Assembly (NCBI GenBank): GCA_025677605.1
Contig: GCA_025677605.1_4110.1
From: a phage
Length of the DNA: 64,000 nucleotides
Strand: one strand, 5' to 3'
In this document: positions 1-64,000 of the stretch, in pieces
How positions within the stretch are numbered: the stretch's first letter is position 1
Layout of the letters: each line of letters begins with the position of its first letter
Position numbers and translations under genes: made by a program
The notes under the pieces: model-generated
What the model saw: the letters and a program-made list of their open reading frames with translations, nothing else
What the model was told of the DNA's origin: nothing
The model's database searches: none

Positions 1-205
1 TATTCATAAAGGATTGGTGTTTTATTTCCTATATATTCCGATGATTTTTTGATAGCATATCCTAAGATTTTTATCGATGTGTGTTTATTTGAAATTTCAT
101 TTGTATAAAATTTCGGTGTTTTAATATTATGAGTGTTGTAAATTACATTTATATTTTCAGCCAACATATAATTGAATGTACGACCGCCGCGTATAATTTG
201 CATAT
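1..205 (-). CDS. hypothetical protein, N-terminal part only (ORF runs off window start)
   Basis: ATG (rc) at 203-205 after GGGAGA RBS and TGaTATAAT -10; open to position 1. Confidence 0.4.
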
Positions 206-360
206 TAAGTCTCCCTGATAATTGTAATTATTATATCACACATATATTTTTTATCCCATCTATGAACACATTCACACGCGACTAAGCATTAATAGCCTTT
301 ACTTTGATAATAATATAATAACAGTCCGAAACTATTTCATACGTTATAGTGTACTGGTTA

Positions 361-391
361 AAATAAAAAACGATGCATTTTTAAAATGCAC
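361..391 (-). terminator. intrinsic terminator (palindrome GCATTTTTAAAATGC + U-run on minus strand)
   Basis: perfect palindrome 375-389 flanked by A-run on plus strand, just downstream of the 438..647 stop. Confidence 0.45.
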
Positions 392-437
392 CGATTATTT
401 TCTGACTAATAGTTTTAGTACTGAATCATTTAATTCA

Positions 438-647
438 TTAATCATTACTTACTGCAATGATAATCTGCGTATCCGCGTAGTCCTGCCAGACTTCACCGCC
501 AGCCTTTGCCCTGGTTAGTCGTGCTGTCATCTGCTTAACAGTCTTAGGCTTTAGTGGAACCTGTTGCAGTACTGTACGCATAGCATCATCGATGTTATCG
601 TGTACGCCTGCAATAGTACCTAGAACGCTGTATACTGTATAGATCAT
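438..647 (-). CDS. hypothetical protein (69 aa)
   Basis: track ORF; AGGAG RBS upstream of ATG. Confidence 0.6.
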   Translation of the reverse strand: MIYTVYSVLGTIAGVHDNIDDAMRTVLQQVPLKPKTVKQMTARLTRAKAGGEVWQDYADTQIIIAVSND

Positions 648-715
648 GTGTATGTACTCCTGATATAGTTAAGGCCGCTACAAGGCGGCCTATGATGTTT
701 GGTGATGTGTAATGC

Positions 716-1117
716 TTACAGTCCTAAGATTGTGCGTGCTTCGTTACGCTCCTTAGTCTGCTGCATGATGTAAGCGAGCAAGTCCTTACTAATGTATCCC
801 GTGTCCATAGCTTCACGGATGGATACATCATAAGCACCGAACCCCGTGCGAACGATACGCACATCATTCAGGTTAGTGTTATAGATACCGCCGAGATCAA
901 CGGCTTCAAATACTGCATCAACAGTATATTCATTGTTACCATCATTGAAGTTTTCCAGTTCAATCGTATTGTTAGTTGCCCAACGTTTACAGCTTCCAAT
1001 GATGCGGCAATATTCAGGGTGCATGTGACCATTGTTTACAGCATACTCCATGCCAGCTTTACCAAAAGTCCGAGCCAGTACTAAAACGTCAGCGTAGGAA
1101 GTGATTGAGAAAGTCAT
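716..1117 (-). CDS. hypothetical protein (133 aa)
   Basis: track ORF 716..1174 trimmed to internal ATG at 1115-1117 after AAGGAG; upstream codons are the 5' UTR hairpin. Confidence 0.6.
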   Translation of the reverse strand: MTFSITSYADVLVLARTFGKAGMEYAVNNGHMHPEYCRIIGSCKRWATNNTIELENFNDGNNEYTVDAVFEAVDLGGIYNTNLNDVRIVRTGFGAYDVSIREAMDTGYISKDLLAYIMQQTKERNEARTILGL

Positions 1118-1207
1118 GGTAGTACTCCTTAAGTTAGGAGGGAGAACCATTTCCCCCCTCTCTATGTAAAACATTATACACTTTACTAAGTACTATGCAA
1201 GTACTTT

Positions 1208-1540
1208 TTACATTTTAATACCTGGATTCAGGTAGCGGTGAGATCCATATTCTGGATCGGTTTCGGTCCAGTACTGTAAATCGATAGTACCTTTAGCGTT
1301 AATCTTGTCTACCAGCTTATTCATCTTAGCGTATACTACGTCCGCATCGATGCGTTTAAAGCCAGTAGCTTTAGTGTAGTAGTAGTGATTTGCTTCACTA
1401 TCATTGAGGATATACCGAGCACCGTTTGCAGTTTGTGCGATAATGATTGAGTATTCTACTTCCCGATCCAGCCCGTCAATGAATACAGATGAAACATTGG
1501 TACGGATGAAAGCGTTTACGATAGCGATTGAAGTACTCAT
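1208..1540 (-). CDS. hypothetical protein (110 aa)
   Basis: track ORF; GGAGAT RBS; early promoters upstream. Confidence 0.6.
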   Translation of the reverse strand: MSTSIAIVNAFIRTNVSSVFIDGLDREVEYSIIIAQTANGARYILNDSEANHYYYTKATGFKRIDADVVYAKMNKLVDKINAKGTIDLQYWTETDPEYGSHRYLNPGIKM

Positions 1541-1727
1541 TTTGAATCTCCTAACTTTGTGGACCGTCGCACCATTGCCGCCCTACGAGATACATTATTG
1601 CAGTACTGCTATACTTTGTCAATAGTTTTTTATTAATAGTTTTCACTCCACCAGCAGATAGTTACTCACCGTTATTAACTATATATTTTAGATACACCTA
1701 TGCACCCGGTGGGCTAGTTTTTGTCTA

Positions 1728-1775
1728 TGCGTATATAATAGCAAAGGGACTGACCGGAGTCAATCCCTTTTTTTA
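1728..1775 (-). promoter_or_regulatory. terminator-promoter module (early-block variant)
   Basis: AGGGACTGACCGGAGTCAATCCCT stem + T7; same 90-bp module at 4803-4847, 8094-8138, 10845-10886. Confidence 0.55.
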
Positions 1776-1785
1776 TTCTTTTTTG

Positions 1786-1986
1786 TTAGATGATCTTCCA
1801 ATCTTCCACGATCATTGTAAGATACCGAACCATCGATTCGAGTGATTCGAATTCACGATAATCTGTCGCCCCACCAGCGGTACAAGTACAGCCGATTAAG
1901 CCGGATTGTAGTTCCTGGATCTTTACGTCGATCAGGTTAGCTTTAGCATCTTTCAGTACTTCAACCAGGGCGATAGCGATAGACAT
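1786..1986 (-). CDS. hypothetical protein (66 aa)
   Basis: track ORF; promoter + UTR hairpin at 1990-2050. Confidence 0.6.
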   Translation of the reverse strand: MSIAIALVEVLKDAKANLIDVKIQELQSGLIGCTCTAGGATDYREFESLESMVRYLTMIVEDWKII

Positions 1987-2075
1987 AATGTTTTACTCCA
2001 AACTATTGGCGGGAGAACTATTCCCCCGCTCTATGTAAAACATTATACACTATATGATAGTACTGTCAAATAGTT

Positions 2076-2333
2076 TTATGAGATATCCTCGATATAGTCG
2101 GCCCATTTCATTTTTTCAGTACTGTCAAGTGCAATCGGATTGTTAGGATCAAACCATTCACCATTACCGCAATACATCCCCACGGCAACGGTTTTATATC
2201 CATCCTGGGCCGTATTCCATGCAAGGCCACGATAGATACGGCCTTTAACTGGTTGCAGTACTGGTAACGTTTTATGGTCTTCTACGTAGGCCATAGCTTG
2301 AGGATTTACCCGATATTGTGTGAATTGTTCCAT
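2076..2333 (-). CDS. hypothetical protein (85 aa)
   Basis: track ORF 2076..2384 trimmed to ATG at 2331-2333 (MEQFTQY); upstream codons lie in UTR hairpin. Confidence 0.55.
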   Translation of the reverse strand: MEQFTQYRVNPQAMAYVEDHKTLPVLQPVKGRIYRGLAWNTAQDGYKTVAVGMYCGNGEWFDPNNPIALDSTEKMKWADYIEDIS

Positions 2334-2415
2334 GATGTTTCCCCTTTTAATATTGGGGGAGGATATCTCCCCTATGCAAAACATTATACACTATCAGTTA
2401 GTACTGTCAATACTA

Positions 2416-2682
2416 TCAATTAAATTTAGGATGTATTTCAATGTAGTCACAATAAGGAAAATATTCAATATAACGCGTAGTGATTGGATGTAACGGATCG
2501 GACCATACACCGTCACCCTCATAGCGTGCTATTGGGCCTTTTAAGTACTTTTGTTGTTTCCTTGACCAGTATATGGATTGATAGACTACACCAACGGCAG
2601 GAACAACGAGCGGGAGCATAGAGTGATCTAATACAACGGATTGATAATTTTTATTATAGCGATATGTTGTTTTCTTTTTCAT
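2416..2682 (-). CDS. hypothetical protein (88 aa)
   Basis: track ORF; promoter + hairpin at 2690-2740. Confidence 0.55.
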   Translation of the reverse strand: MKKKTTYRYNKNYQSVVLDHSMLPLVVPAVGVVYQSIYWSRKQQKYLKGPIARYEGDGVWSDPLHPITTRYIEYFPYCDYIEIHPKFN

Positions 2683-2734
2683 TGTTAACCTATTATAGAA
2701 ATTATTAAGGGGATATTATCATCCCCTTTTATTG

Positions 2735-2959
2735 TTATACTAGATTATTTAATCCTCTTATGGTTGATGCTTTTTCTTCTTTCTCCCATTGGCGGTAATA
2801 CTTCCATGCTTCGTGATAGGTGGCGATCAGTTTATCTTTCTCTTCCTGGGGGCTATTCAGGAATGTATCCCGATAATCAGTACTATAGATTACATCGAAT
2901 GGTTTTTTCTCAAAGGCCAGGTCTGCAACTACTGATTCAAGTACTTCGTATGTGGTCAT
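2735..2959 (-). CDS. hypothetical protein (74 aa)
   Basis: track ORF; AAAGGTG RBS. Confidence 0.6.
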   Translation of the reverse strand: MTTYEVLESVVADLAFEKKPFDVIYSTDYRDTFLNSPQEEKDKLIATYHEAWKYYRQWEKEEKASTIRGLNNLV

Positions 2960-3026
2960 GATATTACACCTTTTAGTGGGGGAGGATATCTCCCCCTATG
3001 CAAAACATTATACTTTGTTTTACTTA

Positions 3027-3290
3027 CTATGCAAGTACTTTTTTCATATAAAGGTTATATTCTACACCGCCGTAACCTTCTACGATGATATGTTTTGCGT
3101 TATCACGTTTGCACATAGTGAAACCGTTGTTGATGTGTTCTGCATTTTCCAGGGATACATCACCGATAGCGGCACATACAGCACTTATAACAGTATTCCG
3201 CAAAGTACTGGTATCGTTAGCGGTCATAGTAGTTTGCAGTACTACGTTGTCGTATACGTGTGCATTGATAGTGATTTCGATAGTGTTCAT
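3027..3290 (-). CDS. hypothetical protein (87 aa)
   Basis: track ORF; AGGAGAT RBS. Confidence 0.6.
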   Translation of the reverse strand: MNTIEITINAHVYDNVVLQTTMTANDTSTLRNTVISAVCAAIGDVSLENAEHINNGFTMCKRDNAKHIIVEGYGGVEYNLYMKKVLA

Positions 3291-3376
3291 GGTGTATCTC
3301 CTGGACTTGAGGGGAAACCATTTCCCCTCTCGATATAAAACATTATACGTTAATCTAACTACAATGCAAGTACTTT

Positions 3377-3568
3377 TTAAATTTTATTTCCGATATAGTC
3401 CGGCCTATTCTTTTCAGTCATACGCTTTGCTAATGTTTGTATATGGCTTATCGCGTTTAAGGTGTCTTCCTCCAGGGATGAATCAACATAATCAGGATCA
3501 TTCTTAACCTTGCAATGATTATGATAGCGTAGTACTGCAAGTACTTTTTTAACTTCTTCAACTGTCAT
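3377..3568 (-). CDS. hypothetical protein (63 aa)
   Basis: track ORF; start overlaps stop of 3565..3837 by 4 nt (translational coupling). Confidence 0.55.
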   Translation of the reverse strand: MTVEEVKKVLAVLRYHNHCKVKNDPDYVDSSLEEDTLNAISHIQTLAKRMTEKNRPDYIGNKI

Positions 3569-3837
3569 AATAAGTATTCCACTTCGTTAGCTTTCAGGTT
3601 AGTATCAATCATTAGTGGATTTTTGTAGTCCACAAAACGTTTAGTTTTCTCGATAGCGAAGCCCATATAATCCATCTTGCTTACAGTGCATTCATTCTTA
3701 AAAACTTCTTTCGCTGCATTGATGGCTGATTCCATTGATAACCGACCATCTAAGTTAATATTTCCAAATGATCCACCAGCAGAAGTAGGATTACCGTTCA
3801 TATCTTTAATGATCATAGTAGCGGAGTAGCTAGACAT
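3565..3837 (-). CDS. hypothetical protein (90 aa)
   Basis: track ORF; promoter 3888-3920 and hairpin 3860-3878 upstream. Confidence 0.6.
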   Translation of the reverse strand: MSSYSATMIIKDMNGNPTSAGGSFGNINLDGRLSMESAINAAKEVFKNECTVSKMDYMGFAIEKTKRFVDYKNPLMIDTNLKANEVEYLL

Positions 3838-3859
3838 AATTTTGTTTCCTTTTATTGGT

Positions 3860-3878
3860 GGGGAGAACTATTCTCCCC
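3860..3878 (-). promoter_or_regulatory. 5' UTR stem-loop GGGGAGAAC-tat-TCTCCCC (example of more than 30 copies)
   Basis: inverted repeat lying between the -10 element and the RBS. Confidence 0.6.
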
Positions 3879-3887
3879 TTGATGTAA

Positions 3888-3920
3888 ACTATTATACAGT
3901 ACTGATATACTTTGTCAAGT
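3888..3920 (-). promoter_or_regulatory. sigma70-type early promoter (TTGACA, 16 bp, TATAAT; T5/T4-early-like)
   Basis: rc of 3913-3918 is TTGACA and of 3891-3896 is TATAAT. Confidence 0.65.
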
Positions 3921-3924
3921 ACTT

Positions 3925-4329
3925 TTATTCGCCCATATAGATTAGATTATCATCGCCCACATAGGGATCGCAAACGTTGATTTCTTCGCAGTACTTAGTG
4001 AATACATCGTCATAGTGACCGATATCACGATCCCAAAAGCCAGTACCGTGACCTTCGCGAGTAAGAAAGAGATCATGACCTGCATGATTATAAGTATAAT
4101 CAGGATTATGGTGTTTTTGTACTGCTTCCATTTCATTACTAAACTTTTCAAGGAAACGAGAACATGCAATCACCGCCGCTTGATGGGCTTGCTCTGATAA
4201 TTCGTAATCTTCCAGGTAGTCGCCGTTCTCATTGTGTACAGTACTGAATTGCATAGCTTCAATGTAACCAGCGACCATAGCAGCATGATTTTTATCGTTG
4301 GCGATGTTCCGGGCTTGATTAGTAGTCAT
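3925..4329 (-). CDS. hypothetical protein (134 aa)
   Basis: track ORF; promoter 4378-4410 and hairpin 4349-4367 upstream. Confidence 0.6.
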   Translation of the reverse strand: MTTNQARNIANDKNHAAMVAGYIEAMQFSTVHNENGDYLEDYELSEQAHQAAVIACSRFLEKFSNEMEAVQKHHNPDYTYNHAGHDLFLTREGHGTGFWDRDIGHYDDVFTKYCEEINVCDPYVGDDNLIYMGE

Positions 4330-4377
4330 GATTTTATTCCTTTGTGCTGGGGAGAACTATTCTCCCCTTGATGAAAA

Positions 4378-4410
4378 CTATTATACAGTACTAAGATACT
4401 TTGTCAATAC
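4378..4410 (-). promoter_or_regulatory. sigma70-type early promoter
   Basis: rc TTGACA at 4402-4407, 16 bp spacer, TATAAT at 4380-4385. Confidence 0.65.
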
Positions 4411-4632
4411 TTAATTACGTTTAAAATGATATGTGCCTTTATCATCCTGTACGCCCCATACTGATTTACCATCAACACCAGTGAAGCCGGATTGTAATTC
4501 AATATGGAAACCATTATTATCAACTACAAAAACTTTTTTATTTTCATCCCGATAACATTGATATTCTGAATCAACATTAAAGGCCGCATCATTCAGAAGA
4601 TTGGAAGCGTAAATGCAAGTCATTGTAGTCAT
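4411..4632 (-). CDS. hypothetical protein (73 aa)
   Basis: track ORF 4411..4707 trimmed to ATG at 4630-4632 (MTTMTCIY) after AAGGA. Confidence 0.55.
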   Translation of the reverse strand: MTTMTCIYASNLLNDAAFNVDSEYQCYRDENKKVFVVDNNGFHIELQSGFTGVDGKSVWGVQDDKGTYHFKRN

Positions 4633-4854
4633 GATTTTATTCCTTATTACCAGGGAGAACCGTTCCCCCCTCTCGATATAAAACATTATACTTGATTCTA
4701 AGTACAATGCAAGTACTTTTTAAAAATAGTTTTCAGTACTGACAATACTTATATTATAGATACACTTATGCACCCTATGGGTCAGTGAGTTATCTCTCAA
4801 TGACTATATAATAGCAAAGGGACTGACTGGAGTCAATCCCTTTTTTAATCTTTT

Positions 4855-5439
4855 TTATCGTGTTATAGTTACGGCTTTTACGTCGCGTTGTTTATAGTAC
4901 TGATTCCAGATATTGCGGGTTAAACCGTAATCAAGTACTTTAATCAGGCCATTGCGATCTTGGCCTATGTTCTGCTTTCTGATATCTCTTATCGTTAGTG
5001 TTGATAAGGTATCATCAACGTGTTGTAGTGCATCAGCGAAATGGTGTTGGCGTTCAATAGTGTTACGTTTGACATTGTACTTTAATTCATTGCAAGCGTT
5101 AACGTGCTTTACACTGCCTTTGCTTGCAGTACTCAAACGATCCATAACAATAAACATATTATCAGGATCGCTTAAATGCATATGCACCTTAGCAAAGTAC
5201 TGTTTAAGGTGAGGGCGGTCATAATCTAAAAAATTCCATACCTTACATTCTGTTTCATTTTGTTCTACGCCAGCGTCACAATTAGCGACCTTAATCACTA
5301 ACCGATCATTTAAAGCGAATACGATACGGGATGATCCGGCCCCGATGATCTCCAGACCAGCCAACCGACAAGCTGTAAGGATCTCTTTGTTAGTTTCCAT
5401 TTCTGCCAGTGTACGGATGAATTTAGTATAATTACGCAT
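4855..5439 (-). CDS. putative small protein kinase-like protein (194 aa)
   Basis: Gly-rich loop IIGAGSSRIVF, lysine in VIKVA, catalytic-loop-like IRDIRKQN, DYG in place of DFG; by eye only. Confidence 0.4.
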   Translation of the reverse strand: MRNYTKFIRTLAEMETNKEILTACRLAGLEIIGAGSSRIVFALNDRLVIKVANCDAGVEQNETECKVWNFLDYDRPHLKQYFAKVHMHLSDPDNMFIVMDRLSTASKGSVKHVNACNELKYNVKRNTIERQHHFADALQHVDDTLSTLTIRDIRKQNIGQDRNGLIKVLDYGLTRNIWNQYYKQRDVKAVTITR

Positions 5440-5508
5440 TGCATTTACTCTTTAAGATAGCAGGGAGGTATTCCCTGCCTTGATGTGACTATTATATGTT
5501 AGTACTAA

Positions 5509-5736
5509 TTAGATTGCAACAGTTTTATTTGCAATTACAGAATGAATTGCGGTTTTACCTGATTTAGTACTGAATACATTAGCACGACCATTTTCAATAG
5601 TGATGCGGTATTCACCTTTACTATCAATGAGGTTGATAAATTCAGGAGTACTAAACCGAGTTACTTTAAAAGTCAGTACATTGAGTAGGTCCACCAGCGT
5701 AGTAGTTTCTTTGATGCGTTCTAAGATATTAATCAT
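5509..5736 (-). CDS. hypothetical protein (75 aa)
   Basis: track ORF. Confidence 0.55.
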   Translation of the reverse strand: MINILERIKETTTLVDLLNVLTFKVTRFSTPEFINLIDSKGEYRITIENGRANVFSTKSGKTAIHSVIANKTVAI

Positions 5737-5794
5737 TTTGTTTCTCCCCGTGTTGGTATAGATACATAGTACTAAAACAATTGAGTACTGTCAA

Positions 5795-6013
5795 TTAGAT
5801 AATTGCATATTTCTTTAAAGATAATGCGTCTTGTGTTGGCTGATACTCGATACCGTTACCGTTATCTACTTTAACTAATAAACCTTTGTCAATTAGTTTT
5901 TTAATAGTCCGTTGGCCTTGTTGAAAATTGGTAAAATGTGAATCATTACGAAAGGTATAACCGTGCTTAACTGCTTCATCAATAGTTTTCTTTTCGATTT
6001 TAGATAATTTCAT
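5795..6013 (-). CDS. hypothetical protein (72 aa)
   Basis: track ORF 5795..6070 trimmed to ATG at 6011-6013; upstream 58 bp duplicates the 5737-5795 promoter region. Confidence 0.5.
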   Translation of the reverse strand: MKLSKIEKKTIDEAVKHGYTFRNDSHFTNFQQGQRTIKKLIDKGLLVKVDNGNGIEYQPTQDALSLKKYAII

Positions 6014-6066
6014 TTTGTTTCTCCCGTGTTGGTATAGATACATAGTACTAAAACAATTGAGTACTG

Positions 6067-6321
6067 TCAACGTGATATTAGTTTTATTTTCTTATTATAT
6101 TGTTGGTGTTCATATAGGTTTATCTTTCCTGTATTCTCGATTACTATTCTGTTGTTGGTGTCCACGTCGATTACACGCAGTTTGCCGTTGCTTAACTTCC
6201 TGGGCAATAGATTACCATTAATAAACTCATTAGCAAGCTGTACGGCCTTTGTGATGATTCTCTGTGGTGCTTTATAGTGTACCCGCAAGATATTATCTTT
6301 TGATAGTTGAACCTTAATCAT
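6067..6321 (-). CDS. hypothetical protein (84 aa)
   Basis: track ORF. Confidence 0.55.
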   Translation of the reverse strand: MIKVQLSKDNILRVHYKAPQRIITKAVQLANEFINGNLLPRKLSNGKLRVIDVDTNNRIVIENTGKINLYEHQQYNKKIKLISR

Positions 6322-6383
6322 TTTAGTTTATCCTATAAAAAAGGCGGGAACTGATCCCGCCGTGTTGTTAGTACTGCAAGTTA

Positions 6384-6788
6384 TTAGATAACCTGGCGGC
6401 GTTTACTGTATACGGTAACACGGTTTCCCTTACGGTCATGACGGATCTCTCGTTTGTTGCGAATCAGTTCACTTGGACGCTTCAGGTTTACCAGGTGATC
6501 CGCGTGAGTCCATGCATTCGAATTTACCTGTACTTTAATATCAGAACCAGCGATAAATTCATCTTGAGCGTTAAGTACTGCTGACAGTTCATCAGCTTTC
6601 TTCTGTTCTGCTGCTGTCAGTACTGGCTCCGGTGAATTCACAATATCAGAGATTTCTTTGAACTGTACGGCCCAGCGTTGACCTTTCGGTGCGGTCGTGC
6701 CCATGTCTTTAAATGCTGCTCCTTCCTCGCGTGCAACAATACGGGCAGCTTCACGGGTAGCGTAGAATTTAGTAATCATGGTATACAT
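6384..6788 (-). CDS. hypothetical protein (134 aa), paralog of 18198..18464
   Basis: shares ATRE.AR..G.AFKDMG and C-terminal HDRKGNRVTVYS with 18198..18464. Confidence 0.6.
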   Translation of the reverse strand: MYTMITKFYATREAARIVAREEGAAFKDMGTTAPKGQRWAVQFKEISDIVNSPEPVLTAAEQKKADELSAVLNAQDEFIAGSDIKVQVNSNAWTHADHLVNLKRPSELIRNKREIRHDRKGNRVTVYSKRRQVI

Positions 6789-6874
6789 CCTATTAGTTAA
6801 GTTAGTACTACAAGTTAGAGTCTATTATAAAGTACTATCTGGGCAATGTCAAATAGTACTTTAAATGGATTCTA

Positions 6875-7198
6875 TTACATATCTTTCTTACGTTTTACAT
6901 CGTTGTAGCGAACTGTGATTTCTTTGTTGATCTCTTTCTCAATGTGGTGAATAACTTTTTCTTTCGGGTTGAAACCTATAACCGTTTCTTTAATGATCTC
7001 CAAGCCCGTGTATTCGCCTTGTGTACCGTAACCGTAAGTAAAGGTTTCATGTCCCAGGTCTTCCCAGCGGTCGCCAATCAACGCAGACACGTAGCAAGAG
7101 TGGTAAGTATTGCCGTGTGAATCAGTCCACCGATTAACTTTAATGTCAAAGGATGTTACAATTTTCAGTTCTACTTTCTGGGTAAGGATCATAGCCAT
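6875..7198 (-). CDS. hypothetical protein (107 aa), paralog of 12672..13016
   Basis: shares GNTY, YGYG and C-terminal DVKRKKD with 12672..13016. Confidence 0.6.
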   Translation of the reverse strand: MAMILTQKVELKIVTSFDIKVNRWTDSHGNTYHSCYVSALIGDRWEDLGHETFTYGYGTQGEYTGLEIIKETVIGFNPKEKVIHHIEKEINKEITVRYNDVKRKKDM

Positions 7199-7286
7199 TT
7201 TTATTTCTCTCTTTTAGTTAGGAGGGGAACCGTTTCCCCTCACTCGATGTAAACTATTATACAGTACTAAGATACTTTGTCAATAC

Positions 7287-7469
7287 TTATTTTTTGGAAA
7301 GTTTACGCATTAATTCTACGCTTTCTTGTGAACGTTTTGCTACCTGGCAATCTGCATGGGCAGTAAACATTTTTGTATAGTCTGACGCTTTGCCACCGAA
7401 CCGAGCGGCACGTTCACGGGCACTTGGAACTAATACAATTTCTTTCTTACAGATAGTGCACTTAGCCAT
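7287..7469 (-). CDS. hypothetical small Cys-containing protein (60 aa)
   Basis: track ORF; CxxC near N-terminus; 5' region near-identical to that of 6875..7198. Confidence 0.55.
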   Translation of the reverse strand: MAKCTICKKEIVLVPSARERAARFGGKASDYTKMFTAHADCQVAKRSQESVELMRKLSKK

Positions 7470-7556
7470 TTTTATTTCTCTCTTTTAGTTAGGAGGGGAA
7501 CCATTCCCCTCACTTGATGTAAACTATTATACAGTACTAAGATACTTTGTCAATAC

Positions 7557-7832
7557 TTAAGTATTGTAAATGTCGTGAATAGTGATAAAGTTTTTACGAC
7601 CGTAAACCTGTAAATCAGTATCAATGTAGTGCTTATCAAGTACATCCTCGACGCTTAACGCGGTGTCGTGAATATCTTCATAGAATTGAGGATCTACAAT
7701 CTTGCTTAAGTCATCCGGCGTTAACTTATCGTTAAGCCATTGAACCGCCTGGATATCTGCTTCACGTTTCCAGTCTTGCAGGTTAGTAGTCAGTACTTGC
7801 TCGATTTCGTTAGCTGTCAGTAGAATCCGCAT
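7557..7832 (-). CDS. hypothetical protein (91 aa)
   Basis: track ORF; tandem promoters and conserved leader element upstream. Confidence 0.6.
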   Translation of the reverse strand: MRILLTANEIEQVLTTNLQDWKREADIQAVQWLNDKLTPDDLSKIVDPQFYEDIHDTALSVEDVLDKHYIDTDLQVYGRKNFITIHDIYNT

Positions 7833-7909
7833 TTTATGTTTCCTTATCAGTAGTTGATGTAAGTATTATACTCGTTTACTTTCTATTGTCAAACTATTTT
7901 ATCAGGGGA

Positions 7910-7972
7910 GTTTTTCGTATGTCTTACTCCTGGACTACTTAACGGGGTTACTTGTTTCATTCCCCGTCCTGA
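7910..7972 (-). repeat. conserved leader/small-RNA-like element, copy A
   Basis: near-identical to 17947-18021 and related to 14888-14948; lies between two tandem promoters. Confidence 0.5.
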
Positions 7973-8147
7973 TGTAAAACATTATACTTGATTCTAAGTA
8001 CAATGCAAGTACTTTTTTAAAAATAGTTTTCAGTACTAGCCACCAGCAAACAATAGATACATTTATGCACCCGGTGGGCTAGTTTTTGTCTATGCATATA
8101 TAATAGCAAAGGGACTGACCGGAGTCAATCCCTTTTTTCAATTTATT

Positions 8148-8297
8148 TTATGCCTCGCGAGGGTTGCGATATGTGATAGCGTTCGGGTACATTTGTTTTA
8201 AGTTATTCCACGCCTGGTTAACACTGTATCCGCTGGACCGTATCAGTTGATGCATACCTTTACCCAAAAACGTAACTTCGAAAATGTATTCTTTCAT
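8148..8297 (-). CDS. hypothetical small protein (49 aa)
   Basis: hand-translated; AAGGGGG RBS; ATG overlaps stop of 8294..8467. Confidence 0.4.
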   Translation of the reverse strand: MKEYIFEVTFLGKGMHQLIRSSGYSVNQAWNNLKQMYPNAITYRNPREA

Positions 8298-8467
8298 GCT
8301 ACGGCCCCCTTGTCGGCTTTACCTTTACGCCAGGACGTTACTAATTGTTCGCGTTGCCATAAGTCGAGTGATACAAAAAGTTTTGCGGTATCACCCTTCG
8401 GATATTCGCCAGTAGTACCCATCCGATAAAACAAATCTTTCAGTACTGACAATTCTACATGGATCAT
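8294..8467 (-). CDS. hypothetical small protein (57 aa)
   Basis: hand-translated; AGGAG RBS 8 nt upstream of ATG. Confidence 0.45.
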   Translation of the reverse strand: MIHVELSVLKDLFYRMGTTGEYPKGDTAKLFVSLDLWQREQLVTSWRKGKADKGAVA

Positions 8468-8645
8468 TTTAGATAACTCCTGCTTTGCTTAAGTAAACTA
8501 ATACGGCCTGTACTGCCATAATGATTGCAATTACTACTATGAACGGATTCATGTGCATAACTGTTACCCTTATATGGTGGGGAGAAAACTTCTCCCCTTG
8601 ATGTAATTAATTATACAGTACTGTGATACTTTGTCAAATACTTTT

Positions 8646-8858
8646 TTAATCTTTCAGCCAATGATCTTGGATGAATTTTTCACCGAAGCCTTGCTGCATG
8701 GATTGTAACAGGCGTTCACGGTGTGCGGCGGCAAACTGCTCAGTACTATGCGTTACACCTGGTTGATATCTGGATTCACCATTGGGGGCGATGTATTGTA
8801 CATCCCACGGTTTAGCGTTAGTATCAGACCATTTACGAACGATTAGTTGACCTTGCAT
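8646..8858 (-). CDS. hypothetical protein (70 aa)
   Basis: track ORF 8646..8888 trimmed to ATG at 8856-8858 (MQGQLIV) after GAGGAAAG. Confidence 0.55.
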   Translation of the reverse strand: MQGQLIVRKWSDTNAKPWDVQYIAPNGESRYQPGVTHSTEQFAAAHRERLLQSMQQGFGEKFIQDHWLKD

Positions 8859-8944
8859 TTTTCTTTCCTCAGTACTGGGGAGAATCATTTCTCCCCTTCA
8901 TGTAACTTATTATACAGTACTATAATCTATTGTCTAGTACTTTT

Positions 8945-9133
8945 TTAAAGTTTATGTATCAGTTCTTTATCTAAGCGATAGCGTACATTATTAATAGTAA
9001 CGGCATTGTTTTTAATGCTACGCTGTACAGGTCCACCAGCAATAACAAACGTTGCCTTATTACCCCGAACAATGATAGCACTTCCTGGATTGCCGTATTC
9101 ATCTTGTACTAAAATACTTGATAAGTTTTCCAT
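8945..9133 (-). CDS. hypothetical protein (62 aa)
   Basis: track ORF; second ATG has better RBS spacing. Confidence 0.5.
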   Translation of the reverse strand: MENLSSILVQDEYGNPGSAIIVRGNKATFVIAGGPVQRSIKNNAVTINNVRYRLDKELIHKL

Positions 9134-9293
9134 TTTCATTTCCTCTTAGTAGGGGAAGATGTTTCCCCTTCATGTAAAACATTATACACTATCTTTCAGT
9201 ACTGTCAATTACTTTTTAGTACTTATTTAAACGCTCTCAATCGCATTCTAACGAGCTAATCTATTTTGTAGTACTATCGGATAGGTATATACT

Positions 9294-9323
9294 AAAAAGC
9301 CCACCAGCGTTAACCAGTGGGCT
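9294..9323 (-). terminator. intrinsic terminator (AGCCCACCAG..CTGGTGGGCT + U-run)
   Basis: inverted repeat with A-run on plus strand, directly after the 9320..9463 stop. Confidence 0.55.
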
Positions 9324-9463
9324 ATAATCTTACATCTTGCGGATAATCTTAACAGTATCTTTCACCGATTTACCGTCTTGCTGGCATTGTTCGATCATTG
9401 CGTATTGTTCTGCGGTCAGATCTTCGCCAGTTTTTGCCAGTACTGCTTCGATGAATGAATCCA
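9320..9463 (-). CDS. hypothetical small protein (47 aa)
   Basis: hand-translated; RBS AAGAGAGAAA; terminator follows. Confidence 0.45.
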
Positions 9464-9572
9464 GTGCGATCATTTTGTTTCTCTCTTAGGTTAAGTTAAC
9501 TACTGTTTATAAAACTTATTATACAGTACTATCAAACTATGTCAATATCTTTAATAGTACTGGTAATATATT

Positions 9573-9752
9573 TTAGCGGTAGTCGTCGTATGCTTTATTC
9601 ACCTGGCGAATGTAACTTTCAAAGGCTTCGTCTACCGTTTCATACTCCCGAACATAATCACCATAGGAAACTACATACATCCCTTTTTGATCTTCAAACG
9701 TCATGATGATAGAATCCAGGCCGATGATTTCAGTTTTTGCGATGATAGCCAT
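9573..9752 (-). CDS. hypothetical protein (59 aa)
   Basis: track ORF 9573..9815 trimmed to ATG at 9750-9752 (MAIIAKT); upstream codons read through promoter. Confidence 0.5.
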   Translation of the reverse strand: MAIIAKTEIIGLDSIIMTFEDQKGMYVVSYGDYVREYETVDEAFESYIRQVNKAYDDYR

Positions 9753-9834
9753 TTTTAATTCCTTAGTAGTGTAGTTGATAAAATCTATTATGCCAGTACT
9801 ATCAATCTTTGTCAATAGTACTGTGATAATATTT

Positions 9835-10047
9835 TTAATCGATAATGGTTAATGTAAAGTTATAATCACCGCATCGATATAGCACGTTATTCCCAAATGT
9901 TCCAACCAATCGCACATCACACAAAACGCCAGTTTTTTCTTTTACTTCCTTGATACTTGTAACTCCTGTAATATCTTTATTAAAGTATTCATGGTCTGAA
10001 AATAAAACTTGTTTTGCATTTTTCAATTTCGACCGGATATTAGCCAT
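9835..10047 (-). CDS. hypothetical protein (70 aa)
   Basis: track ORF; promoter + hairpin upstream. Confidence 0.6.
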   Translation of the reverse strand: MANIRSKLKNAKQVLFSDHEYFNKDITGVTSIKEVKEKTGVLCDVRLVGTFGNNVLYRCGDYNFTLTIID

Positions 10048-10142
10048 TTTGTTTTCTCTCTCTGTTAGTGGGGAGAACTATTCTCCCCTTGATGTAAACT
10101 ATTATACAGTACTATAATCTATTGTCAAACTATTTTTTAATA

Positions 10143-10484
10143 TTATTCGAAATCTTCTGGACCGGACTGATAATCATCTTCACCGTATGCACTTTCTAAC
10201 TTCTCGCCAGTGCAATCATCAGTTAGTGAGTCATCCTCATAGTTCACGTCTACGCCCGTGATGTAAAACTGGCTATCGTATGGATCATTGAAATTAATTT
10301 TCTGAATGTTTACAATAACTGTATTGATGCCCAGGACACCGCCATCAGCCGTTACAAAGTACTGATAGTTTTCACATCCACCACTATTGAAACCGTAATT
10401 GATTTCGGCCCGACCATCATTTAAACGCAGTGCCTGAGCGATGAATTCGTTTTCAAAGTTAGATTGAGCAATTGCAATAGTCAT
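10143..10484 (-). CDS. hypothetical acidic protein (113 aa)
   Basis: track ORF; promoter + hairpin upstream. Confidence 0.6.
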   Translation of the reverse strand: MTIAIAQSNFENEFIAQALRLNDGRAEINYGFNSGGCENYQYFVTADGGVLGINTVIVNIQKINFNDPYDSQFYITGVDVNYEDDSLTDDCTGEKLESAYGEDDYQSGPEDFE

Positions 10485-10583
10485 GATTCGTTTCCTTATT
10501 ACCAGGGGAAACGGTTTCCCCTTGCTATGTAAAACATTATACTTGATTCTAAGTACAATGCAAGTACTTTTTGCAAAATACTT

Positions 10584-10766
10584 TTAATCCCTTTGATACT
10601 CACATAACGCCATATCATACGCAATTGACGCTGATTTGAAATCATCGTGTCGCTCAATCTCTTTCATGTCAACATAGATGATCCATAGGTTTACGTCTTC
10701 CTGGCGTATGATAACGGCAGGTTTACCGATGATATGTGATGCCGCTAGTTCGATTGGATTAAACAT
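10584..10766 (-). CDS. hypothetical protein (60 aa)
   Basis: track ORF. Confidence 0.55.
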   Translation of the reverse strand: MFNPIELAASHIIGKPAVIIRQEDVNLWIIYVDMKEIERHDDFKSASIAYDMALCEYQRD

Positions 10767-10885
10767 TGTAGTACTCCTTATTAGATTGATATATTTTATT
10801 TACACTTCCGCACCCTGTGGGCTAGTGAGCTATCTCTCAATGAATATATAATAGCAAAATGGCTGACCGAAGTCAACCACTTTTT

Positions 10886-11023
10886 TCATTTATTTTTAGC
10901 TTTTAGAATCGCCGCTTTTCGCGTCATGCCTTGCTTGATGTACTCCTTTACTTTCGCTTTACGTGCTTTCGCTTTATCTGCTTTCGTTTTAGGAGTACTG
11001 TAAATTAAACCGTTAGGATTCAT
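10886..11023 (-). CDS. hypothetical small basic protein (45 aa)
   Basis: hand-translated; weak RBS. Confidence 0.3.
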   Translation of the reverse strand: MNPNGLIYSTPKTKADKAKARKAKVKEYIKQGMTRKAAILKAKNK

Positions 11024-11109
11024 TTAAATCACCATAAAGAATAGATAGGTTACTAACAATGCCGCGATCAATGCACCGATCACCGCCGAACTGTAATAAG
11101 CCAATGATT

Positions 11110-11262
11110 TCATTTTTTAGCCTGGAAGTAATGTTTAATTTGTGCGGCGGTCAATGCACAATTACGCAGGAAGTTTTCTGTATAACTGCGACGAGTACTG
11201 AAAGAAAATTGACCTTTGCCGTTGCCGATAGTAACATCAAACCGAGCATTATATTGTTTCAT
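11110..11262 (-). CDS. hypothetical small protein (50 aa)
   Basis: hand-translated; AGGAGAA RBS 6 nt upstream. Confidence 0.45.
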   Translation of the reverse strand: MKQYNARFDVTIGNGKGQFSFSTRRSYTENFLRNCALTAAQIKHYFQAKK

Positions 11263-11346
11263 TTTGATTCTCCTAGTATCAGGGGAGAACCATTTCCCCC
11301 CCCTCTATGTAAAACATTATACAGTACTAAAAACTAATTGCAAGTA

Positions 11347-11493
11347 CTATTTTTTAGATTTACGCAAACTTTCTACCATCTCAGGAGTAAGGCCCGGCGG
11401 GTAGGAAACCACTTCATCAACGAAACGTAAAGGGAATACCCCAGCGAAAGGTGAACATGCTTTCTTAGTATTACTCTTTTTTGATGCTTTCAT
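11347..11493 (-). CDS. hypothetical small protein (48 aa)
   Basis: hand-translated; promoter + hairpin at 11500-11580. Confidence 0.4.
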   Translation of the reverse strand: MKASKKSNTKKACSPFAGVFPLRFVDEVVSYPPGLTPEMVESLRKSKK

Positions 11494-11575
11494 TTCATAT
11501 TCCTTAATTAGTGGGAAGTACTATTTCTCCCCTTCATGTAAAACATTATACAGTACTAAAAACTAATTGCAAGTA

Positions 11576-11818
11576 TTATTTTAAACTTTGTGCGACTAAT
11601 TTCGCACGGTCAATCATATACTGCCATTTTTTGATCTCTTCTGGTAGAAAACGATATTCACCAATAACAATAGTGATACACTTTTCAGCCTGGTCAATGT
11701 ATGTAGTGTCAATCTCGACTTGAACGGGTACACGTTCGCCGTAATCAGTGCCAGGGATAATACAATCATTATCATAAGTAACAGTAGTAGCAGTGTCTTT
11801 GATTAAAATTGTTTCCAT
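11576..11818 (-). CDS. hypothetical protein (80 aa)
   Basis: track ORF. Confidence 0.6.
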   Translation of the reverse strand: METILIKDTATTVTYDNDCIIPGTDYGERVPVQVEIDTTYIDQAEKCITIVIGEYRFLPEEIKKWQYMIDRAKLVAQSLK

Positions 11819-11888
11819 TATACTTTCCTCGTTAGGTGTAAGGGGAAAAAGTTTCCCCTCTATGTAAACAATTATACAGTACTGAAAA

Positions 11889-12098
11889 CTAATTGCAAGT
11901 ATTATTTTCTAAAAAATGATTGTATGCTGCATCAACCACTCTTTCGATAACATACGCCAACGGCACGTATCCAACTACATGACTACAATAGAAAGGACTA
12001 CGATTAGAATCATCGTATGCAAATACTTTACCAGGTACGGCATCAATCACATACATATTAACCTTTAAGATGTCGATCTTATCCTGTACAGTAAGCAT
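11889..12098 (-). CDS. hypothetical protein (69 aa)
   Basis: track ORF 11889..12125 begins at a TTG; first ATG at 12096-12098 used. Confidence 0.5.
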   Translation of the reverse strand: MLTVQDKIDILKVNMYVIDAVPGKVFAYDDSNRSPFYCSHVVGYVPLAYVIERVVDAAYNHFLENNTCN

Positions 12099-12099
12099 A

Positions 12100-12270
12100 T
12101 TACGCCGCCTTATCAGTACTAGCAACCGGACGGATACGGGCCATCGCCTGGGCTTGTTCTACGCTGTATTGTTCGTATAGTCTGCATTCTTCCGGTGTAG
12201 GAATAGCATCAATACGTTTCATTGGTTTAATGATGCTTTCAACTTCATTCAGTACTTGATTAACGTTCAT
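12100..12270 (-). CDS. hypothetical small protein (56 aa)
   Basis: hand-translated; GAGGATAA RBS; stop abuts next ATG. Confidence 0.45.
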   Translation of the reverse strand: MNVNQVLNEVESIIKPMKRIDAIPTPEECRLYEQYSVEQAQAMARIRPVASTDKAA

Positions 12271-12321
12271 GGTATTATCCTCAATATTAGCGGCCTAAAT
12301 CAACCGCTAACGATGTTTTGA

Positions 12322-12591
12322 TTAATAGGTGTATGGTTGACGCTCAAACAATGAATAGACGTTATACGCCCCGCTAATGGGCTTCGCTGGCAAATCAATT
12401 TTATATTGTTCACGCTTAAAGATAATAAAACGGCAATTGTTTTTTACATCAAAATTGATTGAACGTTCCAGGAGTTTTCCATCGTGTACAAATACAAGAT
12501 AACCGCTTGGTACTTGTTTTGTAGTACTGGTTGCAACCATAGACCGACGAACATGCGTACCTGCATCGATTAAAGTACTGATATTTTTCAT
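12322..12591 (-). CDS. hypothetical protein (89 aa)
   Basis: track ORF. Confidence 0.55.
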   Translation of the reverse strand: MKNISTLIDAGTHVRRSMVATSTTKQVPSGYLVFVHDGKLLERSINFDVKNNCRFIIFKREQYKIDLPAKPISGAYNVYSLFERQPYTY

Positions 12592-12671
12592 TATACTATC
12601 CTCTTAAGTTAATTTAATTTCTTTCCCCTATGCAGACACTATATCAAAGTATCTGCATAAAGTAAAGCTAA

Positions 12672-13016
12672 TTAAAGATCTTTTTTGCGTTTAACATCAG
12701 TTACCGAACTGTAAACAGTGATATTATTGTCACGGCAAAAACGGGAAAGATAAGAACCGCGTAAAAACTCTTTACCTTCCATATCAATAACCTTGCTAAA
12801 TTCATCCATTGCTACGGTGTCAAAGTGATCCCCGTATCCATATTGGAACGGCACGTTTACTACTTCAATAAAATTACCATCAATTTCTACGTCTACACTT
12901 AAAGAGAAATAAGTGTTACCATATGAAGCCTGGAACCAACGCCGAGCGGCAATATGTACAACTTCAACAGAAGACAGGTTGATATTTTGTGCTGTGATAG
13001 TGTTGATGTTAGCCAT
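12672..13016 (-). CDS. hypothetical protein (114 aa), paralog of 6875..7198
   Basis: track ORF; shared motifs with 6875..7198. Confidence 0.6.
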   Translation of the reverse strand: MANINTITAQNINLSSVEVVHIAARRWFQASYGNTYFSLSVDVEIDGNFIEVVNVPFQYGYGDHFDTVAMDEFSKVIDMEGKEFLRGSYLSRFCRDNNITVYSSVTDVKRKKDL

Positions 13017-13096
13017 TTTTAGTTTCCTCAGTTGTTTTGATAAAATCTATTATGCCAGTACTATCAATCTATGTCAATAGTACTGTGATAATAATT

Positions 13097-13309
13097 TTAC
13101 TTACTTTCTTTCGATGCTTTATGTTGTGCAACTGCCATTACTACATCAGCACGAACAAAGTTTTTAACCGTGTCAGTGTAATAATTGATTGCATCGTCTA
13201 TATCTGCGAACGTCCGATACATACCGCACCAAGATACTTTATAACCTGCTTTCACTTGTTCCAGCTTAACCAGTGATTTGTTTACTTTGATTTTAGTAAT
13301 GATAGCCAT
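13097..13309 (-). CDS. hypothetical protein (70 aa)
   Basis: track ORF; promoter variant TTGACA-17-CATAAT upstream (three copies of this promoter region). Confidence 0.6.
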   Translation of the reverse strand: MAIITKIKVNKSLVKLEQVKAGYKVSWCGMYRTFADIDDAINYYTDTVKNFVRADVVMAVAQHKASKESK

Positions 13310-13391
13310 TTTTTGTTTCCTCTTAGTTGTCTTGATAAAATCTATTATGCCAGTACTATCAAACTATGTCAATAGTACTGTGATAATATTT

Positions 13392-13535
13392 TTACTTACT
13401 TTTTGCTTTCTTTGCTGCTTCCACCTGGTCGGCCCACTCTTTACCCCATACTTGAGCATTATAGTGATACTGACAAAGAGCAACGCCCCGCTTCAAACCA
13501 GTAATAGATTTTTTACCACATTGACAAGTTTTCAT
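13392..13535 (-). CDS. hypothetical small Cys-containing protein (47 aa)
   Basis: hand-translated MKTCQCGKK...; promoter + hairpin upstream. Confidence 0.45.
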   Translation of the reverse strand: MKTCQCGKKSITGLKRGVALCQYHYNAQVWGKEWADQVEAAKKAKSK

Positions 13536-13622
13536 TTTAGTTTCCTCTTAGTGGGGAGAACCATTTTCTCCCCTTGATGTAATGTATTATACTTTATCTG
13601 ATTTACTTTGCAAGTACTTTTT

Positions 13623-13850
13623 TTAATTTAATTCATCCAGGCAAAGGATACGCTCAACGCCCAAATCAGTTAAACTAATAGACGGCACTTGATAGGTTTC
13701 AACGTATTCTACACTCGCCCACTGACCGAACTCATTCACCGCCCAGGTATTCATTGCAAAATGTAATTCCGCACCTTTCTTATTAGTAATTACAGCAACA
13801 GTAGAAGAATTGCCAGTAGTACCAGATACGCGAGTGATTACGATAGCCAT
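13623..13850 (-). CDS. hypothetical protein (75 aa)
   Basis: track ORF. Confidence 0.6.
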   Translation of the reverse strand: MAIVITRVSGTTGNSSTVAVITNKKGAELHFAMNTWAVNEFGQWASVEYVETYQVPSISLTDLGVERILCLDELN

Positions 13851-13920
13851 TGTTTTGATTCCTATTCAGTAGTTGATGTATGTATTATCGCAGTACTTAA
13901 AACTATTGTCAAACTATTTT

Positions 13921-14073
13921 TTAAAGTTTATCAATGATTGATGCCGTTTCATTGATAGTCTTGCCGTGTTTTGCACACGCGATAACTGCTTTAAATTCCT
14001 TTGATGACCAATCTTTTTTACTGCATACTGACATTACTTGTAAAGTGAAACAATCCAGTTCATAAGTATTCAT
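13921..14073 (-). CDS. hypothetical small protein (50 aa)
   Basis: hand-translated; TGAGGATAT RBS. Confidence 0.4.
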   Translation of the reverse strand: MNTYELDCFTLQVMSVCSKKDWSSKEFKAVIACAKHGKTINETASIIDKL

Positions 14074-14177
14074 CTTTATATCCTCAGTTAGTTAAGGTGT
14101 CTCGCCTTGATGAAATTAATTATACGCTAATCTCTTAATCGTGCAAGTACTTTTTATTAGTTTTTGCAAAATACTTT

Positions 14178-14269
14178 AAACGCCCGCAATCGCATTCTAA
14201 CGACCTTAACGCCACCAGCTAGGGCGATGCATCAGATAATCAGTTTAATGCGTTAGAATCGATTCTAGG
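14178..14269. repeat. conserved motif AAACGCCCGCAATCGCATTCTAACG with inverted partner CGTTAGAATCGATTCTAGG
   Basis: motif also at 9229-9253 and 19431-19456, each just distal to a terminator. Confidence 0.45.
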
Positions 14270-14300
14270 CGGTGCTGGGGGCATGGTAAACGATAAACAC

Positions 14301-14327
14301 AAAAAAGCCCACTGTTTAAGGTGGGCT
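14301..14327 (-). terminator. intrinsic terminator (AGCCCAC..GTGGGCT + U-run)
   Basis: inverted repeat with A6 on plus strand, after the 14349 stop; same design at 15031-15058. Confidence 0.55.
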
Positions 14328-14348
14328 AGTGATTCAGTACTTTAATTG

Positions 14349-14831
14349 TTATGCTTCAACTTTGCGATGAGCTTCGATCCATTCCTCGCGAGTCAATCCG
14401 CTTTCTTTGATAGCATCCAGTACTACGGCAATGCAGTTACCGCGTACTGGTACAGTGTATTCCTCGCCATTATCCAGAACTACCGGCACGCGTTCCTGAA
14501 TCCATTTTTTAGCTTTTACTTCTGGCTTGTCTTCCCCGTATTTCGCTGCCAGGGCTTTACGTGCCATTTCGGTTACTACTTCCAGATCAAGCCCAGCGAC
14601 GGCGGCGTTAATATCTTCAATCGTTTTCTGCAATTCAGCTTCGCGTGCTGCCTTCTCAGCTTCAAGTGCCGCCGCTTTATTAGCTTGTAGTTCTTTCGCT
14701 TCGCTGTACGCAATGTTAAAATTGTTGCGTACTGCTTTCATGGTATCGCTATCCAGTTCAGCCAGGATCTCAGCCGCTACGTTAGTTTCATTTGCTACCA
14801 GTGCTTTGATGAATGATTTTACATTAGCCAT
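14349..14831 (-). CDS. hypothetical Ala/Glu-rich protein (160 aa)
   Basis: track ORF 14349..14846 trimmed to ATG at 14829-14831 after TGAGGAAT. Confidence 0.6.
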   Translation of the reverse strand: MANVKSFIKALVANETNVAAEILAELDSDTMKAVRNNFNIAYSEAKELQANKAAALEAEKAAREAELQKTIEDINAAVAGLDLEVVTEMARKALAAKYGEDKPEVKAKKWIQERVPVVLDNGEEYTVPVRGNCIAVVLDAIKESGLTREEWIEAHRKVEA

Positions 14832-14887
14832 TATATAATTCCTCAATTAAAGTTTAGTTTACGTTTATTAGTGTATCAAAGTTTTCT

Positions 14888-14948
14888 TGACGTGTCCAGT
14901 TTTTCGTTCGACTTACTGGCGGTCTACTTAGTGTTCCCCGTCTTGATG
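14888..14948 (-). repeat. conserved leader element, degenerate copy C
   Basis: related to 7910-7972 and 17947-18021. Confidence 0.4.
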
Positions 14949-15030
14949 TAATACATTCTACGCTTTTCTTCGGTAATGTCAACTACTTTTTTAAAACTAT
15001 TTTCAAAGTATCTCAGTACTACACCACTAC

Positions 15031-15058
15031 AAAAAAAGCCCACTGTTTAAGGTGGGCT
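15031..15058 (-). terminator. intrinsic terminator (AGCCCAC..GTGGGCT + U-run)
   Basis: same inverted repeat as 14301-14327, downstream of 15076..15375. Confidence 0.55.
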
Positions 15059-15075
15059 ATTGATTCAGTACTAGA

Positions 15076-15375
15076 TTATAAACAGTTAATTACTCCTGTG
15101 TGCGTTACTTTCTCAGTATCCATAACCGTGACCGAACCGCGTTTTTTCTTCGCATCATAATAAATTGTTGTGCTACCTTTCGCATCTTCTTCATGGAACG
15201 GGCCATTTTTAAATGCTTCTGGCTGTAATTCCAGATCCTTTAAAACAATCTCGCCAGTACTTTCATCGGTCATTGCTACGGTGCACTGAATGAATTTATC
15301 ACCAGGTACATCTAACGACGCATTAACAGCGAAAGAGGAAACAGATAAAGCCAGGGCGATGATTGCTACTTTCAT
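15076..15375 (-). CDS. putative secreted protein (99 aa)
   Basis: N-terminal signal-peptide-like MKVAIIALALSVSSFAVNA. Confidence 0.6.
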   Translation of the reverse strand: MKVAIIALALSVSSFAVNASLDVPGDKFIQCTVAMTDESTGEIVLKDLELQPEAFKNGPFHEEDAKGSTTIYYDAKKKRGSVTVMDTEKVTHTGVINCL

Positions 15376-15460
15376 TTGATTATCCTTAGTTACCAGGGGA
15401 ACCGTTCCCCCCCTTGCTATGTAAAATATTATACAGTACTAAAAACTAATTGCAAGTACT

Positions 15461-15697
15461 TTATGATTTTTTATAAAACATTTCGGCAGTGATATTTTTA
15501 CCCGTTGGTTGTACTTTATCCAGGATTTTTTGATGCCCGGACCGTCCAAATGAATATGATCCGTAAACCGTAAACCAGTAGTTACCCTCAGTGTTTACAT
15601 GTACAGCACAATAGGGAACGCCCCGCGATTCATCACTAGTAAAGTGTGCTACCGTTCCCGTTACATTCGAAGACGTTGATTTGATTTGTTCGACCAT
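15461..15697 (-). CDS. hypothetical protein (78 aa)
   Basis: track ORF. Confidence 0.6.
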   Translation of the reverse strand: MVEQIKSTSSNVTGTVAHFTSDESRGVPYCAVHVNTEGNYWFTVYGSYSFGRSGHQKILDKVQPTGKNITAEMFYKKS

Positions 15698-15805
15698 TTT
15701 CTTATTCCTTAGTTACCAGGGGAACCGCTCCCCCTATGCAAAACATTATACGCGTTTAAAAACTATTAGCAAGTATTTTAATAAAAAGTATTTGAAAAAT
15801 AGTTC

Positions 15806-15934
15806 TTGACAACTGCATCCAATACTGGCATAATTACTACATAAAGACAAAACAGTCTCTAACCCACCGGGTGCATAGATCCGTCTATTAAATGATTCAG
15901 TACTGAAAAAAGAAAGGGGATCAATTGATCCCCT
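15806..15934 (+). ncRNA. candidate small plus-strand transcript (promoter TTGACA-17-CATAAT, conserved CTAACCCACCGGGTGCATAG element, hairpin at 15915-15934)
   Basis: plus-strand promoter in an otherwise minus-strand block; no ORF; ends at a hairpin + T-rich stretch. Confidence 0.3.
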
Positions 15935-15939
15935 CGTTG

Positions 15940-16161
15940 TTATTTTGTAAGGTATAAACAGAAGTCACCTTTATTTGCTACGCCGCCAGTGTAACGCGAT
16001 GAATAGTTAGAAACGTCCTGGACTTCTGCTATTACCAGTGTATCATCATTCAATTCGTCGCAGAAGCAAACGGCTGGATCTTTTACGCCGATATTGTCGG
16101 CATGTTCCCGCATAGATTTAACCAGTGCTTCAAGTTGGGAAAGGGTAGTAATGTTAGCCAT
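15940..16161 (-). CDS. hypothetical protein (73 aa)
   Basis: track ORF 15940..16191 trimmed to ATG at 16159-16161 (MANITTL). Confidence 0.55.
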   Translation of the reverse strand: MANITTLSQLEALVKSMREHADNIGVKDPAVCFCDELNDDTLVIAEVQDVSNYSSRYTGGVANKGDFCLYLTK

Positions 16162-16246
16162 TTTATTTTCCTCATTACCAGGGAGAACCATTTCTCCCCT
16201 CTATGTAAACCATTATACAGTACTAAAAACTAATTGCAAGTACTTT

Positions 16247-16450
16247 TTAATTTAATTGCTTAAAAACATACTCAAAGACACGACGCACATCATTGATCAT
16301 CGCCTGGCGGTTAGCAGGTAACGCATCAGGATCGCCACTATCCCAGGCATTGATAAAACTCCCCAAATCATGATAGATTTTATTCTGTAAGCCGATTAAC
16401 TGCAATTCTTTTTCTTCAAGCTCTTTGATACGTTCAATTAAATCACTCAT
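16247..16450 (-). CDS. hypothetical protein (67 aa)
   Basis: track ORF 16247..16486 trimmed to ATG at 16448-16450 (MSDLIERI). Confidence 0.55.
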   Translation of the reverse strand: MSDLIERIKELEEKELQLIGLQNKIYHDLGSFINAWDSGDPDALPANRQAMINDVRRVFEYVFKQLN

Positions 16451-16467
16451 TATATAATCCTTAGTAC

Positions 16468-16752
16468 TTAACTGTAAGATCCGCAACGGTCGCAGTAGTG
16501 CCCGTCCTCGTCATCGTCAACGAATTGACCGACGAAATGATCTACTTTCGCTTTCAGGTTATTATAATCGTTTTCTACTTCCTTTAAACGCTTCTGGTAG
16601 TATTCCAGTGCTTTAAGATATGCCGCATCAGCAGTTTTCTCCTGCATAGCTAAATTCATGCCACGCGTTTCATCGTACAGCCAAAAACCATCGGTGCACT
16701 GGCTAATAGATAATGACTTGCTTAGTACTGTATAGTTAATTACTTTGCTCAT
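16468..16752 (-). CDS. hypothetical protein (94 aa), C-terminal CDRC motif
   Basis: track ORF. Confidence 0.6.
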   Translation of the reverse strand: MSKVINYTVLSKSLSISQCTDGFWLYDETRGMNLAMQEKTADAAYLKALEYYQKRLKEVENDYNNLKAKVDHFVGQFVDDDEDGHYCDRCGSYS

Positions 16753-16837
16753 TAGATAATCCTCAGTAAAGGCGGGAACTATTCCCCGCCTCGATATAAA
16801 GTATTATACGTTAATCTAACTACAATGCAAGTACTTT

Positions 16838-17110
16838 TTAGTTTTTTAATTCTTTTACTGCATCAGGTGCGACAGAACCATCAATGTATTGAACATCGTT
16901 TTCAACTTCACGGGCGGCATCATTCAGCAGATCAAAATTAAATTCCATTTCTTCCAGATCATCAAAATCAGGCTCATAACCATTAATTGTTGAATAAGTC
17001 CAAGTACCTTTTTCATAAGTCACGACACTTACATCAGGGAAGAAATCTTGCACATGATCCATTGCATCCCGAACCAGTTGATGTGCAGTTGTGATATTTA
17101 AAGTTTTCAT
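16838..17110 (-). CDS. hypothetical acidic protein (90 aa)
   Basis: track ORF. Confidence 0.6.
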   Translation of the reverse strand: MKTLNITTAHQLVRDAMDHVQDFFPDVSVVTYEKGTWTYSTINGYEPDFDDLEEMEFNFDLLNDAAREVENDVQYIDGSVAPDAVKELKN

Positions 17111-17203
17111 TTTGTTACCCTTTTAGTGTGAGCGGGGAACCACTCCCCGCCTCGATATAAAGTATTATACGCTTTTAAACTTAGTATGCAAGTACTTTTT
17201 AAA

Positions 17204-17878
17204 TTAATATTCGATTGATTCTACTACGCCATCAATAACATTGAATTGATATTCGTTACCCTCAATCAGTGCCGTAATGTTTTCAGTAGTGAATTGATCC
17301 TCATATGCATTCTCTAAATCACGGTACAACTTGCGGGATAATTCACGAATAGTTTCAGTGAGTAGTTCCTCAAGCTCATTAACTAACGCTTCTTGTTTTG
17401 CGGTTAAATCAGTGTAAGCCGATTCAATGTACCCGCTTACAGTGTTTTCATGCGAGTAGTTGGAGTGAGAACGCTTTACACTCATTGCCAAATCATCTTC
17501 ATTCAGCAGGTGACGGATTGAGCGATACTTAGTTAATGCTCTAACCTTGCGTAAAAACTTCTCAGCGTCAACGTGGTCAGTACTAATTGATGCACCGTCA
17601 CCCTGCGACCAAAAACCACTGAATTGTATTTCAGCGTCATTAATGCCATATTCCGGTAGTACTGTTTCTTTATAGTATTCAATTTCACTTTCAGAAAAAT
17701 AATCGTCGTTTAAGTTTTTTTCACGTTCCCGAACCAGTTCGATAGCTGACGTTTGTTGTTCTGCGTTCAATTCAGAAAAATCCATAACGAAAGTAGTATT
17801 AGTGACAGTTTTCGCTTTGCAACCCTCATTCAATTCAGAAAAATCCATAACGAAAGTAGTAGTAGTGATAGTTTTCAT
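17204..17878 (-). CDS. hypothetical acidic protein (224 aa) with N-terminal tandem repeat
   Basis: two direct copies of TTTFVMDFSELN encoded by a duplicated segment of about 57 bp at 17770-17880. Confidence 0.6.
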   Translation of the reverse strand: MKTITTTTFVMDFSELNEGCKAKTVTNTTFVMDFSELNAEQQTSAIELVREREKNLNDDYFSESEIEYYKETVLPEYGINDAEIQFSGFWSQGDGASISTDHVDAEKFLRKVRALTKYRSIRHLLNEDDLAMSVKRSHSNYSHENTVSGYIESAYTDLTAKQEALVNELEELLTETIRELSRKLYRDLENAYEDQFTTENITALIEGNEYQFNVIDGVVESIEY

Positions 17879-17946
17879 TTTGTAACTCTCATTCAGTAGT
17901 TGATGTAAGTATTATACGCTTTTAAAAACAATTGTCAAACTATTTT

Positions 17947-18021
17947 ATCAGGGGAGTTTTTCGTGTGCCTTACTCCTGGGCTACTTAACGGGGAGTTACT
18001 TATTTCGTTCCCCGTCCTGAT
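17947..18021 (-). repeat. conserved leader/small-RNA-like element, copy B
   Basis: near-identical to 7910-7972. Confidence 0.5.
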
Positions 18022-18197
18022 GTAAAACATTATACGCCTTTAAACATAGTTTGCAAGTACTTTTTATCAAATAGTTTTCAGTACTGGCATTGTACTTAAT
18101 CACTTTACTATAGATACACTTCCGCACCCTATGGGCTATCGCCTTGTGTCCGGCTTGTAAGTATTATCTCACTAAGCCGGATAATGGTCAAGTACTT

Positions 18198-18464
18198 TTA
18201 TTCAAGTACTGCAATCTTTTTAGTACTGTACACGGTAACACGGTTTCCCTTGCGGTCGTGCTTTATTTCTACCACTCGACGCGATACACTATCAGGACTT
18301 TTTAACGCCGCTAACCAGTACTGAATTGATCGGGCTGTACTTTGCTTTACTACGGCCCAACGTTTACCCCTGGCTGATTGTACGCCCATATCTTTAAACG
18401 TTGCACCGTCAACCTTTGCCGCTTGCCGAGCTTGTTCACGCGTCGCAAAGTATATAATATTCAT
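18198..18464 (-). CDS. hypothetical protein (88 aa), paralog of 6384..6788
   Basis: track ORF 18198..18518 trimmed to ATG at 18462-18464 (MNIIYFATRE). Confidence 0.55.
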   Translation of the reverse strand: MNIIYFATREQARQAAKVDGATFKDMGVQSARGKRWAVVKQSTARSIQYWLAALKSPDSVSRRVVEIKHDRKGNRVTVYSTKKIAVLE

Positions 18465-18546
18465 GCTGTTACCCCTATCGTTGTTGTATAAAAGAAATCT
18501 ATTATAAAGTACTATCACCGTGCAATAGTACTTTTAATCTATTCTC

Positions 18547-18786
18547 TTACATGCCAACCATTGCAGCACGGATCGCAGTAGTGCTATACTTGAATCCGTC
18601 CGGTGTTTTATCTTGTCCAGTCTGTTCTAAAAATAGCATCATATGACGGGCCGCATCATTTCGATTAGTGTTAGCGGCAATAAAGTCCAGGGCCAACCGG
18701 TATAATGATTCATCGTTATTAATCCAAAGGCTTACATTCCATTGAGTTTTGTTTTTGTGACCTAAGAACATTTTTGATTTAGCCAT
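18547..18786 (-). CDS. hypothetical protein (79 aa)
   Basis: track ORF. Confidence 0.6.
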   Translation of the reverse strand: MAKSKMFLGHKNKTQWNVSLWINNDESLYRLALDFIAANTNRNDAARHMMLFLEQTGQDKTPDGFKYSTTAIRAAMVGM

Positions 18787-18879
18787 TTTTAAATCCTCTT
18801 AATTATAGTGGGGAACTATTCCCCACCGGATAGAAAGTATTATACATTAATCTAATTACTTTGCAAGTACTTTTTTAAC

Positions 18880-19242
18880 TTATTCGTAAATCTTGCCACT
18901 GTCAGCCCATACCAGGAAACGAGGCATATTATCCCATGCATCTTGTTTTAAGTTTAAGCCGTGCAATACTTCGGTACTTTCCATCCCAGGCACTGGTTTA
19001 CTATACACCGCAAATAGTTCGCCCATGTACTGATAAGCCATCGTTAAATCACTGGCAATCATCTTGTGGATCATCGCATCAAGCATCACAGTAGCGGCGT
19101 ATTGTTCACGCTTAAGCGGCAACATTGCAATCAATTCCCGATAAGCTGATATATGAATCTTTACAGTCTCAGCCGGAAGATCTTTCATCTCTTCGCGAAA
19201 GTTAACCAGGTTAGCAATGATTTTAGTGATTTGAGTCGCCAT
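18880..19242 (-). CDS. hypothetical protein (120 aa)
   Basis: track ORF. Confidence 0.6.
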   Translation of the reverse strand: MATQITKIIANLVNFREEMKDLPAETVKIHISAYRELIAMLPLKREQYAATVMLDAMIHKMIASDLTMAYQYMGELFAVYSKPVPGMESTEVLHGLNLKQDAWDNMPRFLVWADSGKIYE

Positions 19243-19534
19243 CGTTTTAATTCCTATTAAAGTGAGTTAGGAGCGTTTCCCCCGTCTCGATGTAAAACAT
19301 TATACGCCCTTAAACATAGTATGCAAGTACTTTCTACAAATACTTTTAAAATAGTTTTCTTTCTATATAGGAGTACTATCATTCAGTACTGAATCAATCC
19401 AGTGGTACAATTATTCAGTACTATACCCTTAAAACGGCCTCAATCGCGTTCTAACGCATTAATACACCTAAGCTATACATTTGCACCACTCCCAACAATC
19501 CAGGGCTTTACGGGCCGTTTAAACACCAGTACTG

Positions 19535-20044
19535 TTAAGAGTACTTTTTAAAATATTTTATTATTGTTTCCTTTGTAACTCCAAATTTTCTACCCAATGC
19601 AGTAGCACCATAAACGCGATCCCCTGGCTTATAATGTGTTATAATGTATTGTGTATCGTCGGCGGTCAAACGTGCCTTATCGTTATCATATCCCGTTAAA
19701 CGTGGTTTAACTAATCCAGAATCAAACGCATGTTTAACATTTTCGCTATTGGTTGCCCATTCCAACGCGGTGTAATGATTGTTCGCCTTTCCCTTTAAAT
19801 GATTAACTTGAACTATCTTATAGTGAGTTTTTGCAGCCCATGCGATTTGTTCCGCAGTAGGCGGTGATAGATAGTTATTAGCAACCAATCTATGAACAAA
19901 ATGATCCCCATCGTTTAACGATACTCTTTGATAACCTTTTTCGGTTATACGTGGTTTAAGATTGGTTGTAGTGCCAATCTTTCTAACATCCCCATACTCG
20001 CTAACTTCATATAAATTATTTTCTTTTAGTACCTTCCATTGCAT
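19535..20044 (-). CDS. HNH homing endonuclease (NUMOD4-like N-terminus, 169 aa)
   Basis: YEVSEYGDVRK N-terminal motif and GYQRVSL...HRLVA HNH-type core. Confidence 0.6.
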   Translation of the reverse strand: MQWKVLKENNLYEVSEYGDVRKIGTTTNLKPRITEKGYQRVSLNDGDHFVHRLVANNYLSPPTAEQIAWAAKTHYKIVQVNHLKGKANNHYTALEWATNSENVKHAFDSGLVKPRLTGYDNDKARLTADDTQYIITHYKPGDRVYGATALGRKFGVTKETIIKYFKKYS

Positions 20045-20584
20045 ACACGATCCCCTGATGTAACATTTATTTGATACTATTATATCATAAAAATATGTTC
20101 CATCTCATAAAATAGTACTTGCATTCTGTACGGCATAGCGTATAATTACTACATAAGCCGGAAACAAGGCACTAACCCACAGGGTGCCGAGATCCGCCCA
20201 AAATTCATATAATTTAAAAAGGATACACTCCCGCACCCTAGCAGGTCAAAGCACTTTCTCAGTACTGAATCATAGTACCATAGTACGCCCCAGGATGGCA
20301 AGCAAATTAATTAAAACTTTTTACACTTAGGCTATTGCTTTTATAATTCAGTACTGCTATAATTATTTCATCAAGTCGAGAAAGACTCTAGCCCACCGGG
20401 TGCATAGTTACGCCCAAAATTCAGTACTAGATTATTTTTAAAAATATTCATCCAGGCGGTTGACATACCCCGCTAAAACTGGGATAATGTTTCCAGATTC
20501 AGAAAAATCTAACTCCAGATACTGCGGGGAAACCATCCCCACGCGGTAGGGGAACTATTGGAAAAAACAAAATAAAAATTTTGA

Positions 20585-20765
20585 TTTAGCCGTCTATACA
20601 TCCAGACGTGTAACCATCTAGCCATCTAGCCGTCCAAACGTCTAGCAGTACAGCCATCTAGAAATCTAGCCATCTAGAAATCTAGCCATCCAGCCGTCTA
20701 GAGGGATAGCCATCTTTACTTCCAGACTTCTGGAGGGCTAGACATCTCTACGTCCAAAATCCACC
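20585..20765. repeat. iteron-like direct repeats (core ATCTAGCC / AGCCGTCTA) plus palindrome TCCAGACTTCTGGA
   Basis: at least 8 CTAG-containing repeat units inside the 1.7 kb ORF-free region. Confidence 0.6.
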
Positions 20766-21776
20766 CAGGGTTACTACGCCCAAAATCCGTCAGTACTATA
20801 CCATAGATCTATCTTTAAGAAGGGAGTATTCAGTACTGCCATCATAGTCCTCACTATGTTACCCTAGGAGGATGAAGACTATCATGTAGTACTGAATACT
20901 TTTAAGGGGAATATCATCACATTGCGTGATGCATTATATATTAGATTAATATCAGTACTGCTACCATTCTGTTAATAACAGTACTGTTTATATTACGAAA
21001 AAAGAGGTTGTCAAAGATGAACCACTGCATAGGAGGATTCAATCTCTTCTGTACTGTCTCACGACAGGAGGGTTAAGGCTCTGAATTGTTTGCGGCAATT
21101 CATCACTCTATGTAGAACATTATACAGTACTGAATCATAATGTCAATAGATTTCTTCCATTATTCAGTACTGAAAACATATCTTCTGTATCTCTTCAAAA
21201 CTCATTATATCCCACTAATCCTATATGTCCCAATGTAAATTTCAACTTTCGAAGATCCAACTTTTATTTCATAGGTACTCCAAAATTTTTACGATCCAGA
21301 TTTACGATGGAGTACTAACCAACTTTTTGCTGGAGCCTCAAGGGGTATTCGGAATTTTCCCCAATGGGTATTCGGGATTTTTGACGAAGGGTAAATTGAA
21401 CTTTTTTGAATAGGTGATTGGGAGTTTTCAGTACTGGTCATTCCGTGATTACTTTTGATTGGAAATGATTTGTTTTGCAATTGTTCAGTACTGTAAAATT
21501 ATGTAAATTTTGGGCGACTTCATTTGCCTACTTAGTGGGATATCAGTACTGAATCATTCCTGCACTCTAGTACTCAATACTCTTCACTACAATGATTATA
21601 AATGATTACTTAAATGTTTATATATGATTACTTATGACTACCTATGATTACGGGGTTTAGCCTGGGGAGAATCCTAGTGATCGCATTTGTCCAGGCTGAA
21701 TTTTAACATATGCAACATATGTTAAAGCCTGTATAATGCTTGCACTACGGAGCTTCCCCTAGCTATATGTGTTTAA

Positions 21777-21974
21777 TTACTTCCTATATATAAGCATTAA
21801 GATATAGTAGTACTGATTGTACTGTACATTCTCTAGAACAGGAGAAGGGTCTATTGCTATATTAGTACATTTATTAAATTCATATCGAGTCATTGGTAGA
21901 GGGATTAGAGCGTTAATCCATACTTGTTCATTCTCTTTGAGTTTACTTATATAGAATTCTTTATGGTCATTCAT
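21777..21974 (-). CDS. small paralog family A member (65 aa; MNDHKEFY...LIYRK)
   Basis: track ORF trimmed to family-consistent ATG; N-terminal K[ED][FY]Y and C-terminal Y..L.LI[YF] shared with array. Confidence 0.55.
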   Translation of the reverse strand: MNDHKEFYISKLKENEQVWINALIPLPMTRYEFNKCTNIAIDPSPVLENVQYNQYYYILMLIYRK

Positions 21975-21975
21975 A

Positions 21976-22167
21976 TTAGTGTCTGTATATAAGTAATAGT
22001 AAGAATACGTACTGCACCTGTTCATCTTTAGTATTGAGTACTGTACGTATTGCGTCCTTAAACAAGAATATAGAACTTGGGTCATGGGAATTTAAAGGGA
22101 TTACGGGGACGGCATCTTTGTAGTTCTCTTTAACAAATTGTTTATAGTATTCTTTATAATTATCCAT
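21976..22167 (-). CDS. small paralog family A member (63 aa)
   Basis: MDNYKEYY...LIYRH. Confidence 0.6.
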   Translation of the reverse strand: MDNYKEYYKQFVKENYKDAVPVIPLNSHDPSSIFLFKDAIRTVLNTKDEQVQYVFLLLLIYRH

Positions 22168-22360
22168 AGATATATACTAGCAACATTAGGTTAGAGTATA
22201 GTGCTTTAGTGTCATCTTGTTCTAGAGCTTCAATTGAGTTCGTTGTAGCTTTCCTAAAGCCCATTTTTGCGTATGCACTTTTTGGATTAACGGGGGCGGC
22301 GGCTTCGCACCAGATTCTTTCGGTGCTTGATAGTTTACTCATATAGAATTCTTTATACAT
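22160..22360 (-). CDS. small paralog family A member (66 aa)
   Basis: MYKEFY...LVYIYG; 8-nt overlap with neighbour. Confidence 0.6.
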   Translation of the reverse strand: MYKEFYMSKLSSTERIWCEAAAPVNPKSAYAKMGFRKATTNSIEALEQDDTKALYSNLMLLVYIYG

Positions 22361-22361
22361 A

Positions 22362-22544
22362 TTAGTACCTGAATATTAGCATTGTTATGTAGTACAGCAT
22401 ATATGGATTGTCATCGTATATTAGGGTGTACTTAGTACATTGTTGGAACATTATCTTTGCGTGATCTTTTATTCCTATTGGTTCTGTTGGTACAAGGTGT
22501 TGGAGATGCATTGGGAGATGATCTTTATAAAATTCTTTATACAT
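22362..22544 (-). CDS. small paralog family A member (60 aa)
   Basis: MYKEFY...LIFRY. Confidence 0.6.
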   Translation of the reverse strand: MYKEFYKDHLPMHLQHLVPTEPIGIKDHAKIMFQQCTKYTLIYDDNPYMLYYITMLIFRY

Positions 22545-22552
22545 ATTAGTCC

Positions 22553-22741
22553 TTAGTACTGGAACGCGAGATACAGAGTGTGGTACAGTTGCACTTGAGA
22601 ATTGTTTTCATTAAGTACTTGTTCAGTACATGTGCGGAAGTAATCAGCTTCGTATATACAGTTAATATCGCGAGGTTCATCTTCTAATAGATTGCCTTGT
22701 AGAAACTTTGGTAGTTCTTTTATGTAGTATTCTTTATGCAT
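22553..22741 (-). CDS. small paralog family A member (62 aa)
   Basis: MHKEYY...LAFQY. Confidence 0.6.
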   Translation of the reverse strand: MHKEYYIKELPKFLQGNLLEDEPRDINCIYEADYFRTCTEQVLNENNSQVQLYHTLYLAFQY

Positions 22742-22750
22742 ATGATTTCC

Positions 22751-22939
22751 TTAGTACACGAATGCGAGGTACAGGGTGTGGTACAGTACTCGATGATAGC
22801 TATCATAATCTTGTATACATGCTTTAGTGCACATAGTAAAGTACTTTTTATCGTTTTGTGCATTGATACCGCGAGGTTTATCTAATAGATTAGTTATGAG
22901 GTACATTGGGAAATATTTTGTGTAGTATTCTTTGTGCAT
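22751..22939 (-). CDS. small paralog family A member (62 aa)
   Basis: MHKEYY...LAFVY. Confidence 0.6.
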   Translation of the reverse strand: MHKEYYTKYFPMYLITNLLDKPRGINAQNDKKYFTMCTKACIQDYDSYHRVLYHTLYLAFVY

Positions 22940-22940
22940 A

Positions 22941-23123
22941 TTAGTACCTGTATATAAGTGTTAGTACATTGTACAAGTTATAGATATCATCTTCATTTAT
23001 TGCAGATTCTGTTTGATATCGGTAGAATATAGTTTGGCTTTTATCTTTGAAATCTACAGGTTTTTGGGGAATAAGTTTTTGGAGATCTATTGTAAGTTTA
23101 CTTACGTAGTATTCTTTATACAT
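22941..23123 (-). CDS. small paralog family A member (60 aa)
   Basis: track ORF 22941..23186 trimmed to MYKEYY start; ends LIYRY. Confidence 0.55.
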   Translation of the reverse strand: MYKEYYVSKLTIDLQKLIPQKPVDFKDKSQTIFYRYQTESAINEDDIYNLYNVLTLIYRY

Positions 23124-23787
23124 AGTTTGTAATATAAGTAATGAGGTGATGAATTTTCTTATCAGTACTGATAAGTTCCTGTACATGTTTTGTTAGTTTG
23201 TACGCGTTTTTGTACAGTACAGGATTATCGATTACAGTACTGTACATGAATAGATCTTCTTCCTGTAGTTCTTTGTGTTCTAGTTCTTTGAGGAATTCTA
23301 CAATTGATTTAGTTTCTTCTGTACGTTGCTGTTGGAAGAAATGCATGTTATCGTGTATTTCTTCTGAACCCATACTGTATATGCCACCCATTTGGAATTG
23401 TGCTGTATTGACATCGTGGGAGGTGTTACAATTCCCGAAGAAGTATGTATTCCCGAAGTATAGCATTAAAGTGCACGGGGTATTATCCAACTGCATATGG
23501 ATGATGAAGGATGCGTTCTTTAGTACCTTCATGCTCGTATTAGTACTCAATACTTTTAAATCAGTATTATAGATATTCATATAATGAACAGCTATATTAT
23601 TTTTCTTCATGTACAATTCAAGGTTCTTTGATACGTTAACTCCATTTGTACTGGTTTTTTTACTTTTCTTTAGGTTCTTTAGTACATTAGGGTGATAAGT
23701 ATATGCATTAGTGGTAGATTCAGCCTGGATTGATTGCAGGTACTTGAAGTGCTGTAGGTATCGTTTACTTTGTGGATTGAGTTTCAT
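23116..23787 (-). CDS. hypothetical protein (223 aa) embedded in the small-paralog array
   Basis: track ORF; AAGGAG RBS; not a family member. Confidence 0.6.
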   Translation of the reverse strand: MKLNPQSKRYLQHFKYLQSIQAESTTNAYTYHPNVLKNLKKSKKTSTNGVNVSKNLELYMKKNNIAVHYMNIYNTDLKVLSTNTSMKVLKNASFIIHMQLDNTPCTLMLYFGNTYFFGNCNTSHDVNTAQFQMGGIYSMGSEEIHDNMHFFQQQRTEETKSIVEFLKELEHKELQEEDLFMYSTVIDNPVLYKNAYKLTKHVQELISTDKKIHHLITYITNYV

Positions 23788-23815
23788 TTTAGTCTCCTTA
23801 AATTGCTTATACTGC

Positions 23816-23995
23816 TTATACTGTTACAAGCGAGATTATTTCTCTGTATGGGTTATTTTTTGTCAGGACGTGATGAATGCAGCTATTGAGATTAATAGTT
23901 TTAGTACTTTTTGTTCCTATGTTGTAGTACTTCACGAAGGTGTCGTACATGAAACGATCCTTAGTACTGAGATTATCGGTGTAGTACTCTAGCAT
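23816..23995 (-). CDS. small paralog family B member (59 aa; MLEYY...)
   Basis: hand-translated; below track length cut-off. Confidence 0.45.
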   Translation of the reverse strand: MLEYYTDNLSTKDRFMYDTFVKYYNIGTKSTKTINLNSCIHHVLTKNNPYREIISLVTV

Positions 23996-24005
23996 AGTTT
24001 ATTCC

Positions 24006-24185
24006 TTATATAGAGATTAGTTTCAGTACTTCTCTGTACGTGTACTTTTCGTTTTGTGCTTCTACTGTACATGATAGCAGGTATCGTTTTTTATCTCTTT
24101 TGTTCCCGACTGTGTAGTACCTTTGGAATTGATTATAGATGTATCTATCTTTGTTCTGGAGTTTATAGATATAGAATTCTTGCAT
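24006..24185 (-). CDS. small paralog family B member (59 aa; MQEFY...EVLKLISI)
   Basis: hand-translated. Confidence 0.45.
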   Translation of the reverse strand: MQEFYIYKLQNKDRYIYNQFQRYYTVGNKRDKKRYLLSCTVEAQNEKYTYREVLKLISI

Positions 24186-24193
24186 AGTGTACC

Positions 24194-24373
24194 TTAGATA
24201 GAAATTAGTTTCAGTACTTCATTATATGTGAACATTTCGTCCTGTGCCAATTTAGTACAATTCAGGAGTAATTTTCTTTGTTTTCTTTGCGAACTACAAT
24301 GATAGCTCATTGAGAAGTAATTGAAGCCGTATCTATCTTCTGGGTAAATTACGCTTAGGTAGTATTCTAGCAT
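24194..24373 (-). CDS. small paralog family B member (59 aa; MLEYY...EVLKLISI)
   Basis: hand-translated. Confidence 0.45.
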   Translation of the reverse strand: MLEYYLSVIYPEDRYGFNYFSMSYHCSSQRKQRKLLLNCTKLAQDEMFTYNEVLKLISI

Positions 24374-24381
24374 TGTATTCT

Positions 24382-24567
24382 CTACATTTCAATAAGTTTA
24401 AGTACTGCTCTGTACGTGTACTTAGTTGTTAGTACTTCTTTTATAGCAGTACAGAAGTAATGTTGTTTGTCTCTTATACTGCCGCGTTTGTAGTACCATA
24501 CATGGGAGTTGTGGCTGTACTTGTCTCTGTCGGATAGTTGTTGGTAATAGTAGCTTATATGATTCAT
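24382..24567 (-). CDS. small paralog family B member (61 aa)
   Basis: track ORF; ends AVLKLIEM. Confidence 0.55.
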   Translation of the reverse strand: MNHISYYYQQLSDRDKYSHNSHVWYYKRGSIRDKQHYFCTAIKEVLTTKYTYRAVLKLIEM

Positions 24568-24776
24568 TGTAATGTAATTAGCCTTACTATATTAAAGTAC
24601 TCGGTCCCTGTTGCACCTTGTAGAATATTACGCACGACATGTTTGTGGTGCAGGATGATTGCTGAAGGTGCGGTTCTTTTAAGTTTTTTAAAAGTACTGA
24701 ATTCTTGTTTAAGTATGAACTGTACATCTTTAGGGAGAATATCTATGTAGTACTGATGAATGTTTGTAATTTTCAT
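24564..24776 (-). CDS. small paralog array member (70 aa)
   Basis: track ORF; 4-nt overlap with neighbour. Confidence 0.55.
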   Translation of the reverse strand: MKITNIHQYYIDILPKDVQFILKQEFSTFKKLKRTAPSAIILHHKHVVRNILQGATGTEYFNIVRLITLQ

Positions 24777-24787
24777 ATAGTACCTTT

Positions 24788-24979
24788 TTAGAACTTAAAG
24801 ATGAGGTACATGATAGATAGGTACTTAGTTGAAGTAAATGGTTGTTCTATTGCATAACGTGTCTCCAACCTGAAATCGTAATTATAAAAGGGACTATTCT
24901 TTCTCATAGGTTCTTGAGGGAATGAGTCCCTGTATTGTTCGTGTAGTTTACTACAGTAGAAATCTTTATGATTATTCAT
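24788..24979 (-). CDS. small paralog family A member (63 aa)
   Basis: MNNHKDFY...LIFKF. Confidence 0.6.
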   Translation of the reverse strand: MNNHKDFYCSKLHEQYRDSFPQEPMRKNSPFYNYDFRLETRYAIEQPFTSTKYLSIMYLIFKF

Positions 24980-25181
24980 AGAAGTATATTAGTCCGATTA
25001 AACTTGAGTACTGCATATTTTTGTTATTGCATTCAATAGCTTCTAGAGTACTACGTATACAATTATTAAAGCAATTCCTTGTGTTGGGTGTGTCTATACT
25101 TACAGGTGGTACACTCCTTAGAAACATTTGTTCTTCGTTGCTGAGGTATTTGGTGTAGAATTCTTTATGTTCAGTATTCAT
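24972..25181 (-). CDS. small paralog family A member (69 aa)
   Basis: MNTEHKEFY...LIYFYE. Confidence 0.6.
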   Translation of the reverse strand: MNTEHKEFYTKYLSNEEQMFLRSVPPVSIDTPNTRNCFNNCIRSTLEAIECNNKNMQYSSLIGLIYFYE

Positions 25182-25182
25182 A

Positions 25183-25383
25183 TTAGTACTCCAATAGTAG
25201 TGTTAAGATGAAATAGTACTGCATACTTTCGTTACCTTCTATTGCATTCCAGATGAGGTTATTCCTGTTTGAGTTCAGGAGTCCTGGTATGCGTTTAGCA
25301 TTTTTCAGTACTGTTTTTTGGTTCTTCATTGCATCTTGTAGCCCAGGGTGCAATGCATTGATGTAGTACGGGTTAATGTTCAT
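25183..25383 (-). CDS. small paralog array member (66 aa)
   Basis: MNINPYY...LLLEY. Confidence 0.55.
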   Translation of the reverse strand: MNINPYYINALHPGLQDAMKNQKTVLKNAKRIPGLLNSNRNNLIWNAIEGNESMQYYFILTLLLEY

Positions 25384-25607
25384 ATAGCCACTAGTACTAA
25401 GATGTTTAAAAATTGTTTACGGGTATCCCCTAATAGTGTATTGTGTACAATGCTCACAGTAAGGGTATTCAGTGCACTACCAAGCATAAGGTTACACCCT
25501 GTGCTCTTATGATTTTTTAGTTCAATTAGCCACGATTGGTCAGAGAGAACCTTTGCGTACTCTAGTTCATTTAGTTCATTGATGTAGTACTTTAGAGCAT
25601 ATGGCAT
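25380..25607 (-). CDS. small paralog array member (75 aa), first gene of leftward operon
   Basis: AAGGAG RBS; promoter TTGACA-17-TACTAT immediately upstream. Confidence 0.55.
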   Translation of the reverse strand: MPYALKYYINELNELEYAKVLSDQSWLIELKNHKSTGCNLMLGSALNTLTVSIVHNTLLGDTRKQFLNILVLVAI

Positions 25608-25709
25608 GTACGATTCTCCTTAGATTTCTCATATAGTACATCAGTACTGAAAGGGTGTCAAGGGTTTTCTTTTTTGATTAAATATAGTATAATGAATAAA
25701 GGAGGAATT
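25608..25709. promoter_or_regulatory. divergent promoter region between the two paralog arrays
   Basis: minus-strand TTGACA-17-TACTAT and plus-strand ATATAGTATAAT + AAAGGAGGA. Confidence 0.55.
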
Positions 25710-26606
25710 ATGTTACCTTTTGTTAGAATGTTTAAGTACGGGAATGTAGGTCCATTACCTGGCCCAAATGGTGGAGTACGAACACCATTTACTACAACAC
25801 CCGTACCTTCAGCACGAAATAACTTTGGTTATACGTATGATGCGGAAAGTAATATTGCTTATATATTTGGTGGTATACAGAATGCGGTGCAGACGGATAA
25901 TCAGTTATGGAGTTTTAATTTAACTACAAGAACGTGGTCACAATTAGCCAATGCACCTGTATCTACATTTGGTAGTGCGTTATGTGCTTATCAGGGAAAA
26001 ATATATTTGTTTGGTGGTTCAGGTAATAGTAGTAATAATTTTTATGTATATAATATAAGTACAAATACATGGATTCTGAACACTAACAGTATTGGGAAGC
26101 CTAGTCAACTGGCGTATAGTAAGATGATTACTGCTGGGGATAAGATATATTTGTGGGGTTCGCCTACTAATAATTCGTTATACAGTTATACTCCAAGTAC
26201 TAATACATGGTCATCATTAGGTACAAGTGATGGAACAAATAACAATGGAGGTGGTGATATGTGTACGGATGGTACTTACATATATATTACTGGTCAAGGT
26301 ACTAGTACTGCACAAAAATATCATATACAAAGTGCGGTGTGGTCTAACATAGCACCAGTTGGTGGTAATAACCCTAGTAAAATATGTTACAGTACATATG
26401 ATAAAAATATATATGCAGTGTCGTATGGTGCATTAAATTTATTGAGATACGATGCAGAAGAAGACATATGGATTCCCTTAGCGGTTAATACTACTTTGAG
26501 TAGTAGTACTGGTGCGTTATTTGGTTCTAAGAATAGTGCTGAGATATTTTATGTACTTGGTTTTGACAATGGCACTCGTGTTAATACGCAGTATGTTTTT
26601 AAATAA
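25710..26606 (+). CDS. MLPFVRM-leader beta-propeller paralog 1 (298 aa; Kelch-like GG/Y/W repeats)
   Basis: start set at ATG after AAAGGAGGA; repeated IYLFGG / IYLWGS blades. Confidence 0.6.
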   Translation: MLPFVRMFKYGNVGPLPGPNGGVRTPFTTTPVPSARNNFGYTYDAESNIAYIFGGIQNAVQTDNQLWSFNLTTRTWSQLANAPVSTFGSALCAYQGKIYLFGGSGNSSNNFYVYNISTNTWILNTNSIGKPSQLAYSKMITAGDKIYLWGSPTNNSLYSYTPSTNTWSSLGTSDGTNNNGGGDMCTDGTYIYITGQGTSTAQKYHIQSAVWSNIAPVGGNNPSKICYSTYDKNIYAVSYGALNLLRYDAEEDIWIPLAVNTTLSSSTGALFGSKNSAEIFYVLGFDNGTRVNTQYVFK

Positions 26607-26618
26607 TTTGGAGGAATT

Positions 26619-27761
26619 ATGTTACCTTTTGTTAGAATGTTAGAGTACGGGAATATTGCACCAGAACCAAAACCTCTATTTAAAAATAGATTACAAGCAA
26701 ATTATAATACTCGTTTTTATTTGCATGTTAATGGTGACTTGTACTGGTATGGTTCATCTTCATTTGGACAAGGTGGTAATGGTTCATTACAATCATCCAC
26801 CGTATGGACCCGTGTGAATAATAATATTGAACGTTACTGGGGTGGTGTTCTTGGTTCCATTGCCATTAAGAATGATGGAACTATTTGGTTCACAGGTGCT
26901 AGTATAGTAATGCCACAAATCGGAACAAATACAAATGGGGTTTGGATTGATGTAACCCAGTACTTCACTGATTTTGGTGTCAGTGCTGATGATATTGATG
27001 GTATTGCTGTTGGGCAGAATTTGCGTGTATTTTTAAAAAATGGAAAATGGTTCTACTGTGGTGCTGGCGAAGGTGGTGTATTTGGTAACGCGTCAACAGC
27101 TAATGTCACATCGTTCAGATACAGCACTATAGAAAATGTTAAAAGTTATGGCTGTTCTTTGCTCAGTACTGGGTTAGTACTTGATGATGGCTCCTATTGG
27201 TATGCAGGAAATACTGTTGCTCCTGGTAGTACAAAAACATCAAATATATTAAGTTTTACAAAAGACAATACGATCACCAATGCTATACAAGCTGTAAATA
27301 CATACCGTACTTCATATATATTTCTTAATGATGGTTCAGTGAAGGTTGCTTCACCAAATGCATATGGTCAAGCTGGTGTAGGTACAGTATCAGCAGTACC
27401 AATGAGTACATTAATTCCCAATTTATCATTCCAAGGTGAAATAGAGTTGGTGGGTGGTTTATCCAACAACGAAGGGAATGGATGTGTTGTTAAAAATAAT
27501 AATAAGTTATATACTTGTGGTCGAAATACCTATGGTGCATGTGGTGTTAATCAAACATCCGAAAATATACTAACTTTCACCGAAATGGTTCTTGATGCAT
27601 TAGAAGGAAGACGAATTTCAGGCTTCGTAATTGATAATTTCTATTCAATGATAATTGATGAAAATAACAATTTGTATATGAGTGGTTTACCTGAACTTGG
27701 AAATGTTCCAGCCGTTAGAGTACCAACCAGAGTTCCTGATTCACTTCTACCGTGGAAATAA
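26619..27761 (+). CDS. MLPFVRM-leader beta-propeller paralog 2 (380 aa; RCC1-like repeats)
   Basis: GxNxYGQ/AxG repeats; no cassette before it, probably co-transcribed with paralog 1. Confidence 0.6.
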   Translation: MLPFVRMLEYGNIAPEPKPLFKNRLQANYNTRFYLHVNGDLYWYGSSSFGQGGNGSLQSSTVWTRVNNNIERYWGGVLGSIAIKNDGTIWFTGASIVMPQIGTNTNGVWIDVTQYFTDFGVSADDIDGIAVGQNLRVFLKNGKWFYCGAGEGGVFGNASTANVTSFRYSTIENVKSYGCSLLSTGLVLDDGSYWYAGNTVAPGSTKTSNILSFTKDNTITNAIQAVNTYRTSYIFLNDGSVKVASPNAYGQAGVGTVSAVPMSTLIPNLSFQGEIELVGGLSNNEGNGCVVKNNNKLYTCGRNTYGACGVNQTSENILTFTEMVLDALEGRRISGFVIDNFYSMIIDENNNLYMSGLPELGNVPAVRVPTRVPDSLLPWK

Positions 27762-27768
27762 TATAATA

Positions 27769-27833
27769 GCCAGTACTCTGTACTGGCTTTTCTTATTTGT
27801 ATTAAATATAGTATAATGAATAAAGGAGGAATT
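27769..27833 (+). promoter_or_regulatory. terminator-promoter-SD cassette
   Basis: hairpin GCCAGTACTCTGTACTGGC + T-run, then ATATAGTATAAT and AAAGGAGGA. Confidence 0.6.
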
Positions 27834-38417: not shown

Positions 38418-38969
38418 TTATCCACCAGAACTCGTGTGAGCGGCACTTCTGGCTACCGAAGACCCAAACCCATTGCGGGTGATTGTGGTCGTTGTAGGAG
38501 GTTTTGGAGCTAATGCGGAACTTGATACAGTACGTGTTGTACCTTTTGCAGTACTGCTACCGTAGGAGTTACCACCAGCATCATAGTAGTTCCCTTTAGA
38601 GTTGTATAGTGGTTGACTAGCAAACCCATTACCACTACTATGGAACCCGCTCATGATTGGAATCCAAAAGAATCCCGAACTATGTTGTTGACATTGATTA
38701 CCAAAATCGCTTGAGCAATCACTCTGTGAACTATATTTTGGTGCTACCTTTTCCGATTCAGTGAGTGCTTTCTTATAATCATCATCACATTGTACAGGAT
38801 TACTTCCTGACTTTTTACATTGGTCTGCGTTCTGATATACAGAAATATCTTCAGAGCGTTCACATCCAGTCATAATAAAAGTACTACTAAGTGCCAAGGC
38901 AATCGCTCCGTACTTAATAGTTTTTACTTTACGAAATCGTTCACGAATGACATTAGAACTTCGTTTCAT
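38418..38969 (-). CDS. putative lipoprotein (183 aa)
   Basis: signal peptide with lipobox IMTGC; Gly/Ser-rich C-terminus; last gene of operon. Confidence 0.6.
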   Translation of the reverse strand: MKRSSNVIRERFRKVKTIKYGAIALALSSTFIMTGCERSEDISVYQNADQCKKSGSNPVQCDDDYKKALTESEKVAPKYSSQSDCSSDFGNQCQQHSSGFFWIPIMSGFHSSGNGFASQPLYNSKGNYYDAGGNSYGSSTAKGTTRTVSSSALAPKPPTTTTITRNGFGSSVARSAAHTSSGG

Positions 38970-39352
38970 TATTTGTCAATCCCCATTCGTTTTGAACGCA
39001 TATCTACGTGAATTGATTCCAGCTTCTTAACACCACGATATAGCCAATAGAACGCAGTAATAATAAGAGCACCACACGGAATCAGCACACTAAAGAATGT
39101 TACGAATCCATAGAACGTTGCCCCATCATCACCATTCATGCCACCAAATATTACTTCAATAACAACAGAAGCTACGGCGAACATATAATATGTCATACCC
39201 ATAACAACTGCTATTTGTCCAGCACTACTTTGTTCAGCACGACGAACCCAATTGAATACTGGATTAATACAGAAGTAGTATAGAAGTAACCAGACTGAAC
39301 CTAAAGCGAATACTGCAATTTCAAAAATACAAAAGTAATCACGGTAAGTCAT
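38969..39352 (-). CDS. small polytopic membrane protein, paralog family member (127 aa)
   Basis: three hydrophobic segments; 1-nt overlaps with neighbours. Confidence 0.6.
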   Translation of the reverse strand: MTYRDYFCIFEIAVFALGSVWLLLYYFCINPVFNWVRRAEQSSAGQIAVVMGMTYYMFAVASVVIEVIFGGMNGDDGATFYGFVTFFSVLIPCGALIITAFYWLYRGVKKLESIHVDMRSKRMGIDK

Positions 39353-39705
39353 TATTTCATCCTCTCACCTAAACGTTTGTGTAGTTTACATAATTTGTCA
39401 AAAATGGTTAACGACATACATACAGTAAATCCAATACAAGCTAGTGTTAGACACATTAAATCTGCCACCATACCAGCTACAAGCAATGCACGAGCTTCAA
39501 GTAATAACCCAAATAGCATTGCAAAATAACCGAAATAGTATGCAACTGAAAAGAGTGTTATAGCATTACCAATATAGTACACAATATTATCATACCAAGT
39601 ACTGAATGGTTTCATGTGAAAGAATTTCATCACAAGTAGTACAGATAACATAAAGAATACCAGTGTACATAACATGAATATAACTTGACCAGCAGGAGAA
39701 AACAT
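39352..39705 (-). CDS. small polytopic membrane protein, paralog family member (117 aa)
   Basis: hydrophobic; FFHMKPF loop motif; basic C-terminus. Confidence 0.6.
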   Translation of the reverse strand: MFSPAGQVIFMLCTLVFFMLSVLLVMKFFHMKPFSTWYDNIVYYIGNAITLFSVAYYFGYFAMLFGLLLEARALLVAGMVADLMCLTLACIGFTVCMSLTIFDKLCKLHKRLGERMK

Positions 39706-39707
39706 AA

Positions 39708-40091
39708 TTAACCTCGTTTCTTACGTTTAATGTTATTGTGAATTTCATAAAAGAAAGGAACAATAGCAGTACAGATTAAATTATACATAAGAATAATCAT
39801 GAACAATAACCCGAATATTGAAGAAAACACTAATCCAATAATGCACAGTACTGGTTCACCAATTGAAGTGATTCCAATCCCGAATACGTATACAATCCAT
39901 GTGAAGATAGTGGTTACTAAGCAAATGATATATCCAACATGGAAGAAGCACTTAGATTCGTAGTCGGATTCAATATCCTCATACACATCTTCGACGAACT
40001 TTACACAAAAGAACTTTCCAATGTATATTAATGCACCTATTGTTAGACATGCACTTAGGATATTAAGAATAACATATATTGTTGTGTACAT
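39708..40091 (-). CDS. small polytopic membrane protein, paralog family member (127 aa)
   Basis: hydrophobic; KFFCVKF loop; basic C-terminus KRKKRG. Confidence 0.6.
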   Translation of the reverse strand: MYTTIYVILNILSACLTIGALIYIGKFFCVKFVEDVYEDIESDYESKCFFHVGYIICLVTTIFTWIVYVFGIGITSIGEPVLCIIGLVFSSIFGLLFMIILMYNLICTAIVPFFYEIHNNIKRKKRG

Positions 40092-40411
40092 TATACCCTC
40101 TTATCTTTTTGTTTACGATGGAAATTTGATACCAAAGAACATAACTTTCCAATATAACTACAGAATGCTGCGAATACACACAGGACTGCAAATAATGTAC
40201 ACAATGACATTTCCAAATCATTATCAGGTGGATTGAATATAAGCAGTACTACCCATAATGTACTAAGCAATGTAAAAGCTACATTACCAGCCCATGCATT
40301 TTTACACTGCTTTGCATAGAAGTCAAATGGTTTTAGTGCAAAGAGAAAACCAATCCAGCAAACCCAAAAGTAGAATGCACTTACTGTGAAAAGAATCAAT
40401 TCAATCTTCAT
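40091..40411 (-). CDS. small polytopic membrane protein, paralog family member (106 aa)
   Basis: hydrophobic; basic C-terminus. Confidence 0.6.
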   Translation of the reverse strand: MKIELILFTVSAFYFWVCWIGFLFALKPFDFYAKQCKNAWAGNVAFTLLSTLWVVLLIFNPPDNDLEMSLCTLFAVLCVFAAFCSYIGKLCSLVSNFHRKQKDKRV

Positions 40412-40412
40412 A

Positions 40413-40748
40413 TTATTTCCTGTGATCTGGGATAGAGTTTCGTAGTTTAACTACAAATGGATACAAAAGCACACCAATGTAAACAATAGTCGATATCCAG
40501 TAAAAACCCAAGGAAATGATTTCACCATTAGAACGTTTACCAGTACTGATAATTCCGTAATGGATGAATGGCATCACTGACGATGACCAAAACCAGCAGT
40601 GAAGTTTAAAACTCATCAGATGATTATCGATGAATTCACTGATTGGACGTTTAAAGAACCACATCAAGAAATAAAACCCAGCGGAAATGATGTAGTAAAT
40701 TGTACTTACTTTCAAGTACCACGGTAGTAAACTGATAAAGTACTCCAT
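40413..40748 (-). CDS. small polytopic membrane protein, paralog family member (111 aa)
   Basis: track ORF 40413..40850 trimmed to ATG at 40746-40748 (1-nt overlap with upstream stop); WFFKRPI loop. Confidence 0.55.
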   Translation of the reverse strand: MEYFISLLPWYLKVSTIYYIISAGFYFLMWFFKRPISEFIDNHLMSFKLHCWFWSSSVMPFIHYGIISTGKRSNGEIISLGFYWISTIVYIGVLLYPFVVKLRNSIPDHRK

Positions 40749-41101
40749 TATGCCTCCGGTATTTTGTTGCGTGCAAATAACATTTTTTTCCACACAATAT
40801 TCGATAGAATTACAATTAGTGTTGGAATACATATCATAACAAAGGTACATAGCATAAAGTTAAGATTATCACCGTGACCTAATCCTATGACTGTAAGAAC
40901 TGCACCCATAGTATACGTGATTGAGGTTGCAATTACAACACTTTCATAGTACTCTGAATTATTAATCTTGTAGTAAATTGGACGTTTGAAATACCATCCA
41001 ATGAAGTTTAGAACCATCAAAAACGGATATAAGATAATGAGTACATAGTTCAGTGTACTAGCAATATCACTGGTTGTCAACCATTTAATAACCTCTTGCA
41101 T
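40748..41101 (-). CDS. small polytopic membrane protein, paralog family member (117 aa)
   Basis: track ORF 40748..41206 trimmed to ATG at 41099-41101; WYFKRPI loop. Confidence 0.55.
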   Translation of the reverse strand: MQEVIKWLTTSDIASTLNYVLIILYPFLMVLNFIGWYFKRPIYYKINNSEYYESVVIATSITYTMGAVLTVIGLGHGDNLNFMLCTFVMICIPTLIVILSNIVWKKMLFARNKIPEA

Positions 41102-41433
41102 TAGAAATCTCCCACTATACGTTTCCTGTACAAATACAGACCATACACACCCATCATTACAAGCCACATAATAGTAGTTCCGAATACAATGTATTGTGTA
41201 ATACACGGAAGGTGTGGTTCAAACAAATATATCAAGTGCACTAGAATTCCCAGTACTATTCCTACACCCTGGACGATTGTATACAATATCATATAGTCTG
41301 GGTACAATTTCTCAAGAAGACGACCTTTCTTAAAGAACCACAAGATTCCGATGAGAGCGTGGTAGTATACGAATAGACACATGTATACTAATGTAATTTT
41401 AATCATAACCTCAGTTGAAAATAAATTAATCAT
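41101..41433 (-). CDS. small polytopic membrane protein, paralog family member (110 aa)
   Basis: WFFKKGR loop; basic C-terminus. Confidence 0.6.
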   Translation of the reverse strand: MINLFSTEVMIKITLVYMCLFVYYHALIGILWFFKKGRLLEKLYPDYMILYTIVQGVGIVLGILVHLIYLFEPHLPCITQYIVFGTTIMWLVMMGVYGLYLYRKRIVGDF

Positions 41434-41443
41434 ATGTTCCTCG

Positions 41444-41662
41444 TTAAGTGAACTTAATCATAGTTGATAGTAATACCATGTATACGGATACTACGCTAAT
41501 TAAAACAATAATTTTTAATCCAAGAGATGCTTCTTGAGGATTATACTCCTTTTCAGTATCAATATCAAGTGTATGAAACCATCTATAAACTTTAACTAAA
41601 ACGACAATCATGTTAATACATGCATATAATAACATGACCTTATCGATGTTATATGTTATCAA
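41444..41662 (-). CDS. small membrane protein (72 aa)
   Basis: two hydrophobic segments. Confidence 0.55.
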   Translation of the reverse strand: MITYNIDKVMLLYACINMIVVLVKVYRWFHTLDIDTEKEYNPQEASLGLKIIVLISVVSVYMVLLSTMIKFT

Positions 41663-42436
41663 TTAATTTTTCTCCAGGAACATATTTTCAGCCATTGATT
41701 CCCAGTCGTATGGGAATTTATTGTAAAGACCAGCGATCAGTACTGGCATACGCAGTGAAGGACTACGCAGACGGTCTTCATTGCTCAGCATCCAGTTCAG
41801 GATTGCTTTACAACCATTTTTGTTAACACCATTGTTTTCAAGGATGTTAGTTTTGTTCATGATGTTCTCAATGTGAATCATCACTTCTTCGTTGGTGAAC
41901 AGTTGCAGGTCAACAAAGATACTACGAGTGATCAGTGCATCAATGTGTGGTGCTAAACTGCTTTTACCTTTAGCAATCTGTGACAGGTTTTTGTTAGTCA
42001 GGAAGATTACTTTACCACGGAATTCAAACTGCTTAGGGATACCCTGCTGTTCCAGGTACTTAGCAGAAGTAGCGTAAGATACTACACGCTTCTCAGAAGT
42101 ATCCAATACAGCTTTAAGCAAATCAATATTCGTCTCATCAGAGAAGATATCAACATCATCAAGTAACAGTACTGAAGCAGCGTGACGTGAACGATACAGT
42201 GCTTCGTACAGACCAACAGTAGTTACTTTGCCACTGATTTTCTTGTAGTCGATTTCAAAGTTGTCATCAGCTTTCTGCAACCGTTGGTCAACGTTGAAAG
42301 TTTTACCAACACCACCCTTGCCAGAAACGATCAGAGAGTTGATAGAGTTAGTTTGTGTATCAAGAAGACATTCCAGTGCTGCCATCATGGAGTTGAAGTT
42401 CTTTTCGATTTGGATTGCTTTCTCTGTACGGTTCAT
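41663..42436 (-). CDS. P-loop NTPase with ParA/MinD-type deviant Walker A (257 aa)
   Basis: SGKGGVGKT Walker A; hydrophobic stretch + DD (LLLDDVD) as Walker B; first gene of operon. Confidence 0.55.
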   Translation of the reverse strand: MNRTEKAIQIEKNFNSMMAALECLLDTQTNSINSLIVSGKGGVGKTFNVDQRLQKADDNFEIDYKKISGKVTTVGLYEALYRSRHAASVLLLDDVDIFSDETNIDLLKAVLDTSEKRVVSYATSAKYLEQQGIPKQFEFRGKVIFLTNKNLSQIAKGKSSLAPHIDALITRSIFVDLQLFTNEEVMIHIENIMNKTNILENNGVNKNGCKAILNWMLSNEDRLRSPSLRMPVLIAGLYNKFPYDWESMAENMFLEKN

Positions 42437-42464
42437 TTCGTTACCCTCTGTAGTTGATGATATG

Positions 42465-42500
42465 ATTATAGCAAAAAGGGCTGACCGAAGTCAACCTTTT
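42465..42500 (-). promoter_or_regulatory. terminator-promoter fusion module (stem GGGUUGAC-UUCG-GUCAGCCC, U-run, TATAAT)
   Basis: -35-like TTGACT lies inside the terminator stem; TATAAT 18 bp downstream on minus strand. Confidence 0.6.
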
Positions 42501-42504
42501 TGTT

Positions 42505-43632
42505 TTATACAATCACTTCACCAAAAATACCATTGATATCACGTTCAATGATGTATTCTCCTTCATGTTCAGCTAAGAATTTTTTAATGGCTTCATTAAC
42601 TTTAGGACGATGGATATTATTGAATGTTTCTGTGCAACCATCTCCCTTTTCATAATAACCTTTATTATATAGTTTACCACATAACGCAATTGTATGTATT
42701 ATTATTTCCAATTCTCTAGCAAGTTTCCCACCCACATTCTTATGAAATAAAATGGAAATTTCATTACTCCAAAAATTATCTACTTTATATATTTTTTTAT
42801 AAGATAAGTTTTGTGGACTTAATCTTGCTTTAATAGTTTTGTTTGTAATACCAGCTTTATCCGATTTTTTTGCATAATCATTGTGAATATAAAATCTTCC
42901 AGGCTTGGAAGTTTTAAATCCTTTTACTGCACACGTGGGACAACCAGAACCAGACAGATGTGAATTTGGTGTTTGTTGAAATTCACCATGTTCTTTGCAT
43001 ATTATAATAGAGGTTACTTGGTTGTTAATGTAGTCATATAAAGAATAATCATACTTATTTCCGTGTATAAGATGTGATTTTTTTATAAATTCACCTAAAG
43101 TTTGTTTCGTGCATTCTTGACAACCAATTTTACCAGTAGCTAAGTCAGTAATTGTGGGTTTTTTTATATCACCACAATCATTACATACTACTTCAATTTT
43201 AGTTCTACTAGGAAGTGTAGAGTTAAACGAAGTTATTCCACTATAAGTAAATTTATCATAACCATATTTTTTGTTGATGACACTAATATGATTAAGGCTG
43301 TAATATGGAATATTAATAATATTGTAAAAAATCTTCCCATTAAATCCCTGCCTAATAAAATTCGTGCAGGTGGCTCCAATAACTAACATACCATCGTTAT
43401 TCACTACAAGTTTGGTTTTTGATTTAGATATATAATCTTGTGATCTATTGATATAGAATCCAAGAACTCTTGGATCATTTATTTCACCCATAATACTAAT
43501 AGGATCTTGAGCAATGTTGGATTTTTTTACAAAATTTATATCTTCGGCTTTCATCCACTCAAAAAGCATTCCATGCTCTTCATAAAAATAAACTTTTTCA
43601 CCATCTTCATTAAAATAGTACTGTTCAAACAT
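42505..43632 (-). CDS. zinc-ribbon protein with T5orf172/GIY-YIG-like C-terminal region (375 aa)
   Basis: two CxxC...CxxC pairs; GRFYIH...KAGITN...KARL resembles T5orf172 motif; by eye only. Confidence 0.4.
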   Translation of the reverse strand: MFEQYYFNEDGEKVYFYEEHGMLFEWMKAEDINFVKKSNIAQDPISIMGEINDPRVLGFYINRSQDYISKSKTKLVVNNDGMLVIGATCTNFIRQGFNGKIFYNIINIPYYSLNHISVINKKYGYDKFTYSGITSFNSTLPSRTKIEVVCNDCGDIKKPTITDLATGKIGCQECTKQTLGEFIKKSHLIHGNKYDYSLYDYINNQVTSIIICKEHGEFQQTPNSHLSGSGCPTCAVKGFKTSKPGRFYIHNDYAKKSDKAGITNKTIKARLSPQNLSYKKIYKVDNFWSNEISILFHKNVGGKLARELEIIIHTIALCGKLYNKGYYEKGDGCTETFNNIHRPKVNEAIKKFLAEHEGEYIIERDINGIFGEVIV

Positions 43633-43861
43633 TACTTAAAACTCCTTTCCAGTACTGAACCCGCCCAGCACCATGAATCTTAGCTTGAATCTTATCTTTT
43701 TCGACAAGACCTTCTTTGAAATCAATGGAAGTATTATCGCTCTTAATTACATCTAAGTCAAGTACTTCTTGCGTAGTTAATGATGTATTATCTGCGATTT
43801 GTTGTAGAGTAATTACATCAGTACCGAAGAATTCTGCTAAACGTATAAAAGATAGTTTCAT
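43625..43861 (-). CDS. hypothetical protein (78 aa)
   Basis: track ORF; 8-nt overlap with downstream gene. Confidence 0.6.
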   Translation of the reverse strand: MKLSFIRLAEFFGTDVITLQQIADNTSLTTQEVLDLDVIKSDNTSIDFKEGLVEKDKIQAKIHGAGRVQYWKGVLSNV

Positions 43862-43887
43862 GTATTACCTCTTGAGTTGATGAAATG

Positions 43888-43920
43888 ATTATAGCAAAAA
43901 GGGCTGACCGAAGTCAACCC
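43888..43920 (-). promoter_or_regulatory. terminator-promoter fusion module
   Basis: GGGCTGACCGAAGTCAACCC stem with A5 on plus strand and rc TATAAT at 43888-43893. Confidence 0.6.
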
Positions 43921-43926
43921 CTTATA

Positions 43927-44154
43927 TCATTTATTGTTGTATTCATACCAACACAGTTTAATATTATATACCAAATCCTCATAATCACTACATTGCACTA
44001 TCCATGAATATTTTTCGTCAAATGTATATTTGGGTGAATTAATCATCCATCTTATAGATGCTTTTGTTTTATCAGGATTAAATTTATACGTTTCGCGTGA
44101 CTTGTATGAATCAAGCTTCGCAATCGCATATTTTTTGAATTCTTCATCATTCAT
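43927..44154 (-). CDS. hypothetical protein (75 aa)
   Basis: track ORF; ATGA overlap with denV stop. Confidence 0.6.
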
Positions 44155-44588
44155 TGTATCATATCAACATAATATATAGGTAGCTCAACATCAGTAAACT
44201 TATACCACTTAGGCTTCATTTGAAGCTTCTCAATCAAACGCTCACGCGATGTTTTAATCTCTGACTCAGATGGTACGTAATCATTACAAAACTCAGCAGG
44301 GAACCCACTGATATCGTTTACTTCAGTGTTTTGAATCTTCATACCACGACGCAAACATTCGTTGACAATATCGATATGACGCTTCTGTAAGTACAGTAAC
44401 TTGTCGTAAAAGAATGTTACATGACCTGAACCTAACAGATAAGTACTGTTAATTTTGAAATCACGTACACGCTTACGTGCTTGAACATGTTTTTGTACAG
44501 CACCAAACACACGTGGAAGTTCACGATATTCAGCCATCAGATGTTGGTCAGCAAGTTCTTTAACGTGTACTAAGTTAATGCGTGTCAT
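44151..44588 (-). CDS. denV: pyrimidine dimer DNA glycosylase / endonuclease V (145 aa)
   Basis: N-terminus [44 protein letters not shown] and WYK match T4 endonuclease V as recalled. Confidence 0.8.
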
Positions 44589-44616
44589 GTATTCATCCTC
44601 TCGTTTCGATGAAATG

Positions 44617-44652
44617 ATTATAGCAAAAAGGGCTGACTGAAGTCAATCCTTT
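44617..44652 (-). promoter_or_regulatory. terminator-promoter fusion module
   Basis: AGGGCTGACTGAAGTCAATCCT stem; rc TATAAT at 44617-44622. Confidence 0.6.
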
Positions 44653-44676
44653 TCTTTATTATACAATGCGTACATA

Positions 44677-45048
44677 TTAATCTCCATAATCAAGTTTAAC
44701 TAACTTACCATTCAAATATCCAAAGTTTTCTGGCTTCGCATCTGAATAGAAGAAGTCAGTACTCAACTCTGAATTCGATGCTAACGTACACAACTCCACC
44801 CAAAACAAACCCCTATGTTGTACTGGCTTACAACGTTTCTGTACTGTTATTAAGCCAGTTCGCGATGACCACAGAGTAGGACATATTCCACTGTCACTAC
44901 GCTTGGAGTACTGCATCCACGAACGTTCATTGAGGTTAGCTATCATCCCCGTTAAGAATAACTTCCAGCTTTTGAAGGTTGGAATCTTGATAGCATAATC
45001 CCCGATAAGGATAACAGTTCGGGTTGCACCTTTCAAATCTATATTCAT
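44677..45048 (-). CDS. hypothetical protein (123 aa)
   Basis: track ORF. Confidence 0.6.
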   Translation of the reverse strand: MNIDLKGATRTVILIGDYAIKIPTFKSWKLFLTGMIANLNERSWMQYSKRSDSGICPTLWSSRTGLITVQKRCKPVQHRGLFWVELCTLASNSELSTDFFYSDAKPENFGYLNGKLVKLDYGD

Positions 45049-45057
45049 ATTTTTTAA

Positions 45058-45309
45058 TTAGAAGAACACAAACCAAGTCCAGAATAAATTCCACACTACA
45101 AATAAAGACATAGTGGTTTTATGTACAATATCAGCAGTACTGGTCCATCCTCCACCGTGTCCTATTCCATTTATGAATAGAACTAAGAACAAGATACCAT
45201 TTACTACAATAGTACATACTAAGTACACAAACACATTCCATGCAAGTTCAGGGGATACTAAAGTAAATGGTAAAACAATTAGTAGTATTAGAACTAATAA
45301 AATTTTCAT
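45058..45309 (-). CDS. small membrane protein (83 aa)
   Basis: hydrophobic throughout. Confidence 0.6.
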   Translation of the reverse strand: MKILLVLILLIVLPFTLVSPELAWNVFVYLVCTIVVNGILFLVLFINGIGHGGGWTSTADIVHKTTMSLFVVWNLFWTWFVFF

Positions 45310-45348
45310 TTATCGCCTCACTTAATTAACGTGACATATCACGTAATA

Positions 45349-45525
45349 TTAGTACGAATCAGATTCCCAGTACTCGATTGCTTCTTTCAGCAATTCGTTA
45401 GCACGTTGTTTTGCAACACGAGCGGGTAACTGATATGTGTACATTAACTGACGCTTTACTTCATTTAATGAACACTGTTCATGATATAGGGCATCCATCA
45501 GTCGATTGCGAGTACGTAGTTTCAT
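45349..45525 (-). CDS. hypothetical small protein (58 aa)
   Basis: hand-translated; AAGGATAA RBS. Confidence 0.45.
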   Translation of the reverse strand: MKLRTRNRLMDALYHEQCSLNEVKRQLMYTYQLPARVAKQRANELLKEAIEYWESDSY

Positions 45526-45536
45526 ATAAGTTATCC

Positions 45537-46091
45537 TTATTTCAAAGAATCATAATAAGCAGTGTCAAAGATTGGAGTCATAATAACATAGTCAATACGG
45601 TCAATGTAAGTTGAACTCCACATTTCAGGTTTATCATATAAATGACGTTCACGTTCATTTATAATAGTTAATACTTCTTCCAATTTACTACGTGAAGCCA
45701 TCAAAGTATCACGGGAGCCATAAGTGAAGTACTCAGTCCATTGATATTCATATGCAGTATAGATAGATTGAATAGTTCCATCTTTGAAATGAGCTAAGGC
45801 ATAACCTTTCTCTACAAAGTTATCAGGTGGAAGAACTTCATCTAGATTAGTTTTCAATGCTTCTGCTAACTTTTCTTTAATTTCAGTTAACGTGCACACT
45901 GAACGAATGTTCTTCAGGTTTGATACTTGAAAATCACTGTACTTCCCAAAGAAAAAGACACGCCAATCTTTAGGTTCATTATCAGATACGGTAGCATCAG
46001 GATGATGGGCGAGTAAACGAAGAAGGCCAGCTTTGTGACCGTTAATGTAGATTTCATGGATGTGGTTGGCAGTTTTCTTAAAAGTAATCAT
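45537..46091 (-). CDS. hypothetical protein (184 aa)
   Basis: track ORF; early-type promoter + hairpin at 46100-46170. Confidence 0.6.
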   Translation of the reverse strand: MITFKKTANHIHEIYINGHKAGLLRLLAHHPDATVSDNEPKDWRVFFFGKYSDFQVSNLKNIRSVCTLTEIKEKLAEALKTNLDEVLPPDNFVEKGYALAHFKDGTIQSIYTAYEYQWTEYFTYGSRDTLMASRSKLEEVLTIINERERHLYDKPEMWSSTYIDRIDYVIMTPIFDTAYYDSLK

Positions 46092-46176
46092 GGTAGTTCC
46101 TCGATTGAAGGGATGAGAAGTTCATCCCCTTGATAAACATTATACAGTACTAGTTGAGTTTGTCAAATACTTTTCA

Positions 46177-46527
46177 TCAACGCTCTGGTAATTTGTCTCG
46201 GAGTTTCTCAAGTTTCATAATCAAAGAGAAGAGTCCCCACGCGAAAAACCAAACTACAGTCCCAAAAACAACAAAGAATGTTGTTAGTGTGCACATCATT
46301 CCACCAGTACTTTGGATACCAGTTAGCAGTACTTCACCCACTGCCATAGTTAAGAATACAAATGCGAAGAAGTGAATTGGTGCATCATCCCAATAGCGTT
46401 TGTAGAATGTATTGTATCGGAAGAATAATAAAATATACCCAAGCATATAGTACATCCATCCTAGTCCTGATACGATAAACGATACCAGGTTTAATTCATA
46501 CATATAATCATTCATTATCAGGTTCAT
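46177..46527 (-). CDS. small membrane protein (about 116 aa; start uncertain)
   Basis: hydrophobic; track ORF begins at GTG; first ATG at 46525-46527. Confidence 0.5.
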   Translation of the reverse strand: MNLIMNDYMYELNLVSFIVSGLGWMYYMLGYILLFFRYNTFYKRYWDDAPIHFFAFVFLTMAVGEVLLTGIQSTGGMMCTLTTFFVVFGTVVWFFAWGLFSLIMKLEKLRDKLPER

Positions 46528-46768
46528 CACAGTTCATAAGAGCGTTACGGGCAATCCTTGCGGATTGTGCCAGGGACAATACACTCTCCAGTGTAGCAAC
46601 ACTGTAAGAGTTAGAACCAATGGTAATCAGAAGAGATTGTGAATTATCAACGTCAATGTAACCAACTTCAACGCGTTGTGGAGGACCATCGTTCAGTACA
46701 TAGTTAGTGTCATGTTCAACACGAGCAAGACGGATTTGTGTAAACATTTTCAATTCAGGGTTTTGCAT
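46508..46768 (-). CDS. hypothetical protein (86 aa)
   Basis: track ORF; GGAGAT RBS. Confidence 0.6.
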   Translation of the reverse strand: MQNPELKMFTQIRLARVEHDTNYVLNDGPPQRVEVGYIDVDNSQSLLITIGSNSYSVATLESVLSLAQSARIARNALMNCDEPDNE

Positions 46769-46781
46769 TAGATATCTCCAG

Positions 46782-47057
46782 TTATAAAAGTTCTAAGAAT
46801 AATTTATTACATGCATCTTTATGTTTCAAATAATATAGATAATAAAGATTCGGTTCACCGTTCTTCGATGAAAGATCAAAGTAATTTAAATTTCGAACAT
46901 GAACCATAAAGCAAATTAATTCTTTTGCACCAACCTCCCCATACTTCACGATAAGTTCATCTAAGTGGATGTAACTTTTCGAGTCTTTCAGTTCTTCAAT
47001 ATCACTTAAAATTTCTTCATAACGCATTGAGCCAACTAAACGTTCGTATGTGTTCAT
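46782..47057 (-). CDS. hypothetical protein (91 aa)
   Basis: track ORF. Confidence 0.6.
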   Translation of the reverse strand: MNTYERLVGSMRYEEILSDIEELKDSKSYIHLDELIVKYGEVGAKELICFMVHVRNLNYFDLSSKNGEPNLYYLYYLKHKDACNKLFLELL

Positions 47058-47084
47058 AGAGTTTCTCCTTTAGGTTATGTGAGT

Positions 47085-47122
47085 ATTATAGCAAAAAAGG
47101 CTGACCGAAGTCAACCTCTTTT
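47085..47122 (-). promoter_or_regulatory. terminator-promoter fusion module
   Basis: AGGCTGACCGAAGTCAACCT stem flanked by A6 and T6; rc TATAAT at 47085-47090. Confidence 0.6.
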
Positions 47123-47125
47123 TTA

Positions 47126-48676
47126 TCATTTACCGTACTTATGCATGATATCCTTTTCCCAATCAGTTACGTTACCATTTTCGTAATCCTGGAAAGAGTT
47201 ATCAAGTGTGTTCAATGCGTACTCGTATGCTTCCGGTGAATCGATATCAACATCGTCTGCACCATTCACTAGGTCGGTCCATGCCTTTTGTAATTTACGG
47301 GCATTGTTATCAACCTTATGTTTAATCCAACTAATATTGCTGTTAATGCTCTTAGGATCTGCACCAGCTTTCTTACCAATTTCAGCAATCCACATCATTA
47401 GCTTTTGTAGTTCATGAATTGACTTATCAGTCATTTCACGATCTTTAGCCAATTCAGCGTCCATTTCTGAAGTGTTTGCTTCACCATTAGAACCAACATT
47501 AATACCATTTTTAGCAAGAAGTTTACCTAGTTCAAAGAATGCTGCTTCTGCTGGGAAATCATATCCTTTGTCTTGGTAGTTGTTCCATGCACTATCAAAC
47601 TCATCTACAAAACTATTTGCATATTGTGGATTATCGACTAATGCTTTGTACACAGCCATAGCATGTTCAAAACCTTCTTTGTCTGAACCAAATTCTTGCA
47701 TATCAGGACGATGAATGTAACCATCCATATCAACTGTATCCGGTAAATCACCATAGTCTGGTTCAGCGTTCTTCTGGTCAACAGCACCTTCTTCATCTTT
47801 GCGAAGGAGATATCCATCAGGAGTTACTTTCTCACCGTGTTCAGCTTCATACTTCTTCATTGCACCGAATACTGCATTCATTGCAGTAATGAAGCGAGAT
47901 TTCTCACCAGGTTTATATGATTCTAATGCTTTCTTCAACGCATCTGCTGCAAGTTTAATCTTTTCATCTTTACCTTCAAGACGATTTTGTAACTTAGCTT
48001 GTACATTCTTAACTTGTTGTGCATTAGTCTTATCTTCTGCACCAATTTTTCCAAATGTAGAAACGATTGAGTCAAGATTTGCTACTTCTTGTGCAGGTTC
48101 ATCAAACTCAATATCATCATCAGCCTGTGGCTTACCTTCAAGTGCACGCATGATAGTACTGAATACTTCAGTTGGTTCAGTACTGGTATTCCCTTTCATA
48201 CTATCAAGAACAGCTTGTGCTTTATCCTTGAGTTGTTCTTTAGGAACCGCTTGAAGTGCTTTTACGATACCTTGAATTAGTTGTGGTTTGTTAGCAAAGA
48301 TCTTCCCAAGTTTATCACTTAGTTCTTTTACCGGATTAGCCGCTTTAGGCTGTGCAGGTGCTTCAGGTGCTGCTTTAGGTTGTTCTTGTGCTTTATCCAG
48401 AGCAGCAAGTTGTTGCTTCTGCTGCGGATTTAAAAGACCAAGACTATTGAAGTACTTCAATTTTTCATGCTGGGACATGTTTGAAGTATCAAGACCCTGT
48501 GATGCAACTGTGTTTGCTTTCCCCGCTTCTCCCGTTCCTTGGTTGCGAGAGCCACGGGAACCTTGACCTGCGTCATGACTTGATTGGCGACGATTTTTTT
48601 CAGCCCATTTCTCCGAATGTCCAGAAAGTGTTGCCCCACTTTTTGATTTAAAATTATCTGGCATTTTTTTCTCCAT
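47126..48676 (-). CDS. hypothetical large hydrophilic protein (516 aa), low-complexity Lys/Gln/Ala-rich N-terminus
   Basis: track ORF; GGAG RBS before second ATG. Confidence 0.65.
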   Translation of the reverse strand: MEKKMPDNFKSKSGATLSGHSEKWAEKNRRQSSHDAGQGSRGSRNQGTGEAGKANTVASQGLDTSNMSQHEKLKYFNSLGLLNPQQKQQLAALDKAQEQPKAAPEAPAQPKAANPVKELSDKLGKIFANKPQLIQGIVKALQAVPKEQLKDKAQAVLDSMKGNTSTEPTEVFSTIMRALEGKPQADDDIEFDEPAQEVANLDSIVSTFGKIGAEDKTNAQQVKNVQAKLQNRLEGKDEKIKLAADALKKALESYKPGEKSRFITAMNAVFGAMKKYEAEHGEKVTPDGYLLRKDEEGAVDQKNAEPDYGDLPDTVDMDGYIHRPDMQEFGSDKEGFEHAMAVYKALVDNPQYANSFVDEFDSAWNNYQDKGYDFPAEAAFFELGKLLAKNGINVGSNGEANTSEMDAELAKDREMTDKSIHELQKLMMWIAEIGKKAGADPKSINSNISWIKHKVDNNARKLQKAWTDLVNGADDVDIDSPEAYEYALNTLDNSFQDYENGNVTDWEKDIMHKYGK

Positions 48677-48707
48677 AGATTATTAAATGTTACCTCTATG
48701 TCATATT

Positions 48708-48748
48708 TATAGAATAGCAAAAAGGGTCAACAAAAGTCAACCCTTTTT
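48708..48748 (-). promoter_or_regulatory. terminator-promoter fusion module (variant stem)
   Basis: GGGTCAACAAAAGTCAACCC with flanking A/T runs. Confidence 0.5.
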
Positions 48749-48975
48749 TAATATGAAGTATTGTTCAAGAATGTAACTTTTGCACACGATATCTCAAATG
48801 ACATATAACGTGTCATATCTCGAAATTCATTTTCTATGCATTGTAACAGTACTTCAACTTCATTTTCACCAATGTAATACTCATCTCTGACGAATATCTC
48901 ACTGGTGTATTTCTCACTACTAATACTTTTCTCTCTTACTTTAAGTAGGTATTCAATTTTATACCTTTTCATCAC
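48748..48975 (-). CDS. hypothetical protein (75 aa)
   Basis: track ORF. Confidence 0.55.
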   Translation of the reverse strand: MMKRYKIEYLLKVREKSISSEKYTSEIFVRDEYYIGENEVEVLLQCIENEFRDMTRYMSFEISCAKVTFLNNTSY

Positions 48976-49403
48976 AACTCCGATGAGAATATAAATCCTT
49001 TCATATCCTCTTTAGTTAGGGAAAGTTCTGGAATGTACTTTAAAATAATGCACTTAGGTTTAGCTAATGCAGCTTGCAGTACTGAATCAACTAAAGGACG
49101 CAGTACATCTGCACTGTAGTTCTTATTCTCAATGTTGAATATCTTATTCTTCACATCTGCACCTGGTAGCTTATTGATCCCTTCAAAGATCTTATGCATT
49201 ACATCTTCTTCAGTACTGCTATATGCCCATGCAGGTAATGGTAGGCACTCAATTACCTGACCGAGTTCATCCATAACTGCAATACTGCGAACACAGGCAG
49301 AACTCATGAACAAACGTCCACGAACAAAGGTATCAGTTTCCAGATTAACAAATGCAAAGATATCAATTTCATTAAGTTCAGTACTATTAACGTTAACCCA
49401 CAT
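48972..49403 (-). CDS. hypothetical protein (143 aa)
   Basis: track ORF; 4-nt overlap. Confidence 0.6.
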   Translation of the reverse strand: MWVNVNSTELNEIDIFAFVNLETDTFVRGRLFMSSACVRSIAVMDELGQVIECLPLPAWAYSSTEEDVMHKIFEGINKLPGADVKNKIFNIENKNYSADVLRPLVDSVLQAALAKPKCIILKYIPELSLTKEDMKGFIFSSEL

Positions 49404-49414
49404 ATTTTTTCCTG

Positions 49415-49993
49415 TTATAGATCACGGACAATATTCATCAAACAAGTCTTAGGTTTGATACATTTGAAGAAGTACACCATCGTCTTATATTGTTTAATTA
49501 TATCATCCAAATTTGGCGTTAGCAAGCTTTCTTGAAAATATTCTTCTTCGCTCAAGTTTGGGAGGTCTTTCACGTCACAATTCAACTCAATAATATTAGA
49601 ACTTGTGGTGTACTCATCGATAGTTTTAAGTTGAACAATCTCCCACTCAAATATACCAGCACTCAATGTACCGATAATACGAATACGTTCCGGCTTATCA
49701 GATGCATCTCTGCAATAGATACGTATAAACCCAGTACCGTATCGTCTGTAATCATCTATCGTAATGTCCAGACCATCGTATACGAAGGATACTGAAATAA
49801 TATTTTCAGTTGGATGTGCATCTTTCCCTGTACTATTGTTAGTACTTATATATCTAATATCAATCTTGTTAGATACTATCTTTCTACTCAGGGCAGAAAG
49901 TTTATTGTGTGCTTTGATAAAACCTAAGCATATATCATTGAACCTTCCACTTTTATTCTTCTTTGATACTTTAAACTTACCTTTACGGTTCAT
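49415..49993 (-). CDS. hypothetical protein (192 aa)
   Basis: track ORF. Confidence 0.6.
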   Translation of the reverse strand: MNRKGKFKVSKKNKSGRFNDICLGFIKAHNKLSALSRKIVSNKIDIRYISTNNSTGKDAHPTENIISVSFVYDGLDITIDDYRRYGTGFIRIYCRDASDKPERIRIIGTLSAGIFEWEIVQLKTIDEYTTSSNIIELNCDVKDLPNLSEEEYFQESLLTPNLDDIIKQYKTMVYFFKCIKPKTCLMNIVRDL

Positions 49994-50038
49994 AAGTCAC
50001 CATTATACAAAAGGGCTGACTTATGCCAACCCCGTAGT

Positions 50039-50263
50039 TTAATATCTTTTTACTTCACATGGTACATCTGGTTTGTACAAAATGATTATATCATTCACAA
50101 GGAAAATCACTGTTCCTCTATCATTGTGTATTGCCATCTTAACCGACTTACCCTGATATGTCTCTGTGTAGCCACCGCTAACGTTTGTACACTTCACAAA
50201 GTACTTGATTCTGGCTTGTACTATTGTGCTCACAAACATTAATGCCACCAGCATGTATTTCAT
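50039..50263 (-). CDS. putative small secreted protein (74 aa)
   Basis: signal-peptide-like MKYMLVALMFVSTIVQA. Confidence 0.55.
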   Translation of the reverse strand: MKYMLVALMFVSTIVQARIKYFVKCTNVSGGYTETYQGKSVKMAIHNDRGTVIFLVNDIIILYKPDVPCEVKRY

Positions 50264-50284
50264 TTACTCGTGTCCATCAGACTA

Positions 50285-50548
50285 TTAGAATTGAATAGCA
50301 ATACCTTTAGATGTAATTTCAAACGTACAGTTGTAGCGAGCCGCCATATCAATGTACATATGTTCAGAATACCACGGAACGTTGATATCTGGTTGATTAT
50401 CATATACCAGGCAGTCATTGTCACCAATGTGCTCGACTTTAAATGGGACACCCATTTCAGTTAAAAACAACTCAGCACCTGGTGTGCGACGAAGGAACTC
50501 CACATCATCACGCAGACGAAAACCATGATAGTTCAATTTCAGTTTCAT
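50285..50548 (-). CDS. hypothetical protein (87 aa)
   Basis: track ORF. Confidence 0.55.
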   Translation of the reverse strand: MKLKLNYHGFRLRDDVEFLRRTPGAELFLTEMGVPFKVEHIGDNDCLVYDNQPDINVPWYSEHMYIDMAARYNCTFEITSKGIAIQF

Positions 50549-50905
50549 TTAATCCCCTATTGAATAGTTGTTCATTTGTGCAATTAAGTTCATTATAACA
50601 CAAATAACGTACAAGTCGAACTTTATTTTGTTGTGATTAATTACACTATTATCAGGTACATACCCAACACACTCAACTGTGTATTCAAGGAATGATAGTT
50701 CAGAATCATCTGAATCTATATCTGCCTTAATGAAGTACTTTAAATGTGGATGTGTATTAGTGTATGAACTTAAAATCTGTTGGAACTTATTTCGTAGTTC
50801 ACGAGTTAACTTTATGTAATCTTCATCGTCACGTTGGTCGAAATACGGATCTTGTGGTATTTCATAACTCAAGTACTTTGCAAATCGTGTTGATGTTTTA
50901 TCCAT
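50549..50905 (-). CDS. hypothetical protein (118 aa)
   Basis: track ORF 50549..50938 trimmed to ATG at 50903-50905 (8-nt overlap with upstream stop). Confidence 0.55.
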   Translation of the reverse strand: MDKTSTRFAKYLSYEIPQDPYFDQRDDEDYIKLTRELRNKFQQILSSYTNTHPHLKYFIKADIDSDDSELSFLEYTVECVGYVPDNSVINHNKIKFDLYVICVIMNLIAQMNNYSIGD

Positions 50906-51338
50906 ATGCCATCTCTTCCTTATTAAATCTTGTAGCACGAAATTCTTCTTTAGCTTCCTTTACTGACATAATACGAAGTAGTTTTGCACTACCACAATAG
51001 TACTGAACTTGGTTATGTCCAATGTCCACATGGTTATCTGGAACTTCATACACAAAAACAGAAAACCCTGAACAATGAAGTTTACCTAAGTCCATTGTAA
51101 AGAATCTGAACAGGTCGTTTAAACTTTGGCATCCAAATGCCCAGCCACGCTTTATAGAATAAATTCCATCGTCGGTGGGTTCTGGTTGAAATTGCGTGGG
51201 TGTAGTCATACGCAGACGGTCGAATCCATTGGCAGTACTGTATCGTGATGAATATCGTGCGAATGGACCTACCGTTTTGGCTGGTTCCAGATTTGGTTCA
51301 ATATAGCTGAATTTCAGTTCAAAACGATATACAATCAT
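50898..51338 (-). CDS. hypothetical protein (146 aa)
   Basis: track ORF begins at GTG; first ATG at 51336-51338. Confidence 0.55.
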   Translation of the reverse strand: MIVYRFELKFSYIEPNLEPAKTVGPFARYSSRYSTANGFDRLRMTTPTQFQPEPTDDGIYSIKRGWAFGCQSLNDLFRFFTMDLGKLHCSGFSVFVYEVPDNHVDIGHNQVQYYCGSAKLLRIMSVKEAKEEFRATRFNKEEMAYG

Positions 51339-51369
51339 GATGTGCACCTATTCAATTAATATGGAATAA

Positions 51370-51408
51370 GTATAACAAAAAAGGCTGACGTTAGTCAACC
51401 TTTTTTAA
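51370..51408 (-). promoter_or_regulatory. terminator-promoter fusion module
   Basis: AAGGCTGACGTTAGTCAACCTT stem flanked by A/T runs. Confidence 0.55.
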
Positions 51409-51762
51409 TCAATCATCATATGTACACTCACCTCCAAAATCAGCCTCCTTATCTCCAATACGTTTAAGTACGAGTTTGACTTCTTGTGTTCCGTCTTCAC
51501 CCTCTATCATATTCACTTGAAGGTAGGCTCTATAATCAGTGTCACCTGTTTTTGCATATTCAGTGAAACTGATATCACCAACAGTATGGTCTTTAACGTA
51601 TGTATATTCAGTACCATCGATGTAAATGATATCAAGGTCATCTGAATCCCCTTGGAATATGTGTTGTTCAGAATTCTCTTTACAAAGCAATCCGGCTAAG
51701 GGTGCAGCATAAGAGACACCACACATAATAATACACATAAAAAATAATATAACTTTCATCAT
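51409..51762 (-). CDS. putative secreted protein (117 aa)
   Basis: signal-peptide-like MMKVILFFMCIIMCGVSYA. Confidence 0.6.
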   Translation of the reverse strand: MMKVILFFMCIIMCGVSYAAPLAGLLCKENSEQHIFQGDSDDLDIIYIDGTEYTYVKDHTVGDISFTEYAKTGDTDYRAYLQVNMIEGEDGTQEVKLVLKRIGDKEADFGGECTYDD

Positions 51763-52133
51763 TTTTTCCTCTGCATATCTCTGTTCAATACCATTTCACG
51801 ATACATATTATACAACACATCAATCTTATAAACAATATACCACAAACAACAAATACTTGCCATACCTGCGGTCATAGAAACATTACTATTAGATACAAAT
51901 CCCAATTGTTCCAAAATGATCATCATAAAATACAATGTATTGGTAATAATAGATGAATTCCATGCTGGTGAATCCACATCAAAATGCATTGTTATTTTTA
52001 AAATGATTCCATCTGATTGTTTTAAAATGTAATACCATATACCATAGATTGACCCCATCATAAAAGTTACAAAACAAATACCAAAAATGATTTGTGGAAG
52101 TACTAATGAGAACCCAATGATACTATTGAACAT
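51759..52133 (-). CDS. membrane protein (124 aa)
   Basis: several hydrophobic segments. Confidence 0.6.
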   Translation of the reverse strand: MFNSIIGFSLVLPQIIFGICFVTFMMGSIYGIWYYILKQSDGIILKITMHFDVDSPAWNSSIITNTLYFMMIILEQLGFVSNSNVSMTAGMASICCLWYIVYKIDVLYNMYREMVLNRDMQRKK

Positions 52134-52147
52134 AGATTTACCTTAAA

Positions 52148-52513
52148 TTATATTTGACAATGTAAATGAAGTTTATCAAGATCCAGACTTCTTTTATTGG
52201 AATGATCACGGTAAACCACTACATATATATCCCCTGTATTATTTTCAGGATCAACTATCAGTATGACATTAGCAATTATACCAGAATCAGTTCTAAATGT
52301 CGATACCTTTTTGTTGCCAATTTTACTTTCACTAACAAAACGATAATTTTCACCATCTATTAGTATATCAGTACCATTATATGGATCACTGGAAAACGTA
52401 TGCCACTGTCCATCATTTCCTATGCAATCGAACCACGCAACGTCCTCGTTAGCTTCAACTGGCATAACATTAAGTGCCATTATCATGGCTATTATAATTG
52501 TAAGCTTTCCCAT
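52148..52513 (-). CDS. putative secreted protein (121 aa)
   Basis: signal-peptide-like MGKLTIIIAMIMALNVMPVEA; loosely resembles 51409..51762. Confidence 0.6.
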   Translation of the reverse strand: MGKLTIIIAMIMALNVMPVEANEDVAWFDCIGNDGQWHTFSSDPYNGTDILIDGENYRFVSESKIGNKKVSTFRTDSGIIANVILIVDPENNTGDIYVVVYRDHSNKRSLDLDKLHLHCQI

Positions 52514-52604
52514 ATTAACCTCAAAATAATAAAAAAATACTTGCGTACTTAACTAGTACACAAGTATTTAATACTATTCTGTATTTTATATGAGTACTTG
52601 GTTA

Positions 52605-52937
52605 TTACTTATCAGATTTTGATTTAAACTTCACTTTAAGTAAGAAAATCCAATCAGAAACCAAACCACTAAACAAACATTGAATAAACCATACAATAGC
52701 TACTAAATTTTCAACAACGGAAATCCATGCAAGTACAGTAGATAGTGGTAATAAAAAGCCCAATAGCCACACAACAGCATACACACATACTAAAACATAA
52801 AAGATCCCAACTACTGGACTATCCAGATTGAATAGTTTACGTAGGTCATTTTTAACTTCTTCATCTTTCTGGAATGCTTCAAAAAGTAATACAAAAAGAA
52901 GAACAAAACAAGGGATAGAAAGAATAAATGATAACAT
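52605..52937 (-). CDS. membrane protein (110 aa)
   Basis: hydrophobic segments. Confidence 0.6.
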   Translation of the reverse strand: MLSFILSIPCFVLLFVLLFEAFQKDEEVKNDLRKLFNLDSPVVGIFYVLVCVYAVVWLLGFLLPLSTVLAWISVVENLVAIVWFIQCLFSGLVSDWIFLLKVKFKSKSDK

Positions 52938-52957
52938 TAGTAGTTCCTCATATTAAT

Positions 52958-53218
52958 TTAACGGAGTTGGCTGTCTTTACTTCCACGTCTATTATAACGC
53001 TCTTGATATACCTTGTCAACCTTTGATTGACACTGAACACATCGTTTTACACCCTTCAGTACTAACCTCCGCTTCTCTGGTATCTCACAGTCACAGTCGA
53101 TGCAGTACTCTTCAGACTCACCACTATACAGATTTGAGCGAGCAAAGTCAATAGCATTATCAATAGTTGCTTGTATCGTTTCTTGGTGGTTATCTGGTGA
53201 ACCAAACCCTACTGCCAT
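52958..53218 (-). CDS. TraR/DksA-family C4 zinc-finger protein (86 aa)
   Basis: CIDC-x18-CVQC near C-terminus, typical of TraR/DksA C4 fingers. Confidence 0.55.
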   Translation of the reverse strand: MAVGFGSPDNHQETIQATIDNAIDFARSNLYSGESEEYCIDCDCEIPEKRRLVLKGVKRCVQCQSKVDKVYQERYNRRGSKDSQLR

Positions 53219-53250
53219 AATATCCCCCTTAGTAGAAGGATATTATAGGT

Positions 53251-53493
53251 CTAACCTTCAAGTTTGTCAAGTACTTCTTTTTCTTGGAACAACATTAGGA
53301 ATGAAATATATAGTAGTATATGACTCACAATCATCATCCAATCAGTAGACCAATAAAGAGTCAGACTTACCAATACCCATGCAGTATTCAAGAGAAATAC
53401 TTTTACAGCATCATAAAATTTACCCCATACTAAAGTTAAAATAGTTGGAGAAAAGTTAACTAATAAAATCAGTACAACGTATAAAATTAACAT
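53251..53493 (-). CDS. small membrane protein (80 aa)
   Basis: track ORF 53251..53535 trimmed to ATG at 53491-53493 (1-nt overlap). Confidence 0.55.
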   Translation of the reverse strand: MLILYVVLILLVNFSPTILTLVWGKFYDAVKVFLLNTAWVLVSLTLYWSTDWMMIVSHILLYISFLMLFQEKEVLDKLEG

Positions 53494-54158
53494 TATAGTG
53501 TTTCCTTTTTCTTTACTGGGATTAGTTCGTAACAATAAACAACATCAATACCTTCTTCATCATACAAGTACTCATGCTTTTTCTTATGAGTACCAATGTA
53601 TGTGCCGTGCTTATGCCAACGCCACCCACCATGTTCAGGTTGATCTTCCTTGTACACTGGATGAAATCCAATAACAACTTCCATTTCAGATGTAAGAACA
53701 TTCTTATGTTTCTTAAGGATCTGCTGTAAGTTGTCAGCTACACCGTAAGGGGAATTACAATGTGTTGACAATGGGAATGGTCTACCACTTGGCAATAATT
53801 CACTCTCATATGAAGCACTACACATAGCAAGAAAATCATCAGAATTATAGAACTCACCATTGTTCGTATTAATATATTGCAGACTTTTAATAACTTCATA
53901 GTCTGTCATAAAGTTAATGACTTTATCTATACCATAACCCGCTAATATACCAGGTGTAGGCGTCTGCACAGCACAAAATAAACGATTACTATCTTCTTCC
54001 GTTAGATTAGCCTTTTCCCAGAATGGATGCTTTCTGTCAAAACGACTTTCGTATAAAGTTCCTTTGATACCATCGCTATCGTATGGAACTTTCTCAAGAT
54101 ACATACCACGACTTTGTACCATATCATCACTAATAATGTAACTTAAATTGGCGAGCAT
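53493..54158 (-). CDS. hypothetical protein (221 aa)
   Basis: track ORF. Confidence 0.6.
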   Translation of the reverse strand: MLANLSYIISDDMVQSRGMYLEKVPYDSDGIKGTLYESRFDRKHPFWEKANLTEEDSNRLFCAVQTPTPGILAGYGIDKVINFMTDYEVIKSLQYINTNNGEFYNSDDFLAMCSASYESELLPSGRPFPLSTHCNSPYGVADNLQQILKKHKNVLTSEMEVVIGFHPVYKEDQPEHGGWRWHKHGTYIGTHKKKHEYLYDEEGIDVVYCYELIPVKKKETL

Positions 54159-54222
54159 ACGTATTCCTCAGTTAATTCATAATACAGATATAATACTCGC
54201 TTTTTACATGCGTGTCAAGTTT

Positions 54223-54435
54223 TTAAAGCGTAGGCCACACTTTAAATTGTAGTTGCTGATACTGTACATCTACTGTTTCTTTCTTATCAAAGGATTCAGA
54301 TACTTTAATCTCTGCTTCGTACTCACCTTCTGCATGTACGACAAATTTAAATTCTTCAACATGTGAGAAACGCATACCACGATCACCATCAAAACGGAAA
54401 ACCTGCACTGTACCTTCTACTAGATATAAATTCAT
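54223..54435 (-). CDS. hypothetical protein (70 aa)
   Basis: track ORF. Confidence 0.55.
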   Translation of the reverse strand: MNLYLVEGTVQVFRFDGDRGMRFSHVEEFKFVVHAEGEYEAEIKVSESFDKKETVDVQYQQLQFKVWPTL

Positions 54436-54656
54436 TCTTCATCATCCTCGTCTAAAAGTTTAATAGATTTAATTGTTTCAATATAACGTTGTGTCTTTGT
54501 TGTATTGAACTTTGTCAGGTCATTTAACAGTAAAGAGAGAACATGGGCTTCATCGCGACCCCTAACATATATCGTGCGTTCACTCATGACCTTTTCATAG
54601 CCACGAATGTTATCAAATTCAGATATACCCACGTATTCAATCACGTATCTGTTCAT
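54432..54656 (-). CDS. hypothetical protein (74 aa)
   Basis: track ORF; 4-nt overlaps on both sides. Confidence 0.55.
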   Translation of the reverse strand: MNRYVIEYVGISEFDNIRGYEKVMSERTIYVRGRDEAHVLSLLLNDLTKFNTTKTQRYIETIKSIKLLDEDDEE

Positions 54657-55159
54657 TTATCATCCGCTTGTATGTCAAAGGCTTTACAGAAATTACCTAC
54701 TCTTTTACCAGGAACTGACATGTATATGTTATATGGCAATTCACATACCTTATTGGAAATTGCCAGTACTTTAGGAATATCAGGATCGTGTAGTTCAAAG
54801 TTGTATAGCAATGAACTTTGAAATACACCCTCTTCAGTACTGTAATCTACAATGAACAGTTCGTGTGATGATGGTATATCATATTCTACAATGTTTTTGT
54901 GATTCGGTCTATTATGAAAGTGAATTTCATATGTATCACGCACCGTTGGTTTAGATAGATAAACCGCAGATTCAAAAAGATCACCAATACCGAATGTAAC
55001 ATCACACAGCTTATCACCGTTTGTATCATACAAATAGAACATTGTACTATCAAATACTTTATCAGATACAATATTCATAGTATTGTACGTACCATTGTAG
55101 CTCTCATTGAAGTTGATAAACTCTATGAACTTTACAAACTTATCAGTACTAAGATTCAC
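54653..55159 (-). CDS. hypothetical protein (168 aa)
   Basis: track ORF. Confidence 0.6.
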   Translation of the reverse strand: MNLSTDKFVKFIEFINFNESYNGTYNTMNIVSDKVFDSTMFYLYDTNGDKLCDVTFGIGDLFESAVYLSKPTVRDTYEIHFHNRPNHKNIVEYDIPSSHELFIVDYSTEEGVFQSSLLYNFELHDPDIPKVLAISNKVCELPYNIYMSVPGKRVGNFCKAFDIQADDK

Positions 55160-55359
55160 TACTTCACCTCAATGACCTTAAGGTTAACAAAGTCACCTTT
55201 GACCTTCATACATTTGTATTCGGTACGAGTTTCTTCACCAGCATCACGAGGCCAGTGTGTCGCAGAATAACACTGCTCAGGTGTTTTATATACACCGTCA
55301 CCGAATGTACGTGTGATTTCACCATTTGTTAGTACTACGGCTAGATATAAAGTAAACAT
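55159..55359 (-). CDS. hypothetical protein (66 aa)
   Basis: track ORF. Confidence 0.55.
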   Translation of the reverse strand: MFTLYLAVVLTNGEITRTFGDGVYKTPEQCYSATHWPRDAGEETRTEYKCMKVKGDFVNLKVIEVK

Positions 55360-55516
55360 GTGTATTCCTCAAAAAAACTTATTAATGATAACTGCAAACA
55401 GTCCCAGTACTGCAATTATTACAGATACCCACATTACTGCGTTCACAGTGCCAGTGAGTTCTTTATCAAACTCTCGGCACTTCTTGCGGTACTCTTCCCA
55501 TTCTTTATTGTTCACC

Positions 55517-55726
55517 TTATGCTCCCAATAAATCCGTTGCTTTCTTGAGAACAACGTCAATTGTTTCCAGTACTGCACCTTTGTGTTCAATTGATACAAT
55601 ATTATTATAAGTATCAAGGTCCAAGTATTCCATGTATTCAGTTTTGAATACACGAACATCAGTACTAGTGATTTTAATATCACAACCTTTATTCCAAATA
55701 ACCTGCATCATTTCATTGGTAGTCAT
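55517..55726 (-). CDS. hypothetical protein (69 aa)
   Basis: track ORF; 1-nt overlap with upstream lipoprotein gene. Confidence 0.55.
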   Translation of the reverse strand: MTTNEMMQVIWNKGCDIKITSTDVRVFKTEYMEYLDLDTYNNIVSIEHKGAVLETIDVVLKKATDLLGA

Positions 55727-56001
55727 TATTCAACCTTATCATAAACAAGTTTGTGTGTGCTTAGTACTTTGTTGAGGTGTCCTGGACAATCATATACATA
55801 CAGACGCTCCTGACGTTTTTCCCAACCCCCACAAATACGTCCTGCTTGTGTACATATTTCATATTCGTTAATAAAAGACTTACCTGTGAATGTACAATCC
55901 TGACGAACTAAGTCTTTTGCACTGAACCTGCCGTCATCATTACATGCTGTAAGAAACATTGTACAGAATACAACAAACACCGTCAAGAGTTTTTTAATCA
56001 T
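55726..56001 (-). CDS. putative lipoprotein (91 aa)
   Basis: signal peptide with lipobox FLTAC. Confidence 0.6.
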   Translation of the reverse strand: MIKKLLTVFVVFCTMFLTACNDDGRFSAKDLVRQDCTFTGKSFINEYEICTQAGRICGGWEKRQERLYVYDCPGHLNKVLSTHKLVYDKVE

Positions 56002-56366
56002 TTAACATCTCCCCAACGGCAACCCTTCATATGATTCAAATTCACCTCAACTATTTCATGTGTGTCAGTGCACAATATCGACAGTTTTTTTGTAAAATCA
56101 CCTGGTGAACTTTCATATTTCACACAATATCCTTCGATACGGAGAACCGAATGAGTCCATGATTCCCACTCAATCCAAATTTCATTTGGGTGATATACAA
56201 TATCTTCGTTTAACTTGTGATATTCATCTAGTGGAAGCTGTGTAGTGATATCAACATATTTTACATTTCGAATGAGTTTTTCAAGCTGATATTTTGCATT
56301 AGCAAGATATTCTTCATCATTCAAACGTTCCAAGATATTTGCCGAACGAGTAGTATCAAGACTCAT
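55998..56366 (-). CDS. hypothetical protein (122 aa)
   Basis: track ORF. Confidence 0.6.
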   Translation of the reverse strand: MSLDTTRSANILERLNDEEYLANAKYQLEKLIRNVKYVDITTQLPLDEYHKLNEDIVYHPNEIWIEWESWTHSVLRIEGYCVKYESSPGDFTKKLSILCTDTHEIVEVNLNHMKGCRWGDVK

Positions 56367-56368
56367 TG

Positions 56369-56614
56369 TTATTCTCCATGAACCACAGATGTATCCACGC
56401 GAACTTTACCACTCATATAAGACGTAGTAGTGTTTGCATTAGGACAGTAAACAGTGTACAAAGTTGCACCTGCACCTTCCTGTTGCATACGATAAATCTT
56501 ACACCCTGCTTCTTTGAGTTCAGTTGGTAAAACAAACTCACCAGTTCGTTCTTTTGTTGAAGCATCACATGCAGTGAGTAGGAAAGCAATTAGTACTGCT
56601 ACAATATATTTCAT
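56369..56614 (-). CDS. putative lipoprotein (81 aa)
   Basis: signal peptide with lipobox LLTAC. Confidence 0.6.
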   Translation of the reverse strand: MKYIVAVLIAFLLTACDASTKERTGEFVLPTELKEAGCKIYRMQQEGAGATLYTVYCPNANTTTSYMSGKVRVDTSVVHGE

Positions 56615-56922
56615 TAACGAACCTCCACTTCTTGAGAAAGAGCATGAGTCAGTGCATTTGAATTCGAACCATTCATTTCACGCTGACATACAAACATAAT
56701 GGCATCTTGTACTGAACCTGCGATTTCATACTCACGACCTTCTGGATCAGTTACCAGATGTTCAACGATACAACCACCACGCAGTACAGAAGCACCAGTA
56801 CTTACACTAATTCTGTAACCTAAGAAATCAAACTGCATACATGCGTCAGTAGGTTTCATCCAATAACCGCTGTTTTGATTCAAATCGATGATTACAAAAC
56901 CTTGAGTGTTAGTTTGAAACAT
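56614..56922 (-). CDS. hypothetical protein (102 aa)
   Basis: track ORF; early-type promoter + long UTR hairpin at 56940-57040. Confidence 0.6.
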   Translation of the reverse strand: MFQTNTQGFVIIDLNQNSGYWMKPTDACMQFDFLGYRISVSTGASVLRGGCIVEHLVTDPEGREYEIAGSVQDAIMFVCQREMNGSNSNALTHALSQEVEVR

Positions 56923-57040
56923 AGTTAATTCCTCATTTAATTTAAAAGGGCGGGAACGCAGTGACGAGTACGATTATGCTGTCTTTCCTTTCACTGCATT
57001 CCCTTTGATATAAACATTATACTGCTATTATTCAGTACAG

Positions 57041-57319
57041 TCAATCGATATAAGTACCTTTTTTTACTTCACAGACTTCTTCCATCCAATGTGGATTTTC
57101 GTTTTTATCAGTGAAGATTTGTTCTGCTTCTTCTTTTGTTTCAGCTAGGACAATACGATCCCCGTCATCCAAAACACGGATACGATAAACTTTCAGTTCT
57201 TGTTTCTGCTCAAGGATATTACACAGTTCACGTGCTTTTTCTTCATCGCACTCCCCTTCATTAGCATAAAACCAGATTGCTTTTTTAATAAGGTCACGTT
57301 CTTCTTTGGTAAAAGACAT
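57041..57319 (-). CDS. hypothetical acidic protein (92 aa)
   Basis: track ORF. Confidence 0.6.
   Translation of the reverse strand: MSFTKEERDLIKKAIWFYANEGECDEEKARELCNILEQKQELKVYRIRVLDDGDRIVLAETKEEAEQIFTDKNENPHWMEEVCEVKKGTYID

Positions 57320-64000: not shown

Follow-up and report, generated by a model that had tools for sequence, protein, structure and literature searches.

Stem-loops downstream of repeated early promoters in the terminal-repeat region of an Asteriusvirus jumbo coliphage

Introduction

Why would a phage place a GC-rich hairpin between the promoter and the ribosome-binding site (RBS) of many of its early genes? The question is raised by a 64,000-nucleotide stretch of phage DNA (contig GCA_025677605.1_4110.1; here, the window), which derives from a jumbo coliphage of the 121Q/PBECO4 type (Asteriusvirus). 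The first ~21,000 bases of the window are the counterpart of the Asteriusvirus direct terminal repeat, which spans ~21 kb (PMC13070987), and are crowded with small early genes on the minus strand. We found no transcriptome study of this phage group in the literature.

Results

The early region contained 25 intact and 2 decayed leader hairpins (Table 1), fewer than the >30 copies counted in a first-pass annotation of the window. Their placement before almost every early gene was likewise an overstatement: a hairpin was found upstream of 24 of the 52 predicted genes and at 18 of the 37 stringent sigma-70 promoters of the terminal repeat, that is, at about half. The four hairpins that had been given as examples were borne out at 3860-3878, 4349-4367, 10070-10088, and 16180-16199, and a variant quoted with them, GGCGGGAACTATTCCCCGCC, corresponds to 16769-16792 read on the plus strand. 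The abundance of hairpins in positions 1-20,000 is far beyond chance, with 11 perfect GC-rich hairpins of 7 bp or more as opposed to 1 in the other 42 kb and 0.125 in dinucleotide shuffles. A covariance model returned 22 matches on the minus strand, every one within 1135-18832.

Table 1. Leader hairpins of the early region, given as 5' arm-loop-3' arm, with one complete cassette
Feature	Position	Strand	-35 at	Remarks
Span of all 25 intact promoter-leader hairpin cassettes	1138..18827	-		early-gene region, terminal-repeat counterpart
Complete example cassette	3835..3918	-	3913-3918 (TTGACA)	16-nt spacer ending CAGTACTG; TATAAT 3891-3896; AGTTTACATCAA; hairpin 3860-3878; ACCAATAAAAGGAAACAAAATT; ATG
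GGTGGGGAA-tag-TTCCCCACT	18807..18827	-	18866	A4 orthologue GCGGGG/CCCCGC
GGCGGGGAG-tgg-TTCCCCGCT	17131..17151	-	17191	
GAGGCGGGGA-atag-TTCCCGCCTT	16769..16792	-	16830	
GGGGAGAA-atgg-TTCTCCCT	16180..16199	-	16239	one G.U pair
TAGGGGGA-gcgg-TTCCCCTG	15717..15736	-	15772	
GGGGGAA-cgg-TTCCCCT	15395..15411	-	15455	
GGGGAGAA-aatgg-TTCTCCCC	13553..13573	-	13613	
GAGGGGAAA-ctt-TTTCCCCTT	11840..11860	-	11898	A4 orthologue GTGCGGGAA/TTCCCGCC
GGGGGGGAA-atgg-TTCTCCCCT	11281..11302	-	11343	two G.U pairs
AGGGGAAA-ccg-TTTCCCCT	10504..10522	-	10563	
GGGGAGAA-tag-TTCTCCCC	10070..10088	-	10128	
AGGGGAA-acatc-TTCCCCT	9151..9169	-	9208	different hairpins in orthologues
GGGGAGAA-atga-TTCTCCCC	8877..8896	-	8936	
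GGGGAGAA-gtt-TTCTCCCC	8579..8597	-	8637	
GAGGGGAA-tgg-TTCCCCTC	7493..7511	-	7553	
GAGGGGAA-acgg-TTCCCCTC	7222..7241	-	7283	
GGCAGGGA-atacc-TCCCTGCT	5459..5479	-	5519	17-nt spacer
GGGGGGAA-cgg-TTCTCCCT	4652..4670	-	4712	two G.U pairs; sense -10.5 vs antisense -5.2 kcal/mol
GGGGAGAA-tag-TTCTCCCC	4349..4367	-	4407	
GGGGAGAA-tag-TTCTCCCC	3860..3878	-	3918	
GAGGGGAAA-tgg-TTTCCCCTC	3309..3329	-	3369	A4 and JP4 orthologues GCGGGGGAA/TTCTCCCGC
GGGGGAG-atatc-CTCCCCC	2978..2996	-	3034	
GGGGAG-atatc-CTCCCC	2356..2372	-	2410	
GCGGGGGAA-tag-TTCTCCCGC	2009..2029	-	2069	one G.U pair
GAGGGGGGA-aatgg-TTCTCCCTC	1138..1160	-	1200	
Decayed GGGGAG-aaatagta-CTTCCC	11513..11532	-	11572	orthologues intact: GGGGAGAA-atga-TTCTCCCC
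Decayed GAGACGGGGGAAACGCTCCTAACTC	19264..19288	-	19326	WPEC5, G17, and JP4 orthologues intact: AGCGGGAA-cac-TTCCCGCT

Read on the minus strand, as the genes are, the cassettes consist of a -35 box, a 16-nt spacer, TATAAT, GTTTTACATAGA or AGTTTACATCAA, the stem and loop, a linker, and ATG. The stems measure 6-10 bp and the loops 3-5 nt, the G-rich arm is the 5' arm in every hairpin, and the linker is A-rich and contains the Shine-Dalgarno (SD) sequence. Within the window, the hairpin begins 8-16 nt past TATAAT (mostly 10-14 nt), and its end lies 11-23 nt from the ATG. The spacing between hairpin and ATG is less fixed, at 11-27 nt. The palindrome CAGTACTG occurred 56 times in comparison with ~1 expected, often directly against the -10 box.

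We assumed that transcription starts at the A of CAT/TAT, the 8th nucleotide after the -10 box. Counted from this position, the hairpins begin at approximately +4 to +8 and are preceded by a free 5' segment of 4.9 nt on average (range, 1-9 nt). They are thus predicted to reside inside transcripts, downstream of consensus promoters, as the first-pass annotation had it. The start at this A is probable. Promoter A1 of T7 has the identical -10-to-start spacing and the identical first ten bases (ATCGAGAGGG), with the annotated start at the same A, and the start of the A1 RNA, AUCGAGAGGG, matches the start region and the first stem bases of several cassettes. The hairpin was the dominant structure of the predicted leaders, and the SD/AUG region was 65% unpaired on average across the 25 cassettes and fully open in all four minimum-energy folds computed. 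Roughly every second strong promoter of this region lacks a hairpin and is followed by a shorter leader. Thus, the hairpin is not essential for early expression.

The leader hairpins are real and under selection. In the covariation analysis, 92% of the cells were paired and double changes were found at 4 of the 9 pairs, a level of covariation reached by none of 500 shuffles. Among 100 distinct hairpins, the sense version was more stable in 62 and the antisense version in 21. G.U outnumbered A.C in the stems by 48 to 12, and one pair position contained GC 39 times, AU 20 times, GU 16 times, and AC not once. These data support the conservation of the hairpins as structures on the transcribed strand. 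The G.U excess could in part reflect strand-biased C-to-T mutation of the non-template strand instead of selection, and the apparent conservation is partly a matter of shared ancestry and gene conversion among the cassettes. Orthologous genes kept a hairpin, but frequently a different one, having had the whole hairpin swapped.

The same layout with unrelated stems was present in RaK2, Vequintavirinae, and Stephanstirmvirinae phages, placing unrelated stems at one position across four phage lineages. The distance from TATAAT to the hairpin is 9-14 nt in RaK2, A7_1, and muut. The layout was essentially absent from the rest of the window (1 of 46 promoters outside the terminal repeat), from T5 (0 of 23), and from RB49 (2 of 44).

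The cassettes also mark the sites where related genomes diverge in gene content. Out of 89 synteny-block ends, 52 fell in promoter cassettes (23% expected) and 39 in hairpin cassettes (14% expected). Neighboring blocks overlapped on a cassette where the other phage had an extra gene; the cassette with the 8877-8896 hairpin, for example, is where the two blocks on either side of an extra WPEC5 gene overlap. The cassettes are hot spots of gene gain and loss, as are the PeSL (promoter-early stem-loop) cassettes of the T4-type phages RB49/phi1, PST/T4, and nt-1/KVP40 (Arbiol et al. 2010, PMC2839356; Comeau et al. 2014, PMC4122927). Much of the uniformity of the hairpins results from whole promoter cassettes having been duplicated and having recombined with one another.

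Discussion

Tentatively, we read the hairpins as stem-loops in the transcribed 5' leader of an early-promoter cassette that is repeated and portable; their role would be structural, most likely 5'-end protection together with RBS insulation. Such a cassette would open with an A-rich tract upstream of the -35 box and continue with a 16-nt spacer, TATAAT, the conserved start region TTTACAT, the GC hairpin, an unstructured A-rich SD linker, and ATG. From the A of CAT/TAT, host sigma-70 RNA polymerase would make an RNA that has ~3-7 free nucleotides at its 5' end and then a hairpin of -10 to -16 kcal/mol. Acting via its structure and not via its sequence, the hairpin would shield the 5' ends of early mRNAs against 5'-end-dependent decay (RppH, then RNase E/G) and would keep the downstream RBS from pairing with upstream sequence, so that the cassette could express any small gene joined to it. 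Because they are repeated head to tail, the ~90-bp cassettes would also give recombination a substrate through which genes are gained, lost, and exchanged. The transcription start, folding of the RNA in vivo, and a stabilizing or insulating effect are what we infer, and mRNA stabilization is our best single guess for the function.

An overhang of ~5 nt, as predicted here, is a borderline length for protection of the 5' end. Emory et al. reportedly found in 1992 that ompA-type protection allows at most ~2-4 free nucleotides. Secondary structure at the 5' end stabilizes E. coli mRNAs since RppH and RNase E require single-stranded 5' ends, and RppH is active with 2-3 free nucleotides, a figure that refers to the B. 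subtilis enzyme (PMC3997798). RNase E scanning is reported to get past ordinary stem-loops with ease (PMC9943677), and the protection may thus be small unless the hairpin lies at the very 5' end. The 5' stabilizer stem-loops of E. coli ompA/papA (Emory, Bouvet & Belasco 1992, reviewed in PMC3997798) are also sequence-independent hairpins near the 5' end and upstream of an accessible RBS, but they act with at most a few unpaired 5' nucleotides, whereas for the present hairpins an overhang of 3-7 nt is predicted, and they occur in many copies as parts of a mobile promoter cassette.

Early RNAs of T7 fold into 5'-terminal hairpins as well (A1, -15.9 kcal/mol, z = -5.0; A2, -14.7 kcal/mol). However, these are single-copy, have another shape, and are paired almost from nucleotide 1; we know of no established role for them in the early RNAs. 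A comparison can likewise be drawn with the phi10 leader used in pET vectors.

A regulon with a shared regulator, one of the interpretations initially offered, gained no support here: both loops and stems vary, and the stems are unrelated in related phage lineages, which argues against a sequence-specific RNA-binding protein. It is unlikely that the hairpin is a tag bound by a phage or host RNA-binding protein or nuclease for the timing of early shut-off, RNA polymerase modification (N/nut-like antitermination), or the marking of phage transcripts as "self." Such a tag would fit the uniform placement on one temporal gene class, the core GGGGA...UCCCC conserved within Asteriusvirus, and the loop bias to TAG, TGG, CGG, and ATGG, but the loops differ in length (3-5 nt) and sequence, and the stems of RaK2, A7_1, and muut are wholly different at the kept position, which speaks for a structural over a sequence-specific role. 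GGAG, the motif that T4 RegB cuts in early mRNAs (PMC3014915), is found in many of the stems, where, however, it is paired. No candidate binding protein emerged. Antitermination signals of the lambda nut/boxB type are likewise short hairpins formed in nascent early leaders, but N recognizes boxB by a conserved GNRA-like pentaloop, a boxA accompanies it, and it occurs once per operon and further downstream; here, there are ~25 copies with variable loops, no conserved boxB-type loop, and no boxA-like element.

With their GC-rich stems of 7-10 bp and short loops, the hairpins resemble intrinsic (rho-independent) terminators. In contrast to terminators, they are located in 5' leaders and have A-rich tails without a U-tract: the 9 nt after the stem hold 1.8 T on average versus 5.8 at the region's true terminators, and a terminator scan called none of them, in keeping with the original judgment that they are not terminators. 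We therefore consider it improbable that they stop or dampen read-through from upstream promoters, as proposed for PeSL cassettes, or form the processed, protective 3' end of the upstream message, with each small gene expressed mainly from its own promoter. The need for such a device would be suggested by ~45 strong promoters in tandem over 20 kb with ~10 canonical terminators, and the RB49 PeSL stem-loops, also of the G-run/loop/C-run type, lowered downstream lacZ expression like a strong terminator (PMC2839356). In addition, the G17 orthologue of 16769-16792 is annotated as a terminator (ARNold), the only copy of this class at the G17 locus to be so. However, a hairpin downstream of its own promoter's start would hit its own transcripts too, its position is tied to the -10 box and not to the upstream stop codon, and a distinct class of genuine terminator-promoter composites in the same region indicates that the phage has another design for termination.

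Compensatory changes that keep the pairing, the decay of only 2 out of 27 copies, and a constant spacing from the -10 box in four lineages whose stems are unrelated would be unexpected for a pure passenger. A hairpin without a function of its own, carried along as duplication and recombination spread its cassette, or one with a DNA-level role in promoting recombination or template switching between cassettes, therefore seems quite unlikely, even though breakpoints are concentrated in hairpin cassettes, orthologues swap hairpins, unrelated phage families share near-identical cassettes, and the crossover of an RB49 mini-circle was mapped inside the loop of a PeSL stem-loop (PMC2839356). Cassettes without a hairpin recombine as well, since breakpoints are enriched over all promoter cassettes together.

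It is highly improbable that the inverted repeat at +5 to +25 is a double-stranded DNA operator, at which a bound dimeric repressor would shut off early promoters by blocking elongation or promoter escape: a perfect or near-perfect repeat just past the start, common to one temporal class, is in the classical roadblock position, but half-site spacing (loops of 3, 4, or 5 nt), stem length (6 to 10 bp), and half-site sequences among copies and lineages all vary, the symmetry is broken mostly in the direction that preserves RNA pairing (the G.U excess described above), and the palindrome often abutting the -10 box is a much better operator candidate.

The leader hairpins are apparently a hitherto undescribed variant of known promoter/stem-loop cassettes. 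PeSL cassettes are also repeated units, of ~70-100 bp, with an AT-rich tract, a near-consensus sigma-70 early promoter, a G-run/loop/C-run stem-loop, an SD sequence, and ATG; they, too, are concentrated in variable regions rich in small ORFans and hold indel and replacement breakpoints. The PeSL stem-loop, which has been interpreted as a terminator (PMC2839356; PMC4122927), precedes the promoter, sits in its spacer, or spans the -10 box, a placement confirmed in the RB49 sequence (e.g., TTGACGGGGATCGGGAGATCCCCTATAAT), and it is thus absent from that promoter's own transcript. The hairpins described here, in contrast, are located entirely downstream of the -10 box and the predicted start, have no U-tract, and belong to a non-T4-type virus. 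The window also contains a separate class of elements with the PeSL layout, AAAGGGATTGAC-tccg-GTCAGTCCCTTT-gc-TATTAT.

The terminal repeat carries a recurrent promoter-leader cassette

Megablast assigned the window to the 121Q/PBECO4 jumbo coliphages (genus Asteriusvirus), with phage A4 as the closest match (94-95% identity). Positions ~400-21,900 align to the extreme record ends of WPEC5, BAU.Micro_ELP-22, and BF17, and in vB_Ec-M-J a cassette match lies inside a feature annotated as "Direct Terminal Repeats." The direct terminal repeats of Asteriusvirus are ~21 kb long (PMC13070987). By comparison with the record ends of related genomes, the hairpin-rich region of early genes (position 1 to ~21,900) is the counterpart of this repeat. 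By analogy with T5, its genes may be the first to enter and be expressed. Both a flip in GC skew and a switch in gene orientation occur near 22,000. The first 21 kb contains minus-strand genes for small hypothetical proteins; 52 genes are predicted between 1,000 and 19,400, and those in the hairpin region are 29-224 codons long and annotated as hypothetical. In jumbo and other large lytic coliphages, almost no early gene has a known function, and how early expression is organized is little understood.

On the coding (minus) strand, the cassette opens with an A-rich tract, AAAAAGTAC, followed by a -35 box (TTGACA, TTGCAA, or TTGCAT), a 16-nt spacer that frequently ends in AGTACTG, and TATAAT. 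Either GTTTTACATAGA or AGTTTACATCAA connects TATAAT to a hairpin with a stem of 6-10 bp and a loop of 3-5 nt, and an A-rich linker with a Shine-Dalgarno (SD) sequence leads to the ATG. These parts define a compact module of ~90 bp comprising promoter, start region, leader hairpin, and ribosome-binding site. There are 25 intact hairpins, from 1138 to 18827; all 25 start 8-16 nt 3' of TATAAT, and they end 11-23 nt 5' of the ATG. Two more are decayed.

The first-pass annotation had reported more than 30 copies, ahead of almost every early gene. Its examples were found where it had placed them; its totals were too high, since a hairpin precedes only 24 of the 52 predicted genes. With three mismatches allowed, its exact consensus matches only two sites because the loop was counted differently and the stems are variable, and that search was replaced by hairpin and promoter scans. 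Of the promoters within two mismatches of the consensus in the terminal repeat, 18 of 37 carry a hairpin. About 10 promoters of equal quality in this stretch lack one, and their leaders are shorter.

Chance occurrence of the hairpins is excluded. Perfect GC-rich hairpins of at least 7 bp number 11 in positions 1-20,000, as opposed to a mean of 0.125 (maximum, 2) in dinucleotide shuffles, and only 1 is found in the remaining 42 kb. A covariance model built on 13 copies produced 22 minus-strand matches in the window, all within 1135-18832. An Rfam scan of positions 1-22,000 at E <= 1 gave two chance-level matches (E = 0.46 and 0.78), neither at a hairpin. Pattern scans of IMG/VR returned essentially 121Q alone; thus, this collection adds nothing.

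Features of the window and of related loci (cassettes are named by the coordinate of the -35 box)
Feature	Position(s)	Strand	Remark
Decayed hairpin cassettes	11572, 19326	minus	-35 coordinate
Promoters without hairpin (examples)	17938, 13912, 13372, 13077, 9815, 9545, 7892, 6852, 6070, 5794		promoter scan
Real terminators of the region	9298-9323, 6343-6361, 15914-15935, 15037-15058, 14306-14327, 371-393		terminator scan; also four terminator-promoter composites
Terminator-promoter composites, PeSL layout	1743-1770, 4816-4843, 8108-8135, 10856-10883	minus	-35 TTGACT in hairpin, then TATTAT or TATAAT
Further composites, same layout	42479-42496, 43898-43923, 47094-47121, 48720-48747, 51378-51405, 59809-59836	minus
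Hairpin swap	gene at 18786		GTGGGG/CCCCAC vs GCGGGG/CCCCGC in orthologues
Hairpin swap	gene at 11818		GAGGGGAAA vs GTGCGGGAA in orthologues
Hairpin swap	gene at 9133		three different hairpins among orthologues
Octamer CAGTACTG (examples)	3897-3904, 8616-8623, 20953-20960, 21125-21132, 38279-38286, 63942-63949	both	palindromic
Non-coding element, ~55 nt	around 1713, 4781, 8078, 10821, 18135	minus	also in RaK2 and fHe-Yen9-03
Non-coding element, ~55 nt	around 15863, 20176, 20392	plus
Third leader, GTTTTACATCAGGACGGGGAACGAAATAAGTAACTCCCCGTTAAGTAGCCCAGGAGTAAG	after promoters 18056, 14982, 8008	minus	also in A7_1 at 6888
GCCAGTAC-N3-GTACTGGC hairpins	27768-27788, 28950-28968, 31464-31482, 32715-32733	plus	followed by T-run

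The hairpin is predicted to lie at the 5' end of the early transcripts

A conserved TACAT places an A after a pyrimidine at the eighth position 3' of TATAAT. Promoter A1 of T7 has the same -10-to-start spacing, and the start annotated for it (498) falls on the A of ATCGAGAGGG, ten bases identical to the start region and first stem bases of several window cassettes. If transcription is assumed to start at the eighth nucleotide past the -10 box, as in T7 A1, the predicted leader is 44 nt long, with on average 4.9 free nucleotides (range, 1-9) at its 5' end and a hairpin that ends 19 nt ahead of the ATG. A literature search found no Asteriusvirus transcriptome study. The hairpin is the dominant structure in the predicted leader folds, and the SD/AUG stretch is on average 65% unpaired in the 25 predicted leaders and fully open in four minimum-energy folds.

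The T7 A1 early transcript begins AUCGAGAGGG, again identical to the start region and first stem bases of several window cassettes (T7 positions 119-158 and 247-286 were compared with window cassettes 4712, 3369, and 1200). The A1 and A2 RNAs have 5'-terminal hairpins in predicted folds (-15.9 kcal/mol, z = -5.0, and -14.7 kcal/mol, respectively). Hairpins close to the 5' end may be common to the strong sigma-70 early promoters of lytic coliphages in general.

That the hairpin has no U-run and is not a terminator, as the first-pass annotation had proposed, is supported by the sequence. The 9 nt 3' of the stem contain on average 1.8 T and 4.2 A, as opposed to 5.8 T for the real terminators of the region, and an independent terminator scan called all of the latter and none of the 25 hairpins. 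An intrinsic terminator was rejected because there is no U-tract directly 3' of the hairpin, and the sequence argues against a role as terminator or attenuator. In the annotated relative G17, ARNold flagged a single hairpin of this class, which is orthologous to 16769-16792. We regard it as unlikely that the hairpins serve in attenuation or protect the 3' ends of read-through transcripts.

Evidence for selection on base pairing

A MAFFT alignment of all 25 copies was out of structural register and was replaced by a gap-free alignment of the 13 copies with three-nucleotide loops, together with the covariance model. In this alignment 92% of the cells pair, and four of nine pairs have changes on both sides. 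The observed covariation was reached by none of 500 shuffles, and shifting the partner by 1-3 columns reduced pairing to 49-74%. Orthologous genes in five relatives have kept a hairpin, often a different one.

For 100 distinct hairpins close to promoters, taken from the window and from seven loci, the sense strand forms the more stable structure in 62 cases and the antisense strand in 21 (Wilcoxon p ~1e-7, with copies that are not independent). When 75 distinct sense copies were aligned to the model, 48 G.U pairs were found as opposed to 12 A.C combinations, in an alignment biased towards its own structure and composed of copies of common ancestry; one stem position contains GC in 39 copies, AU in 20, GU in 16, and AC in none. 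An unbiased scan yielded 11 G.U and 2 A.C. A C-to-T bias on the non-template strand could enlarge the G.U excess.

The ompA-type mRNA stabilizers, hairpins at or very near the 5' end that extend mRNA half-life in dependence on RppH or RNase E, act by structure and not by sequence. In keeping with this, the window hairpins have compensatory changes and have been swapped, and the stems of four lineages are unrelated. This evidence shows selection on pairing, which is distinct from an effect of the hairpin itself. The hairpin is real, non-random, strand-specific, and maintained as a structure.

Unrelated stems occupy the same place in other phage lineages

The same layout with unrelated stems was found in three other lineages, where the hairpin starts 9-14 nt past the -10 box; this is the strongest argument for a selected structure. 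The distance from the -10 box to the hairpin (mostly 10-14 nt) is tighter than that from the hairpin to the ATG (11-27 nt), which indicates that the element belongs with the promoter and 5' end and not with the ribosome-binding site. The interest of the hairpins lies in this cross-family distribution: the module recurs in at least four phage lineages, and its RNA structure appears to be selected. The publications consulted on CBB, PA5oct, RaK2, rV5, and fEgEco12 mention RpoD-like promoters or terminal repeats and do not mention the hairpins.

Stringent promoters that carry a leader hairpin, as a fraction of all stringent promoters
Phage or region	Fraction	Stems
Window, terminal repeat	18/37
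Remainder of window	1/46
A4	18/38
121Q	14/38
RaK2	7/26	GGGGATACA, GGGAATGAA, GGGGCAA, GGGAGAGA
A7_1 (Vequintavirinae)	9/16	GCCGCA, GGCGGCA, GGCGGC, GGGGCG, and others
muut (Stephanstirmvirinae)	9/21	GGCGGGAAA, AGGCGGTGG, GGGCGGCA, and others
Yersinia phage fHe-Yen9-03	2/28
RB49	2/44
T5	0/23

Cassettes coincide with synteny breakpoints and resemble PeSLs

No relative covers 80% of the 22-kb region, and alignments fall into 10-21 pieces. Collinear blocks of 250 bp or more between the window and five relatives have 89 distinct ends, of which 52 lie inside promoter cassettes (23% expected from coverage), 39 of them inside hairpin cassettes (14% expected). This enrichment is partly trivial because conserved cassettes lengthen alignments and breakpoints prefer intergenic DNA. 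Adjacent blocks often overlap on one window cassette, with an extra gene between two cassettes in the other phage. For example, blocks 8627-8921 and 8873-9174 overlap in the window, and their counterparts in WPEC5 are separated by an additional gene.

Among described systems, the closest is the promoter-early stem-loop cassette (PeSL) of T4-type phages, in which repeated early promoter and stem-loop cassettes, located in hyperplastic regions, mediate modular shuffling, and whose stem-loops were interpreted by the authors as terminators (PMC2839356, PMC4122927). As in PeSLs, the window cassettes have a near-consensus sigma-70 early promoter with an AT-rich upstream tract, an SD sequence and start codon at the 3' end, and small ORFans alongside, as in hyperplastic regions. 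Insertion, deletion, and replacement breakpoints of close relatives likewise fall in the cassettes, and the overlap of blocks on one cassette is a PeSL signature. However, the PeSL stem-loop lies upstream of the promoter, in its spacer, or across the -10 box, whereas all window hairpins lie past TATAAT. The RB49 PeSLs that we inspected have G-run/C-run stems in the promoter spacer or across the -10 box (e.g., TTGACGGGGATCGGGAGATCCCCTATAAT) and are therefore absent from the promoter's own RNA. Since the window hairpin is wholly 3' of the predicted start and has no U-tract, the cassettes depart from PeSLs in one defining feature. They extend the PeSL concept past T4-type phages and add a second layout, with a stem-loop predicted to be transcribed from its own promoter.

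Composites with the PeSL layout are also present in the window, in the form AAAGGGATTGAC-tccg-GTCAGTCCCTTT-gc-TATTAT, where the terminator stem contains the -35 box.

Possible functions of the leader hairpin

We tentatively favor, at somewhat less than even chances, a sequence-independent RNA hairpin in a mobile early promoter-leader cassette. The hairpin would shield early mRNAs at their 5' end and keep the ribosome-binding site insulated, and the repeated cassettes would drive gene shuffling. Because RppH and RNase E both require a single-stranded 5' end, secondary structure there stabilizes mRNAs, an effect known for a long time (PMC3997798). The modeled free end of ~5 nt would be borderline for such protection. 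A different route to stabilization, in which a non-terminal hairpin obstructs scanning by RNase E, was rejected because ordinary stem-loops are reported to be readily bypassed (PMC9943677).

Alternatively, the hairpin might be a tag for a trans-acting factor. This appears improbable to us; the copies share position and pairing, but the 75 distinct ones have 16 different loops of 3-5 nt, and the stretch from hairpin to SD contains no second element that is conserved. A lambda-type nut site has a conserved loop (boxB) for N and a boxA nearby, whereas the window hairpins have neither, and the boxB reading was rejected because the loops are variable. The breakpoints in the cassettes would suit a passenger or a DNA-level recombination motif, an explanation to which we give little credence. 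A DNA operator or sequence-specific protein site is very unlikely given the swapped and unrelated stems.

Other candidates were rejected outright. An N4-type promoter, in which the hairpin upstream of the start is itself the promoter of the virion RNA polymerase and has no sigma-70 boxes, was discarded because a consensus sigma-70 promoter lies at a fixed distance 5' of every hairpin. The stems are too short for an RNase III site. A small upstream ORF beginning at an ATG in the loop would have an SD-to-ATG spacing of ~2 nt, and most loops have no ATG.

A more far-reaching scenario, which we consider a long shot, makes the hairpin the functional core of a cassette mobile among unrelated families of large coliphages (Asteriusvirus, RaK2-like, Vequintavirinae, and Stephanstirmvirinae). 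By its shape and 5' position it would mark early phage mRNAs as "self," so that they escape the phage-imposed, accelerated RNase E/G-dependent decay of host mRNA or are recognized by a phage factor dedicated to the timing of early shut-off. If true, this would be a shared post-transcriptional control layer of host take-over, beyond a mere stabilizer. The module offers a handle on the survival of early phage messages while the cell's mRNA decay is reprogrammed, on the shuffling of ORFans between phages together with their expression signals, and on portable strong-expression parts for E. coli. Should the hairpin have no effect on expression, the finding would shrink to a recombination-prone repeat.

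Other repeated elements in the window

The palindromic octamer CAGTACTG occurs at 56 sites on both strands of the window, as opposed to 0.96 expected from shuffles. In many cases it occupies the final 8 nt of the promoter spacer, abutting TATAAT, or lies in TCAGTACTGAAAACT intergenic contexts, and is also present in the RaK2 and Yersinia phage loci. By its sequence it looks like a candidate site of a DNA-binding protein, either a regulator or a nucleoid-type factor.

Several copies were found of a non-coding element of ~55 nt that is driven by a promoter, which in the terminal repeat is that of the terminator-promoter composites. Its small hairpin (3-5 bp) has 11 different stems in 17 copies from three genera and a purine-rich loop, GNGAAA or AGAUAA; 4-5 nt, CCC-N3-4-GGGUG, and GUAUCUAUAG follow. 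RNAalifold pairs only CCC with GGG. No ORF was found downstream and no match in Rfam. We regard the element as a candidate small RNA, multi-copy and conserved among jumbo-phage genera.

In the third repeated leader, GTTTTACATCAGGACGGGGAACGAAATAAGTAACTCCCCGTTAAGTAGCCCAGGAGTAAG..., GGAC/GUCC and GGGG/CCCC pairings are nested, and there is no ORF directly downstream; the identity of the leader between this Asteriusvirus and the Vequintavirinae phage is ~90%. Finally, four copies of a near-identical hairpin, GCCAGTAC-N3-GTACTGGC, each followed by a T-run, lie among the plus-strand genes of 27-33 kb and are probably repeated terminators 3' of duplicated genes.

Follow-up and report, generated by a model that had tools for sequence, protein, structure and literature searches.

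Can a protein whose chain is over only a few residues past its DFG-like motif still work as a kinase, and if so, what would it phosphorylate and when? The question is raised by a 194-aa product encoded in a 64,000-nucleotide stretch of phage DNA (GenBank assembly GCA_025677605.1, contig GCA_025677605.1_4110.1; the whole stretch is referred to here as the window), for which an initial annotation, made from the letters of the DNA, had proposed a minimal protein-kinase-like early gene. By megablast and tblastn the window was identified as an Asteriusvirus jumbo coliphage, related to PBECO4, 121Q, G17, phAPEC6, and Sharanji at 89-93% nucleotide identity. Orthologues of the gene are present in about 35 Asteriusvirus phages (91-96% identical), and more distant homologues (36-39% identical) are found in RaK2-like Klebsiella and Salmonella jumbo phages, an Erwinia phage, and a Xanthomonas phage. 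Most GenBank records label the orthologues as hypothetical, while several carry "protein kinase domain-containing protein", "serine/threonine-protein kinase PknA", or "putative protein kinase". The Sharanji orthologue (WNN14351.1) was described as "another protein kinase ... which function is unknown" (PMC11895373). Annotation as a kinase thus predates this work; what the analysis adds for the family, phrog_4301, is the assignment of a kinase fold, a set of signature residues, and the recognition of tandem or fused architectures.

Kinase motifs in a 194-aa phage protein

The ORF list of the window contains an ATG-to-stop reading frame of exactly the extent given in Table 1, and only four codons separate its ATG from the in-frame stop upstream. 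It is a real gene. The comparison with the G17 orthologue gives 54 nucleotide differences and only 12 amino-acid differences (dN/dS = 0.08), which points to strong purifying selection. The four kinase motifs that the initial annotation had quoted were all found, and in the canonical order: IGAGSSRIVF covers residues 32-41, VIKVA residues 48-52 with K50, IRDIRKQNIG residues 150-159 with D152 and N157, and DYG residues 170-172. The strand, which had been left out, is the minus strand. The unusually small size was likewise borne out, as the chain ends 22 residues past DYG. The protein is basic, with a pI of 9.0.

In the profile search against protein kinase families, Pfam Pkinase (PF00069) and PK_Tyr_Ser-Thr (PF07714) were each matched with E=0.001 and 18.9 bits, which lies below their gathering cut-offs of 31.7 and 23.1 bits, respectively, and the match spans only profile positions 25-152 of 263. 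By neither score nor architecture is the protein a member of the Pkinase Pfam family. A phmmer search of the PDB returned mainly protein kinases, with PKC theta on top (E 0.012); here TIRDIRKQNIG..IKVLDYG is aligned with VYRDLKLDNIL..IKIADFG, so that the catalytic loop and the DFG motif are in register. Profiles built from 11 and from 52 homologues both reached MKK4, with E 1.4e-4 and 5.6e-5, respectively. Finally, hhalign of a 117-sequence alignment against PKA yielded E 6.3e-6 with a probability of 85%, pairing G33/G35 with G50/G52, D152 with D166, N157 with N171, and D170 with D184; the Gly-rich loop, the catalytic-loop Asp and Asn, and the Asp of DYG thereby fall on the canonical catalytic positions. 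Around strand 3 the HMMER and hhalign alignments are shifted, and the assignment of K50 as the beta-3 lysine therefore rests on its place in strand 47-52 of the structural model and on its invariance.

The top relatives at the sequence level are true protein kinases (PKC theta, MKK4/7, BTK, STK4, and PKA). When 52 family members were searched, Pfam matches comprised Pkinase in 6 (E<=0.01), ABC1 in 2, and PK_Tyr_Ser-Thr in 1, and the APH, choline-kinase, RIO, and Kdo families were matched in none of them. The motif match goes beyond chance. A search of NCBIfam gave nothing useful. A link to defence systems was also considered and set aside: the defence libraries returned only weak generic kinase matches (PD-T4-6, E 4e-4), which were judged not meaningful.

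Table 1. Features of the kinase-like gene and its surroundings (positions in the window; residue numbers refer to the 194-aa product)
Feature	Position	Strand	Evidence
CDS, minimal protein-kinase-like protein of the phrog_4301 family, stop codon included	4855..5439	-	ORF list; phrog_4301 E=2e-41; dN/dS 0.08 vs G17; AlphaFold pLDDT 95.7
Gly-rich (ATP phosphate-binding) loop G33-A-G35-S36-S37-R38, with R38 in place of the third Gly of GxGxxG	5326..5343	-	Pairs with PKA G50-T-G52-S-F-G55; lies between model strands 30-34 and 38-42
K50, beta-3 ATP-anchoring lysine (VIK)	5290..5292	-	193/193 modules; middle of model strand 47-52
Helix-C segment Q60-N61-E-T-E64; E64 is presumed to form a salt bridge with K50	5248..5262	-	Conservation; model helix 55-73
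Catalytic loop D152-I-R-K-Q-N157 (catalytic base Asp, metal-binding Asn)	4969..4986	-	Aligned with the RDLKxxN loop of PKC theta, MKK4, and PKA
D170-Y-G172, DFG-equivalent Mg-binding motif	4924..4932	-	Aligned with DFG of PKC, MKK4, BTK, and PKA; DNA accgtaatc is the reverse complement of GAT TAC GGT
C-terminal helix R175-Y182 (RNIWNQYY) instead of an activation segment; 12 more residues follow	4894..4917	-	Model helix 175-182; Y182 in 76% of modules; 178 and 181 mostly aromatic
Predicted sigma-70-like promoter, early class, TTGCAA-17-TATAAT with AGTACT spacer motif	5491..5519	-	Promoter scan, 10/12 matches; 52 nt upstream of the ATG
GC-rich hairpin of 8 bp, presumably in the 5' untranslated region	5461..5480	-	RNA fold -14 kcal/mol, z = -2.5
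AAAGAG ribosome-binding site	5448-5453	-	Sequence reading; downstream of the 8-bp hairpin
Hairpin terminator, 12 nt past the stop codon	4806..4843	-	Terminator scan; terminator at the same place in the G17 record

The phrog_4301 family and its predicted fold

The protein matches phrog_4301 over residues 3-187 (E=2.2e-41), a family labelled "unknown function" in PHROGs v4, and all 52 of the relatives tested fall into the same PHROG. An exhaustive profile search of 1.84 billion representative sequences retrieved 2,085 proteins at E <= 1e-3 and 249 at E <= 1e-10; the best 150 of these matches all have E below 5e-12, and most are 180-260 aa long. The homologues form at least 150 clusters at 50% identity, and 54 phage records contain one. 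Every genomic context examined is phage-like. Searches with patterns of the close subfamily gave no relative among the GTDB representative genomes and only phage 121Q in IMG/VR. Within the window, the family HMM detects this ORF alone, and none of the ten larger ORFs matches a kinase PHROG.

Conservation was assessed in 193 modules aligned to the family HMM, tandem copies included. The residues on which phosphotransfer would depend are nearly invariant: K50 is kept in 100%, E64 in 99.5% (192/193), D170 in 99.5%, and D152 in 97% of the modules. The glycines and the serine around them are also well conserved (G33 88%, G35 96%, S36 90%, G57 97%, G159 98%, G172 98%). Position 157 is more variable, with N in 34%, H in 33%, S in 18%, and Q in 11%, which jointly account for 95%, and the Arg that precedes D152 varies among orthologues. 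R38 (98%), Q60 (98%), and N61 (96%) are family-specific invariants to which nothing corresponds in canonical protein kinases. Q60 and N61 precede E64 by one helical turn, and all three family-specific residues may line the phosphate site. The family can be described by the signature GxGSSRxV[FY] ... V[IL]KxAxNxxGxxQNxxE ... D-x(4,5)-[NHSQ]-x-G ... [LI]D[YF]G ... YY.

Roughly a quarter of the retrieved proteins (about 40 of 160) are arrays with two to four complete modules in a row. Each module ends just past "LDYGL..V...YY", the next one begins right after the closing helix, and the catalytic set is kept in every copy; judged from these sequences, the module appears to be autonomous. Other architectures are fusions. 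A 3,248-aa protein of another phage, which carries a phage minor-tail (tape-measure) domain, holds two intact modules in its interior, an arrangement that would fit an action inside the host at entry. P0110, a 2,130-aa phage protein, combines an N-terminal module with a 2H phosphoesterase and a CCA/poly(A) nucleotidyltransferase. In the contexts examined no recurrent operon partner was found; the neighbours include an SNF2 helicase, an exonuclease, a dUTPase, a NUDIX protein, and a metallophosphatase. A ParE-like gene lies close to the family gene in two contexts.

AlphaFold gave an unusable model from 11 close homologues (pLDDT 48) and a confident one from the 117-sequence alignment (pLDDT 95.7, pTM 0.91). 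The latter starts with two N-terminal helices, followed by strands 30-34, 38-42, and 47-52, the long helix 55-73 that corresponds to helix C, a short helix 76-81, and strand 96-100. The N-lobe is five-stranded, with helix C, and a hinge is present. In the C-lobe, helices 109-120 and 130-145 correspond to helices D and E, short strands 158-160 and 166-168 flank DYG, and helix 175-182 is the last element. It is the single helix past DYG; the model contains neither an activation segment nor an APE motif, and helices F-I (subdomains VIII-XI) are missing.

When the model was compared with known structures, the scores were 8.5 for PknB and 8.3 for MEK1 among protein kinases, 10.3 for APH(2'')-Id, 9.1 for SAICAR synthetase, and 7.6 for Rio2, and 7.2 and 7.1 for the minimal RNA kinases TkArkI (216 aa) and Ark1 (173 aa), respectively. 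Foldseek against the PDB was concordant, with TM values for kinases of only 0.40-0.44, since half of the C-lobe is missing. Against the viral models of BFVD it returned many small phage proteins of 140-250 aa, among which T7-type "protein kinase" entries reached TM 0.52-0.58 (E about 5e-6 to 5e-5), above every PDB kinase. The structure prediction gave a confident bilobal kinase-like fold, the motifs align with the catalytic residues, and the initial proposal of a protein-kinase-like product was upheld. On the model and the sequence comparisons together, the 194-aa protein belongs to the protein-kinase-like superfamily by its fold and its catalytic residues.

These results also bear on the simplest objection, namely that the motifs are coincidental or the ORF non-functional. 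It could draw on the sub-threshold Pfam score of the single sequence and on the poor 11-sequence model. It is refuted by the low dN/dS, the 249 representative proteins at E<=1e-10, the confident fold from the deep alignment, and the consistent matches to kinases with the motifs in register, and we consider it extremely improbable.

A second alternative accepts the fold and denies the transfer of phosphate to a substrate: the protein might be an ATP-binding regulator or decoy (a pseudokinase), an ATPase, or an enzyme of another chemistry such as AMPylation, and it might need dimerization to complete its C-lobe. The loss of helices F-I, the C-lobe scaffold of all canonical kinases, would suit such a role, as would the extra invariants R38, Q60, and N61 near the nucleotide-phosphate site, and the tandem arrays that make up about a quarter of the retrieved proteins hint at modules working in pairs. 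Pseudokinases, however, usually lack at least one of the Lys, the Glu, the catalytic Asp, and the DFG Asp, whereas these are kept here at 97-100% and in every tandem copy. Moreover, the phage kinase T7K has a similarly truncated core and is very active. This alternative is distinctly unlikely, and an active phosphotransferase remains the preferred reading: the conservation of K50, E64, D152, N157, and D170, combined with the strong purifying selection, indicates an ATP-dependent enzyme of this kind.

Genomic location and expression signals

The G17 orthologue is located at 4,249-4,833 of a linear record of 370,817 bp, that is, about 4.2-4.8 kb from the physical left end. In records that cover both terminal repeats the orthologue is doubled, and one record places the label "Direct Terminal Repeats" over the gene. 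The direct terminal repeat of Sharanji measures 20,668 bp (PMC11895373). By comparison with these related sequences, the kinase-like gene lies inside the direct terminal repeat of about 20 kb.

The first ~22 kb of the window are occupied by small minus-strand genes. Perfect TTGACA-N16/17-TATAAT sites occur 20 times in the window, all on the minus strand, where 0.05 would be expected, with 14 of the 20 in the stretch from 2 to 21 kb. The AGTACT spacer motif is common to many of the perfect sites in this region and is also present in the promoter predicted for the kinase-like gene (Table 1). The terminator behind the gene belongs to a 38-nt terminator-plus-promoter cassette that occurs in three copies (1733-1770, 4806-4843, and 8098-8135).

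In phAPEC6 the orthologue, gp500c, is missing from the set of 62 virion proteins, which indicates that the protein is made after infection and not injected. A search for a transcriptome of the phage group found none. The terminal-repeat location, the sigma-70-class promoter, and the absence from the virion argue for early transcription by the host RNA polymerase, and they lend indirect support to the "early gene" of the initial annotation; the timing is inferred from these features. For T7-like phages, a depletion of Ser, Thr, and Tyr in early proteins has been reported. Such depletion was not seen in the proteins of the terminal-repeat region (17.4% vs 17.5% in other small-gene regions), a comparison that is uninformative.

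Mode of action and substrate

We favour the reading that the gene encodes an early host-directed protein kinase comparable to T7 gp0.7, a reading to which we would give an even chance. Its product would be a stand-alone, catalytically competent phosphotransferase in which the protein-kinase-like fold is cut down to its core. The GAGSSR loop, the K50-E64 pair, and the hinge would hold ATP, with D152 as the base and N157 and D170 as Mg ligands. Shortly after the DNA has entered the cell, the host RNA polymerase would transcribe the gene from its early-class promoter in the terminal repeat, and the gene would supply an enzyme that phosphorylates Ser, Thr, or Tyr of host or phage proteins, in host take-over or counter-defence. 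As the P+1 loop, the APE motif, and helices F-I are all missing, a peptide-binding groove would not be formed, and low substrate selectivity is therefore expected.

Among the known systems, the protein probably works most like T7K, an active, hyperpromiscuous anti-defence kinase (PMC13645617). In T7K, only a short stretch separates the DFG-like DPV at residues 213-215 from a charged linker, so that the core is similarly truncated, and the T7K-like gp144 of Sharanji (224 aa) ends 20 residues after DPL. One of the BFVD matches of our model, A0A7L7SMK1, has been named as a T7K homologue (PMC13645617). Like T7 gp0.7, the protein is phage-encoded at the early end of the genome, and its N-lobe motif LGxG...VIKV is similar. 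In contrast to T7K, it has DYG in place of DPV, it carries the GxGSSR and QNxxE signatures, which T7K does not have, and it is devoid of the C-terminal shut-off / DNA-binding domain. Membership in the T7K family (PHROG 2828) was tested and rejected: phrog_2828 was not matched at E<=1, the hhalign probability was 2%, and the family HMM scored 0.4 bits on T7K. Sharanji encodes both gp144 and an orthologue of the 194-aa protein, at different loci, and a tblastn search with gp144 gave no match in the window. The resemblance to T7K is one of architecture and structure only.

With canonical Ser/Thr/Tyr kinases (MKK4/7, PKC theta, PknB), the protein shares the Gly-rich loop, the D-x4-N loop, the DFG-type motif, the beta-3 Lys, the helix-C Glu, and the bilobal fold. 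It differs from them in its length (194 aa against about 260), in the loss of the activation segment, the APE motif, and helices F-I, in the Arg at the third Gly of the loop, and in the missing His of HRD. A reduced C-lobe and the lack of an activation loop are features that it has in common with APH(2''), RIO, and ArkI (AQ578 family), and the wider phrog_4301 family mostly reads G-D in the catalytic loop, like the HGD of APH/RIO/ArkI-type enzymes. An APH-type enzyme was nevertheless rejected: in I-R-D-I-R-K-Q-N the His of the HGD/HxDxxxxN (Brenner) motif is missing, as are the C-terminal helical substrate domain and any APH Pfam match, and the likeness is structural only.

The main competitor to a protein kinase is an enzyme of the same fold that is active on something other than protein, for example RNA (such as tRNA or the ends of broken RNA), a nucleotide or signalling compound, or some other small molecule. 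There is a precedent in ArkI, an archaeal RNA kinase with a kinase fold and a like size (173-216 aa), which is devoid of subdomains VIII and X and whose gene is in an operon with a tRNA nucleotidyltransferase (PMC9095486). From ArkI the 194-aa protein differs by the loss of subdomains IX and XI, which ArkI retains. The fusion of one module to RNA-end-processing domains in P0110 points in the same direction and counts against a protein kinase, as do the missing peptide-binding elements; the basic pI and the invariant R38 in the phosphate loop together with Q60 and N61, which are atypical for protein kinases, can be added to this. The last three residues could reflect a different chemistry or a different substrate. 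Against a non-protein substrate stands that the sequence-level matches are all protein kinases, and that the APH, choline-kinase, RIO, and Kdo families are matched by none of the 52 members tested; the catalytic loop reads I-R-D and not as an APH-type motif. The RNA-enzyme fusion is found in 1 of 160 retrieved proteins, five other contexts were examined without a recurrent RNA-repair partner, and the family is not uniformly basic, with a median pI of 8.5 and a range of 4.5-9.9. On balance, we judge a non-protein substrate rather unlikely.

The protein-kinase reading also has to accommodate the sub-threshold Pkinase score, a catalytic-loop Asn that is not kept family-wide, the negative searches for a sequence link to the T7K family, and the undepleted Ser, Thr, and Tyr of the terminal-repeat proteins. 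Protein is nonetheless the most probable substrate, because every significant relative at the sequence level is a genuine protein kinase and because T7K, which has the same truncated architecture, is a proven protein kinase.

A broader interpretation, which we put forward tentatively and hold to be rather doubtful, is that phrog_4301 constitutes a large phage-specific family of "half-kinases", autonomous modules of ~190 aa that end right after DFG, bear their own signature (GxGSSR, QNxxE), follow a mechanism unlike that of canonical kinases, and are deployed in three ways. Such modules would be obligate dimers or tandem pairs, very promiscuous protein kinases that disarm host defences independently of the T7K lineage, or RNA or nucleotide kinases, and they would act as free-standing early proteins, in arrays of several modules, or as tape-measure cargo delivered with the DNA.

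Phage-encoded enzymes with a kinase fold are known; this one stands out by the signature of its family, by a truncation that is extreme, and by modules that occur in tandem, in a tape-measure protein, and fused to RNA enzymes. T7K is able to disarm many bacterial defence systems at once (PMC13645617), and phrog_4301 represents a second phage family with a stripped-down kinase architecture, unrelated to T7K in sequence and even smaller. It also falls into an annotation gap, with "unknown function" in PHROGs and no Pfam family of its own; the gain at this point is a confident annotation at the level of the fold and a defined set of residues for mutation. If the 194-aa protein proves to be active on proteins, few known protein kinases would be smaller, and it would be a candidate for a new counter-defence or host take-over effector in jumbo phages with therapeutic use, as well as a useful minimal scaffold on which the requirements of a kinase core can be explored. 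Should RNA or small molecules be its substrates instead, it would define a new phage enzymology.

Promoters, terminators and layout of the window

The window holds 20 perfect sigma-70 consensus promoter sites (TTGACA-N16/17-TATAAT) against 0.05 expected, all 20 of which lie on the minus strand. Many of these sites share an AGTACT(G) motif directly 5' of the -10 box. As a set, they appear to be strong early promoters of a phage-specific class. The window also carries a 38-nt cassette, AAAGGGATTGACTCCGGTCAGTCCCTTTGCTATTATAT, which occurs three times alongside a diverged copy. It consists of a 12-bp hairpin terminator with a -35-like TTGACT inside the stem and a TATTAT after the hairpin, and thus unites a terminator with a promoter.

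At about 22000-25600 of the window, the sign of the GC skew flips and coding moves from the minus to the plus strand, close to where the ~20 kb terminal repeat is expected to have its inner end. Beyond this zone lie ten large plus-strand ORFs (25.6-38.4 kb), whose combined Ser, Thr and Tyr content is unusually high (26.7%). Further along, an HNH/endonuclease-family ORF and a virion structural protein are surrounded by small genes that are otherwise without annotation.

Coordinates of features in the window and at related loci
Feature	Location	Strand	Basis
ParE-like 84-aa ORF	window 6067-6321	minus	PF24732, E 6e-11
ParE_like gene beside P0007	locus L004 5745-5996		
38-nt cassette, three copies	window 1733-1770, 4806-4843, 8098-8135	minus	repeat of AAAGGGATTGACTCCGGTCAGTCCCTTTGCTATTATAT
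38-nt cassette, diverged copy	window about 10856-10883		
Perfect sigma-70 promoter sites	window 2042-21146 and 46139-62842	minus	consensus match
375-aa HNH/endonuclease-family ORF	window 42505-43632	minus	phrog_681, phrog_559
516-aa virion structural protein	window 47126-48676	minus	phrog_20398
Sharanji gp144	locus L014 18183-18857		
Tandem-array proteins P0021, P0022, P0027, P0028, P0033 and others	metagenomic phage contigs, e.g. L010		
P0121	locus L011 2318-12064		two mini-kinase modules in tape-measure-like protein
P0110	locus L006 8001-14393		mini-kinase module fused to RNA-enzyme domains

Neighbours of the kinase gene and a second kinase

Two genes upstream of the kinase gene, an 84-aa ORF encodes a ParE-like toxin domain, and a ParE_like gene is also found immediately upstream of the kinase homologue P0007 (51% identical) on a 101-kb metagenomic contig. 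The related phage Sharanji encodes a second kinase, gp144 (224 aa, with a DPL motif), which resembles the T7 protein kinase (BLASTP E 3.5e-8). No tblastn match to gp144 was obtained throughout the 64-kb window, within which the collinear region was expected; a kinase of this type may be absent from the window's phage or encoded elsewhere in its genome.

Modular architecture and catalytic-loop variation

Of the retrieved family proteins, about one in four carries two to four complete mini-kinase modules in tandem within one polypeptide, and the catalytic residues are kept in every listed full-strength module of these arrays. In P0073, P0110 and P0112, the second module is weak and has lost R38 and Q60. 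Modules are also embedded in much larger proteins, namely a 3,248-aa tape-measure-like protein (P0121) and a 2,130-aa phage protein (P0110) in which a single module is combined with a 2H phosphoesterase and a CCA/poly(A) nucleotidyltransferase.

Even among kinase orthologues that are more than 90% identical, three positions of the catalytic loop (residues 151-157, window 4969-4989) vary: the loop reads IRDIRKQN in the window and in the related phage G17, IIDISKTN in P0001 and P0004, and AQDCRKNN in P0006. In canonical kinases, the corresponding residues are oriented towards the substrate. The variable part of the loop may therefore be a hotspot of specificity change.

Follow-up and report, generated by a model that had tools for sequence, protein, structure and literature searches.

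Within the window (the whole stretch of 64,000 nucleotides analysed here), the early genes of a phage are interspersed with near-copies of one promoter-bearing sequence, which a sequence-only reading had taken as the mark of recent segmental duplication. Is that what these repeats are? We think it highly probable that they belong to one dispersed family of regulatory cassettes, shuffled by recombination, and are not the debris of recent segmental duplications.

Module anatomy, strand bias and confinement to the terminal repeat

On sequence identity (90-96% to Asteriusvirus genomes), the window is assigned to an Asteriusvirus jumbo coliphage of the PBECO4/121Q group, giant phages of E. coli. 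Its early block, in which ~55 small genes lie on the minus strand and most are served by a promoter module each, sits in a direct terminal repeat (DTR) of ~21 kb. In vB_Ec-M-J the homologous block carries the annotation Direct Terminal Repeat and measures 21,525 bp, the records of four relatives begin at the homologue of window position ~21532, and the DTR of Asteriusvirus Sharanji is 20.7 kb by PhageTerm (PMC11895373).

The module is ~85-95 nt long and precedes almost every small early gene of the terminal repeat (Table 1). It comprises, in order, an A-tract, TTGACA or TTGCAA, a 16-nt spacer ending in AGTACTG, TATAAT, TTTACAT, a GC hairpin, an SD and ATG; the promoter is near-consensus sigma-70, and TTTACAT is its conserved start region. 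Profile searching returned 33 matches from 1149 to 21147, every one of them minus-strand and inside the terminal repeat, with only three weak matches elsewhere; 22 of the 33 fall within the range covered by the earlier reading. Listing of repeat families gave at least 21 module copies, and in total there are about 40 copies of the promoter cassette, the hairpin being added in most. Between 5000 and 19500, 32 promoters on the minus strand agree with the consensus at 10 or more of its 12 positions, versus 5 on the plus strand.

Table 1. Features of the early block (window positions).
Feature	Coordinates	Strand	Remark
Early-gene block, DTR counterpart	290..21532	-	boundaries approximate
Promoter + 5' hairpin + SD module	1118..1210	-	
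Promoter + 5' hairpin + SD module	1987..2079	-	
Promoter + 5' hairpin + SD module	2334..2420	-	
Promoter + 5' hairpin + SD module	2960..3044	-	
Promoter + 5' hairpin + SD module	3291..3379	-	
Promoter + 5' hairpin + SD module	3838..3928	-	
Promoter + 5' hairpin + SD module	4330..4417	-	
Promoter + 5' hairpin + SD module	4633..4722	-	
Promoter (17-nt spacer) + 5' hairpin + SD module	5440..5529	-	
Hairpin-less promoter module TTGACAGTACTCAATTGTTTTAGTACTAT	5737..5804	-	twin of 6014-6080
Hairpin-less promoter module	6014..6080	-	twin of 5737-5804
phrog_8127 gene	6384..6788	-	old paralogue of 18198..18464
Hairpin-less consensus promoter module	6780..6862	-	upstream of 6384..6779
phrog_6246 gene	6875..7198	-	old paralogue of 12672..13016
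Promoter + hairpin module	7199..7293	-	twin of 7470-7563
Promoter + hairpin module	7470..7563	-	twin of 7199-7293
Long three-promoter leader	7833..8138	-	paralogous to 17879..18201
Promoter + hairpin module	8559..8647	-	core 8576-8645
Promoter + hairpin module	8859..8946	-	upstream edge 8945 = cassette junction
Promoter + hairpin module	9134..9218	-	junction of ~1.2-kb insertion in relatives
Hairpin-less consensus promoter module	9474..9555	-	
Hairpin-less TTGACA-17-CATAAT module, copy 1/3	9753..9825	-	
Promoter + hairpin module	10048..10138	-	
Promoter + hairpin module	10485..10573	-	
Promoter + hairpin module, putative recombination junction	11263..11353	-	
Two putative mobile gene cassettes	11347..11818	-	48-aa gene 11347..11493; 80-aa gene 11576..11818
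Promoter + hairpin module, putative recombination junction	11494..11582	-	
Promoter + hairpin module, putative recombination junction	11819..11908	-	
phrog_6246 gene	12672..13016	-	old paralogue of 6875..7198
Hairpin-less TTGACA-17-CATAAT module, copy 2/3	13017..13087	-	
Hairpin-less TTGACA-17-CATAAT module, copy 3/3	13310..13382	-	with 13017-13087 flanks 13097..13309
Promoter + hairpin module	13536..13623	-	
Hairpin-less promoter module	13851..13922	-	
Promoter module, degenerate hairpin	14074..14156	-	
Promoter module, irregular long-loop hairpin, long leader	14832..14992	-	
Promoter + hairpin module	15376..15465	-	with 15698-15782 flanks cassette 15461..15697
Promoter + hairpin module	15698..15782	-	
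Promoter + hairpin module	16162..16249	-	
Promoter + hairpin module	16753..16840	-	
Promoter + hairpin module	17111..17201	-	
63-bp tandem duplication, two copies	17766..17891	-	90% identical
Long three-promoter leader	17879..18201	-	paralogous to 7833-8138
phrog_8127 gene	18198..18464	-	old paralogue of 6384..6788
Promoter + hairpin module	18787..18876	-	
Promoter module, weak hairpin	19243..19336	-	

Repeats, paralogues and the age of the duplications

All of the repeats singled out earlier are present at or near the positions given for them, and they extend well beyond the -35 and -10 hexamers. The pair 5737-5795 and 6014-6070, described as identical, is a true repeat that matches in 57 of 59 aligned columns with one 1-nt indel. 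Near-identity of 7199-7286 and 7470-7556 (85/88) is confirmed, BLAST extending the pair to 109 nt at 93.6%, as are the three copies at 9753-9835, 13017-13097, and 13310-13390 (75/84, 73/86, and 76/83 identical). The list was incomplete, given the 33 profile matches and the existence of longer leader repeats: 7847-8040 and 17893-18088 share 85% identity over 196 nt, and 4666-4858 and 7962-8151 share 83% over 195 nt (BLAST). In the leader at 7833..8138 lie, besides a consensus promoter (7865-7892) and a long-loop-hairpin module (7958-8018), a Chi site (8040-8047), a conserved 23-nt motif (8056-8078), and a promoter embedded in a terminator (8100-8135).

On the reading of recent segmental duplication, genes were copied along with their promoters and the repeats are the remnants. 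Self-BLAST of bases 1-24000 found no long high-identity segment; similarity is confined to intergenic modules of ~60-200 nt, and the only repeat that enters coding DNA (6666-6880 versus 18351-18552) has 67% identity. Adjacent module pairs are 97% identical, which speaks for such copying. Yet a Yersinia Eneladusvirus, which belongs to another genus, still has the promoter core at ~90% conservation, its non-consensus spacer included, so near-identity partly reflects constraint and not recency.

The two paralogous gene pairs are real, as proposed, but they are distant and not recent. Proteins of 6384..6788 and 18198..18464 share 33% identity (E=3e-16), and those of 6875..7198 and 12672..13016 share 29% (E=4e-8). 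The 12672..13016 allele is common only to the window and A4, other relatives having a third allele with 34-37% identity. Both members of a pair, or a third allele at the position, occur in eight relatives wherever the locus covers it, which together with the low identities implies that the duplications predate divergence of the genus. For the genes, then, recent duplication is largely refuted.

One genuinely lineage-specific duplication is the tandem repeat, found only in the window and vB_Ec-M-J among the genomes compared. Reported as 57 bp inside an open reading frame, it measures 63 bp (17766-17828 and 17829-17891) and lies partly outside the frame, its upstream copy carrying the SD and ATG. 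The duplication spans the SD, the ATG (17878), and the first 16 codons of gene 17204..17878, adding 21 N-terminal residues to a product whose PHROG profile match begins at residue 25. Its junction is a CTGAAT microhomology and not a promoter module. Taken together, these results make recent segmental duplication a very unlikely origin for the block, and the interpretation offered by the sequence-only reading is partly supported: its other element, recombination between repeated promoter modules, is borne out by the comparison of gene order with relatives, where breakpoints coincide with modules; adjacent modules also evolve in concert.

Cassette exchange among relatives and probable exchange with unrelated coliphages

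Breakpoints were taken as BLAST HSP ends against eight relatives and are approximate; the relatives are not independent. The 88 junctions collapse to 48 clusters, of which 33 are intergenic or lie no more than 5 nt from a gene edge (expected 31%, P=8.5e-8). Such enrichment alone is no proof of module-mediated recombination, because selection purges indels inside genes. Modules might be alike only through purifying selection or convergence as strong early promoters, having no role in recombination, with indels elsewhere being lethal; an intergenic excess would be expected from selection alone, and conservation of the core and its spacer across genera fits as well. We regard this as unlikely, since at several junctions both flanks align to a single 45-58-nt module in the shorter genome, and since cassettes have changed order with the crossover in the core.

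The order change is seen at 11.1-12.1 kb, a locus with four states. CRJP21 and 121Q lack both the 48-aa and the 80-aa gene, five relatives carry the 48-aa gene without the 80-aa gene, and A4 has both in swapped order, with 98-100% identity to the window. Nucleotide alignment shows that the A/T tail goes with the upstream gene and the hairpin and SD usually with the downstream gene, the shared core lying between; where resolvable, the crossover maps to the ~48-bp promoter core.

Comparable variation is found along the block. The cassette 7287..7469, flanked by twin modules, is variable and missing from 121Q; 13097..13309 is missing from G17 and fEgEco12; and 15461..15697 occupies a different position in 121Q. 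A 349-bp cassette found in five of the eight relatives compared has its junction at position 8945, and the ~1.2-kb insertion of relatives at 9134..9218 bears an annotated acetyltransferase and a DksA-like gene. As these alignments show, relatives have gained, lost, replaced, and reordered units that each consist of one gene and one module, with junctions in the modules. Identity between adjacent modules within the genome (0.97) is at least as high as that between orthologs (0.82-0.98), a mark of concerted evolution that argues further against selection as the only cause.

Exchange may also reach beyond the genus. Cassette genes of the window have ten homologous stretches in A7_1, a Vequintavirinae phage of 145 kb, nine at 68-88% nucleotide identity and one by translated search only; they stand in a different order and the same modules are present, a scrambling that selection on promoters would not explain. 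The 301 matching records are mostly coliphages of ~130-155 kb (in an even sample of the ranking). By sequence similarity, modules and cassettes thus appear common to the window and to unrelated coliphage families.

One event is unexplained by homologous exchange: 8576-8645 is a precise, module-only 70-bp insertion or deletion relative to CRJP21, G17, and 121Q, and no flanking homology or repeats were found there. It would suit modules that behave as mobile elements in their own right, a dedicated phage enzyme recognising the hairpin or the AGTACT-flanked core, as would the finding that 34 of 40 promoters have AGTACT at two set distances from the -35 element; a stem-loop-binding recombination protein has been the subject of speculation for the stem-loop motifs of T4-type phages (PMC2839356). 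We consider such elements quite unlikely. Neither target-site duplication nor terminal inverted repeats were found at the 70-bp indel, no recombinase was found among the eight block proteins scanned (Pfam, PHROGs; no informative match), and homologous crossover in the core explains most events. For the shuffled cassette family that we favour, host RNA polymerase would fire the module promoters immediately after DNA entry, and the conserved core would offer enough homology for the recombination apparatus of phage or host to exchange cassettes inside the genus as well as with large coliphages unrelated to it.

The module hairpin and the closest known systems

Stems of at least 6 bp start 8-14 nt past the -10 element in 28 of 31 modules, and the stem-loop is G/C-rich with 6-10 bp in ~28 copies. 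The stem is kept by compensatory changes: six of nine pairs change on both sides, and none of 500 shuffles reached the observed covariation score, slid controls also being lower. On the sense strand, G-U pairs outnumber A-C mismatches by 15:4 in the window and, across nine genomes with 59 distinct hairpins, by 31:8.

The hairpin would lie in the 5' UTR of the cassette transcript and is most likely an RNA-level stability element or insulator, not a classical terminator. Should transcription start at the conserved A of TTTACAT, ~5-7 unpaired nt would precede the stem, which exceeds the ideal for 5'-end protection in E. coli mRNA decay. Alternatively, the stem-loop could act mainly as a terminator or attenuator that insulates each cassette from upstream read-through, a role proposed and partly shown for RB49/phi1. 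In a reporter assay, a comparable RB49 stem-loop terminated transcription, and the drop in lacZ expression was about that caused by the rrnB T1 terminator (PMC2839356); the module hairpins may act likewise, and their stems are G/C-rich and located between genes. This role nevertheless seems improbable to us: each promoter has the stem downstream of its presumed start, where efficient termination would abort the cassette's own transcript at ~+30. Furthermore, no module hairpin was called as an intrinsic terminator and none has a T-run after the stem, yet seven true terminators with T-runs were called on the minus strand of the same block.

The closest known system is the promoter-early stem-loops (PeSLs) of the T4-type phages RB49/phi1, T4/PST, and KVP40/nt-1 (Arbiol et al. 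2010, PMC2839356; Comeau et al. 2014, PMC4122927). Both are intergenic composites of ~100 bp in which an AT-rich tract and a strong sigma-70-like early promoter are joined to a GGGG...CCCC stem-loop, ahead of a small gene of unknown function with its SD and ATG. Both are dense in a hyperplastic region, and close relatives differ by indels, replacements, and reshuffling whose junctions fall within the motifs. Among PeSLs, one subclass of five places the stem-loop downstream of the -10 element, whereas here it is nearly always 8-14 nt past it, inside the presumed transcript and without a T-run. The host phage is moreover Rak2-like and not T4-type, the array does not extend beyond a long direct terminal repeat, and modules and cassettes are common to unrelated coliphage families. 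As no T4-type phage is among the 64 records matched by module BLAST, the resemblance is architectural, homology not being demonstrated.

Early regions within terminal repeats are also known from T5 (the pre-early region) and SPO1 (the host-takeover module), where many small genes, each with a strong host-type promoter, cluster in the terminal redundancy and are the first to be expressed. This likeness is one of layout; the features described for the window are its regular promoter-hairpin-SD unit and the observed shuffling of cassettes. Integrons similarly array small, individually swappable genes in one orientation, but the window has no integrase or attC site, and each cassette has a promoter instead of sharing one. 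Lambdoid morons, too, enter a new genomic context one gene at a time, each with a promoter of its own and sometimes a terminator. Their insertion is attributed to illegitimate recombination, with no conserved linkers at the flanks (PMC2839356), whereas the cassettes of the window are flanked by the conserved ~48-bp core that carries the crossovers.

Promoter modules and the origin of the early block

When window 5000-19500 was compared with annotated phage genomes by megablast, 181 records matched. The best of these come from the PBECO4/121Q/G17 group of Asteriusvirus jumbo coliphages, which align at ~90-96% identity and piecewise only, the best single record covering 81% of the query in 16 pieces. 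The early block, a run of ~55 small genes on the minus strand at ~290-21532, is homologous to a block annotated in phage vB_Ec-M-J as a 21,525-bp Direct Terminal Repeat, the homologue of window ~21532 is the record start in four relatives, and a 20.7-kb terminal repeat was determined by PhageTerm in another Asteriusvirus member (PMC11895373). Together these indicate that ~290-21532 corresponds to the terminal repeat. Rfam at gathering thresholds and ARAGORN found nothing over the whole window.

The sequence-only reading had attributed the repeats between 5737 and 18464 to recent segmental duplication accompanied by recombination between promoter modules. All of the repeats it listed are real (see table), and they are a sample only: a profile derived from them has 33 minus-strand copies, at 1149-21147, and only three weak matches in the rest of the 64 kb. 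Of the interpretation, one half stands, in that the modules behave as active recombination substrates, while an origin by recent segmental duplication does not hold. Self-BLAST of 1-24000 revealed no gene-scale (~1 kb or more) duplication of high identity; self-similarity is limited to intergenic pieces of ~60-200 nt, the longest self-matches are 196-228 nt, and coding sequence of the early block yields a single match, at 67% identity. The two gene pairs are indeed paralogous, yet their amino acid identity is only 33% (6384..6788 and its partner) and 29% (6875..7198 and its partner). For both pairs, orthologues of both members are found in the relatives that cover the position, and at 12672..13016 most relatives carry a third allele, 34-37% identical to that of the window. 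Recent segmental duplication was therefore rejected. The high identity of the modules partly reflects promoter constraint, as the promoter core, including the spacer, and the start region are ~90% identical in a Yersinia Eneladusvirus. In Yersinia Eneladusvirus L009, two of the four strong profile matches (6002 and 7837) have no stem after the start region, and none of the Eneladusvirus copies matches the Asteriusvirus hairpin model. For annotation, module repeats should not be taken as recent duplications or as assembly artefacts.

The tandem duplication at the start of gene 17204..17878 is also present, with a length of 63 bp rather than the 57 bp first proposed, and it is a different kind of event from module recombination. 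It occurs only in the window and vB_Ec-M-J, six other relatives having a single copy, and its junction is a CTGAAT microhomology, typical of slippage. Because the upstream copy takes in the Shine-Dalgarno (SD) sequence and start codon, what used to be 5'-UTR has become translated sequence; the former ATG of the downstream copy is GCG. The PHROG profile match begins at residue 25, as would fit a repeat added at the N-terminus.

PHROG profiles placed the paralogues in the same families, whose function is unknown, and for each early protein scanned the top PHROG match is likewise of unknown function. Pfam gave no match above curated cut-offs for the paralogues and the larger early proteins. Sub-threshold hints were seen for two proteins (see table), one of which is annotated as a Ser/Thr kinase in one relative, and the two may be host-takeover enzymes. 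In a separate gene pair, 35% identical, gene 2416..2682 is missing from the seven relatives whose loci cover its position. Immediately beyond the terminal repeat lies a tandem array of paralogous genes of ~60-66 amino acids (22553..22741 and 22751..22939, for example, are 51% identical), which abut without promoter modules and form longer runs in G17 and WPEC3.

Features of the window and their coordinates
Feature	Position	Strand	Remark
Module repeat	5737-5795, 6014-6070		57/59 columns identical
Module repeat	7199-7286, 7470-7556		85/88 columns identical
CATAAT module repeat	9753-9835, 13017-13097		75/84 columns identical
CATAAT module repeat	9753-9835, 13310-13390		73/86 columns identical
CATAAT module repeat	13017-13097, 13310-13390		76/83 columns identical
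Paralogous genes	6384..6788, 18198..18464
Paralogous genes	6875..7198, 12672..13016
Paralogous genes, separate pair	2076..2384, 2416..2682
Tandem duplication	17766-17828, 17829-17891		copies 90% identical
Sub-threshold protein-kinase-like domain	4855-5439	minus	E=0.001; kinase annotation in one relative
Sub-threshold papain-fold toxin domain	14349-14831	minus	E=0.004
In-frame ATG in hairpin loop	1150, 8888, 16191
Gene between 97%-identical modules	7287..7469		missing from 121Q
Gene between CATAAT modules	13097..13309		missing from G17 and fEgEco12
Relocated gene	15461..15697		other position in 121Q
Module-only insertion/deletion	8576-8645		70 bp
Cassette locus, neither cassette	11.1-12.1 kb		CRJP21, 121Q
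Cassette locus, 48-aa cassette only	11.1-12.1 kb		five relatives
Cassette locus, 48-aa then 80-aa	11.1-12.1 kb		window
Cassette locus, 80-aa then 48-aa	11.1-12.1 kb		A4, 98-100% identity
23-nt motif CCCAYNGGGTGCRNRRGTGTATC	1691-1713, 4759-4781, 8056-8078, 10799-10821, 18113-18135, 20222-20244	minus
Chi GCTGGTGG	1648, 1871, 3773, 5691, 8040, 9033, 9301, 14212, 38572, 50245, 59599	minus
8-nt array	20587-20762		~22 units, consensus TAGCCATC
Array of ~60-66-aa genes	21777-22939	minus

Module anatomy and the hairpin

Intergenic spaces of the early block are typically 80-99 nt and are filled by the module. Read along the minus strand, the stop codon of the upstream gene is followed by an A-tract (AAAAAAGTAC ahead of the -35 element in most copies), TTGACA or TTGCAA, a 16-nt spacer mostly ending in AGTACTG, TATAAT and a conserved nnTTTACAT. 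A stem-loop, for example GGGGAGAA-tag-TTCTCCCC, an A/U-rich stretch with the SD sequence and the ATG complete the module. In 5000-19500, promoters agreeing with at least 10 of 12 consensus positions number 32 on the minus strand versus 5 on the plus strand, and nine of the former agree at all 12. There are also hairpin-less subtypes, among them the 5794/6070 twins and the trio with TTGACA-17-CATAAT. A promoter of a sixth type, seen in five long intergenic spaces, starts a leader that continues to the next module, and in four of the five its -35 element is contained in a true terminator hairpin.

A 23-nt motif, CCCAYNGGGTGCRNRRGTGTATC, is present in six copies, compared with a chance expectation of none. 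Every copy sits in a long intergenic leader, downstream of a promoter of its own. Three of these promoters are identical in sequence (TTGACTCCNGTCAGTCCCTTTGCTATTAT) and embedded in a terminator hairpin. The motif has no Rfam match; it could represent a family of small non-coding RNAs or a site bound by a protein.

In 28 of 31 modules a G/C-rich stem of 6-10 bp begins 8-14 nt past the -10 hexamer. A first attempt with MAFFT and RNAalifold on 55-nt promoter-to-leader windows gave no consensus structure, the arms being misaligned, and was replaced by a hairpin-centred gapless alignment, a covariance model built from eleven gapless hairpins, and realignment to that model. Matches to the model in the window are confined to 1135-18830. 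Among the realigned copies, six of nine pairs show changes on both sides and 90.8% of cells pair, compared with 81.9% in shuffles; the observed covariation score was reached by 0 of 500 shuffles, and slid registers scored much lower. This pattern of covariation argues that the hairpin is a selected structure. On the sense strand of the window, G-U wobbles outnumber A-C mismatches 15 to 4 (two-sided binomial P=0.02), and the ratio is 31 to 8 among 59 distinct, although not independent, hairpins from nine genomes. Such an asymmetry is expected if it is the stem of the transcript that matters and not a cruciform in the DNA, and the hairpin thus probably functions in RNA.

Seven canonical minus-strand terminators with T-runs lie in the same block, and none of the sites scored as terminator-like is a module hairpin. 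No T-run follows the module stems, and each stem lies downstream of the inferred start of its own promoter, where an efficient terminator would abort the cassette's own message; intrinsic termination was accordingly rejected as the main role. The same two features favor a 5'-UTR stability element or an insulator, which we infer to be the hairpin's role. Attenuation, which has been measured for one promoter-early stem-loop (PeSL) of phage RB49 (PMC2839356), is a less likely alternative.

In several modules the hairpin loop is AATGG, and the ATG in it shares the reading frame of the downstream gene. Such genes are started inside the hairpin, 10-11 codons upstream of the SD-bearing ATG, by ORF callers and in some deposited annotations, and these loop triplets are thus an annotation hazard, easily mis-called as start codons.

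Recombination at the modules

To locate junctions, BLAST alignments of window 1-23000 were chained against eight relatives. The resulting 88 junctions fall into 48 breakpoint clusters. Of these, 33 lie between genes or no more than 5 nt from a gene edge, and 40 no more than 11 nt from one, whereas intergenic sequence makes up only 28% of the total (P=8.5e-8 for the excess). Selection against indels within genes contributes to this excess, and the qualitative evidence is stronger. At several junctions, one and the same 45-58-nt module of the shorter genome aligns with both flanks. Genes bounded by similar modules are missing from, or sit elsewhere in, particular relatives (see table); two module pairs of the sequence-only list bound such genes, 7287..7469 and 13097..13309.

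The locus at 11.1-12.1 kb, between genes of 50 and 69 amino acids, has four states, distinguished by the presence and order of two cassettes, each a gene with its module. That the two are swapped in order between the near-identical genomes of the window and A4 provides a clean natural example. In the alignment of this locus, the A/T tail goes with the upstream gene and the hairpin and SD sequence usually with the downstream gene, while a near-identical promoter core of ~48 bp sits between them; exchange must therefore have occurred in this shared core. In addition, adjacent modules within a genome are 0.97 identical, compared with 0.82-0.98 for orthologous modules between genomes. Adjacent modules are thus more alike within a genome than most orthologues are between genomes, which is concerted evolution. 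Taken from genome comparison, the breakpoint clusters, the order swap with A4 and the crossover in the promoter core indicate that recombination does occur at the modules, as the sequence-only reading had supposed. For engineering, the modules mark places where insertions are tolerated in nature and where signals for expression are already provided.

The qualitative evidence also includes a precise insertion or deletion of 70 bp at 8576-8645, which comprises one module alone. No repeat borders it, and it is not accounted for by simple homologous exchange there. It has neither terminal inverted repeats nor a target-site duplication, and modules as transposable elements of the MITE or IS type were rejected on these grounds.

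Relation to PeSLs and sharing beyond the genus

The closest described system is the PeSL of T4-type phages, a ~100-bp motif combining an AT-rich tract and a strong sigma-70 promoter with a GGGG...CCCC stem-loop, an SD sequence and an ATG (PMC2839356, PMC4122927). PeSLs are dense in hyperplastic regions and mediate insertion, deletion and shuffling of orphan genes as well as formation of mini-circles (PMC2839356, PMC4122927), the latter detected by inverse PCR on infected cells (PMC2839356). The six architectural and comparative features of PeSLs that were examined are all present in the window's modules: a strong sigma-70-like early promoter (-35 and -10) in an intergenic motif; an AT-rich tract upstream of -35; an adjacent stable stem-loop, typically GGGG...CCCC, here with covariation support; the SD sequence and start codon of the downstream gene as the 3' end of a motif of ~100 bp; concentration in a hyperplastic region before small genes of unknown function, to which all 33 profile matches are restricted and where presence varies for 15 of 55 genes among the eight relatives; and junctions of indels, replacements and shuffling inside the motifs between close relatives. 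Homology is outside the original PeSL definition but needed to claim common descent, and none to PeSLs is detectable, as no T4-type phage is among the 64 records matched by a 96-nt module in a sensitive blastn search. The modules also differ from PeSLs in phage lineage, in their location in a terminal repeat, in being shared across families and in the uniform placement of the stem inside the inferred transcript. In the literature library searched, no paper describes PeSL-like motifs for Asteriusvirus or for any other Rak2-like phage; simple promoters are all that the CBB paper and the fHe-Yen9-03 record annotate. PeSL-type modular shuffling is thereby extended from T4-type to Rak2-like jumbo phages, in a long terminal repeat that holds the early genes.

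The same blastn search places the 96-nt module in Rak2-like phages of Escherichia, Salmonella, Klebsiella, Erwinia, Serratia and Yersinia, and also in coliphages of ~145-150 kb. In the Vequintavirinae phage A7_1, an 8-kb block holds ten stretches homologous to cassette genes of the window, nine at 68-88% nucleotide identity and one detected by translated search only. Their order is completely different from that in the window, and the block has two full promoter-hairpin modules and several hairpin-less ones. A 7.9-kb query matched 301 records which, in an even sample of the ranking, are mostly coliphages of ~130-155 kb, rV5-like and phAPEC8-like phages among them. The A7_1 stretches and the 301-record search imply that early-gene cassettes are shared across phage families, and the same cassettes and modules in unrelated coliphages suggest that genes for host takeover or anti-defence form a pool that is common to them and open to exchange. 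A bolder reading, which we consider improbable, is that the modules delimit a pool of self-expressing early-gene cassettes which unrelated families of large coliphages have in common and pass among themselves (Asteriusvirus jumbo, Vequintavirinae and phAPEC8-like phages). The modules would then be more than passive homology, being moved as discrete units by a dedicated activity that recognizes the AGTACT-flanked core or the hairpin. Such an activity would account for the precise 70-bp module-only insertion without flanking repeats.

The palindrome AGTACT occurs 273 times in 1-64000, most densely in 1-28000, compared with an expected 20.8±4.4, a 13-fold excess that places it far above every other palindromic hexamer; several GC-containing palindromes are entirely absent. 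Within long ORFs it is found in all three codon phases (64, 22 and 31), implying a signal at the DNA level, and in promoters it takes two fixed positions, over the first T of -35 and ending one base before -10. The excess is 16- to 20-fold in eight Asteriusvirus relatives and a Yersinia Eneladusvirus and is absent from the Vequintavirinae block. We found no literature on it; the palindrome could be a protein-binding or DNA modification site.

The ~2-kb stretch at ~19.5-21.5 kb, adjoining the inferred physical genome end, is nearly without ORFs, and its homologue has no annotated gene in G17, A4 and 121Q. It carries six copies of TCAGTACTGAATCAT and a head-to-tail array of 8-nt units, and may serve as an origin or as a site for packaging or end binding. 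The window also holds 11 copies of the E. coli Chi sequence where 0.56 are expected, all on one strand and eight within the terminal-repeat block. Given their orientation, they would be recognized by RecBCD moving towards increasing coordinates after entry at the repeat end near ~290. Protection of this end of the DNA and stimulation of recombination within the early block are possible roles. The AGTACT excess and the one-strand Chi excess may be more surprising than the module finding itself.

What the first reader, a model, noticed from the sequence alone, without database searches (positions are those of the whole stretch)
7895..18021. Conserved 60-80 nt leader element present in three copies between tandem promoters
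The segment TCAGGGGAGTTTTTCGTATGTCTTACTCCTGGACTACTTAACGGGGTTACTTGTTTCATTCCCCGTCCTGAT (7910-7972) recurs almost exactly at 17947-18021 and in diverged form at 14888-14948. Each copy lies downstream of one sigma70 promoter and upstream of another, and contains internal complementary segments (ACGGGG..CCCCGT). It could be a small RNA, an attenuator or a riboregulator controlling the downstream genes 7557..7832, 17204..17878 and 14349..14831.
Basis: seen in the sequence. Interest (0 to 1): 0.55.

Follow-up and report, generated by a model that had tools for sequence, protein, structure and literature searches.

The report
Conserved early-leader RNA fold, shared with T7
The three repeats are real copies of a structured non-coding RNA made right after strong host-type promoters in a jumbo coliphage. 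The same undescribed RNA motif lies between the A1 and A2 promoters of phage T7 and in hundreds of other virulent enterobacterial phages, so it probably engages a host factor at the very start of infection.

Summary
Three copies lie on the minus strand at 7973-7901, 18021-17947 and, shortened, 14947-14889. Each starts within a few bases of the predicted start site of a sigma70 promoter. The window is an Asteriusvirus-like jumbo coliphage early region.

The conserved core is a single-stranded UAAGUAG, then four bases, then a 4-5 bp helix (P3) with the loop UAAGNCNNACGAANA, all closed by an outer helix. The core recurs in Justusliebigvirus, Vequintavirinae, other Rak2-like jumbo phages and T7-like phages, including T7 itself (nt 536-592). 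P3 is paired in all 62 distinct sequences, with five stem types. The outer helix has at least 11 different complementary sequences. A covariance model built only from T7-like phages finds exactly these three sites in the window.

No Rfam family, tRNA, E. coli or bacterial-genome counterpart was found. There is no terminator, no RBS-sequestering fold and no conserved ORF, so an attenuator or riboregulator of the downstream gene is not supported.

My best reading is a self-contained early-leader RNA domain recognised by a host factor. Whether it acts in trans or on the transcribing polymerase is unresolved.

The parts
7981..8008 (-). Promoter P1 of copy 1: -35 TTGCAT 8008-8003, 16-nt spacer, -10 TATAAT 7986-7981, A-rich UP-like stretch upstream. 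Predicted start near A7973.
   Evidence: Read from the minus-strand sequence. Aligned with copy 3's promoter. The start site is inferred from the -10 spacing, not measured.
7901..7973 (-). Element copy 1 (73 nt). Outer helix P1 7973-7968 with 7906-7901 (AUCAGG/CCUGAU). Hairpin P2 7967-7962 with 7947-7942 (ACGGGG/CCCCGU, 14-nt loop). Single strand J 7941-7931 (UUAAGUAGUCCA). Hairpin P3 7930-7926 with 7911-7907 (GGAGU/ACUCC, loop AAGACAUACGAAAA).
   Evidence: MFE -19.7 kcal/mol, z -2.8, three-way junction. CM hits of 55.6 bits (R1) and 27.3 bits, E 3.5e-5, with the T7-only model R2.
7865..7892 (-). Promoter P2 of copy 1 (TTGACA-16-TATAAT, 12/12). It serves gene 7557..7832 and has no leader hairpin.
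7557..7832 (-). Downstream gene of copy 1, 91 aa, phrog_14947, unknown function. The same gene follows the element in Justusliebigvirus muut.
18029..18056 (-). Promoter P1 of copy 3 (TTGCAA-16-TATAAT).
17947..18021 (-). Element copy 3 (75 nt). P1 18021-18016 with 17952-17947. P2 18015-18009 with 17994-17988 (7 bp, one extra A-U pair). J 17987-17977. P3 17976-17972 with 17957-17953.
   Evidence: MFE -22.3 kcal/mol, z -3.2. CM hits of 51.6 bits (R1) and 21.9 bits, E 8e-4 (R2).
17911..17938 (-). Promoter P2 of copy 3 (TTGACA-16-TATAAT, 12/12), serving gene 17204..17878 (224 aa, phrog_5162, unknown function).
14955..14982 (-). Promoter of copy 2 (TTGACA-16-TAGAAT, 11/12). It lies directly after terminator 15058-15037.
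14889..14947 (-). Element copy 2, a minimal form without P2. Closing helix 14942-14939 with 14892-14889 (GACG/CGUC). J 14930-14920 (UAAGUAGACCG). P3 14919-14916 with 14899-14896 (CCAG/CUGG, loop UAAGUCGAACGAAAAA).
   Evidence: CM hits of 52.2 bits (R1) and 32.6 bits, E 1.7e-6 (R2, the best of the three). Helices. The isolated fold alone is not significant (z -0.9).
14349..14831 (-). Downstream gene of copy 2, 160 aa, phrog_27871/20181, unknown function. It is bracketed by near-identical terminators at 15058-15037 and 14327-14306. Homologues in Munch-like, K64-1 and Erwinia Hallingskeid phages are also preceded by the motif.

Best explanation
Each copy is a short non-coding RNA domain transcribed by the host sigma70 RNA polymerase from its own strong immediate-early promoter. 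It folds at, or within a few bases of, the 5' end of the transcript.

It belongs to a previously unclassified motif family. The invariant part is a single-stranded (Y)UAAGUAG-N-C, a 4-5 bp helix P3 capped by the loop UAAG-N-C-NN-ACGAA-N-A, and an outer helix of free sequence that ties the module together. An extra hairpin P2 is optional. It gives a three-way junction in this phage and an H-type pseudoknot in T7-like phages.

Unrelated phages carry the motif (T7-like podoviruses, Rak2-like jumbo myoviruses, Vequintavirinae, Stephanstirmvirinae). As far as this work shows, what they have in common is their enterobacterial hosts and early transcription by the host polymerase. I therefore infer that the conserved unpaired nucleotides are read by a host component.

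I favour a self-contained RNA module, in effect its own tiny gene placed upstream of a gene that has its own promoter. It would act as an abundant early RNA ligand or decoy for that host factor, not as a switch for the gene behind it.

Shown here: the repeat, the family, the helices and their covariation, the position after promoters, and the absence of terminator, ORF or RBS logic. Inferred: the transcription start sites, the RNA's stability and 3' end, the host partner, and the mode of action (trans or cis).

My confidence that this is a genuine conserved structured RNA of this family is about 0.9. My confidence in the 'self-contained host-factor ligand' mechanism is about 0.4. The confidence number given for this explanation (0.45) refers to the statement as a whole, mechanism included.
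For: - Three copies against 0.02 expected by chance.
- A model built only from 14 T7-like sequences finds exactly these three sites in the window.
- The same cassette occurs at 86-99% identity in 45 phage records. These include Justusliebigvirus and Vequintavirinae, where different genes lie downstream.
- The core is present in T7 at nt 536-592, between promoters A1 and A2. That 57-nt T7 stretch matches 491 phage records.
- The core is also present in LIMEzero, K64-1, Hallingskeid and a Munch-like contig.
- P3 is fully paired in all 62 distinct sequences, with five stem types. In the 24-sequence alignment P3 is 100% paired and 3 of its 4 pairs change on both sides. For the whole tested structure (P3 plus one extra candidate pair) the covariation score is 0.456 against 0.089 for shuffles, with 0 of 500 shuffles reaching it; controls with the partner slid by 1-3 columns give 37-50% paired.
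- RNAalifold predicts the same helix independently.
- The closing helix has at least 11 different complementary sequences. In T7-likes there are 12 P2 stems and 7 pseudoknot helices, all complementary.
- Non-Watson-Crick pairs are 8 G.U against 0 A.C, so the structure is RNA of the sense strand.
- Folds of copies 1 and 3 and their relatives have z scores of -2.5 to -3.8.
- In copies 1 and 3 the downstream gene has its own consensus promoter after the element. In T7 the element lies upstream of A2 and A3, whereas boxA lies downstream of all three promoters.
- The motif is absent from E. coli genomes and from 185,579 bacterial species genomes, apart from two T7-like contaminant contigs.
Against: - There is no transcript data. 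Start sites and a discrete 3' end are not shown, and no terminator follows the element, so it may exist only as the 5' part of longer mRNAs.
- No binding partner is identified, and no similarity to any known protein- or ligand-binding RNA was found.
- The copy-2 type is syntenic with one gene family across four Rak2-like lineages. That would fit a cis role for that gene.
- In some T7-like phages the motif lies only 52-72 nt upstream of an rrn-type boxA. That fits a co-transcriptional role instead.
- Within the jumbo, Vequintavirinae and Justusliebigvirus subgroup the outer helix AUCAGG/CCUGAU never varies. Its pairing there rests on the analogy with other lineages and on thermodynamics.
- In a longer context the outer helix is not in the MFE structure.
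Confidence: 0.45

Rival explanations
1. Cis-acting co-transcriptional element. The nascent RNA domain stays with, or loads a factor onto, the host RNA polymerase that made it. The polymerase then resists pausing, Rho or terminators. This would work like the HK022 put RNAs or a nut/rrn-type leader.
For: - The element begins at about +2 to +10 of sigma70 early transcripts (about +39 in T7). It is 55-75 nt with two helices and needs no phage protein common to the carriers.
- put RNAs are about 70 nt, have two stem-loops, lie just downstream of an early promoter and act alone on RNAP (PMC9378689).
- T7-like relatives carry a perfect rrn-type boxA (GCTCTTTAACAATCTGG) 52-470 nt downstream. In L045, LIMEzero and L044 it is only 52-72 nt away.
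- The early region of the window is dense with hairpins and terminators that long transcripts would have to cross.
Against: - The element lies upstream of further strong promoters (A2 and A3 in T7; P2 here). Most transcripts of the downstream genes would escape modification, whereas boxA in T7-likes lies downstream of all promoters.
- No boxA occurs near the window's copies.
- Copy 2 drives a single gene that ends at a strong terminator.
- No sequence or structure resemblance to put could be established.
Confidence: 0.25
2. 5'-end stabiliser or insulator. The outer helix pairs the first nucleotides of the transcript and protects it from 5'-end-dependent decay (RppH, RNase E). The simple GGGGAGAA..TTCTCCCC hairpins may do the same for the neighbouring genes.
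For: - In copies 1 and 3, L045 and Hallingskeid the closing helix starts within about 2-8 nt of the predicted start site.
- Almost every other early gene here has a 5' hairpin at the same position (families D1-D13).
Against: - A stabiliser needs only a stem. It does not explain invariant unpaired nucleotides kept across phage families.
- In T7 the motif starts about 39 nt from the 5' end. From my own recollection, not checked here, the leader is also cut away from the 0.3 mRNA at an RNase III site.
- P2-initiated transcripts of the same gene lack the element.
Confidence: 0.12
3. A DNA-level feature of the downstream promoter (UP element, curved DNA or activator site). Alternatively, the element is merely a mobile recombination cassette with no RNA function, like the promoter/stem-loop cassettes (PeSL) of T4-like phages, and its similarity reflects recent horizontal transfer.
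For: - In copies 1 and 3 and in the relatives read here, a promoter or promoter-like site follows within 0-50 bp; after copy 2 it is only a weak 9/12 match. In T7 the A-tract falls at about -54 to -49 of A2.
- The three coliphage families that share the 86-99% identical cassette also share promoter-plus-hairpin modules, which could mediate exchange.
- PeSLs are described as recombination sites (PMC2839356).
Against: - The distance to the next -35 varies from 0 to about 50 bp, so the A-tract is not at a fixed UP position.
- Three helices show compensatory changes. G.U is tolerated but A.C is not. That is an RNA signature.
- The core is conserved between lineages with no other detectable DNA similarity (T7-likes against jumbo phages), whereas the flanking promoter spacers differ.
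Confidence: 0.08
4. A ligand-sensing aptamer or a small self-cleaving ribozyme. The compact fold, the invariant junction and loop nucleotides, and the permuted strand topology in different lineages would fit either.
For: - The same core is mounted on different helical topologies: pseudoknot in T7-likes, three-way junction here, plain internal loop in copy 2, K64-1 and LIMEzero. Permuted connectivity of this kind is common among self-cleaving ribozymes (my recollection, not checked here).
- From memory, the hairpin-loop pseudoknot followed by UUAAGUAG recalls the pistol ribozyme's hairpin, pseudoknot and UUAAAUAG linker. This is unverified.
Against: - No Rfam ribozyme or riboswitch model matches at E<=5-10, even in short stretches.
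- There is no expression platform.
- The helix order differs from pistol as I remember it.
Confidence: 0.07

Closest known systems
The T7 A1-A2 inter-promoter segment (T7 nt 536-592) and its counterparts in T3, Kayfunavirus and other T7-like phages
   Same: It has the same core sequence and P3 helix, closed by a further helix, and lies on the transcript of a host sigma70 early promoter with another promoter following. A model built from these sequences alone retrieves the window's three copies.
   Different: In T7-likes the closing helix uses the loop of the upstream hairpin, giving a pseudoknot, and the motif starts about 39 nt into the A1 transcript. Here it is a three-way junction (copies 1 and 3) or a stem with a large internal loop (copy 2), starting at about +2 to +6. 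I found no paper or Rfam entry describing the T7 segment as an RNA element.
HK022 putL/putR polymerase-utilisation RNAs
   Same: These are about 70-nt, two-helix RNAs just downstream of early sigma70 promoters. They act without any phage protein, through a host component (RNAP beta' zinc-binding domain) (PMC9378689).
   Different: No sequence or structure similarity was established. put elements are not followed by further promoters. Antitermination by the present motif is untested, and its position upstream of A2/A3 or P2 argues against it.
PeSL promoter/stem-loop cassettes of T4-like phages
   Same: These are repeated sigma70 early promoter plus stem-loop modules that flank small genes of unknown function in plastic early regions and are shared by recombination (PMC2839356, PMC4122927). 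The window's general promoter + GGGGAGAA..TTCTCCCC hairpin + RBS modules look like this.
   Different: PeSL stem-loops are simple G/C hairpins lying within or over the promoter, and they act as terminators. The present element is a multi-helix fold downstream of the start site, with invariant unpaired nucleotides, and it is conserved across phage families.
lambda nut and rrn boxB-boxA antitermination leaders
   Same: These are hairpin-containing leader elements downstream of early or tandem promoters. T7-like relatives combine the motif with a perfect rrn-type boxA further downstream.
   Different: No boxA accompanies the window's copies. The P3 loop is 14-17 nt and, from memory, is not like boxB. 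No N-like protein is implied.
Phage RNA decoys (pseudo-ToxI antitoxin mimics, RNA anti-CRISPRs)
   Same: These are precedents, cited from my own knowledge, for short structured phage RNAs that act by binding a host defence protein.
   Different: There is no similarity to ToxI (no Rfam match) or, from memory, to E. coli CRISPR repeats. No partner system is known.

Membership tests
Early-leader UAAGUAG/P3 motif (family defined in this work; includes T7 nt 536-592) | Single-stranded (Y)UAAGUAG followed by N-C-N-N | tested here: met
   All three copies have it. AAGUAG and the C are invariant in the 24-sequence cross-family alignment.
Early-leader UAAGUAG/P3 motif (family defined in this work; includes T7 nt 536-592) | P3 helix of 4-5 bp that covaries, with the loop UAAG-N-C-NN-ACGAA-N-A | tested here: met
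   GGAG/CUCC in copies 1 and 3, CCAG/CUGG in copy 2. P3 is 100% paired, with 3 of 4 pairs changed on both sides.
Early-leader UAAGUAG/P3 motif (family defined in this work; includes T7 nt 536-592) | An outer helix of free sequence enclosing J and P3 | tested here: met
   AUCAGG/CCUGAU (6 bp) in copies 1 and 3, GACG/CGUC (4 bp, weaker) in copy 2. At least 11 variants occur elsewhere.
Early-leader UAAGUAG/P3 motif (family defined in this work; includes T7 nt 536-592) | Recognised by a model that contains none of the window's own or closely related sequences | tested here: met
   R2, built from 14 T7-like sequences, gives E 1.7e-6, 3.5e-5 and 8e-4 and no other hit in 64 kb.
Early-leader UAAGUAG/P3 motif (family defined in this work; includes T7 nt 536-592) | Lies on the transcript of a sigma70 early promoter, within about 40 nt of its start | tested here: met
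   Promoters at 8008-7981, 18056-18029 and 14982-14955. The start sites are inferred, not measured.
Intrinsic terminator / transcription attenuator | G+C-rich hairpin followed by a U-tract, with a competing antiterminator fold | tested here: not met
   No terminator-like site overlaps any copy. The helices are followed by AUAAAAUAG or ACACGUC. Leader folds show no significant alternative structure.
Riboswitch | Conserved aptamer coupled to an expression platform (terminator or RBS sequestration) | tested here: not met
   A conserved fold is present, but there is no platform. In copies 1 and 3 the RBS lies about 60 nt further on, behind a second promoter. No Rfam riboswitch matches. Ligand binding cannot be tested here.
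HK022 put RNA | About 70-nt two-stem RNA immediately downstream of an early sigma70 promoter | tested here: met
   Position and size are comparable. This is only a resemblance of layout.
HK022 put RNA | Homology to put sequence/structure, and RNAP beta'-ZBD-dependent antitermination | not tested
   No put model or sequence was compared. The activity needs experiments.
PeSL cassette (T4-like phages) | Strong sigma70 promoter with a simple stem-loop within or over the promoter that terminates upstream transcription | tested here: not met
   The element lies downstream of the start site, is multi-helical and has no terminator features. Other modules in the window do resemble PeSLs, for example hairpin 8135-8108 over a -35.
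nut / rrn antitermination site | boxA (GCUCUUUAACAA-like) next to a hairpin | tested here: not met
   No boxA enrichment in the window (8 loose matches against 7.3 expected), and none within 1.2 kb downstream of any copy. T7-like relatives do have boxA.
tRNA / tmRNA | Cloverleaf or tRNA-like domain detectable by ARAGORN | tested here: not met
   0 genes in the whole window.
Any Rfam 15 family (including ToxI, pistol, hammerhead, twister) | Covariance-model match | tested here: not met
   No hit at gathering score in the window. No hit on the motif at E<=10 in the window stretch 7800-8100 holding copy 1, or at E<=5 in seven related loci, T7 included.

The most novel reading that the evidence does not exclude
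The motif is a dedicated immediate-early RNA effector shared by most virulent enterobacterial phages that start infection with the host polymerase, T7 included. It would bind one conserved host protein or RNA, for example a defence nuclease or toxin, an RNA-decay or chaperone factor, or the transcription machinery itself. It would then be a new class of phage-encoded RNA host-takeover or anti-defence factor, unnoticed in the best-studied phage genome.
Probability: 0.3. Interest if true: 0.9.

Novelty: new variant of a known kind. Interest (0 to 1): 0.7.

Why it matters
T7's early promoter region has been a workhorse of transcription research for fifty years. A covarying pseudoknot between A1 and A2, shared with jumbo myoviruses, rV5-like and phAPEC8-like phages, is in neither Rfam nor the literature I could search.

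If it is functional, it marks a host interaction that very different phages all need in the first minute of infection. It is also directly testable in T7 by deletion, compensatory mutants and pull-down.

It also matters practically. A1-derived templates and phage-therapy genomes carry this element without annotation. The motif is a clean marker of immediate-early transcription units in unannotated enterobacterial phage genomes.

Tried and rejected
- **Mini-ORF.** Copy 1 could encode a 23-codon ORF starting at an ATG in the P2 loop. That ATG is ACG in copy 3 and in most relatives, so I rejected it.
- **tRNA or tmRNA-like gene.** ARAGORN finds nothing.
- **Known RNA family.** Rfam gave nothing at gathering score. 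Only a chance PutA-thermometer hit (E = 6) lies partly over the next promoter.
- **Host origin or mimicry of a host locus.** There is no match in 5,426 E. coli genomes. The pattern scan of 185,579 species genomes gave only chance hits plus two T7-like contaminant contigs.
- **boxA/nut site in the window.** Not present. The 1-mismatch boxA-like site at 22125 lies on the plus strand, with no nearby plus-strand promoter or ORF seen in the short stretch read, and such matches are no more frequent than chance.
- **UP element of the next promoter.** The distance to the -35 varies from 0 to about 50 bp, and the helices covary.
- **H-NS-like downstream gene as a possible autoregulator.** Pfam and PDB gave nothing meaningful.
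- **Apparent new phage family (Enterobacter phage vB_Ecl_MII_002, 78.7 kb).** The record carries a ~19.7-kb annotated repeat and its length is about twice that of a T7-like genome, so I took it for a doubled T7-like assembly rather than a new family; I did not verify this.
- **G.U against A.C asymmetry on P3 and the closing helices.** Too few non-Watson-Crick pairs to be informative. It worked only on P2.
- **Literature.** Searches by sequence string and by topic found only template listings and unrelated papers.
- **MAFFT alignment of T7-like sequences (A2).** It mis-registers P2, so I counted P2 and pseudoknot pairs by script instead.

Full report
**What the window is.** The 12 kb around the finding matches Asteriusvirus jumbo coliphages (PBECO4, 121Q, G17; the best is E9.1 at 91.8% identity over 82%). 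From about 1 to 19 kb all plausible genes are small and on the minus strand. Almost every one is preceded by the same module: an A-rich stretch, a sigma70 promoter (TTGACA or TTGCAA, 16-17 nt, TATAAT), a G/C hairpin of the type GGGGAGAAnnnnTTCTCCCC a few bases after the predicted start, an RBS, then the gene (families D1-D13). The finding therefore has to be read on the minus strand.

**Checking the observation.** The three copies exist.
- Copy 1 is 7973-7901, copy 3 is 18021-17947 and copy 2 is 14947-14889.
- Copies 1 and 3 are 90.7% identical. Copy 2 is about 60% identical and lacks the whole ACGGGG..CCCCGU hairpin.
- A degenerate 20-mer from the core matches three times against 0.02 expected.
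- Copies 1 and 3 lie between two promoters. The downstream one is a perfect 12/12 consensus (7892-7865 and 17938-17911).
- Copy 2 follows a good promoter (14982-14955) directly after a terminator. Only a weak promoter-like site follows it.

**Anatomy in this phage.** RNA folding of copies 1 and 3 gives a three-way junction.
- An outer helix AUCAGG/CCUGAU starts at about the first or second transcribed base.
- It runs without a spacer into hairpin P2 (ACGGGG/CCCCGU, 14-nt loop).
- An 11-nt single strand UUAAGUAGNCCA follows.
- Hairpin P3 (GGAGU/ACUCC, loop AAGNCANACGAAAA) abuts the 3' strand of the outer helix.
- The energies are -19.7 and -22.3 kcal/mol, with z scores of -2.8 and -3.2.

Copy 2 keeps the single strand and P3 with a different stem (CCAG/CUGG). 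It closes them with a 4-bp helix, GACG/CGUC. No U-tract follows any helix and no terminator-like site overlaps a copy. Folding the whole leader up to the start codon shows no significant alternative or RBS-sequestering structure. A 23-codon ORF in copy 1 loses its ATG in copy 3.

**Relatives, first circle.** The 81-nt element recurs in 45 phage records at 86-99% identity. All Asteriusvirus relatives carry it. So do Justusliebigvirus (muut, outra, EmilieFrey) and Vequintavirinae (A73, W70, A7_1, A5-4), which belong to other families. In each, the layout is promoter, element, second promoter. The gene behind it differs:
- muut carries the homologue of 7557..7832;
- A73 and EmilieFrey carry other small genes, with an ordinary 5' hairpin after the second promoter.

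The promoter spacers differ while the element is kept. The cassette is therefore exchanged between coliphage families, and the element is its conserved part.

**Relatives, second circle.** Pattern scans and BLAST with a diverged copy from a 366-kb metagenomic contig (Salmonella phage Munch-like) led to Klebsiella phage K64-1, Erwinia phage Hallingskeid and the T7-like Pantoea phage LIMEzero.

I then checked T7 itself. Nucleotides 536-592, between the E. coli promoters A1 (start 498) and A2 (start 626), read CACCGGGGUCAACCGGAUAAGUAGACAGCCUGAUAAGUCGCACGAAAAACAGGUAUUGACAAC. That 57-mer matches 491 phage records: T7, T3, Kayfunavirus, and Klebsiella, Yersinia, Citrobacter and Salmonella T7-likes. 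A pattern scan of IMG/VR gave 60 loci, about 56 of them genuine.

The shared core is (Y)UAAGUAG-N-C-NN, a 4-bp P3, the loop (A)UAAG-N-C-NN-ACGAA-N-A, and a closing helix.

**Is it structure or only sequence?**
- In 62 distinct sequences P3 is fully paired, with five stem types: CCUG/CAGG 44, GGAG/CUCC 10, CCAG/CUGG 6, CCUG/CGGG 1 and CUUG/CAAG 1.
- On a 24-sequence cross-family alignment P3 is 100% paired and three of its four pairs change on both sides. For the whole tested structure (P3 plus one extra candidate pair, which pairs in only about 70% of sequences) the covariation score is 0.456 against 0.089 in shuffles, with 0 of 500 as high. Sliding the partner by 1-3 columns drops pairing to 37-50%. 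RNAalifold predicts the same helix.
- A closing helix is found in nearly every sequence (only a weak 4-bp match in one), with at least 11 different complementary sequences.
- In T7-likes the 5' strand of that helix is the loop of the upstream hairpin P2, so the fold is an H-type pseudoknot. It has 12 different P2 stems and 7 different pseudoknot helices, all complementary.
- In real P2 helices the non-Watson-Crick pairs are 8 G.U and 0 A.C. This is what RNA of the promoter-sense strand predicts, and what a DNA cruciform or the antisense strand does not.

The usual caution applies: many sequences are related by descent, so counts of sequences are not counts of events. The number of distinct compensated stem types is the better measure.

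**Membership without circularity.** A covariance model from all lineages finds exactly three sites in the window (E about 1e-12), but the window's copies were in its seed. A second model was built only from 14 T7-like sequences. It also finds exactly these three sites and nothing else in 64 kb on both strands, with E values of 1.7e-6, 3.5e-5 and 8e-4.

**What it is not.**
- No Rfam family matches at gathering score. Nothing matches the motif at E<=10 in the window stretch holding copy 1, or at E<=5 in seven related loci, T7 included.
- There is no tRNA or tmRNA.
- Nothing similar occurs in 5,426 E. coli genomes. In 185,579 species genomes only two T7-like contaminant contigs match. In the collections searched here, the motif turned up only in genomes of virulent phages of Enterobacterales.
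- I found no paper describing it. Searches by sequence string returned only template listings. Topic searches, including the CBB jumbo-phage paper's transcription section, returned nothing relevant. Older subscription literature on T7 is outside the searchable library, so prior mention of a hairpin there cannot be excluded.

**How it most likely works.** These points are shown:
- it is an RNA-level fold;
- it lies at or near the 5' end of transcripts from strong host-type promoters in the first-expressed region;
- its unpaired nucleotides are invariant across phage families, while its helices are free to change;
- it is independent of the identity of the downstream gene.

The rest is inferred. 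The carriers are phages of different families, and I know of no protein they share.

Two layouts argue that the element is its own product and not a controller of the next gene. In copies 1 and 3, and in A73 and EmilieFrey, the gene has its own consensus promoter after the element. In T7 the element lies upstream of A2 and A3, whereas the rrn-type boxA that T7-likes also carry lies downstream of all promoters, where a cis-acting signal should be.

I therefore favour an abundant immediate-early RNA ligand or decoy for a host factor, at about 0.4. By inspection only, the P3 loop reads as a UAA/GAN-type internal-loop module (UAA opposite GAA) closed by a G-C pair and a pentaloop N-C-NN-A. That would make it a structured docking or recognition surface and not a floppy loop.

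**Rivals.**
- **A put-like or nut-like co-transcriptional role (about 0.25).** The position right after the promoter supports it. So does the proximity of boxA in the most compact T7-like leaders (52-72 nt in L045, LIMEzero and L044), and the precedent of HK022 put. The following promoters weaken it, as does the absence of boxA here.
- **A plain 5' stabiliser (about 0.12).** It does not explain the invariant unpaired bases or T7's +39 position.
- **A DNA-level UP or activator site, or a function-less recombination cassette (about 0.08).** The covariation, the G.U bias and the variable distance to the next -35 contradict it.
- **An aptamer or ribozyme (about 0.07).** The permuted topology keeps this open, but there is no platform and no model match.

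One observation pulls towards a cis role and stays unexplained. The copy-2 form is syntenic with one gene family (phrog_27871/20181) in Asteriusvirus, Munch-like, K64-1 and Hallingskeid phages.

**Comparison with known systems and novelty.** The window's copies are members of a family that includes the T7 A1-A2 segment, but that family is itself undescribed as far as I can tell. In layout it resembles put RNAs, and in genomic behaviour it resembles PeSL cassettes. It meets neither family's defining features. I file it as a new variant of a known kind, namely structured leader RNAs of phage early transcripts. The possibility that it is a new class of early RNA effector is scored separately.

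**Verdict.** Interest is 0.7. The element itself is modest. Its presence as a covarying pseudoknot in T7 and across four phage lineages is unexpected and immediately testable.

Noticed in passing
whole window, e.g. 18079-18086, 8616-8623, 21429-21551: The 8-bp palindrome CAGTACTG occurs 56 times in 64 kb against 0.96 expected from shuffles. In the stretches I read (about 7-22 kb) it lies in intergenic and promoter-proximal DNA. AGTACT also lies next to or inside promoters in K64-1, Munch-like and Hallingskeid loci. It may be a regulator site or a modification/restriction-related signal.
   Followed up: partly
window 1-19000, minus strand (e.g. 8579-8654, 10070-10145, 16159-16248): Nearly every small early gene carries the same module: UP-like A-tract, sigma70 promoter, 5' leader hairpin GGGGAGAAnnnnTTCTCCCC, RBS (D1-D13). 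The same modules occur in Vequintavirinae, Justusliebigvirus and Munch-like loci. They resemble the PeSL cassettes of T4-like phages, but the hairpin lies after the start site.
   Followed up: partly
window 8135-8108, 4843-4816, 1770-1743, 10883-10856 (minus strand): A 12-bp-stem hairpin AAAGGGATTGACTCCGGTCAGTCCCTTT is repeated four times. Each copy overlaps the -35 of a TTGACT-17-TATTAT promoter. This is a composite terminator/promoter, as described for PeSLs.
   Followed up: no
window 8052-8082, about 18110-18140, inverted at 15859-15889; also L072 about 885-915: A further conserved motif, ATAGATACAnTTnnGCACCCnnTGGGCTA, lies upstream of promoter P1 in copies 1 and 3. It occurs in both orientations and also in a Munch-like contig. 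It contains a short hairpin followed by a T-rich run on one strand (I5).
   Followed up: no
T7-like loci, e.g. L017 (T7) 809-825, L014 (LIMEzero) 927-943, L045 about 4166: Most T7-like phages carry a perfect rrn-type boxA (C/T)GCTCTTTAACAATCTGG in the early leader, 52-470 nt downstream of the motif. In T7 it lies after all three promoters. This suggests Nus-factor antitermination of T7-group early transcription. I found no mention of it in the searchable literature.
   Followed up: partly
window 17753-17878 (minus strand, 5' end of gene 17204..17878): A tandem duplication of about 62 bp repeats the start region and the N-terminal peptide (KTxTxTTFVMDFSELN) of the 224-aa gene downstream of copy 3.
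   Followed up: no
window 15058-15037 and 14327-14306: Two near-identical intrinsic terminators (AGCCCACCTTAAACAGTGGGCT + T-run) bracket the unit formed by promoter, copy 2 and gene 14349..14831. It looks like an inserted cassette.
   Followed up: no
T7 L017 782-808: Just upstream of T7's boxA lies a hairpin GGUC-UAACGAAACCU-GACC followed by UAAGA. Its loop resembles the P3 loop (UAA..ACGAAA). It may be a degenerate second copy of the P3 arm (by eye).
   Followed up: no

Follow-up and report, generated by a model that had tools for sequence, protein, structure and literature searches.

Organization of the Non-coding Region

Positions 20045-21776 of the window (the whole 64-kb stretch of phage DNA analysed) contain a tandem array of short repeats, promoters on both strands, several further repeats and hairpins, and the predicted physical end of the genome. 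The region is repeat-dense and is conserved at 80-92% across 35 Asteriusvirus (121Q/PBECO4-like) jumbo coliphages. It had been described in an earlier note as a 1.7-kb region free of ORFs, and this description holds. The longest ORFs are of 62-63 aa (21225..21413, plus strand; 21289..21480, minus strand); neither is convincingly conserved as coding sequence, and both were rejected on account of 15- and 8-nt deletions inside them in relatives. Equivalent gaps of 1.9-2.0 kb with no annotated genes are present in A4, 121Q and G17. A micro-ORF of 19 aa (21018-21077) is doubtful as a coding sequence: its frame is lost in EJP2, where the nucleotides are kept. Scans of the region for tRNAs and Rfam families yielded nothing except a chance miRNA match (E=0.6), and no Fur boxes were found in 20045-21776.

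The left edge is formed by a gene that has no counterpart in relatives and is an insertion; alignment to relatives begins only at 20137.

19535..20044, minus strand: HNH homing-endonuclease gene, 169 aa (Pfam NUMOD4, E=4.7e-7; PHROG 59 HNH endonuclease, E=8.6e-27)

The Predicted Genome End

The physical end has been mapped in relatives that are 80-93% identical to the present phage, and its position here follows from homology to three of them. The G17 record has an exact 20,668-bp direct terminal repeat (DTR) at both ends, the right end of which maps to 21532; the PhageTerm DTR of Sharanji is likewise 20,668 bp. The DTR of fEgEco12 is 20,993 bp as determined by PhageTerm and restriction digests (PMC13070987), and the one annotated in vB_Ec-M-J is 21,525 bp; the records of both phages begin at the nucleotide identical to the G17-mapped end, i.e., 21532|21533. 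As the mapped ends of relatives fall inside the region, the suggestion in the earlier note of a packaging site is supported, and 20045-21776 very probably contains the DTR end. Homology places at 21532|21533 the terminase cut that would create the right end, and the region would then consist of the last 1,488 bp of a DTR of ~21 kb and 244 bp of unique DNA.

21446..21472, plus strand: three TGATT(AC) repeats spaced by 10 bp and lying 60-86 bp internal to the cut, detected by repeat search; candidate terminase sites
21514..21521, minus strand: GAAGTCGC (GCGACTTC on the plus strand), 11 nt from the end; occurs once in 64 kb
21532..21533, no strand: right DTR boundary; by homology, the predicted terminase cut and physical end of the genome (GCCTACT|TAGTGG)
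21592..21651, plus strand: five (A)TGATTAC-like repeats with spacings of 10/22/10/10 bp, located in unique DNA 60-119 bp beyond the cut

Conservation around the cut is consistent with a recognition sequence. The arrangement GACTTC-N11-cut-TAGTGGNATAT is conserved, whereas the preceding 90 bp diverge between relatives. GAAGTC is located at an identical offset from the physical end in vB_Ec-M-J, fEgEco12, G17, Serratia phage BF, XbC2 and CBB, and five Rak2-like genera thus have it at a distance of 11 nt; Muenster has the variant AAAGTC (AAAGTCGC). The three repeats inside the cut may serve as terminase recognition sites, and the five outside it are strongly conserved in seven phages. The earlier note had counted five copies of ATGATTAC among the latter; three are exact (21602, 21624 and 21644) and the other two have one mismatch. 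Thus the repeats are conserved in relatives and a terminus signal is present at the locus, the two findings on which the earlier note had made its proposal depend.

The DTR is predicted to span 285-21532. Its left boundary, 284|285, is derived from the alignment offset to vB_Ec-M-J and from the motif CTA|AG, which is present at both DTR boundaries; a search for this boundary by homology to G17 gave no alignment for 1-416.

The Period-8 Array and Its Match to MetJ Operators

20524..20587, plus strand: leader conserved in eight Asteriusviruses; includes the motif GGTAGGGGAACTATTGG and a GGGG/CCCC hairpin, and abuts the array with an A/T-rich tract of 27 bp (20561-20587)
20588..20755, no strand: period-8 array of 21 octamers (AGCCGTCT ATACATCC AGACGTGT AACCATCT ...), 16 of which pass the metbox threshold

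The short direct repeats noted earlier at 20585-20765 are real, but are better described as a single tandem array: the ATCTAGCC repeats form 21 contiguous octamers in a strict period of 8 over 168 bp. Tandem Repeats Finder (TRF) reports periods of 8, 16, 32 and 40 for the array, and a repeat search finds 14 copies spaced by 8 nt. The tandem pair of CTAGCCATCTAGAAAT and the palindrome TCCAGACTTCTGGA, which had also been listed there, both lie within it. Indels in the array between relatives are whole multiples of 8; the number of boxes varies freely, and the array itself persists. A motif of the leader type, GGGGAACTAATGGAAAA, is also found upstream of the array in Serratia phage BF. The period-8 register and the match to MetJ operators, which were absent from the first reading, are the most informative feature of the region.

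The octamers were scored as metboxes with the matrix and thresholds of Augustus and Spicer (2011; PMC3228920), in which the consensus is AGACGTCT, a unit must reach at least one quarter of the consensus score, and a site must reach at least the full consensus, 12.58 bits. Sixteen of the 20 in-register octamers exceed the published box threshold, with a total of 130 bits, and uninterrupted runs of seven boxes (56 bits) and six boxes (46 bits) are present. In a positive control of 5.9 kb of E. coli DNA, only the metJ/metB (31 bits) and metF (25 bits) operators were found. The maximum in the shuffled 64-kb window was 19.6 bits, so that both runs are far beyond chance.

Several further results point to the same matrix. 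In base frequencies, 173 boxes taken from 12 phages and contigs correlate with natural metboxes at r=0.92 (0.97 when symmetrised), whereas the remaining seven registers give r of at most 0.02. Among the seven relatives, all 20 of the variant orthologous boxes stay above threshold, compared with 71% of random single substitutions, and the changes concentrate at box positions 5 and 8, which are the least informative. One deviation is clear: C occupies position 3 in 46% of phage boxes, compared with 10% of natural boxes. Many boxes are therefore one-sided, and the ligand could be a different protein with a similar 8-bp preference.

Like natural MetJ operators, the array consists of contiguous 8-bp units with no spacer, and MetJ is encoded by the host species, E. 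coli. Natural operators are short runs at the promoters of methionine genes; here, 21 units lie in non-coding phage DNA, and no methionine genes are found near the array. From these sequence comparisons, it is probable that the array binds MetJ in vivo.

Promoters Converging on the Array

The array is flanked on both sides by strong host-type promoters that point at it: no fewer than five conserved ones of the sigma-70 type, distributed over the two strands. This sustains in part the earlier idea of a regulatory hub.

20120..20147, plus strand: P+1, TTGCAT-16-TATAAT after AATAGTACT; points to the array and the DNA end
20335..20363, plus strand: P+2, TTGCTT-17-TATAAT with CAGTACTG in the spacer; points to the array and the DNA end
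20460..20488, plus strand: P+3, TTGACA-17-GATAAT, TG-extended, 11/12 consensus matches; points to the array
21119..21146, minus strand: P-1, perfect TTGACA-16-TATAAT (12/12 consensus) with AGTACTG abutting the -10; invariant in relatives
21204..21233, minus strand: P-2, TTGGGA-18-TATAAT, with a conserved -10; 299-328 bp from the DNA end and facing inward

Both plus-strand promoters that had been proposed earlier are recovered. The one placed at 20110-20140 corresponds to P+1, in which the -10 and the downstream ATTACTACATA are invariant in eight phages and for which relatives have TTGACT-17-TATAAT. The AAAAGTACTTGCA promoter class, to which P+1 belongs, has 14 minus-strand copies in the DTR and no other copy on the plus strand. 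The one placed at 20461-20490 corresponds to P+3; its hexamers are invariant in eight phages and its spacer is scrambled. Transcription from P+3 is predicted to start near 20495, 93 nt upstream of the array, and an equivalent promoter in CBB is ~96 bp from its array. The starts predicted for P+1, P+2, P-1 and P-2 are at about 20155, 20370, 21112 and 21197, respectively. In P+2, CAGTACTG(C)TATAAT is conserved in eight phages, and the P+2 block is the only part that still matches the Klebsiella phages RaK2, K64-1 and Muenster; in Muenster it lies ~1.16-1.3 kb from the end, a distance matching that seen here.

On the opposite side, P-1 is the rightmost of 16 early-promoter core copies in the window and faces inward to the array from 386-413 bp inside the DNA end. 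Inward promoters are also located 294-322 bp from the end in CBB and 269-297 bp from the end in Serratia phage BF.

Other Repeats and Hairpins

20166..20207, plus strand: 42-bp module, copy 1 (..CCCACAGGGTGCC..CGCCCAAAATTCA), 81% identical to copy 2
20220..20239, minus strand: terminator-like hairpin with a T-run after it, in a position to halt leftward transcripts
20382..20423, plus strand: 42-bp module, copy 2 (AGCCCACCGGGTGCATAGTTACGCCCAAAATTCAGTACT), invariant across eight phages
20755..20797, plus strand: partial third copy of the module (CCAAAATCCACCCAGGGTTACTACGCCCAAAATCCGTCAGTACT), detected by repeat search; conserved
20915..20931, no strand: hairpin CATCACATTGCGTGATG; in most relatives an inverted Chi pair (CCACCAGC-ACAA-GCTGGTGG)
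21054..21067, no strand: hairpin CTGTC-TCAC-GACAG, conserved in 8/8 phages; lies inside the doubtful micro-ORF
21336..21381, plus strand: 23-bp tandem repeat, two copies (GGGTATTCGGAATTTT...); the second is missing in most relatives
21659..21725, no strand: hairpin AGCCTGG...CCAGGCT, conserved, followed by the palindrome TTAACATATGCAACATATGTTAA

The remaining repeats reported earlier fared unequally. The two copies of GGGTATTCGG are present (21343 and 21366) and belong to the 23-bp tandem. CCCACCGGGTGC, described as occurring in copies, is exact only once, but is part of the 42-bp module, which is present twice. The palindromic TTCAGTACTGAA, for which many copies had been reported, is also exact only once in the region (21163), although its 8-bp core CAGTACTG occurs there ten times and the window contains 56 copies of this core compared with 0.96 expected. 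As a sigma-70 -10 element the core was rejected: it forms part of the spacer, or of the sequence context upstream, in two classes of early promoter. Many of its copies are also found without promoter context. At the terminator-like hairpin, the block AAAAAGGATACACTCCCGCACCCTAGCAGGT is nearly invariant in eight phages. The hairpin at 21659..21725 may act as a stop for rightward transcripts or may mark the 3' end of the paralog operon.

Distribution of Metbox-type Arrays

Arrays of the metbox type are present in 96 phage records, drawn from Demerecviridae, Autographiviridae and the Rak2-like jumbo phages; in T5-like, T7-like and other jumbo phages they number 9-28 boxes. No such arrays were found in 5,426 E. 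coli genomes and 72,556 plasmids. MetJ is confined to Enterobacterales, Vibrionales, Aeromonadales, Pasteurellales and Alteromonadales, and the hosts of 95 of the 96 records belong to the first three of these orders. The exception is Xanthomonas phage XbC2, which carries a 14-box array and has a host outside the MetJ orders.

Wherever a terminal-repeat end has been mapped, in three phage families, the array lies 0.04-0.95 kb from it: 763-916 bp in fEgEco12 and vB_Ec-M-J, 770-897 bp in G17, 685-804 bp in CBB, 770-841 bp from the end of the long terminal repeat (LTR) in T5-like PR1 and 38-109 bp in PGT2. This position may be no more than a consequence of where the genome tolerates non-coding DNA. 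An arrangement like that of the iss region of T5 (see below) is seen in PR1, Pontus and AhSzq-1, with a DnaA box 88-114 bp away from the array. The array is absent from T5 itself and from Klebsiella phage Muenster, which indicates that a phage with a long DTR can do without it; Fur-like boxes occupy the matching position in both. A pattern scan of IMG/VR (period-8 TCYAG) returned genuine heterogeneous arrays (L028, L029, L068 and L069) mixed with plain period-8 microsatellites. Many of these matches were at contig ends, where assemblies break at tandem repeats in any case, and they were not counted for proximity to termini.

Comparison with Known Systems

The closest likeness in organization is to Repeat Region 3 of T5, which holds the injection stop signal (iss) and forms the inner end of the terminal repeat on the left (Davison, bioRxiv 10.1101/866236; NC_005859). 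Both regions are untranslated, 1.2-1.7 kb long and located at the inner end of a long DTR, where they cross the junction and extend into unique DNA (270 bp in T5 and 244 bp here). Both are packed with palindromes and with repeats in direct and inverted orientation, show better conservation than the small ORFs nearby, and have an HNH endonuclease inserted near the repeats. In T5-like PR1, Pontus and AhSzq-1, the equivalent of Repeat Region 3 includes a metbox-type array. In contrast, T5 itself has no sequence homology to the region described here, which contains neither DnaA boxes nor DRD repeats and thus lacks the paired DnaA boxes in inverted repeats IRD'/IRC' that characterize iss. The T5 iss is a cis stop of DNA transfer that is released by pre-early A1/A2; for the present phage group, two-step transfer is a proposal only, and Pfam annotation of the DTR proteins reveals no DNA-transfer function.

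The E. coli MetJ operators (metB/metJ and metF; PMC3228920) resemble the array in their contiguous 8-bp units, in the consensus and the variants tolerated, and in a similar degeneracy. They differ in size, with four boxes at each control operator and 16-21 in the phage array, and in context, as the phage array lies near a genome end in non-coding DNA between convergent promoters. C at position 3 is also much commoner in phage boxes.

Other systems share single features with the locus. The SRL and SRR arrays of T7 are short degenerate repeats just inside the terminal repeats, in non-coding DNA by the DTR boundary, and T7 has host-type promoters that lie a few hundred bp from the end and point inward, as here; they differ in their CCTAAAG-type heptamers of irregular spacing and in a DTR of 160 bp, and we know of no host protein that binds them. 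In ribbon-helix-helix (RHH) centromere-like arrays (TP228 parH-ParG and the omega heptads), contiguous short repeats are each bound by one RHH dimer, but the binder is encoded by the element beside its own gene, whereas the unit here matches a host repressor. IHF at lambda cosB is a case of a host protein near a terminase cut, as proposed here, although it involves a single bending site tens of bp from the cut compared with ~20 sites 0.8 kb away.

In the literature searched, which included phage-resistance screens (metJ), nothing relevant linked MetJ boxes to phage termini, and no earlier description was found of a DNA end, early promoters and ~20 tandem metbox-like sites in combination. If the array does act on MetJ, this would be, to our knowledge, the first case of virulent phages recruiting or soaking up a metabolic repressor by means of an operator super-array.

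Possible Roles of the Array

Taken as a whole, the region is somewhat more plausibly than otherwise an untranslated DTR tip in which a host protein, MetJ, provides a barrier or pause near the DNA end. On DNA entry, pre-existing SAM-loaded host MetJ would polymerise cooperatively along the array with one dimer per box, and ~16-20 dimers would build a large nucleoprotein block 0.78-0.94 kb from the end. In what is the weakest step of the proposal, this block would separate the terminal 0.8 kb and the cut site from the early transcription units. It might stall enzymes that track along DNA, namely, RNA polymerase from the convergent promoters, the DNA-transfer process and end-processing enzymes. 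By analogy, its function could correspond to that of the injection-stop region of T5; in T5-like phages, the arrays in that region adjoin DnaA boxes. RecBCD displaces most bound proteins, which weakens the version in which the block is a barrier to exonucleases. If the array does bind MetJ, the chances that it serves as a barrier or pause in cis are about even, and titration of MetJ in trans is a distinctly less probable use of it. No transcriptome for this genus was found in the literature searched.

A host-repressor array in the stop region, as seen in several T5-like genera and in the equivalent place in jumbo phages, makes testable the long-standing question of how T5-type DNA transfer is stopped at a cis site, and the array may bear on how jumbo phages control incoming DNA. 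A broader and speculative extension, which we consider unlikely as it stands, is that phages with long DTRs carry interchangeable host-repressor cassettes ~0.7-0.9 kb inside the repeat end that act as an injection stop or pause, and that Rak2-like phages enter in two steps. The repressors would be abundant host proteins whose DNA binding requires a bound metabolite; already present in the cell, they would coat the DNA as it enters. The cassettes seen here and in PR1, Pontus, AhSzq-1, CBB and BF would consist of MetJ-SAM boxes, those of Muenster and T5 of Fur-like boxes, and those of T5-like phages of DnaA boxes. If so, genome entry or early transcription would be conditional on host physiology, and the 21-kb repeat would be the first-step DNA of a T5-like two-step delivery. 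Asteriusviruses are candidates for therapy, and their true ends, early promoters and possible dependence on host factors bear on annotation, engineering and the prediction of resistance.

A different use of MetJ binding is that the array is a decoy, or sponge, which titrates host MetJ in trans and derepresses methionine/SAM synthesis and transport. All the evidence for the metbox identity of the array applies equally to this explanation. Each genome has two repeats with ~20 boxes apiece, and replication would raise this number further, so that the short operators of the host would be out-competed. Arrays of 9-28 boxes are far above the 4-box E. coli control operators, placement in the DTR doubles the dose, and a box number that varies freely while the array persists is as expected of a sponge. 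A decoy leaves unexplained, however, the position of the arrays 0.04-0.95 kb from mapped repeat ends in three families, and the adjacency of DnaA boxes in T5-like phages. The Fur-like boxes at the equivalent spot in Muenster and T5 further suggest that the identity of the repressor is secondary. Also, T5-like phages degrade host DNA early, so that derepressing host genes would be pointless for them. Overall, the decoy is judged unlikely.

The array might instead be of the terminase pac type, with the small terminase or a packaging protein binding the octamers and positioning the cut at 21532. This is improbable, although the distance to the cut is near-constant (~0.68-0.95 kb) across Rak2-like genera and the terminal repeats of T7 are flanked by short repeat arrays. 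The 8-bp unit is common to T5-like, T7-like and jumbo phages, which are too distant for a shared sequence-specific packaging protein to be likely, and Muenster keeps the terminal motif without an array. Sequences next to the cut are better candidates for recognition: GAAGTC, 11 nt away, and the TGATTAC repeats, which are phased.

Slightly more improbable still is a phage-encoded RHH protein or other repeat binder, either a regulator or a centromere-like factor; the likeness to metboxes would then have arisen by convergence. RHH proteins, ParG and omega among them, form coats on arrays of short-period repeats, the C bias at box position 3 is unlike natural metboxes, and most phage proteins here are without known function. 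On the other hand, a search of 71 proteins from the DTR and the paralog block detected neither an RHH domain nor one of the MetJ, Arc or ParG type, and 50,697 phage records include no homologue of MetJ. In phage families that are unrelated, the unit follows the metbox matrix of the host (r=0.92-0.97), and the host range is limited to the MetJ orders with the single exception given above.

That the region mainly encodes non-coding RNAs transcribed from P+1, P+2, P+3 or P-1, with the array acting as RNA, is very improbable: conserved promoters without a downstream ORF and conserved hairpins would fit it, but Rfam gives only the chance match, no compensatory changes were seen by eye in the variable stretches, the array has no self-complementarity beyond its palindromic unit, and the exact 8-bp register and metbox-matrix match are accounted for at the DNA level.

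The replication origin suggested in the earlier note, with the octamers as iterons and the 27-bp A/T-rich tract as an unwinding element, is just as improbable and lacks support, since the array and tract, with promoters close by, are accompanied by no DnaA boxes between 13969 and 26813 (nor by TTWTNCACA in 20045-21776) and no adjoining initiator-like gene, the octamer unit is common to unrelated phages, and the T5 origins lie near the genome centre and not in the corresponding region. GC skew, which the earlier note had proposed as a check, has its cumulative minimum and zero crossing at ~21.2-21.6 kb. It was rejected as an origin signal: the sign changes at the DTR boundary, which is traced to a compositionally odd minus-strand paralog block and not to a change of gene strand, and elsewhere in the 64 kb the skew follows the gene strand.

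The Genome End in the ORF-Free Region

The window is Asteriusvirus-type jumbo coliphage DNA (121Q/PBECO4-like): positions 20137–22300 show a 93.6% match to Escherichia phage A4 and matches of 82–88% to 36 further 121Q/PBECO4-like records, and when the search is made more sensitive, at least 80% of 20045–21776 is covered by 35 records. The latter region had been described in an earlier note as ORF-free, and this holds: the longest ORF is at most 63 aa, and relatives carry 15- and 8-nt deletions within such ORFs. Gaps of 1.9–2.0 kb without an annotated gene lie at the equivalent place in A4, 121Q and G17. The genes on both sides are on the minus strand. The left neighbour, an HNH homing endonuclease gene (NUMOD4; 19535–20044), is an insertion bordering the repeat region, without counterpart in relatives; in T5, an HNH gene is likewise inserted, between two LTR repeat regions. 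We class the region with the T5-type terminal repeat regions, its key element being a host-operator super-array.

In genus records of 366–386 kb, the region sits about 20 kb inside one end. In G17, an exact copy of the initial 20,668 bp closes the record; the repeat terminates in ...CTGCCTACT, after which the left copy continues with TAGTGGCATATCAGTACTG. Long direct terminal repeats (DTRs) in this genus are already published, including those of 20,993 bp in fEgEco12, called by PhageTerm and confirmed by restriction digest (PMC13070987). Both fEgEco12 and vB_Ec-M-J (annotated DTR, 21,525 bp) begin at the nucleotide identical to the G17 junction. The DTR is 20,668 bp in Sharanji by PhageTerm, and 22,456 bp in CBB as inferred from doubled read depth, in agreement with the genome size determined by PFGE. 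The homologous junction in the window falls between TTTGCCTACT and TAGTGGGATATCAGTACTG (21532/21533), so that, by sequence homology, the region carries the DTR end and comprises 1,488 bp of DTR and 244 bp of unique DNA. At the left DTR boundary, G17 and vB_Ec-M-J read GAAGTCGCTA(A)/AGG; alignment offset and this motif place the window boundary at 284/285, giving a predicted DTR of 21,248 bp.

Alignment of eight Asteriusviruses indicates that 30 bp at the cut site are conserved and that the 90 bp before them differ between two subgroups. In Asteriusvirus, Serratia BF, XbC2 and CBB, GAAGTC is located at a distance of 11 nt from the end, with an AAAGTC variant in Klebsiella phage Muenster; the 8-mer form of GAAGTC occurs once in the window (21514–21521). 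TGATTAC repeats with approximately 10-bp spacing lie on either side of the cut (21446–21472 and 21592–21651) and are candidate terminase recognition sites. The layout is that of T5 Repeat Region 3, whose 1.2 kb lie mainly within the left terminal repeat, extend 270 bp into unique DNA and contain the injection stop signal (iss).

A Tandem Array Resembling the MetJ Operator

The repeats listed in the earlier note are present in the region, with some counts corrected. Three of the five claimed copies of ATGATTAC are exact and the other two are near copies only; TTCAGTACTGAA, thought to occur many times, has one exact copy, although its core CAGTACTG is found ten times in the region, partly as promoter cores, and 56 times in the window (about one expected). 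The CCCACCGGGTGC element turns out to belong to a 42-bp module, which is present twice in full and once in part. The ATCTAGCC/AGCCGTCTA direct repeats form one tandem array with a strict 8-bp period, which, read in register, gives 21 octamers at 20588–20755 (AGCCGTCT, AGACGTGT, AAACGTCT, AGACATCT and others).

The E. coli methionine repressor MetJ binds contiguous 8-bp boxes; the array units have the length of this operator unit and fit the MetJ consensus AGACGTCT. With the matrix and thresholds of Augustus and Spicer (2011; PMC3228920), 16 of 20 in-register octamers score above threshold, including unbroken runs of seven (56 bits) and six boxes (46 bits), for a total of 130 bits if single weak boxes are allowed. 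Elsewhere in the 64 kb, the same scan gives nothing above the site threshold. The maximum for shuffled windows is 19.6 bits, and the positive control, the E. coli metJBLF locus, yields exactly two sites, upstream of metB (31 bits) and metF (25 bits).

Across 173 boxes taken from 12 phages and contigs, base frequencies are correlated with those of natural metboxes (r = 0.92, or 0.97 when symmetrised; r ≤ 0.02 in all other registers); the chief deviation is at position 3, where 46% of boxes have C in place of A. Among the eight Asteriusviruses, the degenerate boxes keep their order and length differences are multiples of 8. Variant orthologous boxes are above threshold in 20 of 20 cases, compared with 71% expected under random single changes, and substitutions are concentrated at positions 5 and 8. 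By every sequence criterion, the array reads as a MetJ operator many times over.

BLAST searches with the window array or an Aeromonas phage array retrieve 79–96 phage records. Carriers are all Asteriusviruses, other Rak2-like jumbo phages (CBB, GAP32, XbC2, Serratia BF and Erwinia phages), several T5-like genera (Providencia PR1 and PSTCR5, Vibrio Thalassavirus, pVp-1 and JSF10, Aeromonas AhSzq-1), the T7-like PGT2 and phiKT, and the 80-kb Vibrio phage vB_VorS-PVo5; scored arrays contain 9–28 boxes each. The array is absent from the 5,426 complete E. coli genomes and 72,556 plasmids searched. For 95 of the 96 records, the host belongs to Enterobacterales, Vibrionales or Aeromonadales, the exception being Xanthomonas phage XbC2, and MetJ is confined to these three orders, Pasteurellales and Alteromonadales. 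As no phage record searched encodes a MetJ homologue and none of the 71 proteins of the DTR and adjacent paralog block has an RHH-type domain, any MetJ-family protein binding the array would be that of the host. In the literature searched, neither this non-coding region nor MetJ boxes of any phage are described.

Array Position and Fur-Like Sites

Distance of the array from the genome end
Window: 777–944 bp
fEgEco12 and vB_Ec-M-J: 763–916 bp
G17: 770–897 bp
CBB: 685–804 bp
Serratia BF: 673–800 bp from the record start, which opens with the conserved terminal motif
XbC2: 648–775 bp from the record start, which opens with the conserved terminal motif
T5-like PR1: 770–841 bp from the annotated LTR end
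PGT2: 38–109 bp

In PR1, Pontus and AhSzq-1, a DnaA box lies 88–114 bp beyond the array, and in Pontus T5-type DRD repeats lie on its other side; these flanks place the array of the T5-like phages within the stretch that corresponds to the T5 iss region. A metbox array is lacking in T5 itself, whose iss region has at this position three Fur-box-like hits (L007, the T5 sequence, 854–913, i.e., record 9653–9712), defined as 19-mers with 14–16 of 19 matches to GATAATGATAATCATTATC; 0.08 hits with at least 14/19 matches are expected. Similarly, Muenster (PhageTerm DTR) has no metbox array despite the conserved terminal motif, and its terminal non-coding DNA (L072) contains eight Fur-like hits compared with 0.23 expected, at 787–830 (the first, in bp from the end), 1073–1097, 1306 and 2422. 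MetJ and Fur sites thus seem to substitute for one another at this position in two unrelated phage families, suggesting that recruitment of some abundant, cooperative host DNA-binding protein outweighs which one is recruited. The T5 iss paper mentions neither MetJ nor Fur (Davison, bioRxiv 10.1101/866236).

The first 20 nt of PGT2 (TCCAACACAAATGAGGTCGCG; L011, the PGT2 record, 1–130) resemble the jumbo terminus AGTAGGCAAATGAAGTCGCC (window 21512–21532), and in PGT2 the metbox array follows within 40 bp; this likeness could be a shared terminal module or coincidence.

Promoters and a Possible Role at DNA Entry

A consensus scan and the eight-phage alignment predict five promoters with conserved hexamers in the region:
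20120–20147, plus strand, P+1, facing the array and end
20335–20363, plus strand, P+2, facing the array and end
20460–20488, plus strand, P+3, facing the array and end; hexamers invariant, spacer variable
21119–21146, minus strand, P-1, perfect TTGACA-16-TATAAT, facing inward
21204–21233, minus strand, P-2, facing inward

These putative host-type promoters are convergent, P-1 and P-2 being 300–415 bp from the end. The AGTACTG-TATAAT early-promoter core occurs 16 times, P-1 being the rightmost copy. A second class, AAAAGTACTTGCA, is represented in the DTR by 14 copies on the minus strand, and on the plus strand by P+1 alone. In CBB and Serratia BF, too, an inward promoter lies approximately 270–320 bp from the end; CBB additionally has one that faces outward, approximately 96 bp from its array.

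We propose that host MetJ–SAM would coat the array soon after DNA entry. An early role is favoured because one or two arrays would then meet the whole MetJ pool, whereas MetJ would be limiting late. The main alternative, titration of MetJ resulting in derepressed methionine and SAM metabolism, accounts for the large box number, but leaves unexplained the terminal position, the DnaA neighbours and the swap with Fur-like boxes. In the weakest step of the coating proposal, the coat, in analogy with the T5 iss, might form a cis-acting barrier or pause that separates the terminal 0.8 kb from the early genes. Every DTR gene is directed away from the region, which is compatible with either T7-like entry from the region end or T5-like entry from the far end.

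Other Features of the Window

The plus-strand micro-ORF at 21018–21077 (19 aa, with a GAGG ribosome-binding site) is kept in seven of eight phages with an in-frame indel; EJP2 has lost the frame and retains the nucleotides, including the hairpin CTGTC-TCAC-GACAG. As judged from this pattern, the conserved entity is probably a DNA or RNA element.

Chi (GCTGGTGG) occurs 11 times in the window compared with 0.56 expected, always on the minus strand and never on the plus strand (1648, 1871, 3773, 5691, 8040, 9033, 9301, 14212, 38572, 50245 and 59599); eight copies are in the DTR, and the pattern recurs in G17. In this orientation the sites would, following the textbook rule, act on RecBCD that enters from the left end of the genome. 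In most relatives, an inverted Chi pair, CCACCAGC-ACAA-GCTGGTGG, forms a GC-rich hairpin between the end and the array, approximately 580–600 bp from the right end (20064–20083 in G17, L003; 588–607 and 578–597 in two other relatives, L071 and L005). The window (20915–20931) and A4 retain the hairpin, with Chi in neither arm.

At 21777–25607, approximately 17 small tandem minus-strand genes (59–102 aa; seven in PHROG 11711) show an excess of G over C on the plus strand, opposite to all other minus-strand blocks in the window, so that GC skew switches at the DTR boundary. Pfam matches among the roughly 55 small DTR proteins (285–19400) are confined to one protein each for a ParE-like toxin domain (E = 6e-11), DUF7249 and DUF1033. 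A 63-bp tandem repeat at 17766–17895 (2.1 copies, 91% identical) overlaps the start of a 224-aa minus-strand ORF (17204..17878). AGTACT is present in 273 copies in the 64 kb, compared with roughly 22 expected by our own base-composition estimate, in two early-promoter classes, in terminator stems of plus-strand genes at 26–38 kb and also within coding sequence.
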